Assembly (NCBI GenBank): GCA_963675295.2
Contig: CAXXKJ010000001.1
Location: 32,043-96,042 of the forward strand
DNA from: a bacterium
GTDB taxonomy: Bacteria; Electryoneota; Electryoneia; Electryoneales; Electryoneaceae
Length of the DNA stretch: 64,000 nt
Direction of reading: 5' to 3'
Made by a program: the position numbers and the translations under genes. The notes beneath the pieces were generated by a model that was not told where the DNA came from, made no database searches, and saw only the letters and a program-made list of their open reading frames with translations. Each line of letters begins with the position of its first letter. Positions within the stretch are counted from its first letter, which is position 1. Positions 1 to 64,000 of the stretch are shown one piece after another.

Positions 1-301
1 TCCGGTATACGAAGAAGAACTGAAGGTCGTCCAGCTCATTGCCCTGGCCCTGAAGCGCTTCCCACTGCGCCCGGACTTCGTCAAAATTCGGAGCTTCCCA
101 TTCCGCGCGTTCGATATCGCTTTCCGGCCAGTCAACCAGATCCTGCCAGCTGGTCGCGCCAAGCACATTCGGTGAATTCCAGTTCAACTCGACATGCCCA
201 TCGCCATCATGAGTGGAGGACAATCCAGTCGGAGGGTTCAATTGGGCACTTGCCACGCCCGCTGTCAATACCACACAAAGAAGCAGTGCAACAGTCTTCA
301 T
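1..301 (-). CDS. secreted protein, N-terminal part only (rest lies beyond the window edge)
   Basis: The minus strand is open from ATG 301..299 to position 1, with GGAG a few nt upstream. The N-terminus MKTVALLLCVVLTAGVASAQ is a classic signal peptide. It is absent from the ORF track because it has no stop in the window. Confidence 0.7.
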   Translation of the reverse strand, partial: MKTVALLLCVVLTAGVASAQLNPPTGLSSTHDGDGHVELNWNSPNVLGATSWQDLVDWPESDIERAEWEAPNFDEVRAQWEALQGQGNELDDLQFFFVYR

Positions 302-683
302 CAGAGTCTCCTCGTCAAGATGGGAGGGTAAGCGACGTGAATCAGGAGACATTCCATGCTCCCGATGTGTCTAACGCTCGGAATCTACAGGCTGATTTTA
401 CGTGAGGGAAGGAGCGCCTCACATTTTATCGGATTCACGGGGAGACATTCGCCGTCGGCAGTAATTCAGCGGTCAACAGGCTTCGCGGCGGCTGCATCCG
501 GAACGGAGAGCCTTGGGATGCGCAGCCCCGTACCTGCGCCAGCAACCGCCAACGTTTGTTCAATCTCCAGTCTCCGTCAATAGTTCACAAAATCGCGAAA
601 CGTCTAGGCATTCAGAATCCTGAGCCCTACTTTGCCTGAACGCTGGCTATCAAACCGTGCATCACGCACGGAGGGGGGAGATC

Positions 684-2102
684 ATGAATACGCGCCGGCC
701 ACTCCTGTTTACCCTTGCCTTCCTGTTGACTGTCCCGGCCCTCGCAATTGACTGGTTGTATACAACTGTCGCGGAAGAGGTCGTTTATCTCAATCGCATT
801 GCTCCAGTTGATATTGACGCAGACGGCGATGACGATCTGGTCACATTCAGCCAGATGGGCTTCTGCTGGTGGGAACGTGACGGCCTGGGATACACAATGG
901 CCCTGATTGATTCGGCGACCGGTGATGCCAACGATATGAAAGTTGCCGATATCGATGGAGACGGTGACATCGACCTGCTCACTGCCGACGAAGACATCGA
1001 ATCCATACTCTGCTGGGACTACGACAACGGGTCGTGGAACCAGACCGTGATCGTTGATGACTTTCTCAACGTGCAGAATCTTGCTCCAGCCGATCTCGAC
1101 AACGATGGCGACATGGACATAATCGCATCGTCCGATCCGGAAGATATCATCAAGCTGTTCGAACAGGACGGTGGACAGTGGCATGAATACACCGTTACCG
1201 ACACGATTGCTTCCCCACGAGGTTTGCACGCCTGCGATATGAACCAGGACGGCCTGCTCGACGTAGTCTGCCTCACAGCGCATTCGTTGATCTGGTACGA
1301 ACAAACTACCCTTGACCAGTGGACCCAACACACCATACGCGAGAGTTTCGTCTTCGGCCAGGCGTTTCAGGTCGGCGATCTGGACAATGACGGTGACCTG
1401 GACATTCTTGCCGCAGCCGATGGCGGCCTGCGTGAGGTCACCGTTTTCTACCAGATGGATGAGGGCTGGCGCGAGCTGGTCATCACACACTATTTCGAAC
1501 CACGCGGGCTCAGCCTTGGGGACATCGATCTCGACGGCGATCTGGACTTCGTGCTGACGGCGGGATACGGCGAATCCGCACTGTACTGGTTCGAAAATAC
1601 CGGCGCGCAATGGGTACAAACCTACGTGGAAAGCGGATTCAGCAACCAGAAAGTCGCCTACATCACCCAGTACAACTATGATGGTTACCCGGACATTGTC
1701 CTTGCGCAAGGCGGGCTGGGAGGTCGATTCGGTTGGTTTGAACAGCAGGATCCACCCTACATGCCAGACGTTGAGATCCATCTCACACGGAACGGTCAGC
1801 CATTTATCCCAGCCTCCGGTGGGATGGTTACGTTCGACGCCACCTTCGACAACCATCTCGCAAACGCGGTGTCCGGACAGGCGTGGCTGATGGCAACGCT
1901 TCCCAACGGCAATAACATCGGACCGCTGGTGATGCGCACGATCACCGCCCAGTCAGGCGTCACAACGTATCCCGGATTGACACAGTTTGTCCCCGGGTAC
2001 GCGCCGTTCGGTGTCTATATGTTCCATGGATTGATCGGTGTATACAGCCAGTCCATCGTGATCGATACTGACTACTTCACGATCCTGAAAGAATCCAACT
2101 AA
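684..2102 (+). CDS. FG-GAP/VCBS-repeat secreted protein with the family pre-CTD module but no T9SS sorting domain
   Basis: ORF 657..2102; ATG 684 is preferred because GGAGGGGGGAG lies just upstream. Signal peptide MNTRRPLLFTLAFLLTVPALA. Repeated Ca-binding FG-GAP motifs (DIDADGDDD, DIDGDGDIDLL, DLDNDGDMDII, DLDNDGDLDIL, DIDLDGDLDFV). The last ~105 aa align by eye with the module shared by the downstream genes. The protein ends without the AYPNPFNPSTTL sorting domain. Confidence 0.8.
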   Translation: MNTRRPLLFTLAFLLTVPALAIDWLYTTVAEEVVYLNRIAPVDIDADGDDDLVTFSQMGFCWWERDGLGYTMALIDSATGDANDMKVADIDGDGDIDLLTADEDIESILCWDYDNGSWNQTVIVDDFLNVQNLAPADLDNDGDMDIIASSDPEDIIKLFEQDGGQWHEYTVTDTIASPRGLHACDMNQDGLLDVVCLTAHSLIWYEQTTLDQWTQHTIRESFVFGQAFQVGDLDNDGDLDILAAADGGLREVTVFYQMDEGWRELVITHYFEPRGLSLGDIDLDGDLDFVLTAGYGESALYWFENTGAQWVQTYVESGFSNQKVAYITQYNYDGYPDIVLAQGGLGGRFGWFEQQDPPYMPDVEIHLTRNGQPFIPASGGMVTFDATFDNHLANAVSGQAWLMATLPNGNNIGPLVMRTITAQSGVTTYPGLTQFVPGYAPFGVYMFHGLIGVYSQSIVIDTDYFTILKESN

Positions 2103-2142
2103 GGATCCACAGGCTTGTTGGAATAGCATGCGTCATGTACTT

Positions 2143-2164
2143 CAGCCGCGGTTGTCCGCGGCTG
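2143..2164 (+). terminator. terminator-like hairpin
   Basis: CAGCCGCGG-ttgt-CCGCGGCTG, a 9-bp perfect stem 41 nt after the stop at 2102. It is followed by an A-run rather than a T-run. Confidence 0.45.
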
Positions 2165-2386
2165 AAAAATTAGTCGCTGGGCCGGATTGGCGTCGATCCC
2201 GGCTTGCTCCCATATTCTCCCGAGATTTTCGGAAAACGGCCCGTGGAGGATTGAACTTCCGAAACGATCATGGTACGTTATTGACCGCTTCCGACCCCAG
2301 ATTCTGCTACCTGTACTGCTCGAGTCAAGGTTCGCAGTCCACTCCGTCGTTGGAAGGTACATGCATTCACAAACCAGGGTGGTACC

Positions 2387-3634
2387 GTGAAACGTCAGGC
2401 AATGACACTCCAGTACTCCGCGCCCGCGTTTTTCGCTGTCGCGTTGTTCTCTCTGTTGTTCCTCTTTGCGCCGCAGGCAATCCAGGCGCAACAGCCCGAC
2501 TCGGTCTGGGTACGCTACTACGGTGAAGTTGGTAAAAGCTATTCCCGTGATATCGAAGTCGTAACCGACGGCTTTGTCGTCGTCGGAACGAAATCGCTGA
2601 TGGAAGACAACCTGCCGTACCCGCAGGTCTGGCTGCTCAAATTCAATTTTGATGGTGAAGTCCTTTGGACCCGCGAGTATGGCGATGATCACGCGCAAAA
2701 GGGCTATGCCGTCGCGCCGACCTCGGATGGTGGATTCATTCTCTGTGGATCGTACTGGACCAACGGTATTCCTGATGCCTATGTCATCAAGGTTGGTGCC
2801 AGGGGCCACCTTGAGTGGGAACGGGTGTACCCGACGGAAGATGACACCTTCGCCCGCGACATTAAGCAAACCCCGGACGGCGGCTACGTGGTGACCGGCG
2901 CGACACAGCGCCACGCGATCCAGAACCGGTTGCAGATTGACGCCTACATCATGAAGCTCGATGCCGACGGCAACCAGGAATGGGCGCGTTCCTACGGTGG
3001 CGGCTGGGAAAACGACGAAACGTGGAGCATTATCGTCGAGGATGACGGCTATGCCATCGCGGGACGCACCTGGTCCGGCGGCGCCCAGATGCGTGATGCC
3101 TTGATCGCCAAGATCGACCTGGATGGAAATCCGGTATGGTGGGATATTTACGGCGGTGAATACAAGGACCACATTTACGAATTCCAGCGTATCCCCGACG
3201 GGTCCGGCTATATCTGTGCAGGGAAAACCGAATCGTTCAACCACGGCTTCGACGAACACGGTGACATCTGGATCCTGCGTTACGACCCGAACGGCAACTT
3301 CATGTGGCGATCGGTGATCGGCCACCAGCCGACCGAATTCGGCCGCAGTGTCGACATTCTGCCGAACGGCGATTTCATCGTCACCGGCATGACCGTCACC
3401 AACCAGAACCAGAACCAGATCTTTGTCGGCCGGGCGGATAGCGAGGACGGTGACTGGCAATGGTTTTACGACTTCGGCGGGGTGGGGATGGATGATGCGT
3501 GGAGCGTTCGTGCGATTCCCGGTGGTGACTGGGTGGTCGCCGGCAACACGCAGTCGATGGGTCCGGCGGAACAGAGCATCGTCGTGTTCCGCATGACCGA
3601 AGTGCCTGTCGGTGATCCGGTTTTCGCCCGCTAA
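2387..3634 (+). CDS. secreted beta-propeller-like repeat protein (paralog family, no module, no CTD)
   Basis: GTG start at 2387 (an alternative ATG is at 2402). Hydrophobic signal peptide ending AIQAQ. The recurrent ~50-aa unit contains W...YG and ends in [ST]xDGG[FY][IV]xxG, which resembles SBBP/PQQ-like propeller blades. By eye about half the residues match the next gene. Confidence 0.8.
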   Translation: MKRQAMTLQYSAPAFFAVALFSLLFLFAPQAIQAQQPDSVWVRYYGEVGKSYSRDIEVVTDGFVVVGTKSLMEDNLPYPQVWLLKFNFDGEVLWTREYGDDHAQKGYAVAPTSDGGFILCGSYWTNGIPDAYVIKVGARGHLEWERVYPTEDDTFARDIKQTPDGGYVVTGATQRHAIQNRLQIDAYIMKLDADGNQEWARSYGGGWENDETWSIIVEDDGYAIAGRTWSGGAQMRDALIAKIDLDGNPVWWDIYGGEYKDHIYEFQRIPDGSGYICAGKTESFNHGFDEHGDIWILRYDPNGNFMWRSVIGHQPTEFGRSVDILPNGDFIVTGMTVTNQNQNQIFVGRADSEDGDWQWFYDFGGVGMDDAWSVRAIPGGDWVVAGNTQSMGPAEQSIVVFRMTEVPVGDPVFAR

Positions 3635-3655
3635 CAGCTAGACAGTTGACACTCA

Positions 3656-3697
3656 GGGGGAAGGAGGACGAAAGTCAGCCCTCCCCCTTTTCTGTTT
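3656..3697 (+). terminator. rho-independent terminator
   Basis: The GGGGGAAGG...CCCTCCCCC stem is followed by TTTTCTGTTT, 22 nt after the stop. Confidence 0.6.
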
Positions 3698-3764
3698 CAC
3701 GGCGTACCTTGGCAACTGCAAGTTTGCACCAACTGCCCTGACCATCAATCAGCTGGGACTTCCC

Positions 3765-5126
3765 GTGTCTGCATCACGTCTTCCGTTTACCGCATCACGT
3801 TTGCCACTCCGCTGGGTGCTGACGCTCGCCCTGCTCGGCCTGATTCTGCTCCCGTTCGCGGACGCATCCGCAGTGGAGGCGGACTCCGTCTGGGTCCGCT
3901 ATTACGGCGAAGTCGGCAACAGCATCGCGTTCGATATCGAAATCGTGGACGACGGTATCGTCGTCTCCGGCACCAAGTCGATGATCGAAGGTTATCCGCC
4001 GCTGCCCGCCCTGTGGTTTATGAAGTTCGATTTCAACGGGAACATCCTCTGGCAGCGGGAGTTCGGCGACAATACGGTCGAGAAGGGCTACGGCTTCGCC
4101 AAAACTCCGGACGGCGGCTTCATTGTCAGCGGCACCGACTGGGGCCATGGCCGATCCTCGGTGTACCTGGTCAAAACGGATAACGAGGGCAATCCGGAAT
4201 GGGAACGGCTGTACGCGTCCGAGGTATCGTCCATCGCCCGCGACGTGGAAGTCACCGCGGATGGCGGCTTCGTCATCACCGGCTGGTTTGAGTATAACGA
4301 CAGCACCGGTCAAATCCCGGTTGAAAGCATCTTCGTGATGAAGACCGACTCGCTCGGACACCTTCAGTGGCGGCAGGAATACGGTACCACCTACGCGCGC
4401 GACGAAGCGTGGAGCATTGACGTGCTGGACGACGGCTACGTCTTCGCCGGACGCACCTGGTCCACCGGCGCGGGCATGCGCGACGCGCTGATCGCGAAGA
4501 TCGATCTCGAGGGCAACCTGCTGTGGTATTCCACGCACGGCGGCATCTACAAGGACCACATCTACGAATTCCAGACACTGCCGGATGGCACCGGCTTCAT
4601 CTGTACCGGAAAGACCGAATCGTTCGGACTCGGCCAGCTGACCATCGGCGATATCTGGGTGCTGCGCTTTGACGAGAACGGCGAGTTCATGTGGCGCTCG
4701 GTGATCGGCACTCCGCCCACCGAGTTCGGCCGCAGCATCGACATCCTCGCAAACGGCGATTACATCGTCACCGGCCTTACCGGTACCCAATACCTGAACA
4801 ATCAGGTGTTCCTCGGACGGTCCGATCCGGACGGAAATTTTATCTGGACGTGGCACTTCGGCGAGCCGGGCATGGATGACGCGTGGTGCGTACGCGCACT
4901 TCCCGGCGGCGACTTCATCGTCGGTGGCCTTACCGAATCCATGGGCCCCGCGCCGCGCAGCCTGCTGTTGCTGCGAGTCACCGAAGTGGGCGGCATGCCG
5001 CTGACACCGCCATTCGTCGACAGCACCGCACCGGCATTTCCGCCGTTGCAGGGCATCGTCGCTGACCGTGTCACTGCCGCAGAGGCGATGGCAAGCGAGA
5101 CCAAACGCATCACCATTACCCGCTGA
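3765..5126 (+). CDS. secreted beta-propeller-like repeat protein, tandem paralog of 2387..3634
   Basis: GTG start with a signal peptide ending ADASAVEA. The N-terminus DSVWVRYYGEVGNS... is collinear with DSVWVRYYGEVGKS... of the previous gene. It has the same DGG[FY] blade motif and no CTD. Confidence 0.8.
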   Translation: MSASRLPFTASRLPLRWVLTLALLGLILLPFADASAVEADSVWVRYYGEVGNSIAFDIEIVDDGIVVSGTKSMIEGYPPLPALWFMKFDFNGNILWQREFGDNTVEKGYGFAKTPDGGFIVSGTDWGHGRSSVYLVKTDNEGNPEWERLYASEVSSIARDVEVTADGGFVITGWFEYNDSTGQIPVESIFVMKTDSLGHLQWRQEYGTTYARDEAWSIDVLDDGYVFAGRTWSTGAGMRDALIAKIDLEGNLLWYSTHGGIYKDHIYEFQTLPDGTGFICTGKTESFGLGQLTIGDIWVLRFDENGEFMWRSVIGTPPTEFGRSIDILANGDYIVTGLTGTQYLNNQVFLGRSDPDGNFIWTWHFGEPGMDDAWCVRALPGGDFIVGGLTESMGPAPRSLLLLRVTEVGGMPLTPPFVDSTAPAFPPLQGIVADRVTAAEAMASETKRITITR

Positions 5127-5155
5127 CGAGCGGGTCTTCAGCTGTACACGAAACA

Positions 5156-5185
5156 CATGCGGCGTCCTGCACGGGGCGCCGCATG
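5156..5185 (+). terminator. terminator-like hairpin
   Basis: CATGCGGCG-12 nt-CGCCGCATG, a 9-bp stem 30 nt after the stop. The T-tract is weak. Confidence 0.45.
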
Positions 5186-5432
5186 TCTGCTTCACGGCCC
5201 GCCACCAGATCCCCGTCCCGCCTGACATCTGCCAGTGACTTTTCGAGAAACCCAACACCCTAAGTTTCAGCTTCCTGTATTTCAAGCGGTTACCCCGGTT
5301 CAGAGGCAGTTTTCCTCTCGCGACCCACGCCGATTCTGCTTGAAAGACGTGTTAAGGACCCCTAACATTTTGCCTACAGGTTGGGGGACCGGAAGCACCG
5401 GAAACAAATCAAGGGCAGGAGCGGAGGTTGGG

Positions 5433-7289
5433 ATGAAGAGGGTATTCATGGTTGCGATCGCGTTGATGCTGACGATCGGGGTCGCATCGGCGCAGTTTGT
5501 GCAGGATTGGCAGACGCTATCCGGTACGAGTTCCAATTCGGAAGCATTTAACGGTGTCTGTGCGGCGTACGGTGGGGGTGTGATCGCTGTCGGCAAGCAG
5601 TACAACACCAGCTCAGGTCTGTTTGAAGCGGTCTACGCGTACATCAATCCAGATGGCACGGTTGCCTGGCGCAATGTTTTCGGCACCGGCACCGGTACGG
5701 ACTTCTGGCTTGATGACGTTTGTCAGGTTCCGGGTGACGTAACCCGTTACGTCGCGGTTGGCTGGGCGCAAAGCGGCAGTACACGATTACCCCTGGCGAT
5801 GGATTTCTACAGCAACGGTACCCTCCATTGGCAGCTGGACTACTTCGGCACGGCCGGCGGTGGCGAACTGCACCATGTTGAACCGGATGGGGATGGATTC
5901 ATTGCCAGCGGTGTCACCGATGGATCAACGTACGCCGATGGCCTCGTTATCCGGATGGGAAATGACATCCTTTACGATTGGCATACGACGCATGGCACGT
6001 ATGACTTCAACCGCCTGTATCACATCTCACCAACGTCTGACGGTGGCTACATCGCAACCGGCTTCGGCTACTCGCAGGCCTCCGGCCGCTACCCATGGAC
6101 ACTGAAGCTCAACTCGAGTGGCGGTCAGCAGTGGAGCTCCTACCGTACCGGCTACTGGTTCGGTGTCGGCCGCTCTGTACTCGAAGCGGACAACGGTGAC
6201 TTCCTCTTCTGCGGCTACTACGATAACGGCCCCGGCGATCAGTTCATGGTCCTGCGCACGAACAGCAGCGGTACCCTTCTGTGGGATGCGGATTTCGGCG
6301 CGGATAACGGTGACGAATACGCCGACTGGATCGCCGAAGCGCCGGGTGGCGGCTACTACCTCACCGGTGACGGCGACAGCAACTTCACCAACGACACCGA
6401 TCTGTGGGTGGTTCACATCGACGAAAACGGGTCGATGATCGACAACCAGATTTTCTCCAGTCCGCGCTACCAGTGGGCGAACGCCGCATGCTTCCTCAAC
6501 TCGTCCGATATTGTCGTCGTGGGCGAGGACAACATCTACTGGAACAACAGCGCCGCGCCGTGGGCGACACGGCTCAGCTACCAGCAGGACTTCGTCGCCA
6601 CTATCGAACCGGCCGCCCCGCCAGTGGTGATCCCGTCCAACGGCGGCTCATTCAACTACATCGTCGGTGCGATTAACAACACCACCAACGCGATTCAGGC
6701 GGATGCGTGGGTGCAGATCCATCACGTTCCGTCCGACATGAGTGTCGAGGTGCGCCTGTTCGAGAACGTTGGCTTCCCAGCGAACAACACCGTCTCCGCG
6801 AACCTGAACCAGTACATCCCGGCGAACGCTCCGGGTGGCGACTACCGCATCAGCCTGTACATCGGTGACCACCCGTGGAGCTACGACACCTTCGCCTCGT
6901 TCGATTTCAGCAAATCGGGCGCGAGCGTGGATGATTTCACCGTCTTCGAGCAGCCGGAACTGTGGACCAGCGGTGGATCGTTCGCGGGCGCGGAGCAGAC
7001 CGTTGCCACGGATGAGACCCTGCCGTCCGAATTCGGCCTCAGCGCGGCGTATCCGAATCCGTTCAACCCGAGCACCACGTTGAACGTGACCATGCCGGAA
7101 GCTGCGACTCTGACAGTTGCCGTCTACAACGTGACCGGGCAGCAGGTCGCCGAACTGGCGCACGGATCATACACCGCCGGGTCGCACACGCTTACCTTTG
7201 ATGCCTCCGGCCTCACCTCCGGCGTCTACTTCGTGCACGCCTCTGCCAACGGCTGGTCGGCGATGCAAAAGGTGATGCTCATCCGTTAA
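5433..7289 (+). CDS. T9SS cargo: beta-propeller-like head + pre-CTD module + type-A sorting domain
   Basis: ORF 5235..7289; ATG 5433 is preferred (GGAGG 6 nt upstream, signal peptide MKRVFMVAIALMLTIGVASAQ). Blades carry the motifs SDGGYIATG, DNGDFLFCG and APGGGYYLTG. The module runs from about 6598 to 6920 (PPVVIPSNGGSF...IPANAPGGDY...GDHPW). The CTD is at 7047..7286 (AYPNPFNPSTTL...GVYFVHA...QKVMLIR). Confidence 0.88.
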   Translation: MKRVFMVAIALMLTIGVASAQFVQDWQTLSGTSSNSEAFNGVCAAYGGGVIAVGKQYNTSSGLFEAVYAYINPDGTVAWRNVFGTGTGTDFWLDDVCQVPGDVTRYVAVGWAQSGSTRLPLAMDFYSNGTLHWQLDYFGTAGGGELHHVEPDGDGFIASGVTDGSTYADGLVIRMGNDILYDWHTTHGTYDFNRLYHISPTSDGGYIATGFGYSQASGRYPWTLKLNSSGGQQWSSYRTGYWFGVGRSVLEADNGDFLFCGYYDNGPGDQFMVLRTNSSGTLLWDADFGADNGDEYADWIAEAPGGGYYLTGDGDSNFTNDTDLWVVHIDENGSMIDNQIFSSPRYQWANAACFLNSSDIVVVGEDNIYWNNSAAPWATRLSYQQDFVATIEPAAPPVVIPSNGGSFNYIVGAINNTTNAIQADAWVQIHHVPSDMSVEVRLFENVGFPANNTVSANLNQYIPANAPGGDYRISLYIGDHPWSYDTFASFDFSKSGASVDDFTVFEQPELWTSGGSFAGAEQTVATDETLPSEFGLSAAYPNPFNPSTTLNVTMPEAATLTVAVYNVTGQQVAELAHGSYTAGSHTLTFDASGLTSGVYFVHASANGWSAMQKVMLIR

Positions 7290-7314
7290 TCCGGACGCAA
7301 AGGACTCCATTTCA

Positions 7315-7345
7315 ACAGCCGGATCTGCTCGATCCGGCTGTTTTC
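7315..7345 (+). terminator. rho-independent terminator
   Basis: ACAGCCGGATC-tgctc-GATCCGGCTGT, an 11-bp stem followed by TTTTCC. Confidence 0.75.
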
Positions 7346-7384
7346 CTTACATCCGAGCTCCCGGCTCAGCGCTCTTGGAAAATT

Positions 7385-7399
7385 CACAAACGTTTCGTG
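7385..7399. promoter_or_regulatory. LacI/GalR-type operator-like near-palindrome
   Basis: CACAAACGTTTCGTG has the core AAACGTTT with a central CG and lies ~120 nt upstream of the esterase ATG. It shares CAAACGTTT with the perfect palindromes at 52991 and 53508. Confidence 0.3.
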
Positions 7400-7519
7400 T
7401 TTTTCACTATTCGAAGATTCGTTTGTGTATCTTGTCAGGCAACGGGGCAGGGCACGGTTGACATGGAGTGATAGGAACACCACACTTTACCGTTGGCGCG
7501 GAACTCAGGAGTATACCCC

Positions 7520-9256
7520 ATGAAAACCTTGTTTACGATTCTTATCGCCAGTCTCGTCCTGTGCGGGACAGCGCTTGGCGGCTTCCAGACTGTCACCTTC
7601 ACCAGCGATCAGTTAGGCGAAAATCGCGAAGTCCTGCTCTACACCCCGCCGGGCTACAATCCGAACCTCGAGGGTGGTTATCCTTGCGTGATCATGCTGC
7701 ATGGTCTCGGAATGACACCGTCCGATTTTGACGATCCCCAGTTCGAACTCGCGCTCAATTTCGCGATGCAGACTGGCGATCTGCAGAAGATGATCCTCGC
7801 GTTCCCCGACGGCAGCACCCCGGCCTATTGGGGCGGTTCGTTTTACGTCGATTCCGAGCTGTACGGACGCTTCGAGAAATACATCATCCACGACGTCATC
7901 AACTACCTCGACGGTGAGTACAACACCACCGCGCAGCCGTACGCGCGTGCTATCGCCGGGTATTCGATGGGCGGCTTCGGCGCGGCGCACATCGCGATGA
8001 AATATCCGCAACTGTTCAACACCGCCACCTTCCTCAGCGGACTGCTGTCCGTCTCGAACCAGGAATTCATGATCGCGGATATCATCACGGAAAACGATCC
8101 GAACGGCAACGGCGCACCCTACACCTTCGACCCGAACGCTGGCCTGTTCAGCTATATGGCGTTCTCGATGGCCGGTGCGCTTTCGCCGAATCTGGACAAC
8201 ACACCGCCGGTAGATTTTCCGATCGACGAGAACGGCGACATGGTGCAATGGGTCTGGGATCAGTGGCTGACCTATTCGCCAGATGAACGCGCCGCGACCG
8301 TCCGGGACGAGTTCGACGATCTCGACATCTACTTCAACGTCGGCACGGCGGATGAGTTCGGCTTCTTCATGGGCAACAACGTCTTCGCCCTCGCGTTGGA
8401 CGACGCTGGCATCGACTACACCTACGAAGAATTCGCCGGTCAGACCCATCTGCTGACCGACGAACGGATGATCGCCGCGATCGACTTCATCGACCAATCA
8501 TTCCTCGCCGCGACACCCGAACCGGCCTACCTGATCGCGCTGCCGGACATGGACATCGTCCCGGACAACGGTGGCGAAGTAACCTTCACCGTCAACCTGA
8601 TCAGCAACCTGCCGCAGGATATGAACGGTCTGTATTTTTGGGCGGAGGTGATCCTGCCGAACGGGTCGACCTATCCGCAACGCCTGCTGAGCACCCAGTT
8701 TAACCTGCCCAGCGGAGCGAACCTGAGCGCGGACCTGAGCGTGACAGTCCCAGCGAACGCCCCCGCCGGGGAGTACACTCTGGTGACCAATGTCGGCGTC
8801 AATCCGAACAACGCCGCAGCGTCCGACTTCTTCCACTGGACCAAGTCCGGCCAGACGCTGAGCGGTGATCTCGCCGGGAGCTGGCCTGCATCCTCGAGCG
8901 GTTTCTTTGCAACGACGACGCATGTCGCTGCCGTCTATGAAGCTGCAACGTCCGTTGCCGCTGGAGCAGCTTCAACGTCCGCCGATTTGCCGTCGACGTT
9001 CAGCCTCAGCCCGGCCTACCCGAATCCATTCAACCCGAGCACCACGCTCAACGTGAACCTGCCCGATGCCGCCGAGCTGACCGTGGCCGTCTACAACGTC
9101 ACCGGCCAGCAAGTTGCGACGCTCGCGCAGGGACAGTTTGACGCCGGGTCGCACACGCTGACGTTCGACGCGTCCGAGCTGTCCGCCGGTGTCTATTTCG
9201 TGCACGCCAACGCCAACACCTGGACTGCGACGCAGAAAGTCGTGCTGGTCAAGTGA
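7520..9256 (+). CDS. T9SS cargo: alpha/beta-hydrolase esterase head (putative esterase / CE1-like) + pre-CTD module + sorting domain
   Basis: ATG 7520 follows AGGAG. Signal peptide MKTLFTILIASLVLCGTALG. GYSMGGFGA matches the GxSxG nucleophile elbow, and VIMLHGLG is also present. The module contains VPANAPAGEY. The CTD is at 9014..9253. Confidence 0.85.
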   Translation: MKTLFTILIASLVLCGTALGGFQTVTFTSDQLGENREVLLYTPPGYNPNLEGGYPCVIMLHGLGMTPSDFDDPQFELALNFAMQTGDLQKMILAFPDGSTPAYWGGSFYVDSELYGRFEKYIIHDVINYLDGEYNTTAQPYARAIAGYSMGGFGAAHIAMKYPQLFNTATFLSGLLSVSNQEFMIADIITENDPNGNGAPYTFDPNAGLFSYMAFSMAGALSPNLDNTPPVDFPIDENGDMVQWVWDQWLTYSPDERAATVRDEFDDLDIYFNVGTADEFGFFMGNNVFALALDDAGIDYTYEEFAGQTHLLTDERMIAAIDFIDQSFLAATPEPAYLIALPDMDIVPDNGGEVTFTVNLISNLPQDMNGLYFWAEVILPNGSTYPQRLLSTQFNLPSGANLSADLSVTVPANAPAGEYTLVTNVGVNPNNAAASDFFHWTKSGQTLSGDLAGSWPASSSGFFATTTHVAAVYEAATSVAAGAASTSADLPSTFSLSPAYPNPFNPSTTLNVNLPDAAELTVAVYNVTGQQVATLAQGQFDAGSHTLTFDASELSAGVYFVHANANTWTATQKVVLVK

Positions 9257-9421
9257 CGCTCGAAAGCTACTGAAGCCAGAGAAGCAACGGATGCAACTGA
9301 CGCAACGGAAGTAATAGACAGGAACAGACAGGAAAAGACGCAACAGATGCAGCTGACGGTACTGGCGTAGCTCGTGTTGCTTCAACCATAGACGGGGATA
9401 CCGGCTTCCAGGTGTCCCCGT
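9257..9421 (+). repeat. post-stop low-complexity tract + degenerate REP-A hairpin
   Basis: The tract starts immediately after the stop. A 21-nt imperfect repeat, CAACGGATGCAACTGACGCAA (9285..9305) and CAACAGATGCAGCTGACGGTA (9341..9361), is offset by 56 nt (8x7). The hairpin ACGGGGATACC-ggcttcca-GGTGTCCCCGT is at 9392..9421. Confidence 0.6.
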
Positions 9422-9591
9422 TGTTCCTCACTGGTACGCCTGAACTGCCCCCGCCAATCTCCGCTCCTGAAATGCCATGTGCGATTCATCACACAAACCA
9501 AGTTCGGAACTCCTAACTTCGTCACGAAAGCGGATTCCGCATCTGGACGTGGAGATCCAAACTCGAGACAAATCAAGGGAGAGGGAGTATC

Positions 9592-11445
9592 ATGAAAACC
9601 CTGGCACTTACCGTGCTTTGCGCGGGACTTCTGGCCGTCACGGCCTACGCTCAACCGGTTGAACAGTGGCAGTCGACGTTCGGCGGTGTGGACGACGAAG
9701 AGATCACGGGCATGTGCGCCACCGGCGACGGTGGGTTCATCGGTGTCGGACACGTCACCAGCCTGAACGATGACATCGCCTACCTTATCCGCTTCAACGC
9801 GGACGGGTCGGTCATGTGGAGCAACACGATCAGCGACACGACGGATCTGCGTTTGAGGGGCGTCTGTCAACGGAGCGGGACCAACGAATACGTCGCTGTC
9901 GGTACCTTTGGTCCCATCTATGGCGATTCCGACCAGTGGCTGGTCCGGTTCAACGGCAACACCGGCGCGGTCAACACCACGATACGGTTCGACGGCGCGT
10001 ACATCGACAATGCATGGTCGATCTACCAGACGTCGGATGGCGGCTACATCATCGGCGGTGAATCCAGCAGCGCGGCGTACGCGTTGCGTCTCGACGCCAG
10101 CTTCAACGTGGTCTGGGAACAGCGCCTGCTGCCTGACACCTACCAGTATTTCCGGGACATCAAGCCCACCAGTGACGGCGGCTATATCGCCGGCGGCGCG
10201 ATCTGGGAGGGCACGGACTTCTTCGACGCTGACGAACTGTGGGTCGCCAAGCTGGATTCGGGCGGCAACATCGACTGGTACATCAGCACCGGCGGCTGGG
10301 GCGATGATGTCGTCAACTCCGTGATTGAAACCCCGAACGGCAGCTTCATGGCCTGCGGCAGCCGACACGACACGTTACTCGGCAACGACGATCACGAACT
10401 GTGGGCGGCACGCATCAGCTCTACCGGTACGATCCAGTGGTCGCAGTACTTCGGGTCACCGACCGGCAACGAATATGGCACCTGGGTCGCGCAAGCACCG
10501 ACCGGATTTTACTTCGGCGGCTGGGGATCCAGCACCGCGACCACAGCATACGACGCCTGGCTGATCAACCTCGACGGCAACGGCAACATGCTGTGGAACG
10601 CGATCTACGGCGGAACCGGGTCGCAGTATGCCTACGACTGGTGCGATCTCGGCGACGGCGCCATTGGCGCGGCTGGCCGCTATTCGCCGCTCAGCCTGAC
10701 CGAGCTCGAAGCCTGGGGTATGCGTCTTGATACCCCGCAGACCCTCGTTGTTGACATCGCCCCAACCACACCGCCACTGGTGGTTCCGGCCAACGGCGGC
10801 AGCTTCCAGTACGAAGTCAACGTGCAGAACAACAGCAGTTCCGCGTTGACGTACGACGCATGGGTGCAGATCCAGTACCTGCCGACGATGCACACCGTCG
10901 AAGTCCGCTACTGGCCGAACACCCAGTTCCCAGCGAACCAGAGCGTCTCAGCGATTATCGGCCAGAGCATTCCCGCGAACGCGCCAGGTGGCGACTACGT
11001 TATGAGTCTGTTCATCGGCGACCATCCGTGGTCAGTCGAGGCGTATGGCTCGTTCCAGTTCAGCAAGGCTGGCAGCGCGGCGGATGCGTTGACCGTCTTC
11101 AACAACCCGACCCTTTGGCCAGCAACCGGCAGCTTCGAACAGGCGGAGGAAGCGGTCGTCGCGGACGCCAACGCACTTCCGTACGAGTTCAGCCTCGGCG
11201 CGGCCTACCCGAACCCGTTCAACCCGAGCACCACGTTGAACGTCAATCTGCCGGAAACGGCGGAACTGACCGTCTCGGTGTACAACGTCACCGGCCAACA
11301 GGTTGCCGAATTGGCACACGGATCGTTCAACGCCGGGTCGCACACACTGACCTTCGACGCGTCGAACCTGTCCGGCGGTGTCTACTTCGTGCGCGCCTCC
11401 GCGAACGGCTGGCACGCGACGCAGAAAGTCGTGCTGGTCAAGTAG
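9592..11445 (+). CDS. T9SS cargo: beta-propeller-like head + pre-CTD module + sorting domain
   Basis: A strong SD (GGGAGAGGGAG) precedes the start. Signal peptide MKTLALTVLCAGLLAVTAYAQ. Blades carry TSDGGYIIGG and TSDGGYIAGG. The module reads PPLVVPANGGSFQYEV...IPANAPGGDYVMSLFIGDHPW. The CTD is at 11203..11442. Confidence 0.88.
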   Translation: MKTLALTVLCAGLLAVTAYAQPVEQWQSTFGGVDDEEITGMCATGDGGFIGVGHVTSLNDDIAYLIRFNADGSVMWSNTISDTTDLRLRGVCQRSGTNEYVAVGTFGPIYGDSDQWLVRFNGNTGAVNTTIRFDGAYIDNAWSIYQTSDGGYIIGGESSSAAYALRLDASFNVVWEQRLLPDTYQYFRDIKPTSDGGYIAGGAIWEGTDFFDADELWVAKLDSGGNIDWYISTGGWGDDVVNSVIETPNGSFMACGSRHDTLLGNDDHELWAARISSTGTIQWSQYFGSPTGNEYGTWVAQAPTGFYFGGWGSSTATTAYDAWLINLDGNGNMLWNAIYGGTGSQYAYDWCDLGDGAIGAAGRYSPLSLTELEAWGMRLDTPQTLVVDIAPTTPPLVVPANGGSFQYEVNVQNNSSSALTYDAWVQIQYLPTMHTVEVRYWPNTQFPANQSVSAIIGQSIPANAPGGDYVMSLFIGDHPWSVEAYGSFQFSKAGSAADALTVFNNPTLWPATGSFEQAEEAVVADANALPYEFSLGAAYPNPFNPSTTLNVNLPETAELTVSVYNVTGQQVAELAHGSFNAGSHTLTFDASNLSGGVYFVRASANGWHATQKVVLVK

Positions 11446-11479
11446 TGCGTTTGCCGGACTGTTGATAGCAAACCGTGCA

Positions 11480-11508
11480 ACAGGGCGTGGCCGCCAGCCG
11501 CGCCCTGT
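11480..11508 (+). terminator. terminator-like hairpin
   Basis: ACAGGGCG-13 nt-CGCCCTGT is followed by GTTCTCGTT. Confidence 0.55.
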
Positions 11509-11796
11509 GTTCTCGTTGGTTGTTCGCATGCGCTAACTATGGCTCTGGAGTAAAATATCCACAATCGAATAAATAATCCTTGTTTACGAGTTAGGAACAC
11601 CTATCTTTTCTCGACCACACCGAAACACACCCTCTCCATGAGCGCTGACGATTTCACTTTGTCCGGGAAACCCTTCATGTGAGTGATGGCATAGGAGTGC
11701 AGTTGTTCATCACGTCCGGGAACCTCCCTCTAGACGATTCTCTCTGATCCCCGGCTCATCTCAATGCATGTCGTTCATGCTCACATCGGAGTAATC

Positions 11797-13113
11797 ATGA
11801 AACACGCTACCCGTTGGTTTCTGATGGTTGTCTTGCTGTCCGCGTTCGCCGCTACCGGCGCGCTGGCAAACGAACACGCAATTAACGGTGTCCCTTCGGA
11901 CGAACCTATCATCGACAGCATCCCCTATGACGGCTATGACGAGGACCGGGATAACATCATTGATGTTGAATTCGTCGACTTTGACGACATGGCCGCCCCC
12001 TGCTTCTTCTCAGATCAAGTTCCGCTGAGCAATGAATACGCCACGCAGGGTATCATCTTCAGCGGCCTCGGCGAAGTGCTGGATGAATGCGGAAACTTCG
12101 GCATCAGCAACTACTCATCGCCAAATTTCCTGGCGTTCAACACCGGCGGTGGAGTAAGTGGTCCGGAAGATCTGTTGTTTAACACGCCCATCAACAGCTT
12201 CTCGCTCTATGCAGGGCACAGCAGCGCAGGCACCATCTCGATGCGGGCCTACAACGCGGCCAACGTGTTGATTGACAGTGATGCTATCTCGGGCACGTCG
12301 AACCTGGCGCAAATGTCGGTAAGTGCCCCGGGAATTGTCCGCATTCATTTATCGTTCAGCGGCAGCATTGCCTGCTTTGACGACCTGATGTGGGATGATA
12401 CCCCGCAGACCCCGCTCATCCTTGAGCTGACCCCATTCACCTCGTCCGTGCCCGCCAGTGGTGGCAATGTGCAGTACCTGGCTGAGGTGACGAACTTCAC
12501 CAACTCGCCGATCACGCTGGATGCGTGGATCCAGATTGAACATGTCATGTCCGGCAACACCGTCGAAACCCGCTTCTGGCCGAACCGGACCTACCCGCCG
12601 AACGCGACGTCCAGCGCGATCCTGAATCAGTATATCCCAGCCATCGCGCCGGGTGGATCGTACAACCTGATCGGTATCCTCGGAAATCACCCGTGGGCGC
12701 CGATGTACTGGGATATGTTCCCGTTCGTCAAGACCGGGCCGTCAACGGATGGCATGCAGGCATTCGAACAACCGGAACTGTGGCCGTCAACCGGCAGCTT
12801 TGCCGTAGAAGAAACTTTCGCCGTGACTGCTGAAGGCGAATCACTGCCGCAGGAATTTGCGCTCGGCGCGGCCTACCCGAACCCCTTCAACCCGAGCACC
12901 ACGCTGTCCGTCAACCTCCCCGAAACGGCGGAGCTGACCGTCGCGGTTTACAATGTGGTCGGGCAGCAGGTCGCTGAGCTGGCGCACGGTACCTTCAACG
13001 CCGGGTCGCACATGTTGACCTTTGATGCGTCGAATCTGTCCGGCGGTGTCTACTTCGTGCACGCCTCCGCGAACGGTTGGAACGCGGTCCAGAAGGTTGT
13101 GCTGATGAAGTAA
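11797..13113 (+). CDS. T9SS cargo: unknown ~200-aa head + pre-CTD module + sorting domain
   Basis: ORF 11764..13113; ATG 11797 is preferred (GGAG upstream, signal peptide MKHATRWFLMVVLLSAFAATGALA). I do not recognise the head. The module reads SVPASGGNVQYLAEV...IPAIAPGGSY...GNHPW. The CTD is at 12871..13110. Confidence 0.85.
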   Translation: MKHATRWFLMVVLLSAFAATGALANEHAINGVPSDEPIIDSIPYDGYDEDRDNIIDVEFVDFDDMAAPCFFSDQVPLSNEYATQGIIFSGLGEVLDECGNFGISNYSSPNFLAFNTGGGVSGPEDLLFNTPINSFSLYAGHSSAGTISMRAYNAANVLIDSDAISGTSNLAQMSVSAPGIVRIHLSFSGSIACFDDLMWDDTPQTPLILELTPFTSSVPASGGNVQYLAEVTNFTNSPITLDAWIQIEHVMSGNTVETRFWPNRTYPPNATSSAILNQYIPAIAPGGSYNLIGILGNHPWAPMYWDMFPFVKTGPSTDGMQAFEQPELWPSTGSFAVEETFAVTAEGESLPQEFALGAAYPNPFNPSTTLSVNLPETAELTVAVYNVVGQQVAELAHGTFNAGSHMLTFDASNLSGGVYFVHASANGWNAVQKVVLMK

Positions 13114-13115
13114 TC

Positions 13116-13231
13116 TCAGTCCTGAATCTTGAGACCGGAGTCCTGAATGTTGAGACCAGGACGTAAGACTTGAGACGTGAGATGTGAGATAAACCTGTAC
13201 CGGGGACACTTACTCCGTTAAGTGTCCCCGG
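13116..13231 (+). repeat. post-stop 7-nt-periodic tract + REP-A hairpin
   Basis: Twelve heptads lie in one phase at 13116..13199 (tcagtcc tgaatct tgagacc ggagtcc tgaatgt tgagacc aggacgt aagactt gagacgt gagatgt gagataa acctgta). They are followed by CCGGGGACACTTA-ctccgt-TAAGTGTCCCCGG at 13200..13231. Confidence 0.75.
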
Positions 13232-13405
13232 TTTGATCTCCTCCGCTCCCCAGCGATCCTAATACGCGACACCCTGCCTCCCGAGTGACCAAAAACACAA
13301 ATCTTGCCCCGTCGATTTGCTTTCTTGTTCGGGTTGCCTAACTTTGCACGCGAGTACACGAACCCAGCTACACGCGATCAATCTCACGGGGATGGAGACA
13401 CGATC

Positions 13406-15268
13406 ATGAAAAACCTGATGCTGTTTACACTTTTACTGCTGATCACTGGAGCTGCCCATGCGCAGCCGATGGTGGAATGGTCCACCGTGGCGGTCGATAC
13501 CTATGACGAACACCTGTACGGCTGCGTTGATCACGTCGACAACGGCGTCATCGCGGTCGGCAATTCGGTTGAGCTGCCGGGATTCAACTTCCGGGGCGTC
13601 TTCACGCGTTTCGCAGATGACGGCACGCTGCTGTGGCAGAACCAATATGAACAGGTCGATTTCTATTTCGACTTCCGTGATGTCTGCGCCGTTCACGGCA
13701 GCACCACGGAATTCCTCGCCGTTGGCTACGCGACCGACTTGAACGCCGGCGAAAGCGACTTTTTCCTGCTGCATTTTGATGACGCGGGCAATGTGCTCAG
13801 CACCGCCAGTTGGGACGAAGGCACGAACGACCAGGCGTACAGCATCGAGCAGGTTCCGGCGGGCGGCTACATTGTCGGCGGCTATTCCGATATTTCCGGC
13901 TACCTGTTCTACCTCGACAACGCACTCAACCAGCAGTGGACCTCCGCCATCGCGCCAACCGGCGTGACGTCGAATTCGCTGAACCAGGTCCGTCCCTTGA
14001 GCTGCGGCGGCTTCATCTGCGCCGGGTCCGCGTTTGACGGCACCTACGCACAGCAATGGGTCGTCCGCACCGATCCGTACGGTCACCCAATGTGGACGTG
14101 GATCAACAGCACGACCAACGTCGGATTCGCCGAGGATGTGATCGAAACCGCCTACGGCGATTACGTGGTCACCGGCGCCGAATACAACAGCGGCGTGACC
14201 AACTACGACACCTGGACCGCACGAATCAGCGAGGCCGGTTCGCTGGTCTGGGAGACCATTGACGGCGGCATCGCGCAGCAGGACTTCAACACGTGGATCA
14301 TGCCCGGACCGGGCAGCGGATACTATATCGGCGGGTACGCCCAGAACGCCGGTGCCGGCGACTACGACCAGCACCTGCAGCAGTTTAACGAAACTGGTAC
14401 CATCGTCAATTCGTGGTTCATCTCCGAGGCCGGCGATCAGCTGATTTTTGATGCCTGCATGGTGGACAACGGCGAATACATCGCGGTCGGCGACCAGGAC
14501 GAGACCGACAGCTACGCGGTCAAATTGACTTTGCCCGCCGCGACATTCAGCGTGTTCGTTGACCCGGCCGCTCCGCCGGTGGTCATCCCGCCGGGCGGCG
14601 GATCGTTCGCGTTCGACGTGGGCGGTACCAACACCTCGGGCACTCCGTTCCTCACCGACGCCTGGATCAAGGTGTCGCACACCCCGACGATGAACTCAGT
14701 CGAAACGCATGTCTTCACCAATGTCGGCATCCCCGGCAGTGGCACGGTGTCCACAACGCTGATCCAGAACATTCCGGCGTTCGCACCGCCGGGAGATTAC
14801 GTGATGACGCTGCATGCCGGGAACTACCCGTGGGTGATCCAGGCGTACGATTCGATGACTTTCAGCAAGAGTTTCGTGACTTCCGCGATGGCGGCCGATC
14901 CCGACTTCGATCCGTCCATCTTTGACCGGGCCGAACTGTGGCCGGTCAGCGGCAGTTTCGACGGCGTAGAAACGAGTGTGATGGCGAACGACACGTCGCT
15001 CCCATCCGAGTTCAGCCTCGGTGCGGCGTACCCGAACCCGTTCAACCCGAGCACGACGCTGTCCGTCAACCTTCCGGAAACGGCAGAGCTGACCGTCGCG
15101 GTGTACAACGTCACCGGCCAACAGGTTGCCGAGCTGGCGCACGGATCGTATGCCGCCGGGTCGCACACGCTGACCTTTGACGCTTCCCACCTGTCCGGTG
15201 GGGTGTATTTTGTCCGCGCACTCAGCGGAAACCAGCACGTGGTACAAAAAGTCTTGTTACTGAAATAA
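13406..15268 (+). CDS. T9SS cargo: beta-propeller-like head + pre-CTD module + sorting domain
   Basis: ORF 13304..15268; ATG 13406 is preferred (GGAGAC upstream, signal peptide MKNLMLFTLLLLITGAAHAQ). The module reads PPVVIPPGGGSFAFDV...IPAFAPPGDYVMTLHAGNYPW. The CTD is at 15026..15265. Confidence 0.88.
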   Translation: MKNLMLFTLLLLITGAAHAQPMVEWSTVAVDTYDEHLYGCVDHVDNGVIAVGNSVELPGFNFRGVFTRFADDGTLLWQNQYEQVDFYFDFRDVCAVHGSTTEFLAVGYATDLNAGESDFFLLHFDDAGNVLSTASWDEGTNDQAYSIEQVPAGGYIVGGYSDISGYLFYLDNALNQQWTSAIAPTGVTSNSLNQVRPLSCGGFICAGSAFDGTYAQQWVVRTDPYGHPMWTWINSTTNVGFAEDVIETAYGDYVVTGAEYNSGVTNYDTWTARISEAGSLVWETIDGGIAQQDFNTWIMPGPGSGYYIGGYAQNAGAGDYDQHLQQFNETGTIVNSWFISEAGDQLIFDACMVDNGEYIAVGDQDETDSYAVKLTLPAATFSVFVDPAAPPVVIPPGGGSFAFDVGGTNTSGTPFLTDAWIKVSHTPTMNSVETHVFTNVGIPGSGTVSTTLIQNIPAFAPPGDYVMTLHAGNYPWVIQAYDSMTFSKSFVTSAMAADPDFDPSIFDRAELWPVSGSFDGVETSVMANDTSLPSEFSLGAAYPNPFNPSTTLSVNLPETAELTVAVYNVTGQQVAELAHGSYAAGSHTLTFDASHLSGGVYFVRALSGNQHVVQKVLLLK

Positions 15269-15293
15269 CCTCTCCCGTATTCGCGTAACTGCA

Positions 15294-15330
15294 ACAGCCA
15301 CAGCCATTTGCTGTGGCTGTCTTATTTCTG
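15294..15330 (+). terminator. rho-independent terminator
   Basis: ACAGCCACAGC-cattt-GCTGTGGCTGT, an 11-bp stem followed by CTTATTTCTG. Confidence 0.75.
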
Positions 15331-15607
15331 ATTATTTCAGTAGTTATGGCGATAGAGTTGCATCACGGTTTATCGCTGTGTAAACTCATTGTTAACCTGC
15401 AGACTTCTTGAGCTAACTACACGTTCTGTCCTTGTCGTTGCCTGTTCAATCTTCGGGGAACCCTTCGCGATTCGACATGAATACAGGATCCGTTTCACGA
15501 CGGTCTTGTGTCCTGCTTTTCCCATGAATCGCCCTGTCTATCGCACCGCCCACCTGCACTGTCTGCGGGGCATTCAGGTTTTCATGGTAACAGAGGAGGA
15601 ATAGACC

Positions 15608-17422
15608 ATGAAACACGCTTCATGTATCGCGATTCTGATCATCGCGCTGCTGGCAACTGCATCAGTGCCCGCGCTCGCCGAAGTCGAATTTACCGAACAT
15701 GTCGTGGATGACGACTTTGCGGGCGCTCAGGACGTGTGCGCCGCCGACATGGACTTCGACGACGACGTCGATTTTATCGCCTGCGGGTATTTCAGCAATC
15801 AGGTGGTCTGGTACGAATGCACGGCACCAAACACTTGGGATCCCCACATCGTTGACTACAATTGTGAAGGAGCGTGGTGCGTCGTCCCGGTCGATCTGGA
15901 TCAGGACGGTGACATGGATTTGATGTCGGCAGCATTTCTGGGTGATGAAGTATGCTGGTATGAAAACGATGGCAACATGAACTTCACCGAGCACTTTATC
16001 ACGTACTCTGATGGGCCAGAATCCATCCAGCCGGTCGATCTGGATCAGGACGGTGATCTGGATGTCGTCGTCGCGGATTACTTTGGCGATGCTGTGAGAT
16101 GGGTAGAAAATGATGGGGCTACGAATTGGACCCTCCATCTTGTGTCTGGAGTGGTCGACGGCGCCTGTTTTATCTTCCCGGTTGACCTCGATGAGGATGG
16201 AGATGTCGACATTATGGCCGCCGCTCGTCACGGGCACACCATGATCTGGTTTGAGAACGACGGCAATCAATCCTTTGCACAATACACCATCGCTGGATAT
16301 TACTCCGGTGCACGCTGCATCTGGCCTGTGGACATGGATGACGACGGCGATTTGGACGCACTCTGCGCGGCGGGGGATGGCGGCACCGTCGACTGGTTTG
16401 AACACACTCCTCAGATGGATTGGCCTCAGCATCAAATTGAGAATTCGCTGATGGGTGCGTGGTATGCCATGCCGGCGGATGTGGACAACGACGGCGACTG
16501 GGATGTGGTCGGATCAGGTTACATCGACAACCGGGTTGCCTGGTGGGAAAACGACGGGACAGCGCTCGGATGGACCGAACACGTCGTCTCAAATTCGTTT
16601 AATGGTGCGCAGACTGTACGGGCCTGCGATGCCGATCAGGACGGATTAATCGATATTCTTGGCGCGGCGTATCTGAACAACGATATCATCTGGTGGGAAC
16701 AGGTACAGAGTCCAATAGTTCTGGATCTTACGCCCGCGACAGAACCGGTGATCGTCCCACGAGGCCAGGCCTTCGCCTACAATCTCATGATCGAGAGCTT
16801 TGTCGAAGTTCCGGTGACAGCATATTTCTGGACCTCAGCCGTTCTACCATCCGGAAACACCTTTGGACCGGTGTACAGCACGCAGATTCCGTTCACCCCG
16901 GGTTTGACGATCGTTGTTAACCAAATACAGCAAATGGTACCCAACTTCGCTCCATTGGGTGAATATCAATGGGTCGCGAACATTGGTCCGAATCCAAACC
17001 AGCCAGCCTACATTTCTGACTCCTTCCCCTTCACCGTTGTGGCGCCGACAGTGACGGGCATGAATTCCACGGCGACCGGCTGGGCCACAAACGGCAACGA
17101 GCGCATACTCGAGGCACTGAACGGATCACCGGTGGCAAGTGCGAAATCGTCCATTCCTGATGCGTTTTCCCTGTCATCCGCATGGCCGAACCCGTTCAAC
17201 CCGAGCACGACGCTGACTCTTGACTTGCCCGAATCCGCCGAGCTGACGGTTGCGGTCTACAACGTCACCGGCCAACAGGTCGCCGAGCTGGCGCACGGAT
17301 CGTATGCCGCCGGGTCGCACACGCTGACCTTTGACGCCGCGAATCTTTCAGCCGGTGTGTACTTCGTCCGAGCGTCGGCTGGGCCGTGGAATGCGGTTCG
17401 GAAAATCGTGCTTTTGAAGTAG
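15608..17422 (+). CDS. T9SS cargo: FG-GAP/VCBS-repeat head + divergent pre-CTD module + sorting domain
   Basis: A GAGGAGGA SD precedes the start. Signal peptide MKHASCIAILIIALLATASVPALA. Seven FG-GAP Ca-binding motifs (VDLDQDGDMDLM, VDLDQDGDLDVV, VDLDEDGDVDIM, VDMDDDGDLDAL, ADVDNDGDWDVV, and others). The module is divergent (VPNFAPLGEY). The CTD is at 17180..17419 (AWPNPFNPSTTL). Confidence 0.88.
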   Translation: MKHASCIAILIIALLATASVPALAEVEFTEHVVDDDFAGAQDVCAADMDFDDDVDFIACGYFSNQVVWYECTAPNTWDPHIVDYNCEGAWCVVPVDLDQDGDMDLMSAAFLGDEVCWYENDGNMNFTEHFITYSDGPESIQPVDLDQDGDLDVVVADYFGDAVRWVENDGATNWTLHLVSGVVDGACFIFPVDLDEDGDVDIMAAARHGHTMIWFENDGNQSFAQYTIAGYYSGARCIWPVDMDDDGDLDALCAAGDGGTVDWFEHTPQMDWPQHQIENSLMGAWYAMPADVDNDGDWDVVGSGYIDNRVAWWENDGTALGWTEHVVSNSFNGAQTVRACDADQDGLIDILGAAYLNNDIIWWEQVQSPIVLDLTPATEPVIVPRGQAFAYNLMIESFVEVPVTAYFWTSAVLPSGNTFGPVYSTQIPFTPGLTIVVNQIQQMVPNFAPLGEYQWVANIGPNPNQPAYISDSFPFTVVAPTVTGMNSTATGWATNGNERILEALNGSPVASAKSSIPDAFSLSSAWPNPFNPSTTLTLDLPESAELTVAVYNVTGQQVAELAHGSYAAGSHTLTFDAANLSAGVYFVRASAGPWNAVRKIVLLK

Positions 17423-17452
17423 GTCGGTACGCGTTTGCCGCGAAATTGTTAG

Positions 17453-17490
17453 CGGAGACGGGTCCAATGGGCCTGTCTCCGTTGTTTTTT
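17453..17490 (+). terminator. rho-independent terminator
   Basis: CGGAGACGGG-tccaatgg-CCTGTCTCCG, a 10-bp stem with one G-U pair, followed by TTGTTTTTT. Confidence 0.8.
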
Positions 17491-17673
17491 CAGGGTTTCA
17501 GCAGACTTCCCGCAATCTCTCCTCCCAGTCTGCGACCTCATCGAATCCTTGTAATTCGCTTGCATCTAGCAGACCATCATCCAACTTTCTCAGACTGTCG
17601 TGGACTGGCACCGCGACAGGCGCGCGGAACCCCCTCCGTGCGGGCTGAATTTCGGGAAATGGGAGCAAAATTC

Positions 17674-19548
17674 ATGAGACGACCACTGGTCATGATCGTC
17701 GCAGCGATGCTGTTCGCGACGATCACAAACGCCGTGCCTCCTGTCGAAGACTGGGAAGCGTCCTGCGGCTACAATGATATCGAAGATGTGGTCCGTGGCA
17801 TCACCGCCAGTGCGGACGGCGGATTCCTCGCCGTCGGCACCGCCGATGACAGCACCAACGCGGACGCGTACTACCGATTCACGCAGGACGGCTTCGTGCC
17901 CTGGTTCCAGACTCCGGGCATGGATGATGTTGACCTTTACGATGTCACACAAGATCCCAACCAGGACAACACCTACTACGCCATCGGCACACGCCGGGAC
18001 CCGCAGGACGTGTCGCTGATTCATTTCCACGATCAGAACGACGAATGGACCTGGCTCGACGTGCATCATTACAACCTGCCCTCGGCGTATGGCCTGTCCG
18101 TTGACAACACGCCCGGCGGCGGGCTGGTGATGGGCGGTGAGGTGGATGGACGCGCGTTGCTGATGATCTCCGACGGCAACCTGGACGATCCGACCATCGT
18201 CGAAATCGACATGTACTACCGCCACCGGCTGTATGACGTGAAAGCGACCTCGGACGGAGGCTACATTGGCTGCGGCTTCGTTTTTCCGTCCTCACAGCAT
18301 CCGAAAAGCCAGTTCTGGGTGGTGAAAACCGACGCCAACGGCGCCGTTCAATGGGATTATGTCGCGGGTGGAAATGGCGCGGATACGCTGCGTTCCGTGG
18401 CCGAGGTGCCGAACGGCGACTTTATCGTTTGCGGCACACGCGAAAATTCACCCGGCAACCCGAATTTCTGGACCACCCGGCTGACCGCGGACGGCGCTAA
18501 TGTCTGGACCCGTGAATACGGCTCGTCCAGCGGCGAAGAGTACGGCTTCTGGGTCGACAACGCCCCGGATGATGGCTTCTACCTCGGTGGGACCGCGATC
18601 AACTCCTACAGCAACGGTGCGGACGCATGGCTGGTGCTGCTCAACGAAAACGGGCTGCAGGTGTGGACCGACTACTACGGTGGCGAGAACGATCAGTTCG
18701 CGTACGCGTGGACTCTGCTCCCTGACAACAGCATTGCGGTCGCAGGCAACATGCCGGATGGCGAGGATATGCAGGCATGGGCGGCGCACCTGATGATCCC
18801 GGAGAGCTTCGTCATTGCTATCGAGCCGGATGATCCGGACCTGATCATGCCGGTCGAAGGCGGAACCTTCGGCTACACCGTTTCCGCCGCCAACAACTCC
18901 ACCGTCGGGATGATCAAGGACGCGTGGATCTCGATCATGCACCTCGATACCGGAAACGCGATCGAACTGCAGTATTTCGAGAGCGTCGGCTTTGCTCCAC
19001 TCAACAGCGTCAGCGCGCACCTCAACCAGTACATGCCGGCCGTTGCGCCGCCGGGAACCTACCGCATGTCGCTGTTCGTCGGCAATCACCCGTGGTACCC
19101 GCAGTACATCAACACCTTCGAGTTTGATAAGGAAACCCCGGTACGTACCGACATGAGCGTCTTCGACCATCCCGAGATGTGGCCGTCCACGGTCACCTAC
19201 AGCGAGTTCGATGTCGGCGCGGACATGCTCGCCGGCTTCTCGCCGGGGGTGGATATGCTGGTCACGTCGGACGACGAGCTACCCGCCGAATTCGGCCTCG
19301 GGAACGCCTACCCGAACCCGTTTAACCCAACGACCACGCTGAATGTCACGCTGCCGGAATCCGCCGAGCTGACCGTCACCGTGTACAACATCGCCGGACA
19401 GCAGGTCGCGACCCTCGCGGACGGCACCTTCCCGGCCGGAGCTCACGCGCTGACCTTCGACGGATCGACCCTGTCCAGCGGCGTCTACTTCATCATCGCA
19501 AACGCGAACAGCCAGCTCGCGACGCAGAAGGTCGTCCTGATGAAGTAA
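17674..19548 (+). CDS. T9SS cargo: beta-propeller-like head + pre-CTD module + sorting domain
   Basis: ORF 17386..19548; ATG 17674 is preferred (GGGAGC upstream, signal peptide MRRPLVMIVAAMLFATITNA). Blades carry SADGGFLAVG and TSDGGYIGCG. The module reads MPVEGGTFGYTV...MPAVAPPGTYRMSLFVGNHPW. The CTD is at 19306..19545. Confidence 0.88.
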   Translation: MRRPLVMIVAAMLFATITNAVPPVEDWEASCGYNDIEDVVRGITASADGGFLAVGTADDSTNADAYYRFTQDGFVPWFQTPGMDDVDLYDVTQDPNQDNTYYAIGTRRDPQDVSLIHFHDQNDEWTWLDVHHYNLPSAYGLSVDNTPGGGLVMGGEVDGRALLMISDGNLDDPTIVEIDMYYRHRLYDVKATSDGGYIGCGFVFPSSQHPKSQFWVVKTDANGAVQWDYVAGGNGADTLRSVAEVPNGDFIVCGTRENSPGNPNFWTTRLTADGANVWTREYGSSSGEEYGFWVDNAPDDGFYLGGTAINSYSNGADAWLVLLNENGLQVWTDYYGGENDQFAYAWTLLPDNSIAVAGNMPDGEDMQAWAAHLMIPESFVIAIEPDDPDLIMPVEGGTFGYTVSAANNSTVGMIKDAWISIMHLDTGNAIELQYFESVGFAPLNSVSAHLNQYMPAVAPPGTYRMSLFVGNHPWYPQYINTFEFDKETPVRTDMSVFDHPEMWPSTVTYSEFDVGADMLAGFSPGVDMLVTSDDELPAEFGLGNAYPNPFNPTTTLNVTLPESAELTVTVYNIAGQQVATLADGTFPAGAHALTFDGSTLSSGVYFIIANANSQLATQKVVLMK

Positions 19549-19586
19549 TGGCTTGATCAACCATCTCGGCATCCTGTAGAACCTCA

Positions 19587-19615
19587 ACGGGCGGATCAGC
19601 ATCCGCCCGTGTTTG
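19587..19615 (+). terminator. rho-independent terminator
   Basis: ACGGGCGGAT-cagc-ATCCGCCCGT, a 10-bp stem followed by GTTTG. Confidence 0.7.
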
Positions 19616-19669
19616 CTCTGTAAGTTTTCAATGAACCCGTGAAGATCCATCTTCCGTCCAGGAGTCGGC

Positions 19670-21202
19670 ATGAAAACGACCGTCTGGATCACCGGCGACC
19701 AGCTCCGTCCCGATATCAGCGCGCTGCATGGCTGCGATCCCGACGAGACCGTGATCCTGATGGTGGAATCGGTCGAACGGTCCCGTCAGATTCCTTACCA
19801 CAAGCAGAAGCTGACCCTGATCTGGTCGGCGATGCGCCGCTTTGCGGACGAGCTGCGCGAACAAGGGTGGACTGTCGACTATCACGCCGTGCTGGACGAT
19901 TTCGCAGCCGGATTACGCAACCACCTGGAGACACACACTCCCGGACAGATCCGTTTGATGGAGGGCGCGGAATACGGTGTTGCCGACCGGTTGGCCGAGC
20001 TGATCCGTTCCGTCACATCCACTCCGCCGGACATTTCCATCACCCCCAACTCCATGTTTCTGAGCGACAAGGAAACGTTCGCCGAGTGGGCTGCTTCGCG
20101 GAAAACCCTTGTCATGGAACATTTTTACCGTGACCTGCGACGCAAATATGACCTGCTGATGGAGGACGGGAAACCTGCCGGCGGCCAGTGGAACTACGAC
20201 AAATCAAACCGCAAGCCGCCGCCCCAAGATCACAGCTTTCCCGTGGAACCCGAGTTTCCGCCCGATGCCATCACCCGCGACGTGATGGACACAGTCGACA
20301 AGCTGTTCCCTGATCACTTTGGTAATGTGGACGGCTTCAACCTCCCGGTGACACGGGACGACGCCGACCGTGCGCTGCGGATCTTCCTCGACGAACGGCT
20401 CGACTTGTTCGGCCCGCTGCAGGATGCGATGGTCGCCGGACAGCCGATGATGTACCACAGCCAGCTGAGTCCGCTGCTCAACATCGGGCTGCTGGATCCG
20501 TTGACCGTCTGCCGCGAAGCGGAAAAACGCTACCGGGACGGGTCTGCCAGGCTCGAGTCGGTGGAAGGTTTCATCCGACAGGTGCTGGGGTGGCGGGAAT
20601 TTGTCTACCAGGTTTATCACCATGCCATGCCCGGCTACACCGAACGCAACCAGCTCAACGCGGACCTTCCCCTGCCCTCGTTTTACTGGGACGCCGAAAC
20701 CGACATGCGCTGCGTGCACATTGCCGTCCGCGACTTGATCGAACGCGGAATCAACCATCACATCCAACGCCTGATGGTGACCGGAAACTTCGCCCTGCTC
20801 GCCGGGATCGACCCGCATCAGGTGAACGAGTGGTATTGGCTCGCTTACACCGACGCCTACCAGTGGGTGGTCAGCCCGAATGTGCTTGGCATGGCACTGT
20901 ATGCGGACGGCGGTCTTGTCGCAACCAAGCCGTATGCCGCATCCGCCAACTACATCAATCGCATGAGTGATTATTGCTCGCATTGCCAGTACGATCCGAA
21001 ACAGATCACCGGAGAACAGGCCTGTCCGTTCAACGCCCTGTATTGGGATTTTCTCAACCAGCACCGGGATACGTTCGCCGCCAACCACCGCATGGGCCTG
21101 ATGCTGAAGAACCTCGACCGGAAATCACAAGCCGAACTTGATACGATCACATCTCATGCAGGCGGGATACGAGAACGGATCAGGACGGGGAAACGGTTGT
21201 AA
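19670..21202 (+). CDS. cryptochrome/photolyase-family protein, FeS-BCP (PhrB/CryB-like (6-4) photolyase) type
   Basis: 510 aa, N-terminus MKTTVWITGDQL. This is the COG3046-type architecture. The Cys pattern DMRC...CSHC-x13-C (CSHCQYDPKQITGEQAC) has the CxxC-x13-C spacing of the [4Fe-4S] ligands in PhrB-type enzymes, as I recall it. Confidence 0.8.
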   Translation: MKTTVWITGDQLRPDISALHGCDPDETVILMVESVERSRQIPYHKQKLTLIWSAMRRFADELREQGWTVDYHAVLDDFAAGLRNHLETHTPGQIRLMEGAEYGVADRLAELIRSVTSTPPDISITPNSMFLSDKETFAEWAASRKTLVMEHFYRDLRRKYDLLMEDGKPAGGQWNYDKSNRKPPPQDHSFPVEPEFPPDAITRDVMDTVDKLFPDHFGNVDGFNLPVTRDDADRALRIFLDERLDLFGPLQDAMVAGQPMMYHSQLSPLLNIGLLDPLTVCREAEKRYRDGSARLESVEGFIRQVLGWREFVYQVYHHAMPGYTERNQLNADLPLPSFYWDAETDMRCVHIAVRDLIERGINHHIQRLMVTGNFALLAGIDPHQVNEWYWLAYTDAYQWVVSPNVLGMALYADGGLVATKPYAASANYINRMSDYCSHCQYDPKQITGEQACPFNALYWDFLNQHRDTFAANHRMGLMLKNLDRKSQAELDTITSHAGGIRERIRTGKRL

Positions 21203-21270
21203 CCAGGATTGACTGGAAAACACTCTAATGAAACCGTCAAGCCGAGATTAATCAAATGACCCACGAACAC

Positions 21271-21334
21271 CCGCGTTGTCGAGCCAACACGGGCAAGAGT
21301 CAGTAGGTCCGCGTCAGCAAGCTGACACGGGCAC
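21271..21334 (-). repeat. REP-B hairpin pair (inverted orientation relative to the 61.1-kb copies)
   Basis: The reverse complement of 21308..21334 is GTGCCCGTGTCAGCTTGCTGACGCGGA, identical to 61101..61127. The reverse complement of 21271..21295 is TGCCCGTGTTG-gctcga-CAACGCGG. The two copies are 38 nt apart, as in the pair at 61101/61139. Confidence 0.8.
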
Positions 21335-21477
21335 ATAGTTCTTCCGCAGCCCGCAGCCCACCGATTACCGACAACCGAACACTGCCCCCCGTCTCCCCGG
21401 GAGTCCCGCGTCTTGCACCACCCACCCGGAAATAATTATCCTATTCCAGATCTTTTTATCTTTTTCTCCGGAATACC

Positions 21478-21918
21478 ATGTCGACCATTTTCTCCAAGCC
21501 CACAGGCTACGCCCTGCGCGCGATGATCCACCTCGCGGAACGCCGTGACGACGGCCCGATTCTCGCGTCGGTCATCGCCGAACGGGAAGACATCCCCGCG
21601 CCGTTCCTCGGCAAGGTGATGGGCAAGCTGGCGCAGGCGGGATTTGTCGATTCGATGCGCGGGCCGAACGGTGGCTATCATCTCATCCGGGAGCCTGAAA
21701 CCATTACCCTGCGCGACATTTCGGAGTTGTTCGAGACGCAGACCAGTGGACGGGAATGCCTGCTCGGCTGGAAAACCTGCCCGGGTCCGAAGTACTGCGC
21801 CGTCCATCAACGCTGGCTCGAGCCGCAACGCCACATCGACCGTTTCCTCGACGGCACCACTCTCGGGGATATCGTTGAGGGCGAACGGAAACGGCGGCAA
21901 AAGCTGAAACGGGCGTAG
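21478..21918 (+). CDS. Rrf2-family transcriptional regulator (IscR/NsrR-like)
   Basis: N-terminal wHTH region KPTGYALRAMIHLAER...IPAPFLGKVMGKLAQAGFVDSMRGPNGGY. Three C-terminal Cys (CLLGWKTCPGPKYC) are consistent with an Fe-S-binding Rrf2 protein. Confidence 0.88.
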   Translation: MSTIFSKPTGYALRAMIHLAERRDDGPILASVIAEREDIPAPFLGKVMGKLAQAGFVDSMRGPNGGYHLIREPETITLRDISELFETQTSGRECLLGWKTCPGPKYCAVHQRWLEPQRHIDRFLDGTTLGDIVEGERKRRQKLKRA

Positions 21919-22002
21919 GGACAGGCAGCACGGGCGCTTATCTCCGCTTAGGGAAGCGCTGGTCACGCGAGGGCGTCATCACGAGGGTGTCATCGCGAGG
22001 GT

Positions 22003-22103
22003 GTCATCCTGAATCCGGCGCAGCCGGATGAAGGATCTCCAGATTAGCCCAACCGTATCGACGCTGGAGATTTTTCACTGCACGTCGTTCCGTTCAGACT
22101 GAC
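22003..22103. repeat. MITE-like palindromic element, copy 1
   Basis: Termini GTCATCCTGAAT...CGTTCAGACTGAC with inner inverted arms GAAGGATCTCCAG / CTGGAGATTTTTCAC. It is homologous to 44204..44294 and 36977..37098. A 14-nt unit, GAGGG(C/T)GTCATC(A/G)C, is triplicated at its left edge (21969..22010). Confidence 0.7.
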
Positions 22104-22252
22104 ATAGGTGTCGCAGCTTGACGGGCTACTACCGGGCACTCATTACGGGCTTTGTCGCCAAAGTTCACATGCTGCGCAACCGATTGATTTCGTAAGTTGA
22201 CGATATTGAGCCTGCTGCATGCGGCTCACAGGGGATAGAGGGACGTCCTTCC

Positions 22253-24796
22253 ATGCCGGTCATCGAGGGTCCACAGCAGAACACTCAGCCCGCCGCCACG
22301 CCAACCGTGGACGGTGTGCCCGCGTGCCACCATTGCGGCCTGCCCTGCGACACGACCGATGTCGAATTCGAGGGCAAGCATTTCTGCTGCAATGGCTGCA
22401 AGGCGGTCTATGAGCTGCTGTCCTCCCGTGACCTCTGCGCCTACTATGACCTCAACGAAACCCCCGGCGCGACGATCCGTGAGGATGATGAAGCCGCGAC
22501 CATCAAATGGGGCTTCCTCGACCACGAGGACGTCAAGGCAAAGCTGCTCGAGTTTTCGGACGGCGGCATTTCCAAGGCGACCTTCACCGTTCCGCACATG
22601 CACTGTGCGTCGTGTATCTACATCCTCGAGGAACTCAGCCGGCTGCACAGCGGCGTGGTCAACTCACGCGTCAACTTCCTCAAGAAGCAGGTGACCGTTA
22701 CCTGGCGGGACGCCGACATCTCCCTGCGTGGCGTGGTGCAACTGCTGTCGTCCATCGGCTACGAACCGCGCATCCAGCTCGAAGCGATCGACCGCAAGGA
22801 ACACAAGTCCGAAGCCCGCAAGCTGCTGATTCAGCTTGGTGTCGCCGGATTCGCCTTCGGCAACATCATGCTGATGAGCTTCCCGGAGTACCTGACCTTC
22901 GGCGGACGGGTCGAACCGTTCCTCGCGAACGCGTTCGGCTACCTCAACATGCTGCTCGCGTTGCCGGTGGTGTTCTATTCCGCGAACGGCTATTTGAGCC
23001 GAGCATGGAAGGGCCTGCGAGCGAAGACGATCAACCTCGACGTGCCGATCAGCCTCGGCGTCCTCGCGTTGTTCCTGCGCAGCAGCTACGAAGTCATCTT
23101 CAACGCCGGCAGCGGCTACTTCGACTCCCTCGCCGGGCTGGTCTTCCTGCTGCTGGTGGGACGCTACATCCAGGAACGCACCTACGCCGCGCTGTCGTTC
23201 GATCGCGATTACCGCAGTTATTTCCCGCTGGCGGTGATGCGCCGGGACGGGCACGGCGACGAACAATCAATCCCCGTCACCGAGATCAACGTTGGCGACC
23301 GGATCGTGGTCCGCAAGGGTGAATTGATCCCGGCGGACAGCATCCTGATTGAAGGCGACGGCGACATCGACTACTCCTTCGTCACCGGCGAATCGGACCC
23401 GGTGCGCAAGGAATCGGGCGACGTGATCTACGCCGGCGGACGGCAAACCTCCGGCCGGCTCGAGATGGAAGTGATCGAAGAGGTGAGCCGCTCGTACCTC
23501 GTGCGGCTGTGGAACCAGGATGCCGCGAACACCGGCCCGGAAAGTCGGTTTAACACGCTGACCGAAAAGATCAGCGGCTGGTTTACCGGGGTGGTGCTGG
23601 CGATCGCGACCATCGCCGCACTGTTCTGGGTGCCGTCCGGCGTCGGGCACGCGATCTACATTTTCACCGCCGTGCTGATCGTGGCCTGCCCGTGCGCGCT
23701 CGCGCTGGCGACGCCGTTCACGCTGGGTACCGCGATGCGCATCCTCGGCGCGAGCCGGGTGTACCTGAAACGTGCGTCTGTCGTCGAAACCCTCGCCCGT
23801 ATCACACACATCGTGTTCGACAAGACCGGTACGCTGACCGAAACCGGCGGCGGTGTCGCCGGTTACCAGGGCGAAGAGCTGAACGAGGTCGAGCAGACCT
23901 GGGTCCGTTCCCTCGTGCACCACTCGACGCACCCGATCAGCATGAAGGTCAACGCGTTCCTGCACAACCGGCCCGCGATGAAAATGGACGAGGTCCACGA
24001 AGTCGAGGGCAAGGGATTGTACGGCCGGATCGCCGGATACGAGATCAAGCTCGGGTCCGCCGAATGGGTGGGGGTGGATTTGGACAACACACCAGCGGGT
24101 CCGGAACCCTCAGAGCAGCCGCGTCTGCAAGCAGACACGGGCACTTCGGTTGATACAGATACATTGGACAATGGTGCGACGCCCCGCAACCAGGCGTGGG
24201 TGTCGATCAACGGGCAGGTGAGGGGCGTGTTTACCGTCCAGTCACGCTTCCGCCCGGGTATTGACAGCCTGCTGAACATGCTGGCGAAACACATCAAGCT
24301 GTCACTTCTTTCCGGCGACAACGACCGCGAGCGCCAGCACCTCGCGCAACTGTTTCCGGCGGGCGCGGACCTGCGTTTCCAGCAGGAACCGTTCGCGAAA
24401 CGGGACCGTGTGCGTGAACTTCAGGACAGCGGCGAGCACGTGCTGATGGTCGGGGACGGCCTCAACGACGCCGGCGCGCTGGACGCCGCCGACATCGGCC
24501 TCGTGGTGAGCCAGGATGTCACCGGTTTCTCGCCGGCCTGCGATGCGCTGATGGATCAGGACGCGCTCCGCAACCTCGACAAGTACATCGAATTCGCGCG
24601 GGCGAGCACCAAGGTGATCGTCGCCGCGTTCGTGATTTCCTTTGCCTACAACCTGACCGGGCTCGGCTTCGCGGTGGCGGGGATGTTGTCGCCGTTGGTC
24701 TCCGCGATCATCATGCCGATCAGCTCGATCAGCGTGATTGTGTTCACCACGCTGCTGACGCAATTTCACGCGGCGCGCATCGGGGTGAGACGATGA
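22253..24796 (+). CDS. ccoI: copper-translocating P1B-type ATPase for cbb3 oxidase maturation (CcoI/FixI)
   Basis: Cys-rich N-terminus CHHCGLPC...FCCNGCKAVYELL. HMA-like CxxC (HCASC). TM6 CPC motif (VACPCALALATP). DKTGTLT and GDGLNDAGAL are present. It lies immediately upstream of ccoS and ccoNO. Confidence 0.93.
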   Translation: MPVIEGPQQNTQPAATPTVDGVPACHHCGLPCDTTDVEFEGKHFCCNGCKAVYELLSSRDLCAYYDLNETPGATIREDDEAATIKWGFLDHEDVKAKLLEFSDGGISKATFTVPHMHCASCIYILEELSRLHSGVVNSRVNFLKKQVTVTWRDADISLRGVVQLLSSIGYEPRIQLEAIDRKEHKSEARKLLIQLGVAGFAFGNIMLMSFPEYLTFGGRVEPFLANAFGYLNMLLALPVVFYSANGYLSRAWKGLRAKTINLDVPISLGVLALFLRSSYEVIFNAGSGYFDSLAGLVFLLLVGRYIQERTYAALSFDRDYRSYFPLAVMRRDGHGDEQSIPVTEINVGDRIVVRKGELIPADSILIEGDGDIDYSFVTGESDPVRKESGDVIYAGGRQTSGRLEMEVIEEVSRSYLVRLWNQDAANTGPESRFNTLTEKISGWFTGVVLAIATIAALFWVPSGVGHAIYIFTAVLIVACPCALALATPFTLGTAMRILGASRVYLKRASVVETLARITHIVFDKTGTLTETGGGVAGYQGEELNEVEQTWVRSLVHHSTHPISMKVNAFLHNRPAMKMDEVHEVEGKGLYGRIAGYEIKLGSAEWVGVDLDNTPAGPEPSEQPRLQADTGTSVDTDTLDNGATPRNQAWVSINGQVRGVFTVQSRFRPGIDSLLNMLAKHIKLSLLSGDNDRERQHLAQLFPAGADLRFQQEPFAKRDRVRELQDSGEHVLMVGDGLNDAGALDAADIGLVVSQDVTGFSPACDALMDQDALRNLDKYIEFARASTKVIVAAFVISFAYNLTGLGFAVAGMLSPLVSAIIMPISSISVIVFTTLLTQFHAARIGVRR
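24119..24146 (-). repeat. solo REP-B hairpin inside the ccoI coding sequence
   Basis: The reverse complement is AAGTGCCCGTGT-CTGC-TT-GCAG-ACGCGG. The conserved flanks match the intergenic copies, with a third compensatory inner-stem variant. Confidence 0.75.
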
Positions 24797-24999
24797 GTGT
24801 GATTCTGGTACTGCTCGGCGCGGGGCTGGTGGTCGCGCTGGTGTTTCTCGGCCTCTTCATCTGGGCCGTCAACTCCGGCCAGTACGACGATCCGGTGACT
24901 CCGGGCTGGCGCATCATTCTGGATGACATGAAAAAGAAAAAATCCAAGGATACCGGGAAGCATCTATCCAGGGAGGATAACGATGTCCCACAGCGGTGA
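24793..24999 (+). CDS. ccoS: cbb3 oxidase maturation protein CcoS/FixS
   Basis: 68 aa with a single TM helix followed by WAVNSGQYDD (the CcoS signature). Its start overlaps the ccoI stop. Confidence 0.88.
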   Translation: MSVILVLLGAGLVVALVFLGLFIWAVNSGQYDDPVTPGWRIILDDMKKKKSKDTGKHLSREDNDVPQR

Positions 25000-27151
25000 T
25001 TCCACATCCCAGGGAGCCCTGAACACCGCGAAGCTCGAGACGTTCTACTACGACAACCAGATCGTCAAGATGTTCGCGATCGCCAGCAGTGTCTTCGGTG
25101 TCGTCGGCATGCTGGTCGGGTTGTTGGCTGCACTGCAGCTGTTCATTCCCGAGCTGAACCTGGGCACGGCGTACACCACGTTCGGACGTATCCGTCCGCT
25201 GCACACCAACGCCGTCATCTTTGCGTTCGTCGGCAACGCCATCTTCATGGGCGTGTACCATTCGTTGCCACGCCTGCTGAAAACGCCGATGGCGTCACGT
25301 CTGCTCAGCCGCCTGCACTTCTGGGGCTGGCAACTGATCATCGTCTCGGCGGCGGTCACGTTGCCGCTGGGACTGACCACGTCCAAGGAATATGCCGAAC
25401 TCGAATGGCCGATCGACATCGCCATCGCGGTGGTCTGGGTCATCTTCGGCATCAACATGTTGTGGACGATCCTGCAACGGCGGGAACGGCACCTCTACGT
25501 CGCGATCTGGTTCTACATCGCGACCTGGGTGACTGTGGCGATGCTGCACATCGTGAACAGCTTCGAAATCCCGGTCAACCTGATCAAGAGCTACTCGCTG
25601 TACGCCGGTGTGCAGGACGCGCTCGTGCAGTGGTGGTATGGTCATAACGCCGTCGCGTTCTTCCTCACCACGCCGTACCTCGGGCTGATGTACTACTACC
25701 TGCCCAAGGCGGCGAACCGGCCGGTGTACAGCTACCGTCTGTCGATCATCCACTTCTGGGCGCTGATCTTCATCTACATCTGGGCCGGTCCGCACCACCT
25801 GCTGTATTCCTCCCTGCCGGATTGGGCGCAGAGCCTCGGCACCGTCTTCAGCATCATGCTGATCGCGCCAAGTTGGGGCGGGATGCTGAACGGGCTGCTG
25901 ACCCTGCGCGGAGCGTGGGACAAGGTCCGCGAAGATCCGGTGCTGAAGTTCATGGTCGTCGCGGTTACCGCGTACGGCATGGCGACGCTCGAAGGTCCGA
26001 TGCTGTCGCTGAAGTCCGTGAACGCCCTCAGCCACTTCACCGACTGGACCATCGCGCACGTACACGTCGGCGCGCTCGGCTGGAACGGTTTCCTCACCTT
26101 CGGTATCCTCTACTGGCTGATTCCGAACATGTGGAAGACGAAGCTGTGGTCACGGCCGCTCGCCAACTTCCACTTCTGGATCGGTACACTCGGCATCCTG
26201 ATCTACGTGATCCCGATGTACGTCGCCGGCATCACCCAGTCGCTGATGTGGAAGCAGTTCACCGCGGACGGGTTCCTGCAGTATCCGAACTTCCTCGAAA
26301 CCGTGCTGCAGATCGTGCCGATGTACATCACCCGCGCGGTCGGCGGCGGCATGTTCTTCATCGGCATGTTCGTGATGGCATTCAACCTGATCATGACCGC
26401 GAAGCAGGGGTCGTTCGTCGCCAATGAAAAGGCGCACGCCGCACCGCTGACCCCGGAAAAGCCGCACGCGGAAAAGGAATACTACCACCGCTGGATCGAA
26501 AAGCGGCCGATGCGTTTCCTGTTGCTTGCCTTCATCGCGGTCGTCATCGGCGGACTGCTGGAAATGGTGCCGATGTTCGTCATCCAGTCGAATGTGCCCA
26601 GCATCAGCACCGTCAAGCCGTACACACCGCTGGAACTCGAGGGACGCGACATCTACATCCGCGAGGGCTGCGTTTCCTGTCACTCGCAGCTGGTACGGCC
26701 GTTCCGGTCCGAAACCGAACGCTACGGCGAGTATTCCAAGTCCGGTGAGTATGTCTACGACCACCCGTTCCTGTGGGGCTCGAAACGTACCGGGCCGGAC
26801 TTGCACCGAGTCGGCGGGAAATATCCGGACGCGTGGCATTACAACCACATGCTCGAGCCGACTTCGATGTCGCCGGGGTCGTTGATGCCGCCGTTCCCAT
26901 GGCTGATCACCGACAAGCTGGACTACATGAACATCGGCGACAAGATCGTTGCATTGCGCAGGATCGGCGTTCCCTACCCGGACGGCTTCGAGGATGAAGC
27001 CGAGACGGTGCTGGAAACGCAGGCCTGGGAAATCGCTCAGAACCTGGAAAACCAGGGTGTCGAGGTCGCGGCGGATCGCGAGATCATTGCCTTGATCGCG
27101 TACCTGCAACGCCTGGGCACGGACATCAAACCCGCTATGGCGCAACCGTAG
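24983..27151 (+). CDS. ccoNO: cbb3-type cytochrome c oxidase, fused subunits I and II (CcoN-CcoO)
   Basis: A single 722-aa ORF. The N-terminal ~470 aa form a polytopic heme-copper subunit (IHFWALIFIYIWAGPHHL, HVHVGALGW). The C-terminal ~200 aa have a TM anchor and a CVSCH heme-c site typical of CcoO. Confidence 0.93.
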   Translation: MSHSGDSTSQGALNTAKLETFYYDNQIVKMFAIASSVFGVVGMLVGLLAALQLFIPELNLGTAYTTFGRIRPLHTNAVIFAFVGNAIFMGVYHSLPRLLKTPMASRLLSRLHFWGWQLIIVSAAVTLPLGLTTSKEYAELEWPIDIAIAVVWVIFGINMLWTILQRRERHLYVAIWFYIATWVTVAMLHIVNSFEIPVNLIKSYSLYAGVQDALVQWWYGHNAVAFFLTTPYLGLMYYYLPKAANRPVYSYRLSIIHFWALIFIYIWAGPHHLLYSSLPDWAQSLGTVFSIMLIAPSWGGMLNGLLTLRGAWDKVREDPVLKFMVVAVTAYGMATLEGPMLSLKSVNALSHFTDWTIAHVHVGALGWNGFLTFGILYWLIPNMWKTKLWSRPLANFHFWIGTLGILIYVIPMYVAGITQSLMWKQFTADGFLQYPNFLETVLQIVPMYITRAVGGGMFFIGMFVMAFNLIMTAKQGSFVANEKAHAAPLTPEKPHAEKEYYHRWIEKRPMRFLLLAFIAVVIGGLLEMVPMFVIQSNVPSISTVKPYTPLELEGRDIYIREGCVSCHSQLVRPFRSETERYGEYSKSGEYVYDHPFLWGSKRTGPDLHRVGGKYPDAWHYNHMLEPTSMSPGSLMPPFPWLITDKLDYMNIGDKIVALRRIGVPYPDGFEDEAETVLETQAWEIAQNLENQGVEVAADREIIALIAYLQRLGTDIKPAMAQP

Positions 27152-27165
27152 AGAGGAGGCCCCCC

Positions 27166-27357
27166 ATGCTAAGCGAATTGCTGCAACCGTTTACCATCGG
27201 ACTCGGTGCCTACCCCACGGTGTCCGTGGTGATCTTCTTCACCGTGTTCATCGCTGCCCTGTGGCAGATGATCCGGATGGACAAAACGTATCTCGAGGAG
27301 ATGAGCTCGATGCCCCTCGATTCCGATGACACCGTCAACTCTGACCGGGAGGACTGA
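27166..27357 (+). CDS. small single-TM protein in the CcoQ position
   Basis: 63 aa with one TM helix (VSVVIFFTVFIAALW). It lies between ccoNO and ccoP. The call rests on position and topology only. Confidence 0.6.
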   Translation: MLSELLQPFTIGLGAYPTVSVVIFFTVFIAALWQMIRMDKTYLEEMSSMPLDSDDTVNSDRED

Positions 27358-27361
27358 ATCC

Positions 27362-28045
27362 ATGCCGAAGAAGAAGCAAATGGATGAACTGTTCGACCAC
27401 GATTTTGACGGCATCCAGGAATACGATAACGACATGCCGCGTTGGTGGGTGAACCTGTTCTACGTCACCATCGTCTTCGCCTTCATCTACCTGCTGTGGT
27501 ATCACGTCACCGGCTTCGGGGATTCGTCCGCCGTGCGCTACGAAAAGCAGGTCGACCCGACCTACACCCGGCTGCCGGAAGACCAGGGTCCGAGCTTGAT
27601 GGACTATGTGTTCAAGCCCGCGCACACCGTGTGGCACAACCCGTACCCCGAAGTGACACAGGCGAGCCTGTTCAGCGGGCAGTCGCTGGTCGCGGAAGTT
27701 GAACAGGAACCGGTAGATACCACCGTCGTGATGCTCACTGCGGATGCCGAAATCGCTGCCGGAAAAGGGATTTACGACCAATACTGCTTTTCCTGTCACG
27801 GACGTGTCGGCGAGGGCGGCATCGGCCCGAACCTGACCGACGACTACTGGATTCACGGTGGACGCTTTGCGGATGTCGTGCACACGATCAAAAAGGGTGT
27901 TCCGCTGAACGGCATGATCGCGTGGGAACGCAGCCTGAGCCCGGACCAGATCATCCAGGTCGCGAGCTACGTCGAAACCCTGCGCGGAACCGAACCCTCG
28001 AACGGCAAGGCACCGCAGGGCGATCTGTACGCCGCGGCGGAATAG
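27362..28045 (+). CDS. ccoP: cbb3 oxidase subunit III (CcoP), apparently monoheme
   Basis: ATG 27362 within ORF 27326..28045. It has the FixP N-terminal motif DGIQEYDNDMPRWW, a TM helix, and one CxxCH (CFSCH). Confidence 0.88.
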   Translation: MPKKKQMDELFDHDFDGIQEYDNDMPRWWVNLFYVTIVFAFIYLLWYHVTGFGDSSAVRYEKQVDPTYTRLPEDQGPSLMDYVFKPAHTVWHNPYPEVTQASLFSGQSLVAEVEQEPVDTTVVMLTADAEIAAGKGIYDQYCFSCHGRVGEGGIGPNLTDDYWIHGGRFADVVHTIKKGVPLNGMIAWERSLSPDQIIQVASYVETLRGTEPSNGKAPQGDLYAAAE

Positions 28046-28054
28046 AAGGATGTA

Positions 28055-28086
28055 ACGGGGACACTTACAGGAGTAAGTGTCCCCGT
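28055..28086 (+). repeat. REP-A hairpin, probable terminator of ccoNO-Q-P
   Basis: ACGGGGACACTTAC-agga-GTAAGTGTCCCCGT, 10 nt after the ccoP stop. Confidence 0.75.
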
Positions 28087-28210
28087 GCACTGAACACTGG
28101 CAAATGATAACCGTCCTCTGCCATGTGCCAGCTTTCACACAGGTTGTACCAACATCTGGCCAGCCGTGCGTCCGTGACTCCCCTGGCCCCCAGCAAGAAC
28201 CGAGGACTCG

Positions 28211-29659
28211 ATGATCAACATCGTGACCGACCAGAACGACAACGAATCCCGGGATGAAGTCCACGGTGCCGGAGAAGCGTTCCGGCAACGCATCGCCACG
28301 GTGGACGAGCAGGGTCAACGCAAGTGGGTGTACCCGCAGAAGCCAAAGGGACGGTATCACCTTGCCCGCGCGTGGGTCGCCGCGTTTCTCGTTGTCCTGT
28401 TCTTCTCCGCGCCGTGGATCAAGATCAACGGGCACCCGTTGTTGCTGGTCAACATCCTCGACCGCCGCTTCTCCATTCTCGGTGTCCCGTTCTGGCCGCA
28501 GGATGCGATCTACTTTGTTATCGCGTTCATCTCGATGGTCGTCTTTCTGCTGTTGTTCACCGTCATATGGGGACGTCTGTGGTGCGGCTGGGCCTGCCCG
28601 CAGACGATCTTCATGGAAATGGTATTCCGCAAGATCGAGTACTTTTTCGAGGGTGGACCGTCCAAGCAGCGCCGTCTCAAGTCCAAGTCGTGGGATTTCG
28701 ACAAGCTGTGGCGCAAGGGCGGGAAGTGGCTGACCTTCTTCATCGTCTCGTTCGCCGTTGCCAACACCTTCATGGCCTATTTCGTCGGCACCGACGGCTT
28801 CCTCGCGCGCATTTCCGGCAGCCCCGGCGAACACATGGGCGCCTTCATCGGCGTACTCGGTTTCACCGGCCTGTTCTACTTCATCTTCGCGTGGTTCCGG
28901 GAGCAGGCGTGTACGTTGTTGTGCCCGTACGCACGGCTACAGGGCGTGCTGCTTGACAATGACAGCGTCGCGGTGACGTATGACTTCACCCGTGGCGAGG
29001 AACGCATGCCGGCGAACAAGGCGAAGAAAACCCAGCTCGCGGGCGATTGCATCGATTGCTATTCCTGCGTCAAGGTGTGTCCGACCGGGATCGATATCCG
29101 GAACGGCATCCAGCTCGAATGCATCAACTGCACCGCATGCATGGATGCCTGCGACAGCGTAATGGACAAATACAACCGGCCACGCGGCCTGATCCGGTAT
29201 GCGTCCTACAACATGGTCAAGAATGGGACCAAGTTCCGGTTCACCCCGCGTGTGATCGGTTACCTCGTCATCTTCGCGATCCTGATCAGCGTGTTTGTTA
29301 CCATGCTGGCGCTGCGCAGTGACGTCGAAACCACCATCCTGCGAACACCCGGCCAGCTGTTCCAGGAAGTGGATGGAGGCGCGACGATCCAGAACCTGTA
29401 CAACCTGAAAGTGGTTAACAAGACGTACGAGCCGATGCCGCTGCACCTGAAGCTGATTGAACCGGCGGGTGGCCACATCCAGCTCGTCGGCACCGATCTG
29501 CACATTGACGCCGAGGGTATTCTTGAACAAGCGTTCTTCGTCACCCTGCCGCGTGGTGTGCTGGACCCGTTGAAGACGCCGATCAAGATCGAGGTCAGCA
29601 ACGACGAGGACGTGCTCGAGACCGTCAAGACGAACTTCATGGGGCCGGCAGCTCCCTGA
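28211..29659 (+). CDS. ccoG: cbb3 oxidase accessory ferredoxin-type protein CcoG/FixG
   Basis: It has TM helices, a CGWACPQT motif, and two 4Fe-4S motifs (CIDCYSCVKVCP and CINCTACMDACD). Confidence 0.9.
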   Translation: MINIVTDQNDNESRDEVHGAGEAFRQRIATVDEQGQRKWVYPQKPKGRYHLARAWVAAFLVVLFFSAPWIKINGHPLLLVNILDRRFSILGVPFWPQDAIYFVIAFISMVVFLLLFTVIWGRLWCGWACPQTIFMEMVFRKIEYFFEGGPSKQRRLKSKSWDFDKLWRKGGKWLTFFIVSFAVANTFMAYFVGTDGFLARISGSPGEHMGAFIGVLGFTGLFYFIFAWFREQACTLLCPYARLQGVLLDNDSVAVTYDFTRGEERMPANKAKKTQLAGDCIDCYSCVKVCPTGIDIRNGIQLECINCTACMDACDSVMDKYNRPRGLIRYASYNMVKNGTKFRFTPRVIGYLVIFAILISVFVTMLALRSDVETTILRTPGQLFQEVDGGATIQNLYNLKVVNKTYEPMPLHLKLIEPAGGHIQLVGTDLHIDAEGILEQAFFVTLPRGVLDPLKTPIKIEVSNDEDVLETVKTNFMGPAAP

Positions 29660-29663
29660 ACCA

Positions 29664-30170
29664 ATGCAACAGACGCAGAAGAAGCCACAGATGCCAGAAA
29701 CACAACAGACGAAGAAAAAATCCGGCGAACCGTGGGCGATCGGCATCGCGCTGGTGCTGGTCGTGTTCGTGATCAGCCTGATCGGCTTCATTATCTTCGC
29801 GTCGCTGCAGAGCCGTGATCTCGTCGAGGACCGCTATTACGAACGCGGGCTCGAGTACGATTCCCGCATCGACCAGCTCGAACGCTCGCAGCAGGACAGC
29901 ACGCTCGCATGGAGACTGGACGCCGGCAAACGCACGCTGACTTTCCTGTTCCCCGGTGACCTCAGCCCGGCTGCAGGTTTCACGGGCGAGGTGGTGCTGT
30001 ATCGCCCGTCGGACGCCTCGATGGACCGTACCTTCCTGCTCGAGTTTGACATCTCCGGCGAACAACTTGTCGACCTGCGGGATCTGCCACGCGGCAACTG
30101 GAAAGCGAAAATCAGCTGGACGGTTAACGACGAAGACTACTACCAGGAAGCCGCATTGTATCTTCCGTGA
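29664..30170 (+). CDS. ccoH: FixH-family protein (CcoH position)
   Basis: 168 aa. The Q/K-rich N-terminus is followed by one TM helix (WAIGIALVLVVFVISLIGFIIF) and a soluble domain. It lies directly after ccoG. Confidence 0.7.
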   Translation: MQQTQKKPQMPETQQTKKKSGEPWAIGIALVLVVFVISLIGFIIFASLQSRDLVEDRYYERGLEYDSRIDQLERSQQDSTLAWRLDAGKRTLTFLFPGDLSPAAGFTGEVVLYRPSDASMDRTFLLEFDISGEQLVDLRDLPRGNWKAKISWTVNDEDYYQEAALYLP

Positions 30171-30203
30171 TGCCCCCCATCACCGAAGCTGGATGGATGT
30201 GCC

Positions 30204-30938
30204 ATGTTTGAGACCTACGTCATCGCCACCGCGTTTCCGCTTGGGTTTATCGGCGGCCTGCACTGCATCGGTATGTGCGGCCCGATCGTGGTCGCACTCT
30301 CCCGCAAGCAGGGCAAGAGCTGGCGCGGGCTGACCTCACGGCTGGCGTACAACATCGGCCGTATCCTCACCTACATGCTGCTCGGCGTGTTCGTCGGTGT
30401 GCTCGCGGAAGGCTTCCGCATGGCGGGCTATCAACGCTGGGTCTCCATCGCCATCGGGGTGATTCTGCTCATTGGCGTGCTGCTGCCCGCGAAATGGATC
30501 AACAAAATCCTGCCGCAGCAATTGACGACCGGCCCGACCACCTGGATCCGAAAGCTCTGGGCGAAGCTACCACAGTCGAATTCCGCCCCGACACAACTGG
30601 TGATCGGTATCCTCAACGGCTTCCTGCCGTGCGGCCTGGTCTACACCGCCGCTGCCGCCGCCAGCGCGATGGGATCAATGGAGCAGTCGGTCGCCTACAT
30701 GGCATGGTTCGGACTCGGAACCATTCCAGCGCTGCTTCTCACCAGCTATGCCGGCATGGCGATCCTCAACCGGTTCCGCATTTCCTACCGTAAACTGACC
30801 ACGATCGCCGTCGCCAGTGTCGCCGTGCTGCTGATTCTACGCGGCATGAACCTCGGCATTCCCTACATCAGCCCGAAGATCCAGAAAGACCAGGCGAGCG
30901 GAAAGGTGACCATGGACTGCTGCCATCCGGGGGAGTAA
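30204..30938 (+). CDS. TauE/SafE-like polytopic membrane protein associated with cbb3 loci
   Basis: 244 aa with multiple TM helices and a GGLHCIGMCGPI motif. It is the last gene of the cco cluster, as in Bacteroidetes-type loci (from memory). Confidence 0.6.
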   Translation: MFETYVIATAFPLGFIGGLHCIGMCGPIVVALSRKQGKSWRGLTSRLAYNIGRILTYMLLGVFVGVLAEGFRMAGYQRWVSIAIGVILLIGVLLPAKWINKILPQQLTTGPTTWIRKLWAKLPQSNSAPTQLVIGILNGFLPCGLVYTAAAAASAMGSMEQSVAYMAWFGLGTIPALLLTSYAGMAILNRFRISYRKLTTIAVASVAVLLILRGMNLGIPYISPKIQKDQASGKVTMDCCHPGE

Positions 30939-30954
30939 GCTGGAGCTGGAAAAA

Positions 30955-30978
30955 GGCTGTCCGTGAGCACGGACAACC
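30955..30978. terminator. bidirectional terminator hairpin between convergent genes
   Basis: GGCTGTCCGT-gagc-ACGGACAACC has one mismatch. It is flanked by AAAAA on one side and CTTTT on the other. Confidence 0.6.
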
Positions 30979-31002
30979 CTTTTCAGAGTTTCAAACGAGT
31001 GT

Positions 31003-31461
31003 TTACCCCAGCTGCACCGTAAGCGTTTTCTCTGCCACCGTGACTGGATAAACCGTCAGGTTGTCCTTCGCCGAACCGCGCACAAATTCACCCGAATACT
31101 CGAACGTCGACTTGCCGAGGCTGCAACACTGTACCGTGCCCGCACCGGGAACCGGATCGAGCTGCCGCTTGCCGTGCGTGCACTCGTTCTTGAACGCGTG
31201 GTACTCGCCATCATCCCCATGCACCACCAGCACCCGTTGCGGCAGAGATTCCGCTTCAAACCGCAGCGCCTGCCCGGGACGTGCCAGCTCGCCCGCCTTG
31301 CTCAGGTCAATGGTCAGGTTGCCGTCCGCGAACGACCAGCACTCGTCGTTACGCGGCACCTCGGTCAGGCATTTGCCCAGCAGTCGCTTGAAAAATCCGA
31401 TCCGGTTGTCCCTGGACGGATCGCTCTTGAATGTCGTCTCACTCATCCGTCTTTCCCTCAC
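31003..31461 (-). CDS. Rieske-fold-like protein with incomplete ligand set, last gene of the hyp operon
   Basis: Box 1 is CTHGKRQLD (CxH). In the box-2 position the sequence reads QCCSLGKSTF instead of CPCHGSxF, so I see no second His. It lies 24 nt downstream of hypE on the same strand. Confidence 0.6.
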   Translation of the reverse strand: MRERRMSETTFKSDPSRDNRIGFFKRLLGKCLTEVPRNDECWSFADGNLTIDLSKAGELARPGQALRFEAESLPQRVLVVHGDDGEYHAFKNECTHGKRQLDPVPGAGTVQCCSLGKSTFEYSGEFVRGSAKDNLTVYPVTVAEKTLTVQLG

Positions 31462-31485
31462 GACTCGTTTCGACTCGAGACAATA

Positions 31486-32547
31486 TCAACAAATCCGCGG
31501 CAACTGCTCACCACTCAGCAACGCCAGCTGATGACGGACTCCATATGGCGTCAGCAACGACACCGCTCCCGGTTGCCGCTGATCGTTCACCGTGCCAACA
31601 CGCACCGCGCCCGCACTCACCTCCAACGCACGCAGCACCTCCAGAGCCTTGTCCGCCTGGGCGTCCGGCACCATCACGACAAACCGGCCCTCGTTGGCGA
31701 CGTGAATCGGGTCAATACCGAGCAGTTCGCCCAACGCTCGCGTGGTGTCCAGCACCGGCACCCGCTCCTGTTCCACATCAAAGTGCAGGCCGGACGATTC
31801 CGCCAGCTCGCACAACGCCGCCGCCAGGCCGCCACGGGTCAGATCCCGCAGGCAGTGCACCTCGACGCCGCTGTCCAGCAACGCCTGCACCGCAACCGCC
31901 ACCGGTGCCGAATCACTGGCCAGATCCGACTGGAAGCCGAGGTCGTTCCGCGTCGCGAGGATGGTCAAGCCGTGCCGTCCGATATCGCCGCTGACCAGGA
32001 TCGCGTCACCCGACGCGATCCGTTCCGGGCCGACACACACACCCTGTGGCACCACGCCGATCCCGGCCGTATTAATATACAGCCCGTCACCCTTGCCACG
32101 GTCAACAACTTTCGTATCTCCGGTGACCAGGATGACATCGGATGCGTCCGCCGCTGCGCGCATGCTCGCGGTAACCTTCTCCAGCACCGTCATCTCGAGC
32201 CCTTCCTCGAGAATGAATCCGGCGCTCAGGTAGAGCGGTTTCGCGCCCGCCATCGCGAGATCGTTGACCGTGCCATGAACCGCCAGCGAGCCGATGTCGC
32301 CGCCGGGGAAAAACAGGGGGGAGATGACGTAGGAGTCCGTGGTGAACGCGAGGTCACCGTCCGGAGCGGTCAGACGGGCGGCGTCGTGTTCGGCGGTGTA
32401 GCCGTCGCGGGCGAAGGTTTTCGCGAACACGTTCTGGATCAGGTCACGCATCAACGTACCGCCGCCGCCATGGGCAAGCAGCACGCGATCATGCTTGCTC
32501 AGCGGCATCGGGCACGCCATGTCCGCCGGATTGATCGGATCAGCCAT
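31486..32547 (-). CDS. hypE: hydrogenase maturation carbamoyl dehydratase HypE
   Basis: AIR-synthase-like fold with the diagnostic C-terminal PRIC. Confidence 0.95.
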
Positions 32548-33658
32548 CGCGCACCGTTTCGCTTCTCATTGCCGCCGAGGGACGATACTTCCAGTATGCC
32601 GCGCACGCGCCTTCGGACGAAACCATCGTCGCTCCGAGCGGGTGTTCCGGCGTGCATTCGACCCCGAACAACGGACAGTCTGTGGGTTTCAGACGGCCCT
32701 GTAGCACCAGTCCGCTCCGGCAACGGGGATCTTCCTGCGACTGAATGTTGCCGACATCGAACCGGCGTTCCGCATCGAATTCCGTCCACGCGTCGCGGAA
32801 CCGAAGGCCGCTCATCGGAATCGATCCCAGCCCGCGCCACTGCCGGTCGCACGGTTCGAACACTTCGTCCACCACCGCCCATGCACGCGGGTTGCCCTCC
32901 CGCTGCACCACGCGCCCGTACCGGTTGTCAACCGTAGCGGTGCCAGCCTCCAACTGCCGTACCGTCTCGAGAATTCCACTCAGAATGTCCACCGGTTCGA
33001 AGCCGGTGACGACAATTGGGATGCCGTAGTCTGCGGCGAACCGTTCGTAATCCGCAAAACCAGTTACGGTACAAACATGCCCGGCCGCGAGGAAGCCCTG
33101 GACCAGGTTTTCCGGCGAGGACAGAATCGCCTCAATCGCGGGCGGGACCAGCACATGCGCGGTCAGCAGCGACACGTTAGTCAGCCTCAGCAGACGCGCC
33201 TGCTGCGCCAGCATCGCCGTCGCCGGGGCGGTGGTCTCGAAACCGACCGCGAAGAATACCACCTGCTTGTCCGGATTTGCCTGCGCAAGCTTGATCGCGT
33301 CCAACGGCGAGTACACCATCCGCACATCGCCGCCGTTCGCCTTGACCATCAGCAGGTCTTTGTCCGTGCCCGGCACACGCATCATGTCGCCGAACGTGGT
33401 GAAAATGACGTCCTCTCGCGACGCAATCGCCAGCGCACGGTCGATGATTTCAATCGGTGTGACACACACCGGGCAACCGGGACCGTGCACCAGTGTGATC
33501 TCGTCCGGTAGCAGTTCGTCGATCCCGAAACGGACAATCGCGTGCGTCTGTCCGCCGCAGATTTCCATGATCGTCCATGGACGCGTCACCACCCGCCGCA
33601 GCTCCGCCGCCAACGTTTTCACCGTCGCTGGGTCACGGTATTCGTCGATGTACTTCAT
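32540..33658 (-). CDS. hypD: hydrogenase maturation Fe-S protein HypD
   Basis: N-terminus [10 protein letters not shown], with CGGQTH and GPGCPVCV motifs. It overlaps hypE by 8 nt. Confidence 0.95.
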
Positions 33659-33966
33659 GCGCCAGTTTCCGGTGGTGCGTTCGGGCTGCCGCTGGCCTGT
33701 TCACGACGGTCGAATTCGTCGCCATCGATCAAGCCGCCGCCCAGTTCGCCCAAGCGGCGCAGTTCGTCCAGTGTGCGTTCGGCTTCCTCTTCGTCGATCA
33801 CGTTCAGCGCGAAGCCGGCGTGCACCAGCACCCAGTCCTGTTCCATCGCGTCAGGGAGGAGCGAGAGGCTGACTTCACGCACGATTCCGTTGAAGTCAAT
33901 TTTCCCGGTGCGCAGCAAACCCTCACCGTCCACCGATACCACCCGGCCCGGTATTGCGAGGCACAT
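33655..33966 (-). CDS. hypC: hydrogenase maturation chaperone HypC with extended acidic C-terminal tail
   Basis: [11 protein letters not shown]-terminus (Cys2). At 103 aa it is longer than the HypC lengths I remember, owing to the tail [27 protein letters not shown]. Confidence 0.9.
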
Positions 33967-33968
33967 GC

Positions 33969-36254
33969 TTACCTCCTGCCCGTGGTGCGCGCGTAATGGA
34001 TCTGACCCAGGGCGATGCCGCCGTCGTTGGGCGGAACCAGCTCTGCCCAGTAGACCCGCTTGCCAGCCTGTTGCAATCCTTCCACCGCCAGCTCATGCAG
34101 CAGCTTGTTCTGGAAGCAGCCACCGCTGAGCACGATCTGTTCCACCGGCGACTGAGCCGCCAGCCGCACGATGACATCCGCCAACCCGCGATGGAACCGT
34201 GTCGAGATTACGCCAACCGCCGTCTCAGCCGCGAGGTCGACGAACACCTGGTCCAGCACGTTCGCCCAGTCGATCAGCGTCGGGCCGTCATTCTGCGGCA
34301 GCAACGTAAATTCGTAGGCGCCCGGTTCATCCAGATCCGCCGCCCACTCGAATTCCATCGCCGCCTGGCCTTCGAAGGAGTTTCGCGCACGGACACGGGT
34401 CAACGCCGACATCGCATCAAACAGCCGGCCCATGCTGGACGTCTCCGGGCTGTTCACACCGGAGTCCAGCATCCGTAGCATGACCTCACGATCATGACCC
34501 GTGATCATGTGTGACTGATACTTGTCGAGGAGCGCCGGGGTGTCGTCTCCCTGCCACGCGTACAGCAGCCCCAACGCGCTGCGACGGGGATCTTTCGACG
34601 CCGCATCACCGCCCGGAAGGTGGAAAGTTCGCAGGTGCGCCGCGCGAGTCCAGCCATCCTCGCCAACCTCGATCACCTCGCCGCCCCAGACCGTGCCGTC
34701 CGGACCGAGGCCGGTCCCGTCCCACGCGAACCCGAGCACAGGCGCGGCGAGCTGGTGTTCGGCCATCACCGCATGCACATGCGCCACGTGATGCTGCACC
34801 GTGGTCACCGGCACGCCCTGCTTGTGCGCATACATTGACGACAGGTAGTCAGGGTGCTCATCTGCGACGATCTCCACCGGCTCATCGTCGTAAATCGACA
34901 CCAGCTGCGTGATCGCGTCACGGAAGGCATCCATCGCAAGTTCAGTCTCGAGGTCGCCGATGTGCTGACTGATGTACGCCTGCGGGCCGTGCGCGTACGC
35001 AATCGTGTTTTTCAAATGTGCGCCGACCGCGACTTGAACCGGACCGTCGCCCGGCACCGACACCGGCAACGGCGCGTACCCCCGCGACCGCCGCAACAGC
35101 TGCGGCCGGCCGGAGATCACCCGTGCCACCGAATCGTCCACCGGACGCAGGATTGGCCGATTATGCACCAGGAACAGGTCGGCAATGCTGTTCAACCGCG
35201 TGACAGCTTTGTGTTCGTCAATGCAGATCGGTTCGTCGGAGAGGTTCGCGCTGGTCGCGACCAACGGCACCCCGACTTCCGCCATCAGCAGGTGGTGCAA
35301 CGGCGTGTACGGCAGCATCACTCCCAGCCGCGGGTTGCCCGGCGCGACCGCCTCGGCGATGTAAATCGTCGGATCGTCACTGCGTTCCAGCAACACAATC
35401 GGCGCCTGCTGCGTCATCAGCAGGTCCACTTCTTCGTTCGTCGCATTACAGAATCGATGGACCTGCGGCATCCCGGACGCGAGCAGCGCGAACGGTTTCT
35501 CCGCCCGCCGTTTGCGTTTGCGCAGCCGCTTGACCGAGTCCTCATCATCCGCGCGAACCATCAGATGGAACCCGCCCAAGCCCTTCACCGCGACAATCTG
35601 GCACGCCAGCAACGCCTGTCCGGCGGTCGCCAACGCTTCGTCCTTGACCGCAATTTCCCGTCCGCCCGGACCCCACAGAGCGAGCTGCGGGCCGCACACC
35701 GAACACGCGTTCGGCTGCGCGTGGAATCGGCGATCCGCCGGATCATCATACTCCGACTGGCACACCGGGCACAGCTCAAACTCGCGCATGCTGGTGTTGG
35801 GGCGATCGTACGGCAATTCCCGGACAATGCTGAACCGTGGGCCGCAGTTGGTGCAGTTGGTGAACGGATAGCCGTCGCGGCGGTTCTTCTCATCGAAGAT
35901 GTCGTTGACACAATCCCGGCAGGAACCGAGATCGGGGAGGATGTACGCATGTTTCGCACCGGCTTCGCTGTGCCGGATCTCGAACCTGTCGCTGTCTTCG
36001 GGTGGCAGTTCTTCCTGCTCGATGGAGTTGAGGATGGCGTTCCGGGGAGGTGCGTGCCGCAGGAGATTAAGAAAATGCTCGATACTCCCTGGATTCCCCT
36101 GGACCTCCAGCTCAACACCGGCGCCGGTGTTACGTACCCAGCCGGTGAGGTGATTGTCGAGGGCGATGCGATAGACAAACGGACGGAACCCAACTCCCTG
36201 CACGGCACCCGTAACAATGAGTCCAATACGCCGCATGTCCTGCACTTCACTCAT
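33969..36254 (-). CDS. hypF: carbamoyltransferase HypF
   Basis: Acylphosphatase-like VQGVGFRPFVYR. Two zinc-finger pairs (CRDC...CTNCGPRF and CPVC...CSVCGPQL). YrdC-like and Kae1-like C-terminal regions. Confidence 0.95.
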   Translation of the reverse strand: MSEVQDMRRIGLIVTGAVQGVGFRPFVYRIALDNHLTGWVRNTGAGVELEVQGNPGSIEHFLNLLRHAPPRNAILNSIEQEELPPEDSDRFEIRHSEAGAKHAYILPDLGSCRDCVNDIFDEKNRRDGYPFTNCTNCGPRFSIVRELPYDRPNTSMREFELCPVCQSEYDDPADRRFHAQPNACSVCGPQLALWGPGGREIAVKDEALATAGQALLACQIVAVKGLGGFHLMVRADDEDSVKRLRKRKRRAEKPFALLASGMPQVHRFCNATNEEVDLLMTQQAPIVLLERSDDPTIYIAEAVAPGNPRLGVMLPYTPLHHLLMAEVGVPLVATSANLSDEPICIDEHKAVTRLNSIADLFLVHNRPILRPVDDSVARVISGRPQLLRRSRGYAPLPVSVPGDGPVQVAVGAHLKNTIAYAHGPQAYISQHIGDLETELAMDAFRDAITQLVSIYDDEPVEIVADEHPDYLSSMYAHKQGVPVTTVQHHVAHVHAVMAEHQLAAPVLGFAWDGTGLGPDGTVWGGEVIEVGEDGWTRAAHLRTFHLPGGDAASKDPRRSALGLLYAWQGDDTPALLDKYQSHMITGHDREVMLRMLDSGVNSPETSSMGRLFDAMSALTRVRARNSFEGQAAMEFEWAADLDEPGAYEFTLLPQNDGPTLIDWANVLDQVFVDLAAETAVGVISTRFHRGLADVIVRLAAQSPVEQIVLSGGCFQNKLLHELAVEGLQQAGKRVYWAELVPPNDGGIALGQIHYARTTGRR

Positions 36255-36283
36255 ACAAATCCCAGGCTGACGCGCGGTGTCCG

Positions 36284-36928
36284 TTATCTGAGCTGTGCGA
36301 GTAAAAAGTCCGCGAGTTCGTTGATTCCTTCGCCCGTGCGGGCGGAAACCGTAAAGAAGGTAAGCTCCGGATTCAGCCGCAACGCATCCTCCGTCGCCTG
36401 CTCGATGCTGAAATCCGTGTACTCGAGAATGTCGGCCTTGTTGAACACGACCACGTCCGCCTTCTGAAACATCGGCGGATACTTCGCAACCTTGTCATGC
36501 CCCTCAGTCACCGACAAGACGACGATCCGCAGCTTCTCACCGAGGTCGTGGGAGGCTGTACACACCAGGTTGCCGACATTTTCCACCACCAGCAGGTTGA
36601 GATCGTCCAACGGTAACGAGTCCAACGCAATCGCCACCATGTTCGCTTCGAGATGGCACCCGCCGCCGGTATTGATCTGCGTTGCCGGCCAGCCGATTGA
36701 TTCGATGCGCTCGCCGTCACGCGAGGTCGCGAGGTCGCCTTCAATCACGCCGACACGCTTCGACCCCTGCCATACCTTGCCCAGAGCTTCGAGCACCGTC
36801 GTCTTGCCCGAGCCCGGCGAGCCGAGCAGGTTGATCATGTTCAGGTTGAGCGTGCTCAGACGGGCACGATTCGCTGCGGCAATCGTATCGTTCGCCTTCA
36901 ACAGGTCCTTGCTGACAACGATTTCCAT
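36284..36928 (-). CDS. hypB: Ni-metallochaperone GTPase HypB
   Basis: GSPGSGKTT P-loop, ENVGNLVC and NKADIL motifs. ATG 36928 with GAGGGA upstream is preferred over the TTG at 36973, which abuts the MITE-like element. Confidence 0.9.
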   Translation of the reverse strand: MEIVVSKDLLKANDTIAAANRARLSTLNLNMINLLGSPGSGKTTVLEALGKVWQGSKRVGVIEGDLATSRDGERIESIGWPATQINTGGGCHLEANMVAIALDSLPLDDLNLLVVENVGNLVCTASHDLGEKLRIVVLSVTEGHDKVAKYPPMFQKADVVVFNKADILEYTDFSIEQATEDALRLNPELTFFTVSARTGEGINELADFLLAQLR

Positions 36929-36976
36929 CCATCCCTCGCCGTGATCTTGTTGTGCAAAGGGGCGCTGAAACAACGC

Positions 36977-37098
36977 GTCATACTGACGCCGCGTCTGTTT
37001 GCGGCGGAAGAAGATCCAGCTACACTACCCCCAAATCGTCGCGCCAACGGTTGGGAATTTGGCTCTTCTTCACTTCTCTTCGTTCCGTTCAGAATGAC
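36977..37098. repeat. MITE-like palindromic element, copy 3, between hypA and hypB
   Basis: The left arm is GTCATACTGACGCC...GAAGAAGATCCAGC. The right arm is TTGGGAATTTGGCTCTTCTTCACTTCTCTTCGTTCCGTTCAGAATGAC. The right-arm segment CTTCACTTCTCTTCGTTCCGTTCAGAATGAC is identical to the same segment of copy 2. Confidence 0.7.
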
Positions 37099-37135
37099 TT
37101 TCTGCCTGGCCATCGTCGCAGTTGACTGGCAACTC

Positions 37136-37498
37136 TCACGATGGTTCCTCACCGTCATCGACGTCCAACGACACCAGCTGCAACTCCCGGCCGCCCTCGA
37201 TGGTGATCCGTCCATCCCCGCACGCGGGACACTGAAATGTGTACCCGTCGACCTCGTTTTCCGCACCGCATGCGAGACAACGGCAGATTGCCGGAGGTTC
37301 CTCGATCTCCAGCGACGCGCCCGCAAATCGTGTTGACGGCGCGACTACCTCGAACGCTCCGCGCAAGGCTTCCGGGCTCGCGCCGGACAACTTGCCGACA
37401 CGCAGAACCAGTGTCCGTACCGGCCCCGAAACTCCCGACGCCGCGAGTTCCGTTTCGCCGATCCGGACAATTTCTTCGATTAAGCCGAGTTCATGCAC
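37136..37498 (-). CDS. hypA: Ni-metallochaperone HypA
   Basis: A GTG start at 37498 gives the N-terminus M-H-E-L, the conserved MHE nickel-binding N-terminus of HypA. The ATG at 37528 would bury this motif. The zinc site is CRCLACG...CPACG. Confidence 0.88.
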   Translation of the reverse strand: MHELGLIEEIVRIGETELAASGVSGPVRTLVLRVGKLSGASPEALRGAFEVVAPSTRFAGASLEIEEPPAICRCLACGAENEVDGYTFQCPACGDGRITIEGGRELQLVSLDVDDGEEPS

Positions 37499-37725
37499 AG
37501 CGCGCCCACCGTCGGACCACCCCTGCATTTAAAAATAAAGGTTTACTCCGATTCGGAAACAGGAATGATTCGTAAAATCTAATATCCGCGTGTGGATCAT
37601 GTCCTTGTTTTTCAACATCCTACTGTGAAACCGGAGGCGAGTTAACCTCCCCTATGTTATTCCACTGACCCGATTGATTCACATTCTCGCCGGAAGTCGT
37701 TTGGAAGCAAGCACTTTGTGCCAGA

Positions 37726-37750
37726 TATTACGAATCATCGGTATGTAATA
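37726..37750. promoter_or_regulatory. candidate NikR operator (inverted repeat TATTAC-N13-GTAATA)
   Basis: The hexamer is a perfect inverted repeat with a 13-nt spacer. It ends 11 nt before the nikR ATG, in the divergent hypA/nikR region. Confidence 0.35.
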
Positions 37751-37761
37751 CCGGGAGCCCC

Positions 37762-38217
37762 ATGTCCGATCTTGTCCGGCTCAGTATCACCATGGAACGG
37801 GATCTACACGAACAGCTCCAGGCGATTATTGAGGACGAACCGTTCGAAAATCGTTCCGCCTTCCTGCGCAACATCATCCGCAATGTGCTGGTGCAGCGCG
37901 AGTGGGAACGGGATGAAGATGTCATCGGGACCATTACCCTCATCTTCAACCACCATTCCTCCGATCTCAACCGCCGCCTTACCGAACATCAGCACCATCA
38001 CCACGACATGATCCTCGCGACGACGCACGTTCACCTCGACCGTGAAATCTGCGCCGAAGTGATCATCGCACGCGGGCAGGCGAGTGAGATCCAGCGGTTC
38101 ACCGAGCAGATTCGCCAGCAGCGAGGCGTGTTGCACACCGCGCTTTCCATGAGCACCACGGGCAATTCACACGATCATCCGCATCACAACGGGGAGGGGA
38201 TGGATGCATCTGCCTGA
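37762..38217 (+). CDS. nikR: nickel-responsive regulator NikR
   Basis: N-terminal ribbon-helix-helix (RLSITMERDLHEQL). The C-terminal ligand pattern is H-x-H-x5-C (HVHLDREIC), with a His cluster upstream. Confidence 0.9.
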   Translation: MSDLVRLSITMERDLHEQLQAIIEDEPFENRSAFLRNIIRNVLVQREWERDEDVIGTITLIFNHHSSDLNRRLTEHQHHHHDMILATTHVHLDREICAEVIIARGQASEIQRFTEQIRQQRGVLHTALSMSTTGNSHDHPHHNGEGMDASA

Positions 38218-38866
38218 CGGATTCGTTTCGGCCCCGGTGGCGGGCGTCACGACGGCGCTGGCAATCGTTGCGTGCGCGGTGTCGATCCGGCAAGCCCGGA
38301 AAACGCTGGACACGAAAACCGTGCCACTGCTCGGGGTGACCGCCGCATTCATTTTCTCCGCCCAGATGATCAACTTTCCCGTTGCCGCCGGAACCAGCGG
38401 CCATGTACTCGGCGCGGCGCTGGCGGTCGCGCTGCTCGGCCCGTGGAGCGGCTTTCTGGTGATGACGGTGACGCTGGTTTTACAGGCATTGTTGTTCGCG
38501 GACGGTGGCATCACCGCCCTTGGCGCGAATCTGATCAACATGGGGCTGGTCGGCGGTGGAGTCGCGTGGCTGGTGCTGCACTCGGCGCGTACGATGAAGC
38601 TGCCGGTGCGCTTCCTGCCGCTTGCCGGCGGGGTGGCGGCGTGGCTGTCGCTGGTAATAGCCTCCGCGACCTGCGCCGCAATCCTGGCATTCTCTGGAAT
38701 CGTGCCCGCGAAGCTGGTGTTTCCAGCGATGATCGGGGTGCACGCCATCATCGGCATCGGCGAGGGGATCGTCACCGCCTCCGCGCTGTCGCTGATCCTC
38801 GCGTGGCGGCCCGATTTGCTCAACGCAAGCCCGCAATCCGCCCTCTACCGCGGGAGGCTGGCATGA
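38204..38866 (+). CDS. nikM: ECF-type Ni/Co transporter substrate component (NikM/CbiM)
   Basis: The N-terminus MHLPDGF matches the Met1-His2 metal-binding terminus of CbiM/NikM. The protein is polytopic. Nickel specificity is inferred from the nikR and hyp context. Confidence 0.85.
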   Translation: MHLPDGFVSAPVAGVTTALAIVACAVSIRQARKTLDTKTVPLLGVTAAFIFSAQMINFPVAAGTSGHVLGAALAVALLGPWSGFLVMTVTLVLQALLFADGGITALGANLINMGLVGGGVAWLVLHSARTMKLPVRFLPLAGGVAAWLSLVIASATCAAILAFSGIVPAKLVFPAMIGVHAIIGIGEGIVTASALSLILAWRPDLLNASPQSALYRGRLA

Positions 38867-39195
38867 CACAGCCCGCGCGCGAGACCAGCCGGCGTCGTTT
38901 CCTGTTTGGCTTTCTAACGGTCGCGTTCGTGCTCGCGGCGTTGATCTCGCCGTTCGCGTCGGATTGGGCGGACGGTCTCGAGGCCGTCGCGGCGAAACTC
39001 GGCTTCATCGAACACGCTGACGCGCAGCCGCCGGTCCTCGAGTCGCCCTTGCCGGATTACACGATCCCCGGGGTCGAAAATGAGGGCCTGTCCACTTCGC
39101 TTGCCGGCGTAGCGGGCACACTGGCAACGCTACTTGTGATGCTCGCGCTCGGCTGGGGTATCGCAGCACGGAAAAAAGCCGGATCAGCCGAATGA
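38863..39195 (+). CDS. PDGLE-domain small membrane protein (NikL/CbiN-like accessory component)
   Basis: The ATG at 38863 overlaps the nikM stop (ATGA). The protein has two TM helices flanking SDWADGLE. Only the last 110 codons of track ORF 38272..39195 are credible. Confidence 0.75.
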   Translation: MTQPARETSRRRFLFGFLTVAFVLAALISPFASDWADGLEAVAAKLGFIEHADAQPPVLESPLPDYTIPGVENEGLSTSLAGVAGTLATLLVMLALGWGIAARKKAGSAE

Positions 39196-39911
39196 ACCCA
39201 GCCGCATCCTCTGCAACCACCACCAGCTTTGATCCGCGCACCGTCGTCCTGACGCAGTTCATCCTGCTGCTCGGCGTGGTGTTCACTCCGCCCGGTCAGT
39301 TCATTTCGCTGTTCGCGTTTACACTGGTGATTGCGGGAGTGGCGCTTTTGTTTCGCATTTCCATCCCAGCCTTCGTCGCGAAAACAAAACGCGCGCTTCC
39401 CGTCGCGATGTTGATTGTCTTACCTGTGCTGCTGCTGCGTGGCCTGGCTGCCAATGATGCCGCCATGTGGCTGACCACCGCCGGGCTGCTGCTGAAAGTG
39501 TTGCTGGCGTTGACGTGTGCGCTGGTGCTGTTGACCGTGCTGCCGTTTCACGAACTCCTGCTCGCCCTGCGACGCCTGCGTGTGCCGACCCTGTTCCTCG
39601 ACATTCTCGCGATGGCATACCGGTTCCTCGATGTGCTCAACGCCGAACGTGTGCAGCTCGTCCGTTCCCTCGCTGCACGGGGGCACACCGGCGCGTGGAT
39701 CTGGCAGTCCCGCATGCCGGGCAAGCTGGCCGGGTCATTGTTCCTGCGCTCGATCGAGCGCGGGGAACGCATCCACATGGCGATGCTCGCGCGTGGCTAT
39801 GAAGGCGCGGCGGGCGATTCGCTCCATCCGGCACGGCTGGCCGTGCGTGATTTCGTCGTGCTGGATTCAGCCGGCCTGATCACGCTGCTCATCCTGTGGG
39901 TGCTGCCATGA
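39192..39911 (+). CDS. nikQ: ECF transporter T component (NikQ/CbiQ)
   Basis: Polytopic protein with an ATGA overlap at each end, in the expected operon position. Confidence 0.82.
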   Translation: MNPAASSATTTSFDPRTVVLTQFILLLGVVFTPPGQFISLFAFTLVIAGVALLFRISIPAFVAKTKRALPVAMLIVLPVLLLRGLAANDAAMWLTTAGLLLKVLLALTCALVLLTVLPFHELLLALRRLRVPTLFLDILAMAYRFLDVLNAERVQLVRSLAARGHTGAWIWQSRMPGKLAGSLFLRSIERGERIHMAMLARGYEGAAGDSLHPARLAVRDFVVLDSAGLITLLILWVLP

Positions 39912-40606
39912 GCGAACTGATCCGCATCCGGCACCTCAGCTATCGTTACCCGGACGGCACCACCGCGCTGCGGGACGTCTCGTTCATGATGGGGAACGAC
40001 GAGCGAGTCGGGTTGCTCGGCGCGAACGGGTCCGGTAAGACCACGTTGCTGCTGCACCTGAACGGCCTGTTGCAAAGCAAAACCGGCGAGGTGGTGCTGG
40101 ATGGGATGCCAGTGAACGTGTCCAACCTGAAGCAGATCCGGCAACGCGTCGGCTTCCTGTTTCAGAACCCGGACGATCAACTCTTTCTGCCGACCGTCGC
40201 CGAGAACATCGCGTTCGGGCTCGACAAACGGAACGGCGGTTCACCGGACCACATTGATGATCTCCTGCGGCAGGTCGGGCTGGCTGGATTGGAAGGGCGG
40301 AATGCGTGGCATCTGAGCATCGGCGAGAAACGGCGCGCCAGCCTCGCCAGCGTGCTCGCGATGAAGGTGCGGCTGCTGGTCCTCGACGAACCCACCGCCG
40401 GCCTCGATCCGCGCGGCCAACGTGAGTTCGGCGACACCTTGGACGCCATGCGGCTGCCGATGGTGATCGCGTCCCACAACCTCGAGTTCGTGCGGCGACT
40501 GTGCACACGGGTGGTCGTGCTTGAACACGGCAGCGTCGCGGCGAATGGCCCCACCGATACCATCCTCAACGACCACGCCCTGCTGCTGCAACATGGGCTG
40601 GCGTGA
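39908..40606 (+). CDS. nikO: ECF transporter ATPase (NikO/CbiO)
   Basis: Walker A GANGSGKTT, signature LSIGEKRR, Walker B LLVLDEPT. The ATG at 39908 overlaps the nikQ stop. Confidence 0.9.
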   Translation: MSELIRIRHLSYRYPDGTTALRDVSFMMGNDERVGLLGANGSGKTTLLLHLNGLLQSKTGEVVLDGMPVNVSNLKQIRQRVGFLFQNPDDQLFLPTVAENIAFGLDKRNGGSPDHIDDLLRQVGLAGLEGRNAWHLSIGEKRRASLASVLAMKVRLLVLDEPTAGLDPRGQREFGDTLDAMRLPMVIASHNLEFVRRLCTRVVVLEHGSVAANGPTDTILNDHALLLQHGLA

Positions 40607-40613
40607 AAGCAGG

Positions 40614-40735
40614 CTATAGGCTGTGGGCTGCGGACCACGGATGGCGGGCCAGGAGAAACGAAACCGGGGACACTTTGTCCTCAAAGTGTCCCCGCAACGA
40701 TGTCGTGTTGGGACACTTACAGGAGTAAGTGTCCC
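40614..40735 (+). repeat. post-stop 7-nt-periodic tract + two REP-A hairpins
   Basis: Heptads at 40614..40662 read ctatagg ctgtggg ctgcgga ccacgga tggcggg ccaggag aaacgaa. They are followed by GGGGACACTTTG-tcc-TCAAAGTGTCCCC (40666..40693) and GGGACACTTAC-agga-GTAAGTGTCCC (40710..40735). The element lies between convergent nikO and the M32 peptidase gene. Confidence 0.75.
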
Positions 40736-40756
40736 GCCTGATCATACCCTAACCGT

Positions 40757-42271
40757 TTACAACTCAATCCCGTACAACGTCCCGAACCGATCCGCGAGGT
40801 AGTCGACCAGATACTTCGACGTCGGCGCTTCACCGGTCACCTTCTCAATCAGCTCCTTCGGCGTATACTTGCGGCCCTGGCTGTGGATGTTGGTCGTCAA
40901 CCAACCGCGGATGTCGTCGTACCGGCTCGCACGAACCAGGTCGTCCAACGGGCCGAGGTCACGGCTCAACGCGTGCGCGAACTGTGCGGCGTAGAGGTTG
41001 CCCAAGGCGTAGGTTGGGAAATAGCCAATGATTCCCAGTGACCAGTGGATGTCCTGCAGGCAGCCATCCGCATCGCTCGGCACCTCGACCCCGAGGTAGT
41101 CCTGGTAGCGCTCGTTCCACGCCGCCGGAACATCGTCGTACGATAAATCTCCGTGCAAGATTGCCAGCTCCAGCTCGAACCGGATCATGATGTGCAGGTT
41201 GTACGTCAGCTCGTCGGCGTCGACCCGGATCAACGACGGCTGCGCGGCGTTCATCGCGAACAGGAACGCGTCCATGTCCACATTCGCCAATTGCGGGAAA
41301 TAGCCCTTCGCCACCGGCCACCACTTCTCCCAGAACGCACGCGTGCGGCCGATCTGATTCTCCCAGAAACGGGACTGGGACTCGTGCACGCCGAGCGTGA
41401 GGAACTGCCCCATCGGGTTGCCCCACTCATCCTGCCGCACATTCTGGTCGTACATCGCATGCCCGCCCTCGTGCACCGTGCTCGAGAACGCCGTATCGAA
41501 CCGCTTTTCCTCGTAGCGTGTCGTGATACGGACATCGTTCGGGCCGAGCGTGGTGCAGAACGGGTGATGCGCGATCCCGATCGCGCCACGATCCGGATCA
41601 AAGCCGAGTGTCGTCACCACTTCGCGCACAAACTTCTTCTGCGCCTCGATGTCGAAGTTGCCCTCGATTGCGCTCATGTCCGGTTGACGCGGGGCGTCCT
41701 GGATCTTGTGGATCATCGTGACCAATGATTCGCGCAGGTTCTTGAAGATCTCCGCCACGTCCTTCGTCTTTGCGCCGATCTCGTACTGGTCGATTAACGC
41801 GTCGTACGGATCATCCTCGTAGCCGAGTGCGTCCGCCACCTGTTTCTGCAGGTCGAAGGTTTTCTCCAGCCACGGCTTGAACAGCGGGAAATCGTTTTTG
41901 CCACGTGCCTCGATCCACGCGTTCCGGGCTCGAACGGACGTCTCGGTGATCTCCTGCACCAGCTTGCGCGGTAGTTTCACCTGACGGTCATACTCCCTCC
42001 GCCACTCACGCACATTGACCGCTTCCGCCGAGCCCGCTTCGAACGCATCCGCCGCCTCGAGCTCACTGAGCAATTCGCCGACTTTCGGGTCGGTGAATCG
42101 GTCATGCCGCAGGCCGTTGATCAACGACGCCTGTTCGCCACGGTAGTCCGCCGCCGCGGCCGGCATCACCGTCTCATCGTCGTATTCGAGCACCGCGGTA
42201 ATCGTTTCGAGGGTCGTTGCTTCGCGCATCCGGGCGCGCAGGTCAGCATACAGCGCTTGCGGGTCAGGCAT
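40757..42271 (-). CDS. M32 carboxypeptidase (carboxypeptidase Taq family)
   Basis: HEGGHAMY (HExxH) is present together with HPF, HESQSRFWEN, IRVDADE and GCLQDIHWS motifs in the order characteristic of M32. Confidence 0.9.
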   Translation of the reverse strand: MPDPQALYADLRARMREATTLETITAVLEYDDETVMPAAAADYRGEQASLINGLRHDRFTDPKVGELLSELEAADAFEAGSAEAVNVREWRREYDRQVKLPRKLVQEITETSVRARNAWIEARGKNDFPLFKPWLEKTFDLQKQVADALGYEDDPYDALIDQYEIGAKTKDVAEIFKNLRESLVTMIHKIQDAPRQPDMSAIEGNFDIEAQKKFVREVVTTLGFDPDRGAIGIAHHPFCTTLGPNDVRITTRYEEKRFDTAFSSTVHEGGHAMYDQNVRQDEWGNPMGQFLTLGVHESQSRFWENQIGRTRAFWEKWWPVAKGYFPQLANVDMDAFLFAMNAAQPSLIRVDADELTYNLHIMIRFELELAILHGDLSYDDVPAAWNERYQDYLGVEVPSDADGCLQDIHWSLGIIGYFPTYALGNLYAAQFAHALSRDLGPLDDLVRASRYDDIRGWLTTNIHSQGRKYTPKELIEKVTGEAPTSKYLVDYLADRFGTLYGIEL

Positions 42272-42411
42272 CGGGGTCTCCGGGTTGGTCGTGGGCGGCT
42301 GAGGTGTCGTCTATGGGTCGTGTTCAGCCGGTGAGACAGGATACGGTCAGGAAGCATGAACCGGAAGAGAGTCAAAGCCGGAATTGACGGAGGGTGAGGC
42401 ATGAGAAAGGG

Positions 42412-42542
42412 CTGTGGACGGCGGGCTGAGGGCTACGGGCAACGGACTACGGACTGCGGACTACGTACGGCGGTCTACGGACGGCGGACCAGGAGCTGAT
42501 GGAAATGGAACCGGGGACACTTTGTCCCCAAAGTGTCCCCGA
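42412..42542 (+). repeat. 7-nt-periodic tract + REP-A hairpin (left copy of the IS target duplication)
   Basis: Fourteen heptads with consensus CTNCGGA lie at 42412..42509. The hairpin block CCGGGGACACTTTG-tcc-CCAAAGTGTCCCCGA is at 42511..42542. Confidence 0.8.
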
Positions 42543-44156
42543 CAGACTGCTGACAAAGTCCCCACGGGCTCTCGACCTGTGGGGATTTGTTTTGTATCTT
42601 TGTAGATGCTACCTACTTCCAAAGCTCATCAAAGCGCAGCGGAGCTTATTTACATTGACGATTTGGTCCCGGACGATCATCTTTTGCGGAAGATTGATGC
42701 GGCAATTGATTTTTCGTTTATCCGGGATCGTGTAAAGCATCTCTACAGCGCCGACAATGGCCGTCCGGCTGTTGACCCTGTCCTTCTGTTCAAGATGTTG
42801 TTCATCGGTTACCTGTACGGAATTCGGTCCGAGCGTCAGCTGGTGCGTGAGATCCAGGTCAATGTTGCCTATCGCTGGTTCCTCGGGCTGGATCTGCGTG
42901 ACAAGGTGCCGGACGCGTCCACGATCAGCCAGAATCGACGACGCCGTTTCCGTGAAAGCACCATCTTCCAGGAGATCTTCGACGAGATCGTGCTGCTGGC
43001 GATCCGTCGTGGCCTGGTCGATGGCCGGGTCTTGTTCACCGATTCGACGCACCTGAAAGCCAGCGCGAACAAGAAGAAGTTCAAGAAGCGGCAGGTGACA
43101 GTGGCGACGAAGTCGTATCTGTCCGATCTGGAAGAGGCGGTGGATGCGGATCGCCTGGCGCATGGCAAAAAGCCACTGAAGAAACGTGACAATGACGATT
43201 CATCACCGCCGGCGACAAAGGAAATCAAGGTCAGCACCACCGATCCGGACAGCGGCTTCATGGTGCGGGACGGCAAGCCGCAGGGCTTTTTCTACCTTGA
43301 CCACCGTACCGTAGACAACAAGGCCGGAATCATCACCGACACGCATGTCACCCCCGGCAATGTGCATGACAGCACCCCCTACCTTGAGCGCCTCGATGCG
43401 CAGATCTGCAAATTCCACTTCCCGGTGGAAAGGGTCGGTCACGACGCCGGCTACAATACCGCCGCCATCTGCAAGGGGCTGGAGGATCGAAAGATCGACG
43501 GCGTGATCGGCTCGGTACGTACGACACGCAAGAAGGGAATGCTGGCAAAACGACTGTTTGTGTACGATTCGCTGGGGGATGTCTACCACTGTCCCGGCGG
43601 CCAGACACTACCGTATCGCACGACGACACGTGAAGGCTACCAGGAATATGTTTCCGACCCGTCGCGCTGTGTCCTCTGTCCCCTGTTGCAGCAATGCACC
43701 GAAAGCGCCAATCACCGCAAGGTGGTCACCCGGCACGTGTGGCAGGCCAGCCGTGAAAAGATGATCGCGACCGCTCGGACAGAACGCGGACGGGCCACGT
43801 ACCGGCGACGACGGGAGACGGTCGAACGCAGCTTCGGCGAAGCCAAACAACTGTATGGCCATCGCTATGCCCGGCTGCGCTCGATAGCCGGAGCACGTGA
43901 ACAATGCCTGCTGTCCGCCGCCTGCCAGAACATGAAGAAGATCGCCATGACAATGGCGAAACACCCCTCTATCTCAAGACTATGGACCTATTTAGCCGGT
44001 CTTCTATCCCAGCGCACCACGCTCAACGGTCTCGATAGAAAAATCGAGCGAAGAACCAAACACAACCTGCCAACTATACCACAAATCCAACCAGTAGGAT
44101 GTGCCGTGTGAATACAAAACAAACCCCATCAAATGACGGGGTTTGTCAGCAGTCTG
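42543..44156 (+). mobile_element. intact IS1182-family insertion sequence
   Basis: Perfect 15-bp terminal inverted repeats CAGACTGCTGACAAA lie at 42543..42557 and on the complement of 44142..44156. There is one transposase ORF. The element is flanked by an exact 32-bp direct repeat (42511..42542 = 44157..44188). Confidence 0.88.
42606..44111 (+). CDS. IS1182-family (IS5-like) DDE transposase
   Basis: 501 aa. The N-terminal domain reads DDLVPDDHLLRKID...RPAVDPVLLFKMLFIGYLYGIRSERQL, with a DDE-type C-terminal region. Confidence 0.88.
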   Translation: MLPTSKAHQSAAELIYIDDLVPDDHLLRKIDAAIDFSFIRDRVKHLYSADNGRPAVDPVLLFKMLFIGYLYGIRSERQLVREIQVNVAYRWFLGLDLRDKVPDASTISQNRRRRFRESTIFQEIFDEIVLLAIRRGLVDGRVLFTDSTHLKASANKKKFKKRQVTVATKSYLSDLEEAVDADRLAHGKKPLKKRDNDDSSPPATKEIKVSTTDPDSGFMVRDGKPQGFFYLDHRTVDNKAGIITDTHVTPGNVHDSTPYLERLDAQICKFHFPVERVGHDAGYNTAAICKGLEDRKIDGVIGSVRTTRKKGMLAKRLFVYDSLGDVYHCPGGQTLPYRTTTREGYQEYVSDPSRCVLCPLLQQCTESANHRKVVTRHVWQASREKMIATARTERGRATYRRRRETVERSFGEAKQLYGHRYARLRSIAGAREQCLLSAACQNMKKIAMTMAKHPSISRLWTYLAGLLSQRTTLNGLDRKIERRTKHNLPTIPQIQPVGCAV

Positions 44157-44188
44157 CCGGGGACACTTTGTCCCCAAAGTGTCCCCGA
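44157..44188 (+). repeat. REP-A hairpin (right copy of the IS target duplication)
   Basis: It is identical over 32 bp to 42511..42542. Confidence 0.85.
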
Positions 44189-44203
44189 GTTGAGTCCCCT
44201 GGT

Positions 44204-44294
44204 GTCATCCTGAACGCAGTGAAGGATCTCCAGCTTAGCAAACCCTTTCCACAGTTGGAGATTCTTCACTTCTCTTCGTTCCGTTCAGAATGAC
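44204..44294. repeat. MITE-like palindromic element, copy 2
   Basis: GTCATCCTGAACGCAGTGAAGGATCTCCAGC ... GTTGGAGATTCTTCACTTCTCTTCGTTCCGTTCAGAATGAC. The two arms are imperfect inverted repeats. Confidence 0.7.
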
Positions 44295-44313
44295 ACACCT
44301 GCGTCATCCATCT

Positions 44314-44367
44314 TTCACCGTTCACCGTTCACCGTTCACCGTCTACCGATTATTGATTACCGATCAC
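44314..44367 (-). repeat. post-stop heptamer microsatellite
   Basis: On the plus strand, TTCACCG occurs four times and is followed by four degenerate units. On the minus strand these read as GGTGAAC-type units and begin immediately after the stop of the gene at 44368..45873. Confidence 0.75.
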
Positions 44368-45873
44368 CTACTGCCCCTCAAACTCCTTCTTCAGGTCGTC
44401 GACCCACCAGTTGAGCCGTTCACGGATGCCCAGCTTGACGCCGTCCTCACGGAAGCGGATGTGCCCGTTCGGGTCGAGCACCAATGTCGCCGGGATCATC
44501 GCCAGTTTGAACAGTTTCTTCGTGCGATCGTCACCGAACAGCAGGTGCGCCTTGTAGCGCCGGATGTCGATGAACTTGCGCGCCTGTTGCCGGTTTTCGT
44601 TGGCGACATTGACCATGTACACGCGCACTTTCCTGCCCGCGTCGTGACGGGTGAACTCGCTCAGCTCCGGGATGCCGGTCCGGCACGGCTGGCAGCCACT
44701 TGACCAGAACTCGAGAATCACAATCCGGCCCGCCAGATCGGGCAGACGAACGATATTGTCGAATTCGTCCGGTAGCTCGAACTCCGGCGCGGGGGTGTCC
44801 ATCTTGCCCGCCAACGCCTCCGTCTTGCGTTTCTCATAGCCCGCGAGGTAGTTGCGGCTCAGTTTCTTGCGGATCTGTTCCCAGCGTGGATCGGCACGCA
44901 GGCGCAGCAAACACGGATGCAATTCCGCACGATCCAGGTTGTCGAACCCGAGACGGATCGCTTCGCGCAGCGATTCGAACGCCTCATCCACCCGACCGAG
45001 CAACGCGAGGAAGCGGGCACGGTCGAAATACACCCCGGGCAGGTATTCCTCCGGGACGCTCGATTTCCACTCGTCCATCACGTTCAGCGCGTTTTCGAAC
45101 GCAAACCCACGCCGGTAGAGGAAAACGAGGTACTCCATGATCGCCAGCTCACGTTGACGTGAGCTGAGCTGCCCCTGCGAAATCCGCCAGTGCACCACCT
45201 CGGCCGCATACCGCCGCACCGCGCTCAGCTTGCCCTCGTTGGCCTTGACCAGCATCGGGGCGTCATTTTCGAGCGCCCAGTCCTGACGCATCTTCCGCGC
45301 CTTCTTGATCACCGCGCGTGCCTGCTTCGGCTGCTGCGTGTAGAGGTAGTAGTCGAACACGTAGCCGAGCAGCGCACCGTGATCCGGGGTGCCCTCAAGA
45401 ACACGTTCGAACAACGCCGCGTCTTGCTCGAGTTCCTGCAACAATTGCTGCTGCACTTCGTGCCGACACTCGAGACGGAACAGGCAGAGGCCGTAGATGT
45501 TCATCAGCAGCCGGTAGCCGTACACCCAGTCCGGCGCGAGTTCGATGGTCCGGCGGGCGTGAAAGACAGCATCCTTCTGCGACTTGACCAGACGGCCGAA
45601 GAGGTAGTTGTGCAACGCAGAGTCGGGATTCTGCTCGAGACGGATGCGGAAAAACTCCCGCGCGCCGGCCGGGTCGATTGCCTCCCAGTCATTCTGCACC
45701 GCGCGGGTTTGTTCGATGCTGTCGATGTCGTCCGCGCTGAGATCGCACATGTCCCGGAACAACGCGATCTTGTTGTCGCGATCTTCCGGCAGATCGTTGG
45801 TCTCCTCGCTGTAGGCAGGAAACCCCGGCCGCTCTTCGGGAGAAACCGGGGTCGATTCAGTCGTATCAAACAC
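44368..45873 (-). CDS. TPR-like N-terminal region fused to a TlpA/thioredoxin-fold domain (CxxC)
   Basis: The C-terminal ~150 aa contain ILEFWSSGCQPCRTGIPEL, a redox-active CxxC in the thioredoxin-fold context. No signal peptide is visible. It starts 11 nt after hybB. Confidence 0.7.
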   Translation of the reverse strand: MFDTTESTPVSPEERPGFPAYSEETNDLPEDRDNKIALFRDMCDLSADDIDSIEQTRAVQNDWEAIDPAGAREFFRIRLEQNPDSALHNYLFGRLVKSQKDAVFHARRTIELAPDWVYGYRLLMNIYGLCLFRLECRHEVQQQLLQELEQDAALFERVLEGTPDHGALLGYVFDYYLYTQQPKQARAVIKKARKMRQDWALENDAPMLVKANEGKLSAVRRYAAEVVHWRISQGQLSSRQRELAIMEYLVFLYRRGFAFENALNVMDEWKSSVPEEYLPGVYFDRARFLALLGRVDEAFESLREAIRLGFDNLDRAELHPCLLRLRADPRWEQIRKKLSRNYLAGYEKRKTEALAGKMDTPAPEFELPDEFDNIVRLPDLAGRIVILEFWSSGCQPCRTGIPELSEFTRHDAGRKVRVYMVNVANENRQQARKFIDIRRYKAHLLFGDDRTKKLFKLAMIPATLVLDPNGHIRFREDGVKLGIRERLNWWVDDLKKEFEGQ

Positions 45874-45884
45874 AGATGGCCTCG

Positions 45885-47147
45885 TCAGCTCTTCGCGGTC
45901 GCCGCCGGTTCCTGACGGTCAAGCACCGGGAAGTAATTGGCAAATAGCTTGTACCCGACCACAATTATCGCCACCATCATCGCTGAGATGAGGAACTCCC
46001 AGATCGTCGGGAAGTAACTCCAGCCGTTCGGTGGCGAGTACGCGAACATGAACACGTTCGCGCGGTTGAAGATCAGCCCGGCGATCACCAGCCACGATGT
46101 CCACATTAGGTACCTCGGATTTCGCCGAATCCATGGCACCGACAGCAACAGCGCCGGAATCATCCCGACCACGAGAAGTTCGCCAAACCACAACGCGCCG
46201 TACCACGACTCAAACAGCAGGTGGAACTTGTCGTAGAAGACGAGGTCGAAGAACTTCATCGTCACGTAAAAGCCTAGGAACAGGATTGACCGCCGCGCCA
46301 GACCGGCGAGCAACGGCATTTCCGGTTCACGGCCAAAGGTGCGTGCCGACAGAATGCTCTCGACAATCACCACATGCCAGCCGACCGCCACCGAGGAAAA
46401 CAGGAAGAATGCCGGCAGCCATGGCGTGAACCACAACGCGTGCAGCCGGTGCGGCGCGATCAGCATCGTTGCGCCGAGGGATGACTGGTGCAGCGTCGAG
46501 ACCACGATCCCGGCGAGGATGAAGACGATCATCACCTTGTCCAGCCACGGCCGGATCTTCATCGAGAATCGTGCCAGCCCGCCCTTTCCGTCCTGGATCC
46601 ATCGGTCGGTCAACGTCGGCAGGTATTCGATGATGAGGATCGTGAGATAGGCCATCACGCAGATCGAGACCTCGAACAACGCCGACCCGCCATTCCAGTT
46701 GTCCGGCAGGATCGGGTTGTACAATTGCCACCAGCGGCCAACGTCGACAAACACACCGAACGCCGCCATCGCATAGCCAAGCAGCGCGGTGGTGATTGCG
46801 GGACGGATCAACGGGCTGAACTGGCCCTGATTGAAGACATACACCAGCGCCGCCGTCGTGTACCCACCCGAGGCCAACGCGATCCCGATCACCACGTCGA
46901 ACGTGATCCACAGGCCCCATGGGTACCCGTCCGAAAGGTTCGTCACCGCGCCCAATCCGAAGATCAGCCGGATCATCACGAGCACAAAACCGGCGATGAT
47001 AATCGCCACACCGGCGGTAAAGCCCGGGGTCCAGAGTGGTTTCCGCATCGGTGCGCGCGGGTACCGCTCCATTACGTTTTCGTATTCCTCGACCTCAGCC
47101 TTGGTTGGCAGGTGAGGACGGGGGAGACGGTAGTTCTGTTCCGTCAT
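45885..47147 (-). CDS. hybB: NrfD/HybB-family integral membrane subunit (quinone-interacting)
   Basis: 420 aa with ~10 TM helices, directly downstream of a HybA-type ferredoxin. Confidence 0.8.
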   Translation of the reverse strand: MTEQNYRLPRPHLPTKAEVEEYENVMERYPRAPMRKPLWTPGFTAGVAIIIAGFVLVMIRLIFGLGAVTNLSDGYPWGLWITFDVVIGIALASGGYTTAALVYVFNQGQFSPLIRPAITTALLGYAMAAFGVFVDVGRWWQLYNPILPDNWNGGSALFEVSICVMAYLTILIIEYLPTLTDRWIQDGKGGLARFSMKIRPWLDKVMIVFILAGIVVSTLHQSSLGATMLIAPHRLHALWFTPWLPAFFLFSSVAVGWHVVIVESILSARTFGREPEMPLLAGLARRSILFLGFYVTMKFFDLVFYDKFHLLFESWYGALWFGELLVVGMIPALLLSVPWIRRNPRYLMWTSWLVIAGLIFNRANVFMFAYSPPNGWSYFPTIWEFLISAMMVAIIVVGYKLFANYFPVLDRQEPAATAKS

Positions 47148-47150
47148 GGC

Positions 47151-48047
47151 TCACTCCTCGATGCAACCCTGGTCATCGGGATCACACTTCAACATCGCGC
47201 CACGGGTCACCGCCAGCATGCCGAACAACGCCAGCGGCGTCACCCAGTACTTGAAAATGCCGTGCTGGATGCTTTGCGGCAGCGCGGGGATCGGCGTCGC
47301 ATCATATTCCTTGAAGCCGATCTTGTCGAACGGGACGCCGCTGATATACACCACGGCCGTTCCGCCGACTTCATGCTCACCGTAGACGTGGTCGATGTAC
47401 TTCTCCGGGTCGGCCTTGATGCGGCGGTAGGCTTCCGCGACCATGTCCTTGCGCTTGCCGGTCTTGATCGCGTTGCGCGGGCAGACATCTGAACACACCG
47501 TATTTTTGCCCTGCACCACCAGGTCGACACACATGTCGCACTTCTGGATCTTCGGTGTCGCCGAGGAATACTCGAAGGTCGGCACATCAAACGGACACGC
47601 GACCATGCAATAGCGGCAACCGATGCACTTGTCCGGGTTGTACGTTACAGGCCCGTCCTCGCGCTTGATTAACGCGCTGACCGGACATGCCGCCGCGCAC
47701 GCCGGATCGTTGCAGTGCATGCACTGCCGTTTGACGTACTGATGGTGATCTTCAGCGTCGCCCGGGAAAAGCTGCACCACGGTGTAGTTTTCCGCGTTCA
47801 GGTCGCGCGGGTTGTCGTAGATCGGGGAATCACCAGCCGACTTGAATCCCATCCGCTGCTTGCAGACATATTGGCAGGTTTTGCAGCCGGTGCAGGAGGC
47901 TTCATCGTTGAGCATTCCCCACTGCTCATCAATCATCGACCCCGCCTCGCCACCGCCCACGGACGCCAGCAGCTCGGGCGCGAACGCGCTCGACCCGATC
48001 AACGCTCCGGTGAGCTTGAGGAAGGATCTGCGGTTGTCTTCCATCAC
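47151..48047 (-). CDS. hybA: Tat-exported 4x[4Fe-4S] ferredoxin subunit (HybA-like)
   Basis: Tat motif RRSFLKLTG. Four Cys clusters (CTGCKTCQYVC, CMHCNDPACAAACP, CIGCRYCMVACP, CDMCVD...CSDVCP). C-terminal TM helix. Confidence 0.88.
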   Translation of the reverse strand: MMEDNRRSFLKLTGALIGSSAFAPELLASVGGGEAGSMIDEQWGMLNDEASCTGCKTCQYVCKQRMGFKSAGDSPIYDNPRDLNAENYTVVQLFPGDAEDHHQYVKRQCMHCNDPACAAACPVSALIKREDGPVTYNPDKCIGCRYCMVACPFDVPTFEYSSATPKIQKCDMCVDLVVQGKNTVCSDVCPRNAIKTGKRKDMVAEAYRRIKADPEKYIDHVYGEHEVGGTAVVYISGVPFDKIGFKEYDATPIPALPQSIQHGIFKYWVTPLALFGMLAVTRGAMLKCDPDDQGCIEE

Positions 48048-49177
48048 CCCTCCTTCGGCTCTGCGTCAGCCGCTTCCGCCTTCTTCTTCGCACGCGAACT
48101 GGCGATTCCGACACCGATCGCCGCGCCGGCAAAACCACCGACGATACCCGTCGTGAGCGGATCAACACCGCCGCCCTTCTGGCCATCAACCAATGGATAC
48201 GCGTCCGGTGCGGTCTGCTCGTGGATGTGGACCACTTCGTACATGTCCATCTTGTACGGGAAGCTCGGTTCGACACAGCCAATACACGGACTGCCCGACC
48301 CGATGCACCAGTTCACCCCGCTGTTCCAACGACGGCGTGGGCAGTCGGCATGCGTCACCGGACCCTTGCAGCCCAGCTTGTAGAGGCACGCCTTGTCGCC
48401 GAAATTCTGTGCGAACTGACCCTTGTCGAAGTTGCCGCGGAACTCGCAGTTGTCGTGCATCAGCTTGCCGTAGAACGCCAGCGGACGGCCATGCTCATCC
48501 ACCTTCAGCATGTCCAGACCGCCGAGCAGCACCGTCGCCACCGTGCCGACAAACCAGTCCGGATGCGGCGGGCAACCGGGAACGTTCACGTACGGCGTGC
48601 TCATCCCCGCAGCCTTCATGTACTCGCCCACCGGCTGAATGCCAGTCGGATTCGGCGGAGCGGCGGGGATGCCGCCAAACGACGAACACGTCCCCATGTT
48701 GATCACCGCCATCGCCTTCGGGGCCAGCGCGTCAAAATGCTGTTTCAACGGAATGCCGTGCCCGTTGTGTTCGCCGACCTCGCAGTAAACGCCGTCGTCC
48801 TTTGTGGACAACGCACCCTCCATCACGAGCACGAACGAGCCGGGTTCGGCCTCCTTGTACTTGTCCAGCACGTCGATCACCTGCTGACCCTGCCCGGCCA
48901 TAACCGTGGCGTGGAACTGCAGGCTGACGTGCGCGCCCGGCAACACCTCACCGAGCAGCAAATCCTGTATCGTCGGGCTCAGGCTGTTCAGCAGCGACAC
49001 GGAGCAACCGGTACACGATCCCGCCGGCAGCCACAGCACGGGCAAATCCTTCACGGCCTGGGCGAACAGCTGGTTGAAGCCGGGAAGCCCGAGCACACTC
49101 ATGCCCGCTATCCCCGCGCTGCTCGTGCCTACCAGGTTCAGGAATGACCGGCGCGTGATTTCTTTTCTTTCGCCCAC
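48044..49177 (-). CDS. hybO: [NiFe] hydrogenase small subunit, group 1 (Tat signal, C-terminal anchor)
   Basis: Tat motif RRSFLNLVG. The proximal-cluster motif CTGCSVS is the standard type, not the six-Cys O2-tolerant type. The C-terminal hydrophobic anchor is GGFAGAAIGVGIA. Confidence 0.92.
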   Translation of the reverse strand: MGERKEITRRSFLNLVGTSSAGIAGMSVLGLPGFNQLFAQAVKDLPVLWLPAGSCTGCSVSLLNSLSPTIQDLLLGEVLPGAHVSLQFHATVMAGQGQQVIDVLDKYKEAEPGSFVLVMEGALSTKDDGVYCEVGEHNGHGIPLKQHFDALAPKAMAVINMGTCSSFGGIPAAPPNPTGIQPVGEYMKAAGMSTPYVNVPGCPPHPDWFVGTVATVLLGGLDMLKVDEHGRPLAFYGKLMHDNCEFRGNFDKGQFAQNFGDKACLYKLGCKGPVTHADCPRRRWNSGVNWCIGSGSPCIGCVEPSFPYKMDMYEVVHIHEQTAPDAYPLVDGQKGGGVDPLTTGIVGGFAGAAIGVGIASSRAKKKAEAADAEPKEG

Positions 49178-49192
49178 TGCATCCTCCTGGTT

Positions 49193-49708
49193 CTATGTCC
49201 TTGCAATTGCTTGTTCAGTCAACGCGGCCAGGGCGTCGTCAATCTCCGCCCGGACCAGCTCCAGCACTCGTGGCACCACACGCGCCACCGGTACGCTCAG
49301 CTCGTCGCCCCAGTCGATCACTCCCGGCTGGATGCCGAAAATCACCGCGCGCTCCGGCGCGTTCCCCTGCAGCGTCGTCATGTGCAACGTTTCCATCAGA
49401 CCCAGCTGATGAATCGAGTCGTAGCCGGTGAAATCCGGCGGGACATCATCCGGGGTGAAACGGAACAGGGTGCCCGGCTCACGGTTCGCGTCGACGGCAT
49501 CGATCACGATCACCGCCTTGCGGTCCGCCAGCACCGGCAGCAGGTCATAGCCTGCCGTGCCGCCGTCAAACAGCTCGACCTCCGCCGGGAATGCCTCCTG
49601 CATCAGCTGCTGGATGGCGTGCACCCCCACACCGTCATCCCGCTGAATCAGGTTGCCCACGCCGAGCACCAGAACCGGCGCCACACTCTGTCGTTCACCC
49701 GAATCCAT
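49193..49708 (-). CDS. hybD: hydrogenase maturation endopeptidase (HyaD/HybD family)
   Basis: GVGNLIQRDDGVG motif. The ATG at 49708 shares one base with the large-subunit stop (TGATG). Confidence 0.9.
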   Translation of the reverse strand: MDSGERQSVAPVLVLGVGNLIQRDDGVGVHAIQQLMQEAFPAEVELFDGGTAGYDLLPVLADRKAVIVIDAVDANREPGTLFRFTPDDVPPDFTGYDSIHQLGLMETLHMTTLQGNAPERAVIFGIQPGVIDWGDELSVPVARVVPRVLELVRAEIDDALAALTEQAIART

Positions 49709-51267
49709 CAGCTCACCACGAACTTGCCGAGATCGTTCTTTTTTCCATCCACGACATGAATCGCGCAGGCGAGGCACGGGTCGAACGAACGCACGATGCG
49801 AACCAGTTCGAATGGATTCTTCGCGTCCTTGATCCGTGTGCCTTCCATCGCCTGTTCGAACGGACCGGGCTGGCCCTTGTCGTCACGCGGGCCGCCATTC
49901 CACGTTGTCGGCACCACCGCCTGATAGTTCGCGATCTTCTTGCCCTTGACCGACACCCAGTGGCCCAACGCACCGCGCGGAGCGTCCGTGATGCCCATCC
50001 CTTCGCCTTCATCCGGGATGTCGTAGACCGCGCAGGACGGTTCCCCCGGCTTCAGCTCGAGCAACCAGTCCGCCATCGCGTCCGCCACGATCTTGCATTC
50101 GATCGCCCGCGCCGCGTGACGGCCGAGCGTCGATTGCAACGCGCCCGGGCCGGCGTTGAAATGGCCGAGCGTGTCGTTGACCAGCGAGACCGTCGGTTCG
50201 ACACCCTGCACGTACGCGTTCAACTGACGGGACAACGGGCCGACTTCGTAGACGTCGCCGTCGTACCGCGGCGATTTGAGCCACGAGTACGCGCCGTTCT
50301 TGCCCGGCGCGGCAACCGTTTCGCCCTTGCTCGGATGCAGGTGGGACTCGGAGGAGTACCAGGAATGGCGCACGTCCTCCGTGATCTTCGAGGGATCCAA
50401 CTGCTTCGGCTTGAGGTTCTTGATGTTCACCCGGCCGCCGGGTAGCATCCGCTTGCGCTTCGTCAGGTCGGGCTCGTTGTCCAGCTCGAAGACGCCGTAC
50501 GCCATGAAGTTGTCCGTGCCCCCGCCGATGCCGAAGTAATCGCTGTACACCTCCGCCACCGCGATCACATCCGCCAGGTACACGTTGTCGATGAAATAGC
50601 GCAGCTTCTCGAGCCGCCAACGGAAGTCGGCGATCTTGTCCACCGACACCTGTTCGGTGCACCCCCCCGGCACGATGGACATGTTGTGCGGCATGTGACC
50701 ACCGAAAATCGCCAGCATCTCCTGCGACACACGGCGCATATCCAGCGCCTGCACATAATGCTTCGTCGCCTCGATGTTGACCGCCTTCGGCAGACGGTAA
50801 TCCCCCTCATACCGCGGAACAAACGGTCCCAGCGATCCGCGGCCAATAAAGTCCGCGACCTGGTTCAGGTGCGGATCGTTGCCGCGATAGCCCGCTACCG
50901 CCGTCACGTCGACATAGTCCAACGCCGTCAGGTGGTAGAAATGCAGGATGTGGGATTGGATGAAGTTGGAGCCGAAGATCAGGTTGCGCAGCACACGGCC
51001 GTTGTGTGGGATCTGGTCGGCAATACCGAACGCCGAGTCCAGATTCAACGTTGATGCCGTGGAATGCGCGGATGGGCAGACACCACAGATCCGCTGGGTG
51101 ATGCGCTGGGCGTCCAACGGATTCCGGCCCTGCAGGACCTGTTCGATGCCACGCCAAAGAGTGCCGGAACTGCGCGCCTCCTTGACCACGCCTCCATCAA
51201 CAACCGCCTCGATCTTCAGGTGACCCTCAATCCGGGTCACGGGATCGATGACAATCGTAGTCGCCAT
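49708..51267 (-). CDS. hybC: [NiFe] hydrogenase large subunit, group 1
   Basis: ATG 51267 gives MATTIVIDPVTRIEGH. The N-terminal motif is RICGVCPSAH and the C-terminal motif is DPCLACAIH, followed by a 15-aa cleavable extension. Confidence 0.93.
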   Translation of the reverse strand: MATTIVIDPVTRIEGHLKIEAVVDGGVVKEARSSGTLWRGIEQVLQGRNPLDAQRITQRICGVCPSAHSTASTLNLDSAFGIADQIPHNGRVLRNLIFGSNFIQSHILHFYHLTALDYVDVTAVAGYRGNDPHLNQVADFIGRGSLGPFVPRYEGDYRLPKAVNIEATKHYVQALDMRRVSQEMLAIFGGHMPHNMSIVPGGCTEQVSVDKIADFRWRLEKLRYFIDNVYLADVIAVAEVYSDYFGIGGGTDNFMAYGVFELDNEPDLTKRKRMLPGGRVNIKNLKPKQLDPSKITEDVRHSWYSSESHLHPSKGETVAAPGKNGAYSWLKSPRYDGDVYEVGPLSRQLNAYVQGVEPTVSLVNDTLGHFNAGPGALQSTLGRHAARAIECKIVADAMADWLLELKPGEPSCAVYDIPDEGEGMGITDAPRGALGHWVSVKGKKIANYQAVVPTTWNGGPRDDKGQPGPFEQAMEGTRIKDAKNPFELVRIVRSFDPCLACAIHVVDGKKNDLGKFVVS

Positions 51268-51415
51268 AATTCGTACCCCGAGCAGATGAATGGTGTGTAA
51301 AAGAACCGCAGCCCGGAAAACCCAAAAAGACCCAACCGGGCCGGAACCGTGACGAATGCACACTCAATCTGTGGGATACGCCGATTTTCCGCAAGCAATC
51401 ACAAGTAGTTAACCG

Positions 51416-51442
51416 GTATTACTGTTTTTCAATCAGTATTAC
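51416..51442. promoter_or_regulatory. direct repeat GTATTAC-N13-GTATTAC in the hydrogenase/Rieske divergent promoter region
   Basis: It has the same TATTAC hexamer and the same 13-nt spacing as the inverted repeat upstream of nikR. Confidence 0.3.
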
Positions 51443-51666
51443 AGTTGTATTTCTAAGTCCAGACCTTTTTCAACCACGACAAGGCCTCGCTCTTGTGCAC
51501 AATCCCACATAATAGTGTTAGGAGAGGTAAATTCTACTCCAAACTTTGTGAACCCATTCCCGTGACTGCGCATTTTCCGTTCACAACCTGTTGTTTCGAT
51601 TACGGCTTATTCACAAATTTGCCGAATGGGAAATCGCAAAACGCTGAGTTTCGGAGGGGACAGGCC

Positions 51667-52116
51667 GTGAGCTACCAATTCAGCTATGCGTACAGCCGGG
51701 TTTTCCTGCTGACGGTGGTCGTAACCGTGCTTCTTAGTTGGGGTTGCGGAAAAGCTAAGAACGAGTCGCTGCCGCCGGAGGCGTCCGGAACCGTCGCCAT
51801 CGCCCTTAGCGACCACCCGAGCCTGCAACGCGCCGGGAATGCTGTCAGTCTGCACGACACCCCGCTGGACAGGGGTCTGATTATCGCCTGCACGGAGGAG
51901 AGAGTCTGGCGTGCGTACGATTCGTGGTGCACACACCAGGGCTGCGAAGTCAGCGTCTCGGCGTATGGCGGCCTCGAATGCCCATGCCACATCAGCCGCT
52001 TCACCATCGAGGGTGTGCCCACAACCGGCCCCGCGCCACGCCCGTTGGTCGAATACAAAACACAGCTTGACGGCGATTCGCTGCTCGTCATGCTCGACGA
52101 ACGCACCGTTCGGTGA
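51667..52116 (+). CDS. Rieske [2Fe-2S] lipoprotein
   Basis: A GTG start at 51667 lies 6 nt after GGAGGGGA. The lipobox-like sequence LLSWGC follows a hydrophobic helix. Both Rieske boxes are canonical (CTHQGC and CPCHISRF). Confidence 0.8.
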   Translation: MSYQFSYAYSRVFLLTVVVTVLLSWGCGKAKNESLPPEASGTVAIALSDHPSLQRAGNAVSLHDTPLDRGLIIACTEERVWRAYDSWCTHQGCEVSVSAYGGLECPCHISRFTIEGVPTTGPAPRPLVEYKTQLDGDSLLVMLDERTVR

Positions 52117-52164
52117 CTCCCGACGAACGCAGCGTCCGCAGATGCGAGACGGAACACCTGCGCG

Positions 52165-52716
52165 TCAAGCCAGTGACTGCAATGTATCCGGCCCGGTGTT
52201 GATGAGACGTAGTTCACGCATCGCGCCGGCGACGGTATGGAACGGAACCAGCACCATCTCAGAGTGATAGCTCGGACGTTTCCGTTTCCAGTCGGCCTGG
52301 GTGAACTGGCGGGAGACCGGGTGGTTGACGTACCAGTCCCGCCCGAACTCACGAAACACCGTCCGCAACGGCCGGAATGGCACCAGCGCAAACCGCCGCT
52401 TATTCGGCCAGATCCAGAGCACGTACTCGGTCAGCACATCCTCGCGCAATGTCCAGCCGACCACCGATTTTTCCACTGATGACCACGTTTCCAACGCCAG
52501 CCAGCCGACATAATTCCGCTGCGCCTTCACGTCAATCCCGATACGGGTGCCATCCCGAAGTACCACCCAGAAATCCACCCCCTTGCGATCTTCGGCAGGC
52601 GTGGACGGTTCAATCCGCGACATGGTGAGGAACTTCTGCCGCAACGCAAACCGCACCAACCGTGTCACCTGTTTGCTGCGGCTGTATGCAAGACACTTTC
52701 GGAACGAACTCATCAT
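52165..52716 (-). CDS. hypothetical protein with PD-(D/E)XK-like nuclease motif
   Basis: ATG 52716 lies 5 nt after GAAGGAGGG. The motif GVDFWVVLRDGTRIGIDVKAQ fits D-x14-D-x-K. I recognise no family. The upstream part of track ORF 52165..52932 crosses an AT-rich promoter-like patch. Confidence 0.55.
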   Translation of the reverse strand: MMSSFRKCLAYSRSKQVTRLVRFALRQKFLTMSRIEPSTPAEDRKGVDFWVVLRDGTRIGIDVKAQRNYVGWLALETWSSVEKSVVGWTLREDVLTEYVLWIWPNKRRFALVPFRPLRTVFREFGRDWYVNHPVSRQFTQADWKRKRPSYHSEMVLVPFHTVAGAMRELRLINTGPDTLQSLA

Positions 52717-52961
52717 CGGACCCTCCTTCGTTGCTGCACCGGAGTTGAGCAACTGCAGGGCCAATTCTCTTAGGGTTTTATTTATCAATAGGTTATGTAG
52801 AATCCGGGCCCGCTGGGCATGACCAACAAGATGTGCCCGCCGTGGCTCATCAACGACACTTGTGGGAGAAGCAACACTCAAGCGGATCCCGCAAAGCTGA
52901 CAGTTTGGCTCGCCATACTCGCTGCCGTACATTGCATTTTCCGTTCACACCGCGTGAGGTC

Positions 52962-52991
52962 TTGACAAACCGTCCGAGTCTGGTGTATTAT
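52962..52991 (+). promoter_or_regulatory. sigma70-like promoter (TTGACA-18 nt-TATTAT)
   Basis: TTGACA is at 52962..52967 and TATTAT at 52986..52991, ~48 nt upstream of the PPIase ATG. Confidence 0.45.
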
Positions 52992-53004
52992 GCAAACGTT
53001 TGCA
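52991..53004. promoter_or_regulatory. perfect 14-bp palindrome TGCAAACGTTTGCA (LacI/GalR-type operator-like)
   Basis: It overlaps the last base of the predicted -10 hexamer, has a central CG, and shares the 12-bp core GCAAACGTTTGC with 53508..53521. Confidence 0.45.
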
Positions 53005-53038
53005 TGGCGAGGGTGATCGTTCTTTTCTGGAGAACATC

Positions 53039-54775
53039 ATGCCGATCTCGACGGTTCAACACACGATGTCCAGCCGCAGAAGGCTTCCCCAAGCTTTGAC
53101 ACTTGCCCTCTGTCTGATCCCGCTGCTCGTCCTCTTCTCCTGCAATCGTGCCGACAAAAACGCAAACGAAATTGTCGCATTTGTCGGAAATTCTAAAATC
53201 ACAAAAGCGCAGTATGAGCAGAGATATCTCGACCTGACACAACTTCAGGGATTGCCCGCGAACGCCGACCTGCGCCAGGACCTACTCGCCGAGATGATTG
53301 ACGAAGAGGTGCTGCTCAACGCCGCCCGTCGGCAGCGGATGGACCATACCCCGGAAGCCGAACACCGCCGCAAGCTGATCGAACAGGCTCTGCTCCTCGA
53401 CCGCTACACCGAGCAGTTCATCCTCCCGGACATCAGCATCACCCGCGACGAGCTGGAAACGCTCTATATCCGTATGCAGACAACGGTTACGGCGCGCCAT
53501 CTGTATGCGCAAACGTTTGCGGAAGCACAAACCCTCCGTTCGCGGCTGCAAAACGGCGAGTCGTGGACCGCTCTTGCGACTGAGGTCTTCACCGATCCGG
53601 CGCTGCGAAACAGCGGCGGAAAACTGGACCGGTTCACCGTGGACGAGATGGACCAGGCGTTCGAGGAAGCGGCGTACACGTTGCCGCTGAACACCGTGTC
53701 CGAGCCGGTCAGGCTGAAGCACGGCTACAGCATCCTCGAGGTGCTCGACCGCAGCCGTCCGCCGATGATCACCGAGCAGCAGTTCCTCGAGAAGGAGGCG
53801 AACCTCGAAACGTATCTGTGCAGCCGGAAACGCACTGAGGCGACACGGTCGCACGCGGAAGCCGTACGCGATGAGCTGCAACTGGCCTTCAACGATAACA
53901 CGCTGGCCGCCGTCTACGACCGTTGGAATCTCGCGACAGACGGCGAAGGCCCGATCCTGCCGGCGTTGACCACCAATACGCCACCCAATCTGCTCAACCG
54001 CGAATTGCTGACCACCGCAAACGGCCCGATGACTGTCACGCAAGTGTTGACCACGTTGAGCAACGCCACAGCCACCGAACTCGGCTGGGTGGACACTCCT
54101 AACGCCCTCGCCGACCTGATCGCGGGGCTGCTGGCGCGTGACCGGATGCTTGCAACCGCCCGCGAACATCACCTCGACCAGGACGAAGCTTACACCCGTG
54201 CGGTCCGCTACGAGTTCGACACGTGGCTGTTGACCCAGGTCGAGGACGATATCCTCGCATCCACCGAAATCCCGGACGACAGCCTGCGCGCGTTGCTGGC
54301 CCGTGAGCACGACAGCTTCGCTCAGCCGGAGCGGATTGCACTGAGCGGCATCATCGTCGACTCACGCGCTGACGCGGACGCGGTCGAACGCGGCCTGCGT
54401 GACGGCAAACCCTTCGCACGGCTGGCGCGGGAATATTCGAGCAATGCAGACAACGCAGCCCATGGTGGCACACTCGGCCATTTCACACGCAAGGAACTCG
54501 GCCCGGAAGTCAGTGTATTGTGGAAGCTGCAGCCCGGTCAGTGGATTGGCCCTGTTGATCTGGATGCCACCCATTTCGGTTTCTTCCGCGTCGACAACCG
54601 GATTCCGGCCGAGCATCCAGCCTTTGACGACCTCCGCGACGAGCTGGTGACGGTTTACAAACAGCGCAACCGGCGCGCGCTGCTGAAGGATTTCGTCGCA
54701 CGCGAACGCGCGGATCTGGTGATCGAGGTACGCATGGAACGACTGGACGACATCCAACTGGCGGGGGTGTACTGA
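53039..54775 (+). CDS. SurA/PpiC-type peptidyl-prolyl isomerase lipoprotein (two parvulin-like domains)
   Basis: ATG 53039 follows GGAGA. Signal plus lipobox ...LIPLLVLFSC. Parvulin-like segments are ARHLYAQTF...GGKLDRFTVDEMDQAFEEAAY and a second one near GGTLGHFTRKELGPEV. Confidence 0.8.
   Translation: MPISTVQHTMSSRRRLPQALTLALCLIPLLVLFSCNRADKNANEIVAFVGNSKITKAQYEQRYLDLTQLQGLPANADLRQDLLAEMIDEEVLLNAARRQRMDHTPEAEHRRKLIEQALLLDRYTEQFILPDISITRDELETLYIRMQTTVTARHLYAQTFAEAQTLRSRLQNGESWTALATEVFTDPALRNSGGKLDRFTVDEMDQAFEEAAYTLPLNTVSEPVRLKHGYSILEVLDRSRPPMITEQQFLEKEANLETYLCSRKRTEATRSHAEAVRDELQLAFNDNTLAAVYDRWNLATDGEGPILPALTTNTPPNLLNRELLTTANGPMTVTQVLTTLSNATATELGWVDTPNALADLIAGLLARDRMLATAREHHLDQDEAYTRAVRYEFDTWLLTQVEDDILASTEIPDDSLRALLAREHDSFAQPERIALSGIIVDSRADADAVERGLRDGKPFARLAREYSSNADNAAHGGTLGHFTRKELGPEVSVLWKLQPGQWIGPVDLDATHFGFFRVDNRIPAEHPAFDDLRDELVTVYKQRNRRALLKDFVARERADLVIEVRMERLDDIQLAGVY
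53508..53521. promoter_or_regulatory. second perfect 14-bp palindrome CGCAAACGTTTGCG, inside the PPIase gene
   Basis: It has the same 12-bp core as 52991..53004 and lies 517 bp downstream of it. Confidence 0.35.
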
Positions 54776-54778
54776 CGC

Positions 54779-57553
54779 ATGAAATTGTTGCGATTCGTTG
54801 TGTTGCCCTGCCTGATCCTGCTGCTGGCGATCCTGATCGCAGGGCCGGTCCATGCTCAGACCAGCGGAAAGATCATCGGCACCGTCACCGACGACGAAAC
54901 TGGCGAACCGTTGCCAGGCGCGGCGGTGGTCGTTGAGGGGATGACCCTCGGCGCGTCCAGCGACATCGACGGCAGGTTCGTCATCCTCCGCATCCCGCCC
55001 GGCAACGTCACCCTGAAGGCGAGTTTCATCGGTTACAGCACGGTTGTCGTCGAGGATGTGCAGGTCCTCACGGATGTGACGTCGCATATCGAAATCGAGA
55101 TGACGCCGTCCGCGATCTCCGGCGAGGAAGTGGTGATCACCGCCGAGCGCCCGCTCGTGCGCCGCGACCAGACCTCGATGGAATCGCATGTCCGTGCCGA
55201 GGATCTCGACCGCATGCCGGTGGAAAATCTGGACGAAGTCATCGACCGCCAGGCCGGGGTTGTGCGCGGCCGGGACGGCGGCCTGCACATCCGTGGCGGG
55301 CGGGCTTCCGAGGTCAACTATCTGATCAACGGCATCAGCATCACCGACGATTACGACAAATCGCAGGCGTTCGACATTCACAATGAGGCCGTCGCCGAAC
55401 TGCAGGTGGTAAGCGGGGCGTTCAACGCTGAATACGGCAACGCAATGAGCGGTATCGTCAACATCACCACCAAGGGCGGCAGCAACGAGTGGCACGGGTC
55501 CGCCGAAATGCAGGCGGGCGATTATCTCAGCAGCCGCACCGACGTCTTCCCGAACATTGACGACCTCAGCGTCGCCTCCACCGGCACCCAAAGCGTCAGC
55601 CTCAGCGGACCGATCATTCGCGACAAGCTGACGTTCTTCATCTCCGGCAAGCAGCTTTACAACGAGGGCTACATCTACGGCTCCCGCTGGTACCTGCCGC
55701 AAGGCCGGGGGTACATGACCGAAGACAGCACAACCGTACTCACTCCCGGCGACAGCTCGTATGTCCCGATGCAACAGAGCCGTAACCAAAGCGGGCAAGC
55801 AACCTTGCACTGGTCGGTGACCCCGAAGCTGCAACTGAAAGCCGACCTGCTCGGCAGCCACTACCGGGGACGGTCGTACAACCACACCTACCGCTACAAC
55901 CCGGACGGGTATGGCTACAGCGAAAGCAACGGTTTCGCGGGCATTCTGAAGGGTACGTGGCTGTTCAACAAAAACACGTTCGCCGAATTGTCGTACGCCA
56001 ATCGATACAACGAATCCACGTACCAGCTCTACGACGATTCGCGCGACAGCCGTTATGTTCACCCTGATTCGGCGTTGACCGCCGGCTACACCTTCGCCAC
56101 CGCCGGAACCGACCTCTCGATCTTCAAGCGCAGCACGACCAGCAACCTCGCGAAGCTGGACGTGACCAGCCAGGTGACGTATTCGCATCAGCTCAAGGGT
56201 GGCCTGCAACTGCAGCTGGACGAGATCTACTACAACGACTACACGCTCGTGCCGAAGACGAAACCGTCCGGCGGGGAGATTGTCCCGTTTGTGCCGTCCA
56301 TCGAGGCCGCGACAACCACCAACCACGACCGGTACACCCGTGAGCCGGTCACCTTTGCCGCGTACCTGCAGGACAAGATTGAATACGAAAGCGTGGTGAT
56401 CAATGTCGGCCTGCGTTTCGACTGGTTTGACCCGCAGGGGCAGATTCCGGTAGATGAGCAGGACCCGAATGTCTACAACCCGTTGAAGCTGATCCACAAG
56501 TACCACGACCTCAACGGGGACGGTGTCATTGACCTCTCCGAACAGACCGGCGACAACCAGTACACGCTCGCCGAACGCCGGGCATTCTGGTATCGCGACA
56601 CGACACCGAAGTACCAGCTCAGTCCGCGTCTCGGTGTCGCCTACCCGATCACCGACCGGGGCATCATTCACTTCTCGTACGGCATCTTCCAGCAGATTCC
56701 GGAATACAGCCTGCTCTACAACGACGACGAACGCAAGCTGAGCGAAGCGGCGGACATTTACGGCCCGTTCGGCAATCCCGACCTCGAGCCGCAACGCACC
56801 ACGATGTACGAGCTCGGTCTGGCGCAGGAGTTGACCGACCAGCTCGCGATCAACATCACCGGTTTCCAGCGCGACATCCGCAACTGGATCAGTGCCAGCG
56901 CGCCGATCCCGACCAGCGTGGCGACGGTTTCTTACGTCACCTATGTCAACCGCGACCTCGCCACCGTGCGCGGCGTGACACTGGGCATGGAAGGCCGTGT
57001 CAGCGACCGGTTCTCCCTGACCGGTGACTACACCTTCCAGATCGCCCAAGGCACCAATTCCGCACCGGAAGACGAATACTGGGCGCAACTGGACGGTGCC
57101 GAACCGACCAAGGAGCTGACCCCGCTGAACTGGGATCAGCGCCACACGTTGAACGTCAACGCCTACTACGGCAGCGAATACTACGGAATTACCCTGCTCG
57201 GCCGATTCTCGTCCGGCCATCCTTACACCCCCGAGATCTTGACCGGGGAACGGTCGGGCAGGAGTATTATCGCCGGCCTCGCGGAAAACAGCCGCCGCAT
57301 GCCAAACCGCTTTACGATGGATCTGTACGCGTTCCGCAAGTTCGACGCCGGCATCGGCCAGGTCCGCCTGTCGCTGCAGGTAAAGAATCTGTTCGATTCC
57401 GCCAACCCGATAGACGTCTTCTACGACACCGGCCTCGCCGACTACACCATCAACCAGGATCTCGTGCTCACGGCGGACGATGGCTACTTCATCCAACCCG
57501 ATTACTACTCCGAACCGCGCTCGGTCTTGCTGGGGATCAGCTATGAATTCTAA
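54779..57553 (+). CDS. TonB-dependent-receptor-like outer-membrane barrel with CarboxypepD_reg-like N-terminal domain
   Basis: It has a signal peptide and the motif GKIIGTVTDDETGEPLPGAAVVVEG. A plug-like region (IRGGRASEVNYLINGISI) is followed by a long beta-rich region ending ...LGISYEF. Confidence 0.85.
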   Translation: MKLLRFVVLPCLILLLAILIAGPVHAQTSGKIIGTVTDDETGEPLPGAAVVVEGMTLGASSDIDGRFVILRIPPGNVTLKASFIGYSTVVVEDVQVLTDVTSHIEIEMTPSAISGEEVVITAERPLVRRDQTSMESHVRAEDLDRMPVENLDEVIDRQAGVVRGRDGGLHIRGGRASEVNYLINGISITDDYDKSQAFDIHNEAVAELQVVSGAFNAEYGNAMSGIVNITTKGGSNEWHGSAEMQAGDYLSSRTDVFPNIDDLSVASTGTQSVSLSGPIIRDKLTFFISGKQLYNEGYIYGSRWYLPQGRGYMTEDSTTVLTPGDSSYVPMQQSRNQSGQATLHWSVTPKLQLKADLLGSHYRGRSYNHTYRYNPDGYGYSESNGFAGILKGTWLFNKNTFAELSYANRYNESTYQLYDDSRDSRYVHPDSALTAGYTFATAGTDLSIFKRSTTSNLAKLDVTSQVTYSHQLKGGLQLQLDEIYYNDYTLVPKTKPSGGEIVPFVPSIEAATTTNHDRYTREPVTFAAYLQDKIEYESVVINVGLRFDWFDPQGQIPVDEQDPNVYNPLKLIHKYHDLNGDGVIDLSEQTGDNQYTLAERRAFWYRDTTPKYQLSPRLGVAYPITDRGIIHFSYGIFQQIPEYSLLYNDDERKLSEAADIYGPFGNPDLEPQRTTMYELGLAQELTDQLAINITGFQRDIRNWISASAPIPTSVATVSYVTYVNRDLATVRGVTLGMEGRVSDRFSLTGDYTFQIAQGTNSAPEDEYWAQLDGAEPTKELTPLNWDQRHTLNVNAYYGSEYYGITLLGRFSSGHPYTPEILTGERSGRSIIAGLAENSRRMPNRFTMDLYAFRKFDAGIGQVRLSLQVKNLFDSANPIDVFYDTGLADYTINQDLVLTADDGYFIQPDYYSEPRSVLLGISYEF

Positions 57554-60500
57554 GCGAACACATCGGCTGTGGATGATCGCCTGCGGACTGCTGCTGACCC
57601 TGACGGTGGCCACCTTCGCACAACCGGAGGACCACATTCCCTCCGATCAGCGGGGACGGTCGGACCTGCGCCGCTACAGCAACATGGCGGGGAATTCGCT
57701 GCGCGCATCGGTGTTCAACACCGGCCTTTCCGGCCATCCGAACGAATGGCCCGAGTCGATCACCTACGAGTACCCGAAGAATACCGGCCGCGTCTACATC
57801 TCGATTGTCGGCATCTGGCTCGGCGGTGAAGTCACCGACGAGAACGGCGACCTGATCAAAATGATCGACATGCCGATGTGGCGTGAAAGCCCGAGCGGCG
57901 ATTCGTGGACGATGGAACCGATCCAGGGCTTCCTCAACCCGTCCTCGACCGATATCGCCCGCAGTGACGATCCGGACAGCTGGCCCCCGTTTTCCGAAGG
58001 CGGCTGGCGCGACAAACGGGACGACCCCAACGATCCCGGCTGGGTCGGATCGTGGAACGGTTTCTTCGGCAAGGACATTTTCAACGCGGACGTCGAGTTC
58101 TACTACCGCGCCGGGGATGATAGCTACGACCGGTACGAGTACATTCCGGACGAAACCGATCCCAGCCGCGCCGGACTTGGCTACCTGATGGATGTGCGCA
58201 CACTCGCCTGGACCCAGGTCCTCATCAGCGACGTCATTTTCTTCGTGCACGACATCAAGAATGACGGCACCAAGCGCATCCCGAAGGCGTCCTTCCTGAT
58301 CTTCCTCGCGGATTATGTCGGCGGGGATGGCACCGACGACGAACCGTACGTCGACCTGCAAACCGACACGGCGTTCCTCACCGACCTCGACCGCATCGGC
58401 ACCGAGGAGTTCGGCAGCGATCCGGTGGGCGTGGCGTCGATCCGTTACCTCGAAACACCGGGCAACCAGGTGGACGGCATCGACAACGACGGCGACGCCG
58501 ACTACCACAGCGAACTCATCTCGCAGATCGACGGCGACCCGGAGGTGCGTGTCCCGCTGTTCACAGACACCGATTTCACCTCGCGCCACATCAACGAAGG
58601 CCAGTCGATCGTCCTGATCGATGAGGATGACTACAGCCGGATCATTGTCGAGTATCCGGTCGGTGGTGGAACTGTCGTCAGCCAGGGCCGCGAAATCGCG
58701 CTGCCCGCGGGTGGGATCACGTTGACCGAAGCCGAGGAAGCGAACTCGTTCGACGACGACCTCGACGGCCTGATCGACGAACGCGAATCGCTGCACCTTA
58801 CCCGTTTTGATGAGATCAGCGGCACCGAGCGCCCGGTCCGCTACATCAACTACCTCTCGTTCGCGGTCGGGGACACGATCAAGCGCGGCTTTGTCGTCGC
58901 CGGAACCGATGCCGAGCTGGATTACGCCAACGTCGCGCCGATGATTGACGAATCCCGCGACGATGGCTTCGACAACGACGGCGACTGGGACCTGTTCACC
59001 AACGACACCGGCCTCGACGGCGTTCCCGACACCGGCGACGAAGGCGACGGGGACGGGCGCCCGACCTCCGGCGCCGGAACCGACTTCCCCGGCGAAGCGA
59101 ACATCGACAAGACCGATGTCACTGAAACCGACCTGATCGGCCTCACCGCCGCCTCGCAGGTGCAGGTGGGGCAGGTTTCGTACGGCGGAGCGGACGACAT
59201 CCTCTGGGACCGCTTCATGGTCCCCGGCCAGTTCGAGCTGCCACGTCCCACCGGCGAGTACGACACCTTCGTCTCCAGCGGCTACTTCCCGGTCGAACCC
59301 GGTGAACGGCAACGCATGGCGATCAGCGTCGCCATCGCCGCCGGTGGCATCAACAAGAACGCCGACATTCAGAGCGTGATCGCGAAGCAGGAACGCGCGA
59401 AGGAAGCGTACGAGGTGGACTACCAGTTCGCCCAGGCGCCGATCCGGCCGACCGTGCGCGCCGTACCGGGCGATGGACGCGTCACCCTCTACTGGGACAC
59501 CGACGCCGAGCAGTCGACCGACCGCTACATCGAGAGCATTGGCGGCACGCCGTACGATTTCGAGGGCTATCGCGTCTACCGTTCGACCGATGCCGCGATG
59601 GAAGACGCACGCGTTGTCACCGACGCCGACGGCATCCCGATCCTGCTGCGGCCAATCGCGCAGTACGACCTCGCGGATGGTATCACCGGCCTGCACCCGA
59701 CCGACATCAACGGTGCCATGTTCGATCTCGGCGACGATACCGGCCTGCAGTACAGCTTCACCGATTACGATGTCATCAACGGGCAGCGCTACTTCTACGC
59801 CGTCACCGCCTACGACTTCGGCTATGCCGCCGCGAACATCGCGCCGAGCGAAAGCTCGATCCAGATCGACGTCGATCAGCAAGGCAATGTCGAACACAGC
59901 CGGAATGTCGCCGTCGTCCGGCCTGCCGCACCGGCAGCCGGGTATGTCGCGCCGAATGTCGAGTGGTTTACGCACACCTCCGGCGGCGCAACCGGACTGA
60001 TCGAGGTTTCGGAGATCGTGGATCCGTCCGAGATTCTCGACGGTCACGTCTACGAAGTCACCTTCCGCGACACCGTCATCGCCGGTGACCCGAGCGACAC
60101 ACTGACCACGCGCGACTTCACGCTGCGTAATGTCACCGAGGATCGCGTTGTCCTCGAGAACAGCCCATACTTCAACGAAGGCGATCCGGTCCCGGTTACC
60201 GAAGGCTTCCAGCTCGCGCTGGCCAATGAGCGCCTCGTGCAGCTCGACGCCGAGCGCTCAGGCTGGACCGATGACGACGTTTTCCCGGCCTCGTTCGCGC
60301 CGGCGACGTTCATCGGCGTGCGTGGCGAACGACGGCCCAACGATTACCGCATTATCGTCGGCGAGGGCACGCAAACCGCGTCCTACGACACCTCGATAGG
60401 CATCGCGTCGCTGCCCTCCGTGGACGTCAACATCCACGTCGAAAACATCATCAGCGGCGATTCGGTCAAGTTCGCCTACGCCGATCTGTACGGCCAGGAC

Positions 60501-61058
60501 GGCCTGTTCAACACCAATCCGGACAACAGCGACGAAACGGACATCCTGTTCCTGCTCGAACCGGACGGCGCGGGTGGGCTGACCTACACGTGGCAGATCA
60601 ACCTGCTCGCCGCGGCGAACCATCGCAACCCGGAACCGGGCGACACGCTCGAATTCCGCCTGCGGAAGCCGTTCCTGTCGTCCGACACGTACCAGTTCGA
60701 GGTGAACGCGTCCACCATTTCACGCGCGGCGGCAAAGGAGGATCTCGCCGATATCCGGGTTGTGCCGAACCCGTACGTCGTCACCGAAGTCTGGGAGCCG
60801 AACAACCCGTACAGCAGCGGACGCGGCCCGCGTGAGATCCATTTCATCAACCTGCCGAAACGCTGCACCATCCGCATCTTCAACGTGGAAGGCGTGCTGA
60901 TCGACACCATCGATCACGAAGCCGCCGCCGAAAACGGCACCGCGATCTGGGATGTGTTGAGCCGTGAGGGTCTGTCGATTTCGTACGGGATCTACATCTA
61001 CCACGTCGACGCGCCCGGGGTTGGCGAAAAGACCGGAACCTTCGGAGTCATCAAATGA
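57543..61058 (+). CDS. 1171-aa secreted protein: Ca-binding Asp-rich repeats + Fn3-like domain + divergent T9SS-like C-terminal domain
   Basis: ATG 57543 overlaps the preceding gene by 11 nt. Signal peptide MNSKRTHRLWMIACGLLLTLTVATFAQ. Thrombospondin-type-3-like repeats include DNDGDADY, DDDLDGLIDE, DNDGDWD and DTGDEGDGDG. The segment GDGRVTLYWD...YRVYRS is Fn3-like. The C-terminus reads IRVVPNPYV...CTIRIFNVEGVLI...YGIYIYHV...GTFGVIK. Confidence 0.85.
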   Translation: MNSKRTHRLWMIACGLLLTLTVATFAQPEDHIPSDQRGRSDLRRYSNMAGNSLRASVFNTGLSGHPNEWPESITYEYPKNTGRVYISIVGIWLGGEVTDENGDLIKMIDMPMWRESPSGDSWTMEPIQGFLNPSSTDIARSDDPDSWPPFSEGGWRDKRDDPNDPGWVGSWNGFFGKDIFNADVEFYYRAGDDSYDRYEYIPDETDPSRAGLGYLMDVRTLAWTQVLISDVIFFVHDIKNDGTKRIPKASFLIFLADYVGGDGTDDEPYVDLQTDTAFLTDLDRIGTEEFGSDPVGVASIRYLETPGNQVDGIDNDGDADYHSELISQIDGDPEVRVPLFTDTDFTSRHINEGQSIVLIDEDDYSRIIVEYPVGGGTVVSQGREIALPAGGITLTEAEEANSFDDDLDGLIDERESLHLTRFDEISGTERPVRYINYLSFAVGDTIKRGFVVAGTDAELDYANVAPMIDESRDDGFDNDGDWDLFTNDTGLDGVPDTGDEGDGDGRPTSGAGTDFPGEANIDKTDVTETDLIGLTAASQVQVGQVSYGGADDILWDRFMVPGQFELPRPTGEYDTFVSSGYFPVEPGERQRMAISVAIAAGGINKNADIQSVIAKQERAKEAYEVDYQFAQAPIRPTVRAVPGDGRVTLYWDTDAEQSTDRYIESIGGTPYDFEGYRVYRSTDAAMEDARVVTDADGIPILLRPIAQYDLADGITGLHPTDINGAMFDLGDDTGLQYSFTDYDVINGQRYFYAVTAYDFGYAAANIAPSESSIQIDVDQQGNVEHSRNVAVVRPAAPAAGYVAPNVEWFTHTSGGATGLIEVSEIVDPSEILDGHVYEVTFRDTVIAGDPSDTLTTRDFTLRNVTEDRVVLENSPYFNEGDPVPVTEGFQLALANERLVQLDAERSGWTDDDVFPASFAPATFIGVRGERRPNDYRIIVGEGTQTASYDTSIGIASLPSVDVNIHVENIISGDSVKFAYADLYGQDGLFNTNPDNSDETDILFLLEPDGAGGLTYTWQINLLAAANHRNPEPGDTLEFRLRKPFLSSDTYQFEVNASTISRAAAKEDLADIRVVPNPYVVTEVWEPNNPYSSGRGPREIHFINLPKRCTIRIFNVEGVLIDTIDHEAAAENGTAIWDVLSREGLSISYGIYIYHVDAPGVGEKTGTFGVIK

Positions 61059-61100
61059 AACGTCTCCGTCGAACCCTGGATCGTTCCCGTGTGGAAACAA

Positions 61101-61295
61101 GTGCCCGTGTCAGCTTGCTGACGCGGATAGGCATCAACGTGCCCGTGTTAAAAAACTTGCAAACGCGGATGATCCCTGCTGGCGAAGCCATCAGGGGCAC
61201 ATCAAAGGCAAGTGCCCGTGTCAGCTCGCTGACGCGGACCAACCGGATCTCGAATAGTCGTGAGTCAAGTGCCCGTGTTTGCTTGCAAACGCGGA
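61101..61295 (+). repeat. four REP-B hairpins arranged as two pairs
   Basis: R1 is at 61101..61127, R2 at 61139..61169, R3 at 61212..61238 and R4 at 61269..61295. The flanks GTGCCCGTGT and ACGCGGA are conserved while the inner stems vary: CAGC/GCTG (R1, R3), TTGC/GCAA (R4), and a partly disrupted left arm in R2. Confidence 0.85.
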
Positions 61296-62323
61296 TGATC
61301 CGAAACGCGCTCTTTCTGATTGCATTGACCATGCTGACGTTCGTTGCCGGGCTACCGGTCAGAGCCGAAACCCGGTCCAAGGTCGGAACCTCTGCCGCGG
61401 TTTTCCTGCGCATCCCGGCAGGCGCACGCGGCAGCGCGCTCGGCAGCGCATACACCTCGATGGCGACAGACGCCTCGGTGATGTTCTGGAATCCCGGCGG
61501 AATTGCCCGTTTGCCCGGCTACCAACTGACGTTCGACCACACCGACTGGCTGCCCGGTATCGACTACAGCTACATGGGCGCGTTCATGCCGGTCACGCCG
61601 GACATTTCGATGGGGGTGACCGCCGCATACCTGTCCACCGAAGCGATGGACATCACCACCCCGGCCTACCCGATGGGCACCGGCGAAACCTATGACGCCG
61701 GCAGCCTCGCCGTCGGCGGGTCCATCGGCGCACGCCTGACCGACCGCTTCAGCATCGGCGGCACCGTCAAGTTCATCCAGGAACGCATCTACAATTCCAC
61801 CGCGAACGGGGTCGCGTTTGACGTCGGCACGTTGTTCGACACCCCGTTCCACGGCATCCGTTTCGGTGTCGCAATCTCGAATGTCGGCACCCGGCTGCGG
61901 ATGAACGGCGAAGATCTGAACACCCGCGCCGATGTCGCCCCTGACCAGTCGGGCAACAACGAAACCGTCGTCAGTCAGCTCAAAACCGATAGCTTCGATC
62001 CGCCGATGGTCCTGAGGCTGGGTCTGTCCGGGGAAGCGTGGGAGAGCGATCAGGTACGGGTGACATGGCTGCTGGACGGCGTCAATCCCAACGACAACGC
62101 GCCGAGCATGAACCTCGGTCTCGAAGTCGGCGTGATCAACGACGCGCTCAACCTGCGCGCCGGATACAACGACCTGTTCCTCGACGAATCGATCCGGGGC
62201 TGGACCTTCGGCGCCGGGGTGAACTACGCCACCGGCGGACGCGTCTTCCGGTTCGACTACGCGTACCAGGTGTTCGAGTATCTCGGCGGCGTGAATCGCT
62301 TTACGCTCAGTTTCCAGTTGTAG
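61295..62323 (+). CDS. PorV/PorQ-family-like outer-membrane beta-barrel
   Basis: ATG 61295 gives the signal peptide MIRNALFLIALTMLTFVAGLPVRA. It is followed by GTSAAVFLRIPAGARGSALGSAYTSMATDASVMFWNPGG, which matches my memory of the PorV N-terminal signature. The rest has a beta-strand-rich alternating pattern. Confidence 0.65.
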   Translation: MIRNALFLIALTMLTFVAGLPVRAETRSKVGTSAAVFLRIPAGARGSALGSAYTSMATDASVMFWNPGGIARLPGYQLTFDHTDWLPGIDYSYMGAFMPVTPDISMGVTAAYLSTEAMDITTPAYPMGTGETYDAGSLAVGGSIGARLTDRFSIGGTVKFIQERIYNSTANGVAFDVGTLFDTPFHGIRFGVAISNVGTRLRMNGEDLNTRADVAPDQSGNNETVVSQLKTDSFDPPMVLRLGLSGEAWESDQVRVTWLLDGVNPNDNAPSMNLGLEVGVINDALNLRAGYNDLFLDESIRGWTFGAGVNYATGGRVFRFDYAYQVFEYLGGVNRFTLSFQL

Positions 62324-62457
62324 GAGAGTGGTGCCGGATTGTGAGATTCAGATCTCGCATCACATGAACTCGACAAGCTGAACACAACCTATAGAACCGG
62401 GATCATGGCGTTCACCGCCGGTCCCCGGAACGACACATTTGCATGGGGAGAAGACTC

Positions 62458-64000
62458 ATGACATCGCTTCGGTCCACCGCCCTGGTCGCCCTCGCACTGC
62501 TCGTGCTGCTGACGATGTCCGCGTACGCGCAGGTCAATGTGACCGTCCGTTTCAACGCGGCAACCGTGCTCGACACACTCGACACGCATCATTTCGTGCA
62601 GATTCGCGGGGAAGTCACCAGCGGCAATAACACTCTGCCCGATGGCAACACGATCACCTGGGACAACGCGTCCGACCTGATCATGGACAACGTCGGCGGC
62701 GACTACTGGGAAATCACCTTCCAGATGGAAGAGGACGACACGCTGCTGTACAAGTTCTGGACCGGGTTCGATGAAAACACGGGCACGTCCGTCGTCTGGG
62801 ATGGCTGGGAAGGTCCGCTGAGCAACAGCTTCGGCGTCGCCACGGACAACCGTGTTTTCATCAGCGGCAGCGAAGACACCGTGCTCGACATCCAGTACTA
62901 CAACAGCTCCGAAAGCACGAAAGAACAGTACTGGCGTCCCTATGTCGAGGAACCGGATTCGACCGCGTTCTACTTCCGGGTCAACATGGCCGGCTATGAA
63001 GAGATCGCCGAGTTTGATCCGGACACCGAAGGCCCGGTCACGGCCTACGGCAGCACACCCCTCGCACCGAACGACAACTGGGACCTGCCGTTTGTCACGC
63101 TCACCCGTGAATCGACCACCGGCGTCGCCGCCTCCTTCTGGTCCGGCGTGGTCCAGGTCGCGAATGACGATCTCACCGCCGGTGAAACGCAAAATTACAA
63201 GTTTGTCTTCTACGACGAGAACACGAACGAAGTCTGGGAAAACAACATCAGCAACCGTTGGTTCGACATTTCCGACATGATCGCGGACGGCGAGGCGGAC
63301 ACCACGCTGCACTGGGTGTGGTTCGATGATCGCGCGCCGACCGGCCAGGAGTTGATCGAGACAACGGTCACATGGCTCGTCGATCCGGGCGCGTTAGAAG
63401 AACTCGGCTTCTTCGACCAGACCGTCGGCGACCAGTTGCTGATCTCCGGCCCGAACGGCTGGACCATCCCGGACCAGGCGATCGAAGTGATTTACCAGCC
63501 GCTGCTCGGCTACTGGATCGCGTCCGAGGACTTCACCCGTCAACCGGGTGACGTGCTGCAATACAAGTACGTCGTGCTGTACGATTCGTCCCGCGTGGAC
63601 ACGCTCAGCCCGAACTACTTCCCCGGCCTGCCCGGCGTGGAACTGTGGGAAGAACCGAGCTCAACCGGCGGCGCGAACCGGCTCTACACCATCCTCGACC
63701 AGGATGAACAGACCGTTCCCGGCGACTACAACTACGATTACCAGTTCTACAGCGGCATTCCGCCGGAGGGCGTGATCGATGTGGACGAAGACATTCACTT
63801 CAGCATCGACATGGAGCCGGCCACCGATCCAGACGTCAACACCACCAACCCGTTGTTCCGGCCTGGTGTTGACACCGCGTACCTCTACTTCGAAAGCCCG
63901 GTGCTGATGCTGTCGCAGGGGTTGCCGGCGTACGAACACACCGTTGATCTCGAAGACCTGGATGGCGACGGCGTTTACACCACGACGATGGAGTTCGGGG
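62458..64000 (+). CDS. secreted protein with repeated CBM20-like beta-sandwich modules (3' end beyond window)
   Basis: ATG 62458 follows GGGGAGAAG. Signal peptide MTSLRSTALVALALLVLLTMSAYAQ. I checked by hand that the frame is open to position 64000. The recurring pattern (V.F.V...G.....W......M......W......LLYKF / QYKYVV) resembles starch-binding-type modules. It is absent from the ORF track because it has no stop in the window. Confidence 0.7.
   Translation, partial: MTSLRSTALVALALLVLLTMSAYAQVNVTVRFNAATVLDTLDTHHFVQIRGEVTSGNNTLPDGNTITWDNASDLIMDNVGGDYWEITFQMEEDDTLLYKFWTGFDENTGTSVVWDGWEGPLSNSFGVATDNRVFISGSEDTVLDIQYYNSSESTKEQYWRPYVEEPDSTAFYFRVNMAGYEEIAEFDPDTEGPVTAYGSTPLAPNDNWDLPFVTLTRESTTGVAASFWSGVVQVANDDLTAGETQNYKFVFYDENTNEVWENNISNRWFDISDMIADGEADTTLHWVWFDDRAPTGQELIETTVTWLVDPGALEELGFFDQTVGDQLLISGPNGWTIPDQAIEVIYQPLLGYWIASEDFTRQPGDVLQYKYVVLYDSSRVDTLSPNYFPGLPGVELWEEPSSTGGANRLYTILDQDEQTVPGDYNYDYQFYSGIPPEGVIDVDEDIHFSIDMEPATDPDVNTTNPLFRPGVDTAYLYFESPVLMLSQGLPAYEHTVDLEDLDGDGVYTTTMEFG

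Follow-up and report, generated by a model that had tools for sequence, protein, structure and literature searches.

An RbmA-like beta-sandwich domain placed between diverse heads and T9SS sorting domains in a gene array of Electryoneota

RbmA is a free, dimer-forming protein of two domains that is not known to carry a T9SS CTD, and the CARDB, NEW3, DUF11 and DUF7507 domains, of which NEW3 is associated with alpha-galactosidases, typically occur as tandem repeats or within glycosidases; a lone copy attached to a CTD and followed by a conserved tail is not typical of them. Proteins in which an Ig-like domain directly precedes a T9SS CTD are well established, exemplified by the IgSF-CTD arrangement of RgpB, Kgp and PPAD (PMC4804311). 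Of the pre-CTD IgSF domain in RgpB it has been said that it “may act as a spacer or insulator” (PMC4804311), and secretion is blocked by a point mutation that breaks the contact of the CTD with the domain ahead of it (PMC11285876). RbmA is part of the biofilm matrix and binds VPS (PMC5605196), and no link in the literature between RbmA-like domains and the T9SS was found.

The locus considered here lies in a 64-kb stretch of DNA from a member of the Electryoneota (the window), where ten co-directional plus-strand ORFs, g1 to g10, are present in 684-19548 at or near the positions at which a sequence-only reading had placed them. Signal peptides, claimed by that reading for all ten products, are borne out to the extent that hydropathy and inspection by eye can tell: the N-termini are signal-like in 10/10, each with a hydrophobic 12-aa stretch (Kyte-Doolittle 2.5-3.05), preceded by Lys or Arg in nine (g2, with its ATG at 2402, being the one without) and followed by what was judged by eye to be an AxA-like site. 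The first gene, g1 (684-2102), encodes an FG-GAP head (FG-GAP_3, 4e-31) and a module at 1749-2099, directly after which there is a stop codon, so that it has neither tail nor CTD, and a CTD remnant looked for downstream was not found. It is followed by g2 (2387-3634), which consists of the signal peptide and an SBBP/delta-60-type propeller alone (NCBIfam Lepto_SBBP_lipo 3e-12 and delta_60_rpt 1e-9, both sub-threshold), and by its paralogue g3 (3765-5126), likewise a propeller alone, with module and CTD absent from both. The remaining seven genes are composed of a head, a module, a linker and a CTD: g4 (5433-7289; propeller, module 6582-6920, tail and linker 6921-7049, CTD 7050-7286), g5 (7520-9256; alpha/beta-hydrolase esterase, PF00756 at 1e-21, module 8516-8851, linker, CTD 9017-9253), g6 (9592-11445; seven-bladed propeller, module 10735-11073, tail, linker, CTD 11206-11442), g7 (11797-13113; unassigned head of ~175 aa, module 12403-12738, tail and linker, CTD 12874-13110), g8 (13406-15268; propeller, module 14534-14872, CTD 15029-15265), g9 (15608-17422; FG-GAP head with FG-GAP_3 at 7e-30, module 16706-17041, CTD 17183-17419) and g10 (17674-19548; propeller, module 18799-19134, CTD 19309-19545). 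CylK was matched by Foldseek for the g6 propeller, and the g7 head has no Pfam match at E<=10. A terminator-like, GC-rich hairpin lies on the plus strand 3' of g6 (11480-11508), and similar hairpins follow g8 (15294-15320), g9 (17450-17484) and g10 (19587-19610), all with stems of 10-16 pairs located 26-39 nt past the stop codons, so that at least four genes of the array have a terminator-like hairpin of their own.

The module shared by eight of the ten genes (g1 and g4 to g10), estimated earlier at about 105 aa, was found to span ~112 aa; cross-validated HMMs recover it at 1e-7 to 2e-12, and the similarity between the copies survives proper alignment in both directions: an HMM of the five core copies (g4, g6, g7, g8 and g10) recovers g5 at 4e-10, g9 at 1e-9 and g1 at 1e-7, and the reverse HMM, built from the side of g1, g5 and g9, recovers the core five at 2e-12 to 8e-8. 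Representative E-values with the module HMM are 7e-36 for g1, 1e-48 for g4 and 6e-44 for g7, and a six-frame search of the 64-kb window yielded no ninth copy, the next match having E>0.3. The core five share 33-56% identity with each other, while the second subgroup (g1, g5 and g9) is 20-31% identical to all others. The strict DAW and HPW motifs by which the module had initially been described hold in the core five and not in g1, g5 and g9; the positions that are nearly invariant are two glycines, the strand-C tryptophan and the P-x-x-A-P-x-G-x-Y segment.

The module is a divergent domain of the RbmA-like FnIII/CARDB-like Ig-fold class and not a new fold. When its profile was compared with PDB sequences, RbmA of V. 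cholerae was the only protein detected, with E-values of 9e-5, 3.9e-12 and 2.5e-12 for profiles of 8, 26 and 34 sequences, respectively, and with matches that cover both of its FnIII domains. Consistent with that, the AF2 model of the g6 module (pLDDT 97.1) is a seven-strand beta-sandwich, the best PDB match of which by Foldseek is RbmA (4be6_A, E 7e-7, TMq 0.78-0.79, 14-18% identity), followed by CARDB (3idu, TMq 0.64) and then by FnIII-like domains of GH3 enzymes. The likeness to CARDB is structural only, as no sequence match to the module was found, and repeat proteins of the DUF7507/DUF11 type show cross-matches to the module profile in its N-terminal third. The Pfam family of RbmA-like FnIII domains (PF22021) detects g5 only among the window copies, with 15 bits for the whole protein against a cut-off of 27; the g5 module alone gives 0.0019 for RbmA-like_FnIII and 2.7e-5 for NEW3, both sub-threshold (NEW3, 21.4 bits against 24.4). 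Among the wider family members PF22021 matches 7/26 (best 2.8e-4) and 6/34 (best 2.2e-5), and no module copy among those tested, window copies included, was seen to pass a Pfam or NCBIfam threshold. Peptidase_C25_C did not match the module at E<=10 in Pfam scans, and no gingipain is among the top 50 Foldseek matches of the module model. The possibility that the module is a duplicated CTD or a FlgD Ig-like domain was rejected, with an hhalign probability of 0.6% for module versus CTD profile; all FlgD_ig matches in the Pfam scan fall on the CTD. The sequence-only reading had not been able to assign the module to a named domain by eye, and had held that a match to an already described domain would speak against its proposal; such a match is there by half, in that profile and Foldseek make the module nameable as RbmA-like/CARDB-like, and the Pfam cut-off is passed by no copy shown.

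The type A sorting domain that had been read in seven of the eight module genes is recovered above threshold in g4 to g10, with 37-48 bits against a cut-off of 23 for TIGR04183 and 40-52 bits against 27 for PF18962 (E-values of 3.6e-11, 2e-12 and 7e-11 for g4, g5 and g7), and no CTD other than these was found in the 64-kb window, g1, g2 and g3 being without one. The linker described as F(E/N)(Q/N)PELWP..GSF in all seven genes is present in this strict form in five and not in the other two; what is common to 7/7 is a Trp followed three residues on (five in g5) by a Gly, together with an [LI]P-x-[ETA]-F-x-L motif immediately ahead of the CTD. In g6, the propeller comprises residues 23-380, the module 382-494, the W-x3-G tail 495-515 and the linker 516-529, and in the full-length model (pLDDT 81.7) the tail is ordered (~80) and the 14-aa pre-CTD segment is below 50. 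When the linkers of 128 proteins are aligned, conservation is ~93% in each of the Trp and Gly columns of the tail, and W-x3-G is matched in 109/130 tails versus 45/640 background windows. The same tail is also present behind internal modules far from any CTD, in 3/3 units of the protein P0123 and after both units of P0124, P0126 and P0150, which indicates that it belongs to the module and not to the signal.

Genes for the secretion machinery itself are represented at the far end of the window by a plus-strand gene for an outer-membrane barrel of the PorV/PorQ family (61055-62323; NF033709, 168 bits with a cut-off of 90), which, as judged from its sequence, supports the presence of a T9SS in this organism. 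It is overlapped by 4 nt by a 1192-aa ORF (57480-61058, plus strand) with a CTD-like C-terminus of the pattern PNPY...IRIFNV...GIYIYHV...VIK, for which no Pfam or PDB sequence match was found. The models of PorZ (0.0019) and PorU (0.099) match it weakly through their C-terminal regions, and it is a possible candidate for a component of the T9SS attachment complex. SprA/Sov, PorK/L/M/N and PorU were not seen within the 64-kb window.

Beyond the window, the module family comprises 3,794 clusters at 50% identity (E<=1e-3), the named hosts of which (Zixibacteria, LCP-89, Calditrichota and Electryoneota) all belong to FCB-group phyla. Position and heads were counted in 134 module-bearing representatives among the best matches. 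The module is present as a single copy in 119 of them, and in 113 a CTD follows at a median distance of 37 aa (IQR 34-39); most of the other 21 stop at the module end or a few residues past it, which suggests truncated gene calls. At 44 related loci, 107 modules were counted, 101 of them encoded in one ORF together with a CTD. The question of whether the module always stands directly before a T9SS CTD is thus answered in the affirmative for the large majority, g1 being an exception within the array. The converse does not hold, since many CTD proteins in the same genomes are without a module (e.g., 10 CTDs stand against 2 modules at locus L007, and no module accompanies the CTD of the LVIVD gene at locus L002), and the module is accordingly not required for T9SS export. 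What had been proposed as a constant stalk or adaptor with a secretion tag beneath interchangeable heads is well reflected in these data: the four unrelated heads on one module-CTD unit within the array (FG-GAP, SBBP/delta-60 propeller, esterase and the g7 head) are joined outside it by a total of 50 Pfam head families across 81 module-CTD proteins, including Beta_helix, FG-GAP, HYDIN/ASH, LVIVD, Kelch, NosD and PMP. The RbmA-like pre-CTD family that sits under these ~50 head families is large and is missed by Pfam and NCBIfam.

As to how the array arose, g4, g6, g8 and g10 have the same propeller type and the most similar modules, and they, as well as g2 and g3, are probably tandem duplicates. 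The idea that the whole array arose from a single ancestral gene by tandem duplication and later divergence, with no shuffling of heads, is nevertheless highly improbable and is already contradicted as a complete explanation, since the heads differ in Pfam family or fold, the module of g7 is closest to those of the propeller type (41-46% identity) although it stands under an unrelated head, head families are numerous family-wide, and a whole gene has been swapped relative to a sister genome. In that genome (GCA_020444425.1) g9 is replaced by an LVIVD+CTD gene, with the left breakpoint at ~15219, where the g8 CTD has its GVYFVRA motif, and the right one at ~17358, inside the g9 CTD and likewise at GVYFVRA, where identity, as estimated from the printed alignment, changes from ~55-60% on the 5' side to ~95% on the 3' side. 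The term cassette system therefore fits as a description of an evolutionary pattern, i.e., domain shuffling and one CTD-bounded swap, and not as that of a dedicated switching mechanism.

For the function of the module, the reading regarded as most likely, with about an even chance of being correct, is that T9SS cargo uses it as a stalk or insulator close to the membrane, by analogy with the gingipain IgSF-CTD, and secretion, the cleavage site and this role are what we infer in the following scheme. The gene product, made of the head, the ~112-aa beta-sandwich, the ~20-aa W-x3-G tail, a disordered acidic/Ala-rich linker of ~14 aa and the type A CTD, would be exported by Sec and carried in folded form through the T9SS translocon by its CTD, which a PorU-type sortase would then cut off within the disordered linker, leaving the beta-sandwich and tail as the C-terminal, membrane-proximal end of the mature protein. 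As a rigid stalk or insulator, this end would shield the CTD from the folding of diverse heads and lift the head off the cell surface, and, being independent of the head, the module-CTD unit has been joined to dozens of kinds of head across candidate phyla of the FCB group, with arrays growing by duplication and recombination in which the conserved CTD coding sequence may at times serve as the crossover site. Several points run counter to this: g1 has a module and no CTD, many CTD proteins of these genomes have no module, the homology to the VPS binder RbmA would also suit a binding role, and a passive spacer would not obviously need a tail with such conserved Trp and Gly residues or a linker constrained in length. 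The conserved tail and the tight spacing to the CTD, together with the near-constant company of a CTD, favor a reading in which the module and its tail belong to a longer signal for sorting or attachment in non-Bacteroidota FCB phyla, either read by a PorV/PorU-like shuttle or sortase of the T9SS or providing the acceptor context for anchoring. Such a reading is also in line with the dependence of RgpB secretion on contact of the CTD with the domain ahead of it (PMC11285876) and with the processing-dictating motifs proposed in both Ig-like domains (PMC4804311). It is regarded as a tentative possibility, given that internal modules distant from a CTD have the tail as well, that many CTD proteins at the same loci do without a module and that the module of g1 has neither tail nor CTD.

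It is unlikely, in turn, that the module acts as an RbmA-like binder of glycans or exopolysaccharide that tethers the heads non-covalently to the envelope or biofilm matrix, a proposal that draws on significant sequence and structural homology to a direct VPS binder (PMC5605196), on the weak similarity to NEW3 and the structural likeness to CARDB, and on the many heads that are adhesin-like or carbohydrate-related (beta-helix, FG-GAP, Kelch). The identity to RbmA is low, however, RbmA is a two-domain dimer and the module is mostly single, and the conserved positions are core-like, with paralogues in one genome only about 25-56% identical; in our judgement, conserved residues that look structural among otherwise variable ones fit a scaffold better than a ligand site. 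A more far-reaching combination, considered quite improbable, would make the module and W-x3-G tail an element dedicated to attachment or processing in a variant T9SS of FCB candidate phyla outside Bacteroidota, read by the sortase or anchor machinery or acting as a self-glycan anchor that replaces the A-LPS linkage, with the near-uniform CTD coding sequences doubling as recombination handles. If true, it would imply that head cassettes can be swapped and the surface proteome rapidly reconfigured.

Set against the described systems, the module shares with CARDB, NEW3 (NPCBM_assoc), DUF11 and DUF7507 the same beta-sandwich class, the window copies being below the gathering thresholds. With RbmA (PF22021; PDB 4kkp and 4be5/4be6) it shares the seven-strand FnIII-like sandwich and the same Trp and P-x-G-x-Y landmarks, and it differs in that the window copies are single, C-terminal and fused to heads and CTD. 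The architecture is that of RgpB, Kgp and PPAD of Porphyromonas gingivalis, i.e., an Ig-fold domain of ~80-110 aa directly N-terminal to a type A CTD. In the gingipain tandem the IgSF and CTD are joined by a disordered, sortase-cut linker (PMC4804311, PMC11285876), which in RgpB is 9 aa long, whereas here the intervening segment is ~37 aa and includes the ordered W-x3-G tail, and the module has no detectable sequence relationship with the gingipain IgSF domain. In contrast to the gingipain tandem, which was characterised in Bacteroidota, the present arrangement places one domain family under ~50 head families in four other phyla.

Eight of the ten plus-strand ORFs that fill positions 684–19548 of the window encode proteins with a common segment of about 112 residues, here called the module, and no convincing gene lies on the opposite strand of this span. 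The ten genes, g1 to g10, occupy 684–2102, 2387–3634, 3765–5126, 5433–7289, 7520–9256, 9592–11445, 11797–13113, 13406–15268, 15608–17422 and 17674–19548, and the module is found in g1 and in g4 to g10. The sequence-only reading had given all ten proteins a signal peptide, and a hydrophobic core is indeed present at each of the N-termini, preceded by K/R in nine of them (g2 being the exception) and accompanied by an AxA-like site discernible by eye. It had further counted at least four unrelated heads, i.e. the N-terminal functional parts, and this also holds: Pfam assigns FG-GAP repeats to g1 and g9 and an esterase (PF00756) to g5, Pfam and NCBIfam give sub-threshold matches to the delta-60/SBBP propeller in g2, g3, g6 and g10, and the head of g7 has no Pfam match at E ≤ 10. 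The heads of g4 and g8 are grouped with these propellers on the basis of full-length alignment and of the DGG[FY] repeats described earlier, and the propeller of g6 resembles that of CylK (E 3e-18).

Strong terminator-like hairpins are located directly 3' of g6, g8, g9 and g10, so that at least these four genes have one of their own. Upstream of the ten genes no common promoter or leader motif was found except for an RBS-like purine run and the ATCATGAAA start context; sigma-70-like sites are in no excess over background, and Rfam has no match in the window.

The similarity between the eight modules, already proposed from the sequence, is real. The copies of g4, g6, g7, g8 and g10 are 33–56% identical to each other and those of g1, g5 and g9 only 20–31% identical to all other copies, and a profile HMM built from either subgroup finds the other, the former recovering g1, g5 and g9 at 4e-10 to 1e-7 and the latter recovering the remaining five at 2e-12 to 8e-8. 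Two glycines, one tryptophan and a P-x-x-A-P-x-G-x-Y motif are invariant, and no further copy exists in the window, where the next best score reaches an E of only about 0.3.

At threshold, no Pfam or NCBIfam model is reached by any single copy from the window, nor is the family recognized in any other copy examined, and the g5 module alone among the window copies gives sub-threshold matches, to NEW3 and RbmA-like_FnIII. Profiles are more informative. Against PDB sequences the 8-copy profile matched RbmA, the biofilm protein of V. cholerae with two FnIII domains, at 9e-5, and profiles of 26 and 34 sequences did so at 3.9e-12 and 2.5e-12, with both FnIII domains aligned; apart from RbmA nothing in the PDB fell below E 0.1 with these profiles. 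An AlphaFold2 model of the g6 module computed with the 26 sequences (pLDDT 97.1) is a seven-strand sandwich, for which Foldseek ranked RbmA highest (E 7e-7, TMq 0.78), followed by the CARDB domain 3idu and FnIII-like domains of GH3 enzymes. The profile matches and this ranking place the module as a divergent branch of the RbmA-like FnIII/CARDB-like Ig-fold superfamily, with RbmA as its closest relative by descent. A duplicated sorting domain or FlgD-like domain is ruled out by an hhalign probability of 0.6%, and a gingipain-type Ig-fold (IgSF) domain by the lack of any such match in all searches.

The T9SS type A sorting domain (CTD) was confirmed above threshold in g4 to g10, as had been read by eye, and a six-frame search with a CTD HMM recovers these and no others across the 64 kb, at 7050–7286, 9017–9253, 11206–11442, 12874–13110, 15029–15265, 17183–17419 and 19309–19545, all on the plus strand. 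Among the seven paralogues the CTDs are 62–89% identical at the amino acid level, whereas the modules are 25–56% identical. Concerted evolution was considered as the main cause of this uniformity and rejected, since the excess at fourfold-degenerate sites is only modest, with an identity of 0.55 in the CTDs versus 0.45 in the modules, 0.41 in the heads and about 0.34 by chance. Judged from these sites, the uniformity is due mainly to purifying selection by the common secretion machine, with occasional conversion, of which a modest signal (about 0.7) is seen in the pairs g5–g6, g6–g7, g6–g8 and g6–g10.

Between the module and the CTD, 128 aligned junctions show a Trp some 12 residues past the module and a Gly four residues further on, each about 93% conserved, and then a P-x-E-F-x-L motif that runs into the CTD. 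The W-x3-G pattern occurs in 109 of 130 such tails as opposed to 45 of 640 control windows, and the same pattern comes after 7 of 18 internal modules remote from any CTD (e.g., all three units of family protein P0123), which shows that the tail is part of the module. In the full-length model of g6 (pLDDT 81.7), the propeller (aa 23–380) and the module (aa 385–492) are followed by an ordered tail (aa 495–515, pLDDT about 80) and by a 14-residue stretch with a pLDDT below 50 directly before the CTD (aa 516–529, EQAEEAVVADANAL). We infer from the model that this stretch would be the natural candidate for sortase cleavage, and the cut position thereby becomes a testable prediction.

A word-indexed homologue search returned nothing for the 8-copy alignment and one match for a single typical module; short divergent domains appear to escape such an index, and the family was therefore searched exhaustively with HMMER over 1.84 billion representatives of clusters at 50% identity. 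This yielded 3,794 proteins at E ≤ 1e-3, of which 1,837 also passed E ≤ 1e-10, counts that are upper bounds because related Ig-like repeat proteins contribute partial matches: among the best 150 representatives the profile matched 16 only in part, and the two of these that were scanned (P0121 and P0131) were rejected as true modules, being repeat proteins of the DUF7507/DUF11 and NEW3-like families. The other 134 hold a near-full-length module, and in 113 of them a CTD follows, starting at a median of 37 residues past the module (IQR 34–39), so that the position just N-terminal to a CTD, for which a genome-wide tabulation had been proposed, is the usual one; most of the remaining 21 stop at the module end or a few residues beyond, which suggests truncated gene calls. 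The heads are diverse outside the window too, with 50 different Pfam families in 81 of the module proteins, including Beta_helix (11 proteins), FG-GAP_3 (7), HYDIN/ASH Ig (6) and LVIVD (4) as well as Kelch, NosD, PMP repeats, BNR and InhA-MAM.

Two or three modules per protein are present in 15 of the best 150 representatives. P0123 (1290 aa), P0126 and P0143 resemble two or three head, module and W-x3-G tail units joined in series with one terminal CTD, as if adjoining array genes had fused after loss of the internal CTD. Complete ORFs that stop a few residues past the module, with neither tail nor CTD, are found in P0041, P0055 and g1 (684–2102). Such CTD-less variants, to which a gene of the sister genome (positions 7647–9827 of its locus) also belongs, thus occur naturally, and their products may stay in the periplasm.

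Related loci were collected with a 6-sequence subfamily alignment and the pattern IPANGGSF[DQ], so that this subfamily is over-represented in the list of taxa. The named sources are Zixibacteria, LCP-89, Calditrichaeota, Ca. Tariuqbacter (Electryoneota) and one MAG labeled Planctomycetota; all except the latter are FCB-group lineages, an affiliation that was checked for LCP-89 and Ca. Tariuqbacter. One MAG alone supplied more than 20 loci. The 44 loci that were fetched contain 107 modules, 101 of them in the same ORF as a CTD, and about 149 CTDs (per-locus counts added by hand), which means that a sizeable minority of CTD proteins have no module. Co-directional clusters of module genes are common among these loci, with nine modules within 22 kb on one 4.09-Mb contig (locus L001). 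In the literature library searched, no paper was found to link RbmA-like domains to the T9SS, and none to mention the T9SS together with Zixibacteria.

The sister genome GCA_020444425.1 has the same array at about 86–88% nucleotide identity, with three differences. Between g5 and g6 (window 9260–9442), its locus holds two additional genes at 4719–9842, coding for a 617-aa propeller, module and CTD protein and for the 726-aa protein (7647–9827) that stops at the module without a CTD; both ends of this 5.1-kb indel are intergenic and not in CTD sequence. The FG-GAP gene g9 is replaced (15897–18250 of the sister locus) by a 718-aa ORF with a CTD and no module, whose LVIVD head has only faint Pfam support. 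The breakpoints of this swap lie at window 15219, in the CTD of g8, and at 17358, in the CTD of the swapped gene, both at G-V-Y-F-V-R-A codons near the CTD end, which points to the CTD repeats as crossover sites. At the right breakpoint, as judged from the printed alignment, identity rises within a few bases from about 55–60% to about 95%, and the high identity extends beyond the stop codon over spacer and terminator hairpin. Such a junction is the mark left when CTD repeats undergo homologous exchange, and the swap suggests how such arrays get remodeled. The third difference is a deoxyribodipyrimidine photolyase-related gene (DPRP, PF04244; window 19670–21202, plus strand) directly after g10, which is missing from the sister genome, where the flanking Rrf2-type gene is kept at 91% nucleotide identity.

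Elsewhere in the window, a 1192-aa ORF (57480–61058, plus strand) has a CTD-like C-terminus (VVPNPY...IRIFNV...GIYIYHV...VIK). Its assignment as PorU is not established, as Pfam and PDB sequences give no match and models of PorZ and PorU are matched only weakly, in their C-terminal regions. The ORF overlaps by 4 nt with a PorV/PorQ-family barrel gene (the pair spanning 57480–62323, plus strand), a pairing that recalls porU–porV or porZ–porQ, so that it may belong to the attachment complex as a highly divergent component. At 22253–29659 (plus strand), genes for a P-type heavy-metal ATPase, a fused CcoN–CcoO cbb3-type oxidase (COX1 and FixO within one 722-aa ORF) and a FixG-like ferredoxin together form a cluster for cbb3 oxidase maturation. 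A NiFe-hydrogenase cluster (44368–51363, minus strand) is separated from a gene for an M32 carboxypeptidase by an IS-type DDE transposase (DUF772 and DDE_Tnp_1_6; 42606–44111, plus strand).

As to what the module does, a role as stalk or insulator between head and secretion tag is the reading we favor, at about an even chance. In RgpB, Kgp and PPAD, an Ig-fold domain likewise precedes the CTD, with a disordered linker, and a spacer or insulator role has been proposed for it (PMC4804311). Secretion is reported to need contact of the CTD with the preceding domain (PMC11285876), and the module might instead form part of an extended sorting signal, which we consider rather unlikely; a glycan anchor, RbmA being a protein that binds Vibrio polysaccharide (PMC5605196), is slightly more doubtful still. 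The three roles are not mutually exclusive.

The sequence-only reading of a constant adaptor under varied heads, which had left the module nameless, was essentially right, with the qualification that neither the fold nor the principle of the architecture is new. The novelty lies in a large, coherent pre-CTD domain family that lacks annotation, has a conserved tail and is confined, as far as sources are named, to candidate phyla of the FCB group, and in one clean gene-cassette exchange with CTD sequence at both borders. The family, of about 1,800–3,800 clusters at 50% identity, is now named, delimited and tied to the solved structure of RbmA; in proteins of uncultured FCB phyla the domain separates the functional head from the T9SS tag. 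Annotators are given a means of telling head, stalk, tail, linker and tag apart in thousands of proteins whose only label is "T9SS type A sorting domain-containing protein". The current understanding of the T9SS is not overturned by this. Significant sequence similarity is reported to be absent among the cargo CTDs of P. gingivalis (PMC11285876), whereas those of the present array are unusually uniform. The closest working analogue is the tandem of IgSF domain and CTD in RgpB, Kgp and PPAD, a gingipain design principle that is hereby extended well past Bacteroidota.

Follow-up and report, generated by a model that had tools for sequence, protein, structure and literature searches.

We favour reading the five co-directional genes at the end of the analysed window (the whole 64,000-nucleotide stretch of DNA) as a SusD-independent glycan import cassette, in which a giant protein would be exported through the T9SS (type IX secretion system) and anchored on a PorV-like barrel of its own, all within a sugar-regulated operon; we assign this reading a probability of roughly 0.58. 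An ORF check of the window placed all five genes on the + strand, as in the preliminary description of this DNA, and together they are predicted to form, probably, the 5′ part of a polysaccharide-utilisation operon with LacI-type sugar regulation. The window end falls inside gene 5, and no glycoside hydrolase (GH) gene lies within the window.

53039..54775, + strand: gene 1, PPIase lipoprotein; two parvulin domains, N-terminal domain SurA-like (Pfam)
54779..57553, + strand: gene 2, TonB-dependent receptor (TBDR) with CarboxypepD_reg domain, TonB-box-like motif, plug and barrel (Pfam; SusC-like N-terminal architecture)
57543..61058, + strand: gene 3, secreted "giant" of 1,171 aa that founds a large, uncharacterised family
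61295..62323, + strand: gene 4, outer-membrane beta-barrel of the PorV/PorQ family
62458..64000, + strand: gene 5, secreted CBM-like protein, 5′ part (514 codons), clipped by the window end

In 80 related loci from at least eight phylum-level groups (KSB1, Calditrichota, Ignavibacteriota, Rhodothermales, Marinimicrobia, WOR-3 and others), the genes for TBDR, giant and PorV-like barrel almost always stand side by side in one direction, and where the flank is long enough the PorV-like gene nearly always directly adjoins that of the giant. The gene order, for which a neighbourhood check had been proposed, is kept far beyond close relatives. Measured against the window proteins, the three show covarying similarity scores (Spearman 0.85–0.91, n = 46), which shared descent alone also predicts. 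Tandem cassettes occur in loci L009 and L042, and three MAGs hold two copies each. The giant has more than 799 close homologues, every named one a "hypothetical protein", and its family comprises 3,768 clusters (50% identity, E ≤ 1e-3). No published name or description of the TBDR-giant-PorV-like combination was found in the literature, in line with the earlier remark that it has no assigned function.

Upstream of the cassettes lie LacI regulators, amylases and ABC sugar permeases; further downstream follow alpha-amylases, GH53, GH5, GH3 and sugar symporters, and the flanks also hold GH2. The Melioribacter roseus orthologue, MROS_0964, sits within a galactan/arabinogalactan CAZyme cluster, flanked by GH5/GH53 and GH35/GH43/GH2/GH42 genes. 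Orthology to L004, L001 and the M. roseus genes Mros0960-0971 makes beta-1,4-galactan or arabinogalactan the probable substrate of the window copy. The CAZyme neighbours and the M. roseus cluster, together with the LacI-type operator given below, contradict the earlier proposal that the module serves surface assembly or secretion and not nutrient uptake. Its secretion element survives in a narrower form, namely that the giant and gene 5 products are probable T9SS cargo and that the PorV-like barrel probably anchors the giant. The missing SusD-like partner was confirmed: none was found in the locus, and no SusD family is among the 25 commonest in 245 flanking ORFs of the 80 loci. Assignment to a Bacteroidota PUL as in PULDB (susC-susD tandem) was rejected, the gene after the TBDR being without a Pfam family. 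M. roseus is reported to own a SusCDE operon too; the cassette is therefore not a simple SusCD replacement.

Two elements were recognized upstream of gene 1:

52962..52991, + strand: sigma-70-like promoter TTGACA-N18-TATTAT (promoter scan, 11 of 12 consensus positions)
52990..53005, no strand assigned: putative LacI-family operator-type site, a perfect 16-bp palindrome (ATGCAAACGTTTGCAT) abutting the -10 hexamer

Both promoter hexamers are kept in L004, an 84%-identical relative, while the surrounding DNA has diverged, and a 24-nt block with the operator-type site is identical in the window and L004. The operator pattern TGNAANCGNTTNCA has 16 matches in 1.5 Mb (window plus related loci) against about 1.4 expected by our own estimate; in the window, L004, L017, L022 and L034 a match sits directly 5′ of the cassette's first gene. 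LacI genes adjoin cassettes in related loci. From the promoter and operator sequences and their conservation, we infer that a repressor of the LacI family leaving the putative overlapping operator would permit transcription of the operon from the promoter at 52962.

Gene 2, described before as a TBDR-like barrel, contains CarbopepD_reg_2 (71.4 bits), Plug PF07715 (43.8 bits, cutoff 23.9) and the barrel domain OMP_b-brl_4 PF25183 (41.2 bits, cutoff 30) in Pfam searches; its relatives match PF00593. With plug, beta-barrel and TonB-box-like motif it is a TBDR by sequence, and the motif (GEEVVITAE) is conserved, like the C-terminal Phe, across 67 cassette TBDRs. Among PDB sequences, the SusC homologue 8aa4 and RagA match best, over N-terminus and plug only. 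Membership in the SusC/RagA family TIGR04056 was rejected (92 bits against a cutoff of 368.25, residues 31-236 only). The protein would act as a TonB-energised oligosaccharide importer, with a substrate suggested by the neighbouring genes.

Alternatively, the TBDR could be the conduit for the giant in a dedicated export or surface-assembly module, with the PPIase as chaperone, the PorV-like barrel as shuttle and the CAZyme link secondary. Oar-type TonB-dependent transporters of Myxococcus (CarboxypepD_reg, plug and barrel) have reportedly been implicated in protein export, and Oar itself is said to be needed for secretion of the protease PopC. The cassette TBDR has the same N-terminal domain order and matches the PF25183 barrel, the TBDR and giant genes overlap or sit close, and a PPIase gene is often linked. 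However, the giant has a T9SS-type CTD (C-terminal domain) and the genome encodes predicted T9SS cargo, so that a second exporter would be unnecessary. Further, conservation of the TonB-box-like motif and plug follows the pattern of importers, catabolic uptake loci typically have such gene content and LacI regulation, and the cassettes multiply in genomes beside differing GH sets, as uptake systems do. Unlike Oar, the cassette is embedded among CAZymes and LacI regulation, its neighbouring cargo has its own T9SS signal, and there is no sign of TBDR-mediated export. We consider an export module very unlikely.

Translated from the ATG at 57543, the giant has a normal signal peptide (MNSKRTHRLW-MIACGLLLTLTVATFA/Q) and its gene overlaps gene 2 by 11 nt. 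The database copy P0001 (1,161 aa, 99% of the query covered) may start at a Met 10 codons downstream, which would abolish the overlap. L004 has the same 11-nt overlap, whereas the two genes are separated by 14 nt in L001 and 68 nt in L002. Thus, the overlap pointed out earlier stands for the window, provided that ATG 57543 is the start, and for L004; in general, the spacing is tight and the overlap not conserved.

No Pfam family matched the giant at E ≤ 0.01. Its AlphaFold2 model (134-sequence alignment) is compact and confident (pLDDT 88.9, pTM 0.83) and mostly beta-strand. A fold search with this model against PDB gave no global match (TM ≤ 0.09 on the query); PorZ 5m11 came first (Foldseek probability 0.97), followed by FN3 strings, and no carbohydrate-binding or SusD-like fold was matched. 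Conserved segments comprise residues 50-320, 466-535 and 640-760 and the CTD, and variable ones residues 320-465 and 800-1050; the conserved modules would dock partners and the variable inserts would face the ligand. The DxDxDG-type motifs DGIDNDGDAD and DGFDNDGDWD can be read from the sequence, and no family model supports the calcium binding that this motif reading suggests. The window giant shares about 56-57% identity with its counterparts in both L001 (GH53 context) and L002 (amylase context). This similar identity in differing contexts argues against the giant as the main specificity determinant and consequently weakens an analogy with SusD.

The giant might instead be an enzyme, from a glycoside hydrolase or lyase family not yet described, or a polymer adhesin that depends on Ca, with the barrel as a mere anchor and the TBDR uncoupled. 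It has many invariant acids (E185, D192, E304, E413, D469, E470, E518, E528, E656), the N-terminal 600 residues of the compact, confident model are without a known fold match, and FN3-like modules are frequent in CAZymes. However, the invariant acids lie mostly in DxDxDG-type loops, one activity is hard to fit to amylase, GH53, GH66, GH10, GH9, GH16 and CBM9/esterase neighbours, and the strict TBDR adjacency and lockstep divergence would be unexplained. A catalytic or adhesive giant thus appears quite unlikely.

Gene 1 matches Rotamase PF00639 (80.9 bits), Rotamase_2 (59.5 bits) and SurA_N_3 (31.1 bits, cutoff 27.2) in Pfam, and its translated N-terminus (...LVLFSC) carries a lipobox-like Cys (LFSC), which agrees with its earlier description as a SurA-like PPIase lipoprotein. 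It scores under every NCBIfam equivalog cutoff for the SurA, PrsA and PpiD chaperones (SurA, 40.5 against 394 bits). Its product is a probable periplasmic chaperone, which would assist the large cassette proteins in the periplasm; about 25 of the 80 loci have a PPIase homologue upstream of the TBDR gene, and several more have one at another place in the locus. Gene 5 starts at 62458 or 62443. As a whole protein it reaches 23.8 bits with CBM_20 PF00686 (cutoff 23.3), with no single domain reaching the cutoff. It matches a 695-aa protein of L004 with 909 bits, which ends in FlgD_ig/Por_Secre_tail, and counterparts in relatives are about 690 aa long with a type-A CTD at the end. Across loci, 41 of the 54 proteins at this position carry Por_Secre_tail (type-A CTD) and 15 carry CBM20 (best E 5e-24); these type-A CTD proteins bear CBM20, CBM48, X25 or CBM53, or GH66, GH94, GH9, GH10 or GH16 domains. 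The gene 5 product probably binds glycan at the cell surface and carries a type-A CTD. Together with the downstream GH proteins it would supply binding proteins and enzymes attached to the surface via type-A CTDs, which are seen on both in relatives and would lie beyond the window end here.

T9SS export of the giant is suggested by its C-terminus:

60756..61055, + strand: beta-sandwich at the C-terminus of the giant (residues 1072-1171), a divergent T9SS CTD most similar to those of PorZ and PorU

This is the most conserved part of the giant family (mean top-residue frequency 0.6-0.7), and its AlphaFold2 strands have pLDDT > 85 except for one loop. In NCBIfam searches, all 12 close giants matched the PorZ and PorU CTD regions below cutoffs. 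With Pfam, 11 of the 12 matched CHU_C (PF13585; best E 2.7e-4, sub-threshold) and five Por_Secre_tail at E ≥ 0.034. Among 15 distant giants, the NCBIfam PorZ CTD was matched by 14 (best E 5.9e-7), the PorU CTD by 13 and the type-A CTD by 13 (best E 4e-5; L011, 18.9 bits), again below cutoffs; two distant homologues carry a precomputed PF13585 match. TIGR04131 (type-B CTD) was matched by one close and one distant giant. Compared with the window's array CTDs, hhalign gave E 6e-4 at 28% probability. The CTD-like character noticed before is borne out by the PorZ/PorU CTD and CHU_C matches, all below curated cutoffs. Assignments of the window protein to a named class were rejected: type A (TIGR04183/PF18962; 13.3 bits against cutoffs of 23 and 27, resemblance only), type B (PF13585; 14.6 against 27), PorU sortase (NF033707; 15.7 against 420) and PorZ (NF052228; 21.6 against 260), the latter two over the CTD portion of the model only. 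Elsewhere in the window, seven type-A CTD (Por_Secre_tail) proteins are encoded. We predict that the giant and the gene 5 product are probable T9SS cargo.

Gene 4, previously called PorV-like, scores 169.8 bits with NF033709 (cutoff 90; residues 32-341, model positions 1-325 of 326) and matches F. johnsoniae PorV, 6h3i_F, weakly in sequence. It remains under the equivalog cutoffs for PorQ (NF033711; 90.3 against 220), PorV (NF033710; 53.7 against 250) and PorV2 (NF052325; 40.7 against 325). Judged from these scores, it is a member of the PorV/PorQ family but none of the named orthologues PorV, PorQ and PorV2. Repeats fill the stretch that separates the PorV-like gene from that of the giant:

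61095..61309, + strand: four REP-like hairpin repeats (GTGCCCGTGT...ACGCGGA)

Their RNA fold z-score is -3.75. More copies occur at 21287-21334, 24135 and 62777; the repeat is absent from all 84 related loci and has no Rfam match.

According to a review (PMC10202324), the CTDs of PorZ and PorU escape cleavage and remain on PorQ and PorV, and the genes of type-B cargo lie in clusters with those of the cognate PorP/SprF anchors. Like PorZ-PorQ, PorU-PorV and type-B cargo-PorP/SprF (SprB-SprF), the cassette encodes a CTD protein beside its own PorV-like barrel. However, the giant is unrelated to PorZ, PorU and SprB outside the CTD, the pair is linked to a TBDR gene and glycan catabolism, and the trio occurs mainly outside Bacteroidia, where T9SS biology is little studied. 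The giant would be exported by Sec and cross the outer membrane through the T9SS via its C-terminal beta-sandwich; CTD similarity, extreme CTD conservation and strict gene adjacency suggest that the CTD would then be left uncleaved and docked on the PorV-like barrel, probably the dedicated anchor of the giant.

The same features could also describe a locus-specific T9SS attachment complex, in which the giant and the barrel, as a PorZ/PorQ- or PorU/PorV-like pair, would take over the type-A CTD cargo of the locus, namely the gene 5 product and the GH enzymes, and attach it to the surface close to the TBDR without binding glycan itself. Besides the PorZ/PorU-like CTD and PorZ 5m11 as top structural match, the barrel scores higher with the PorQ than with the PorV model, a type-A CTD protein is next in 41 of 54 loci, and the giant is highly conserved whatever the GH context. 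However, only the CTD resembles PorZ and PorU (positions 688-737 of 757 and 1025-1076 of 1095 in the models; TM ≤ 0.12), and the constant TBDR neighbour would be left unexplained. Further, no Cys or His outside the CTD is invariant across the giant family, which makes a PorU-type cysteine peptidase unlikely. We regard such an attachment complex as unlikely.

Under the favoured import reading, the giant beside the TBDR would partner it at the surface, as a lid or capture platform with a function analogous to that of SusD or surface glycan-binding proteins; this is the least supported step of the mechanism. As in SusC/SusD (RagA/RagB) systems, a TBDR with CarboxypepD_reg, TonB-box-like motif and plug is followed directly by the gene of a large surface partner, set among GH/CBM genes and sugar regulators, with several paralogous copies per genome. 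In contrast to these systems, the TBDR fails the SusC/RagA model; the giant (1,171 aa) lacks any SusD Pfam family, is mostly beta-strand, ends CTD-like and has a type-I signal peptide instead of a lipobox; the PorV-like barrel is a third obligatory gene without SusCD counterpart; and the surface proteins are predicted T9SS cargo rather than lipoproteins. TBDR, giant and barrel would stand in for the SusC/SusD pair in FCB lineages outside Bacteroidia. More broadly, though we rate this as less likely than not, the trio may be an outer-membrane machine for glycan import that has gone unrecognised, a "utilisome" working without SusD in most FCB phyla outside Bacteroidia (KSB1, Calditrichota, Ignavibacteriota, Rhodothermota/Balneolales, Marinimicrobia, WOR-3 and Krumholzibacteriota), with the T9SS-delivered giant permanently fixed by its uncleaved CTD on the barrel and gating or feeding the TBDR. 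If true, a protein of about 130 kDa with a novel fold would form a direct link between type IX secretion and nutrient import.

As had been proposed in the preliminary description, five long ORFs follow each other head to tail on the + strand, from 53039 to the window end:

53039-54775, + strand: gene 1, a PPIase with two parvulin PPIase domains and a SurA-like N-terminal domain (Pfam)
54779-57553, + strand: gene 2, a TonB-dependent receptor (TBDR) with CarboxypepD_reg, Plug and barrel domains (Pfam)
57543-61058, + strand: gene 3, encoding the 1,171-aa protein termed giant, with a normal signal peptide
61295-62323, + strand: gene 4, a PorV-like barrel reaching 169.8 bits with the PorV/PorQ family model (cutoff 90)
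From 62458 past the window end, + strand: gene 5, CBM-like, with a borderline CBM20 match (Pfam)

In translation, the N-terminus of gene 1 ends in a lipobox-like LFSC, and all NCBIfam equivalog cutoffs were missed by this protein. The TBDR features include a conserved TonB-box-like motif; the protein differs from SusC/RagA, reaching only 92 bits with a model whose cutoff is 368. Searching Pfam with the giant returned no family match, and its putative Ca binding was read from motifs only. The expectation of a PorV-like barrel directly after the giant was borne out by the family match of gene 4, which misses the equivalog cutoffs of PorV, PorQ and PorV2. An 11-nt overlap of genes 2 and 3 had been described, which holds if the ATG at 57543 is used; however, the giant in the database has 1,161 aa and is, hence, 10 residues shorter. 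The closest relative is called with the same 11-nt overlap; in two others, 14 and 68 nt lie between the genes.

More than 799 close full-length homologues of the giant were found in a database search, those in KSB1, Calditrichaeota and Melioribacteraceae being 55-60% identical to the window protein. Among the matches listed, every named homologue is “hypothetical”, and Pfam domains are absent throughout. An exhaustive search extended the family to 3,768 clusters at 50% identity (E<=1e-3), 524 of them with E<=1e-30. Scanning species-representative genomes yielded a set of at least 80 loci, and the hosts of the listed loci belong to KSB1, Calditrichota, Ignavibacteriota, Rhodothermales/Balneolaceae, Marinimicrobia, Stahlbacteria/WOR-3, Krumholzibacteriia and Eisenbacteria, besides a few Bacteroidota MAGs; identities across these loci range from 30% to 64%. 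When the ORFs of the 80 loci listed were searched with the window proteins, the composition of the cassette and the claimed gene order proved conserved, with the genes for TBDR, giant and PorV-like barrel side by side on the same strand wherever enough flank is available. The order in two Ignavibacteria loci (L029 and L053) is TBDR, PorV-like, giant. PPIase and gene-5 types occur only in subsets of the 80 loci, and a five-gene order of PPIase, TBDR, giant, PorV-like gene and then a ~690-aa protein with a type-A T9SS C-terminal sorting domain (CTD) is the same in three genomes. Scores of the three core proteins against the window proteins covary (Spearman 0.85-0.91, n=46). Further, two loci (L009, L042) contain tandem cassettes, back to back, and three MAGs (CAZKFR01, KSB1 JW960 and JW948) have two copies each. 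Given the adjacency of the trio, the covariation of scores and the multiple copies, we conclude that the inherited unit is a three-gene cassette which forms a multi-paralogue family. One locus, L058, seems to hold two giant-like genes within a single cassette.

Conserved and variable segments were distinguished in an alignment of 67 sequences of the giant family:

Residues 50-320: conserved, ending in lE.PGn..DgIDNDgD
Residues 320-465: variable, with many gaps
Residues 466-535: conserved, Asp-rich
Residues 640-760: conserved, FN3-like module
Residues 800-1050: variable
C-terminal domain, ~100 residues: more conserved than any other part of the protein

The extremely conserved C-terminus of the giant is CTD-like, as had been claimed, in that T9SS CTD models match it consistently, but the type-A and type-B cutoffs are missed. 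Among the T9SS CTD models, the CTD portions of PorZ and PorU match best, namely in 12/12 close and 13-14 of 15 distant members (best E 5.9e-7). The giant is also similar to PorU of P. gingivalis (~1,158 aa) in size and in its porU-porV-type gene order. A PorU-like sortase was rejected, as the PorU model matches the giant only by its CTD portion, and a PorU-like peptidase is argued against by the lack of any conserved Cys/His pair outside the CTD in the giant family. According to a review, PorZ and PorU are the two T9SS proteins with uncleaved CTDs, held on PorQ and PorV barrels, and the genes of type-B cargo are clustered with those of their cognate PorP/SprF anchors (PMC10202324).

A first AlphaFold2 model of the giant, based on 44 close homologues, had a pLDDT of 68, and a fold search with it yielded nothing informative. 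Adding ~100 distant paralogues (134 sequences) gave a model with a pLDDT of 88.9 and a pTM of 0.83, which indicates that the protein is compact, built mainly of beta-strands and composed of several domains. No global relative of this model was found in PDB using Foldseek (TM on query <=0.09); the top match was PorZ (5m11, probability 0.97), followed by FN3/Ig strings. Since nothing else was matched, the search gave no hint at what the N-terminal 600 residues do, and a PDB sequence search with the giant family profile gave no match either. That the giant is a new type of enzyme or adhesin for which the barrel is no more than an anchor appears decidedly unlikely to us.

Predicted T9SS cargo is present in the same genome. 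Seven co-directional genes at 5235-19548 encode products that each end in an 80-residue type-A T9SS CTD; these CTDs share 66-80% identity with the first copy, and their mean column identity is 84%. The N-terminal parts of the products differ, comprising an esterase domain (7493-9256), FG-GAP repeats (15608-17422) and otherwise sequences without a Pfam domain; the array CTDs look homogenised relative to the remaining protein parts.

The flanking ORFs of the 80 listed loci were scanned against Pfam and place the cassette in a glycan-catabolic context. Por_Secre_tail is present in 41 of the 54 co-directional genes directly after the PorV-like gene, and the same 54 genes contain CBM20 (15), X25 (6), CBM48 (5) and CBM53 (3), as well as catalytic domains of GH66, GH94, GH9, GH10 and GH16 as single cases. 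With so many type-A neighbours, the giant could alternatively be part of a locus-specific PorZ/PorQ-like attachment complex for this cargo, which we consider unlikely. Among the following two downstream genes (n=85) are those for alpha-amylases (14), GH53 (5), GH5 (3), GH3 (2), GH66 (2), rhamnosidases (3) and sodium:solute symporters (4). Upstream genes (n=106) include type-A CTD proteins (17), LacI-family regulators (10), alpha-amylases (8) and ABC sugar permeases (6), besides GH97 and CBM9. A protein combining GDSL-lipase and TPR is encoded by 8 of the 85 second or third downstream genes (e.g., L002, 17694-19595) and may be an accessory esterase. SusD is absent among the 25 commonest Pfam families of 245 flanking ORFs, in agreement with the reported lack of a SusD-like partner. 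Weighed against this sugar-related neighbourhood, a module dedicated to export, in which the TBDR would act as the conduit, is very improbable in our view.

Because the window ends inside gene 5, its GH genes had to be inferred from relatives. L004, the 84%-identical relative, has GH53-CTD, GH53 and GH2 genes beyond the gene 5 counterpart. The most likely substrate of the window cassette is beta-1,4-galactan or arabinogalactan.

A promoter scan detected a promoter-like TTGACA-N18-TATTAT 48 nt upstream of gene 1, followed by a candidate operator:

52990-53005: perfect palindrome ATGCAAACGTTTGCAT, candidate LacI-type operator, abutting the -10 hexamer (counterpart in L004 at 5446-5461)

We take the form ATGCAAACGTTTGCAT to be that of a LacI-family operator. 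Together with the -10 hexamer it forms a 24-nt block identical between the window and L004, while the neighbouring DNA has diverged. A degenerate pattern of the palindrome matched 16 times in 1.5 Mb versus ~1.4 expected by our own estimate, and lies immediately 5′ of the first cassette gene in five loci. A LacI-family repressor gene neighbours the cassette in L002, for instance; of the window ORFs that were scanned, none was identified as a LacI-family gene, and the ORF adjoining the candidate operator (52165-52932, - strand) has no Pfam match. The arrangement of promoter and candidate operator fits a sugar-responsive catabolic operon. Since L004 has different genes upstream, the promoter marks the left border of the cassette. 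The module directly upstream in the window (33969-36254 and 44368-51363, both - strand) encodes HypF and then the large and small subunits of a NiFe hydrogenase, alongside partner proteins of NrfC-like and NrfD-like type and a TPR-thioredoxin protein, and is unrelated to the cassette. Between an M32 carboxypeptidase gene and this hydrogenase cluster, a DDE transposase gene (42606-44111; DUF772 and DDE_Tnp_1_6) indicates an IS element. Further away, COX1 (CcoN-like) and FixO (CcoO) domains occur together in a single 722-aa ORF (24983-27151), whose product would be a subunit I/II fusion of a cbb3-type oxidase.

The giant gene is separated from the PorV-like gene by a 237-nt spacer, which contains four copies of a ~28-nt hairpin unit (GTGCCCGTGTCAGCTTGCTGACGCGGA and variants; 61095-61309), the last abutting the ATG of the PorV-like gene, and folds unusually well (z = -3.75). 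A different intergenic region of the window also holds copies. The other copies are:

21287-21334, 24135-24144 and 62777-62786, all - strand: hairpin unit

The unit is absent from all 84 related loci, and Rfam gave no match on 52-64 kb. It looks like a genome-specific REP-like element, which may influence mRNA stability or translation of the PorV-like gene.

If the cassette serves glycan import, the giant would cross the outer membrane via the T9SS and then stay tethered by its uncleaved CTD on its own PorV-like barrel, the PPIase presumably helping folding or transit in the periplasm. Oligosaccharides freed by CTD-bearing GH enzymes would be bound by the CBM-CTD protein and imported by the TBDR. 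The most tentative step is docking of the giant on the TBDR, where it might take the functional part of SusD; the alternation of conserved and variable segments agrees with this idea. However, the window giant resembles giants from starch-type loci about as closely as those from galactan-type loci, which suggests that the giant has a generic structural role and does not confer ligand specificity.

These ideas are testable, since the cultured Melioribacter roseus P3M-2 has an orthologous cassette around MROS_0964, whose product belongs to the 90%-identity cluster of P0099, a database homologue with 56% identity to the window giant. According to the CAZyme table of the genome paper, GH5 (Mros0960) and GH53 (Mros0961) lie on one side of MROS_0964, and GH35 (0967), GH43 (0968), GH2 (0969), GH42 (0970) and GH2 (0971) on the other (PMC3534657). 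A second M. roseus cassette (L053) is preceded by an acetylesterase and a CBM9-CTD protein. The genome hosting both cassettes also contains Mros0761-0759, named “SusC, SusD, SusE” and placed in a starch operon (PMC3534657); these may be genuine Sus proteins or a further cassette with a giant/PorV-like pair.

Polysaccharide capture in the FCB group is known almost wholly via SusC/SusD, and PUL prediction tools are based on the susC/susD gene pair. A MAG study found susCD to be scarce in CAZyme clusters of Ignavibacteriales and absent from those of Ca. Kapabacteria (PMC10576277). Full-text literature searches returned no description of the cassette. Precedents exist for both halves, since SusC-like importers with surface partners are known, as are T9SS cargo proteins with PorV-like anchors of their own; for fusing both into one conserved cassette around an unannotated family of apparently novel fold, we found none. 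If true, this finding would provide a marker for glycan-utilisation loci in MAGs of KSB1, Calditrichota, Marinimicrobia and Rhodothermales, which are important to sediment and ocean carbon turnover. It would further assign a role to thousands of “hypothetical” proteins of 1,100-1,300 aa, and T9SS biology would gain a new class of dedicated PorV-like anchor.
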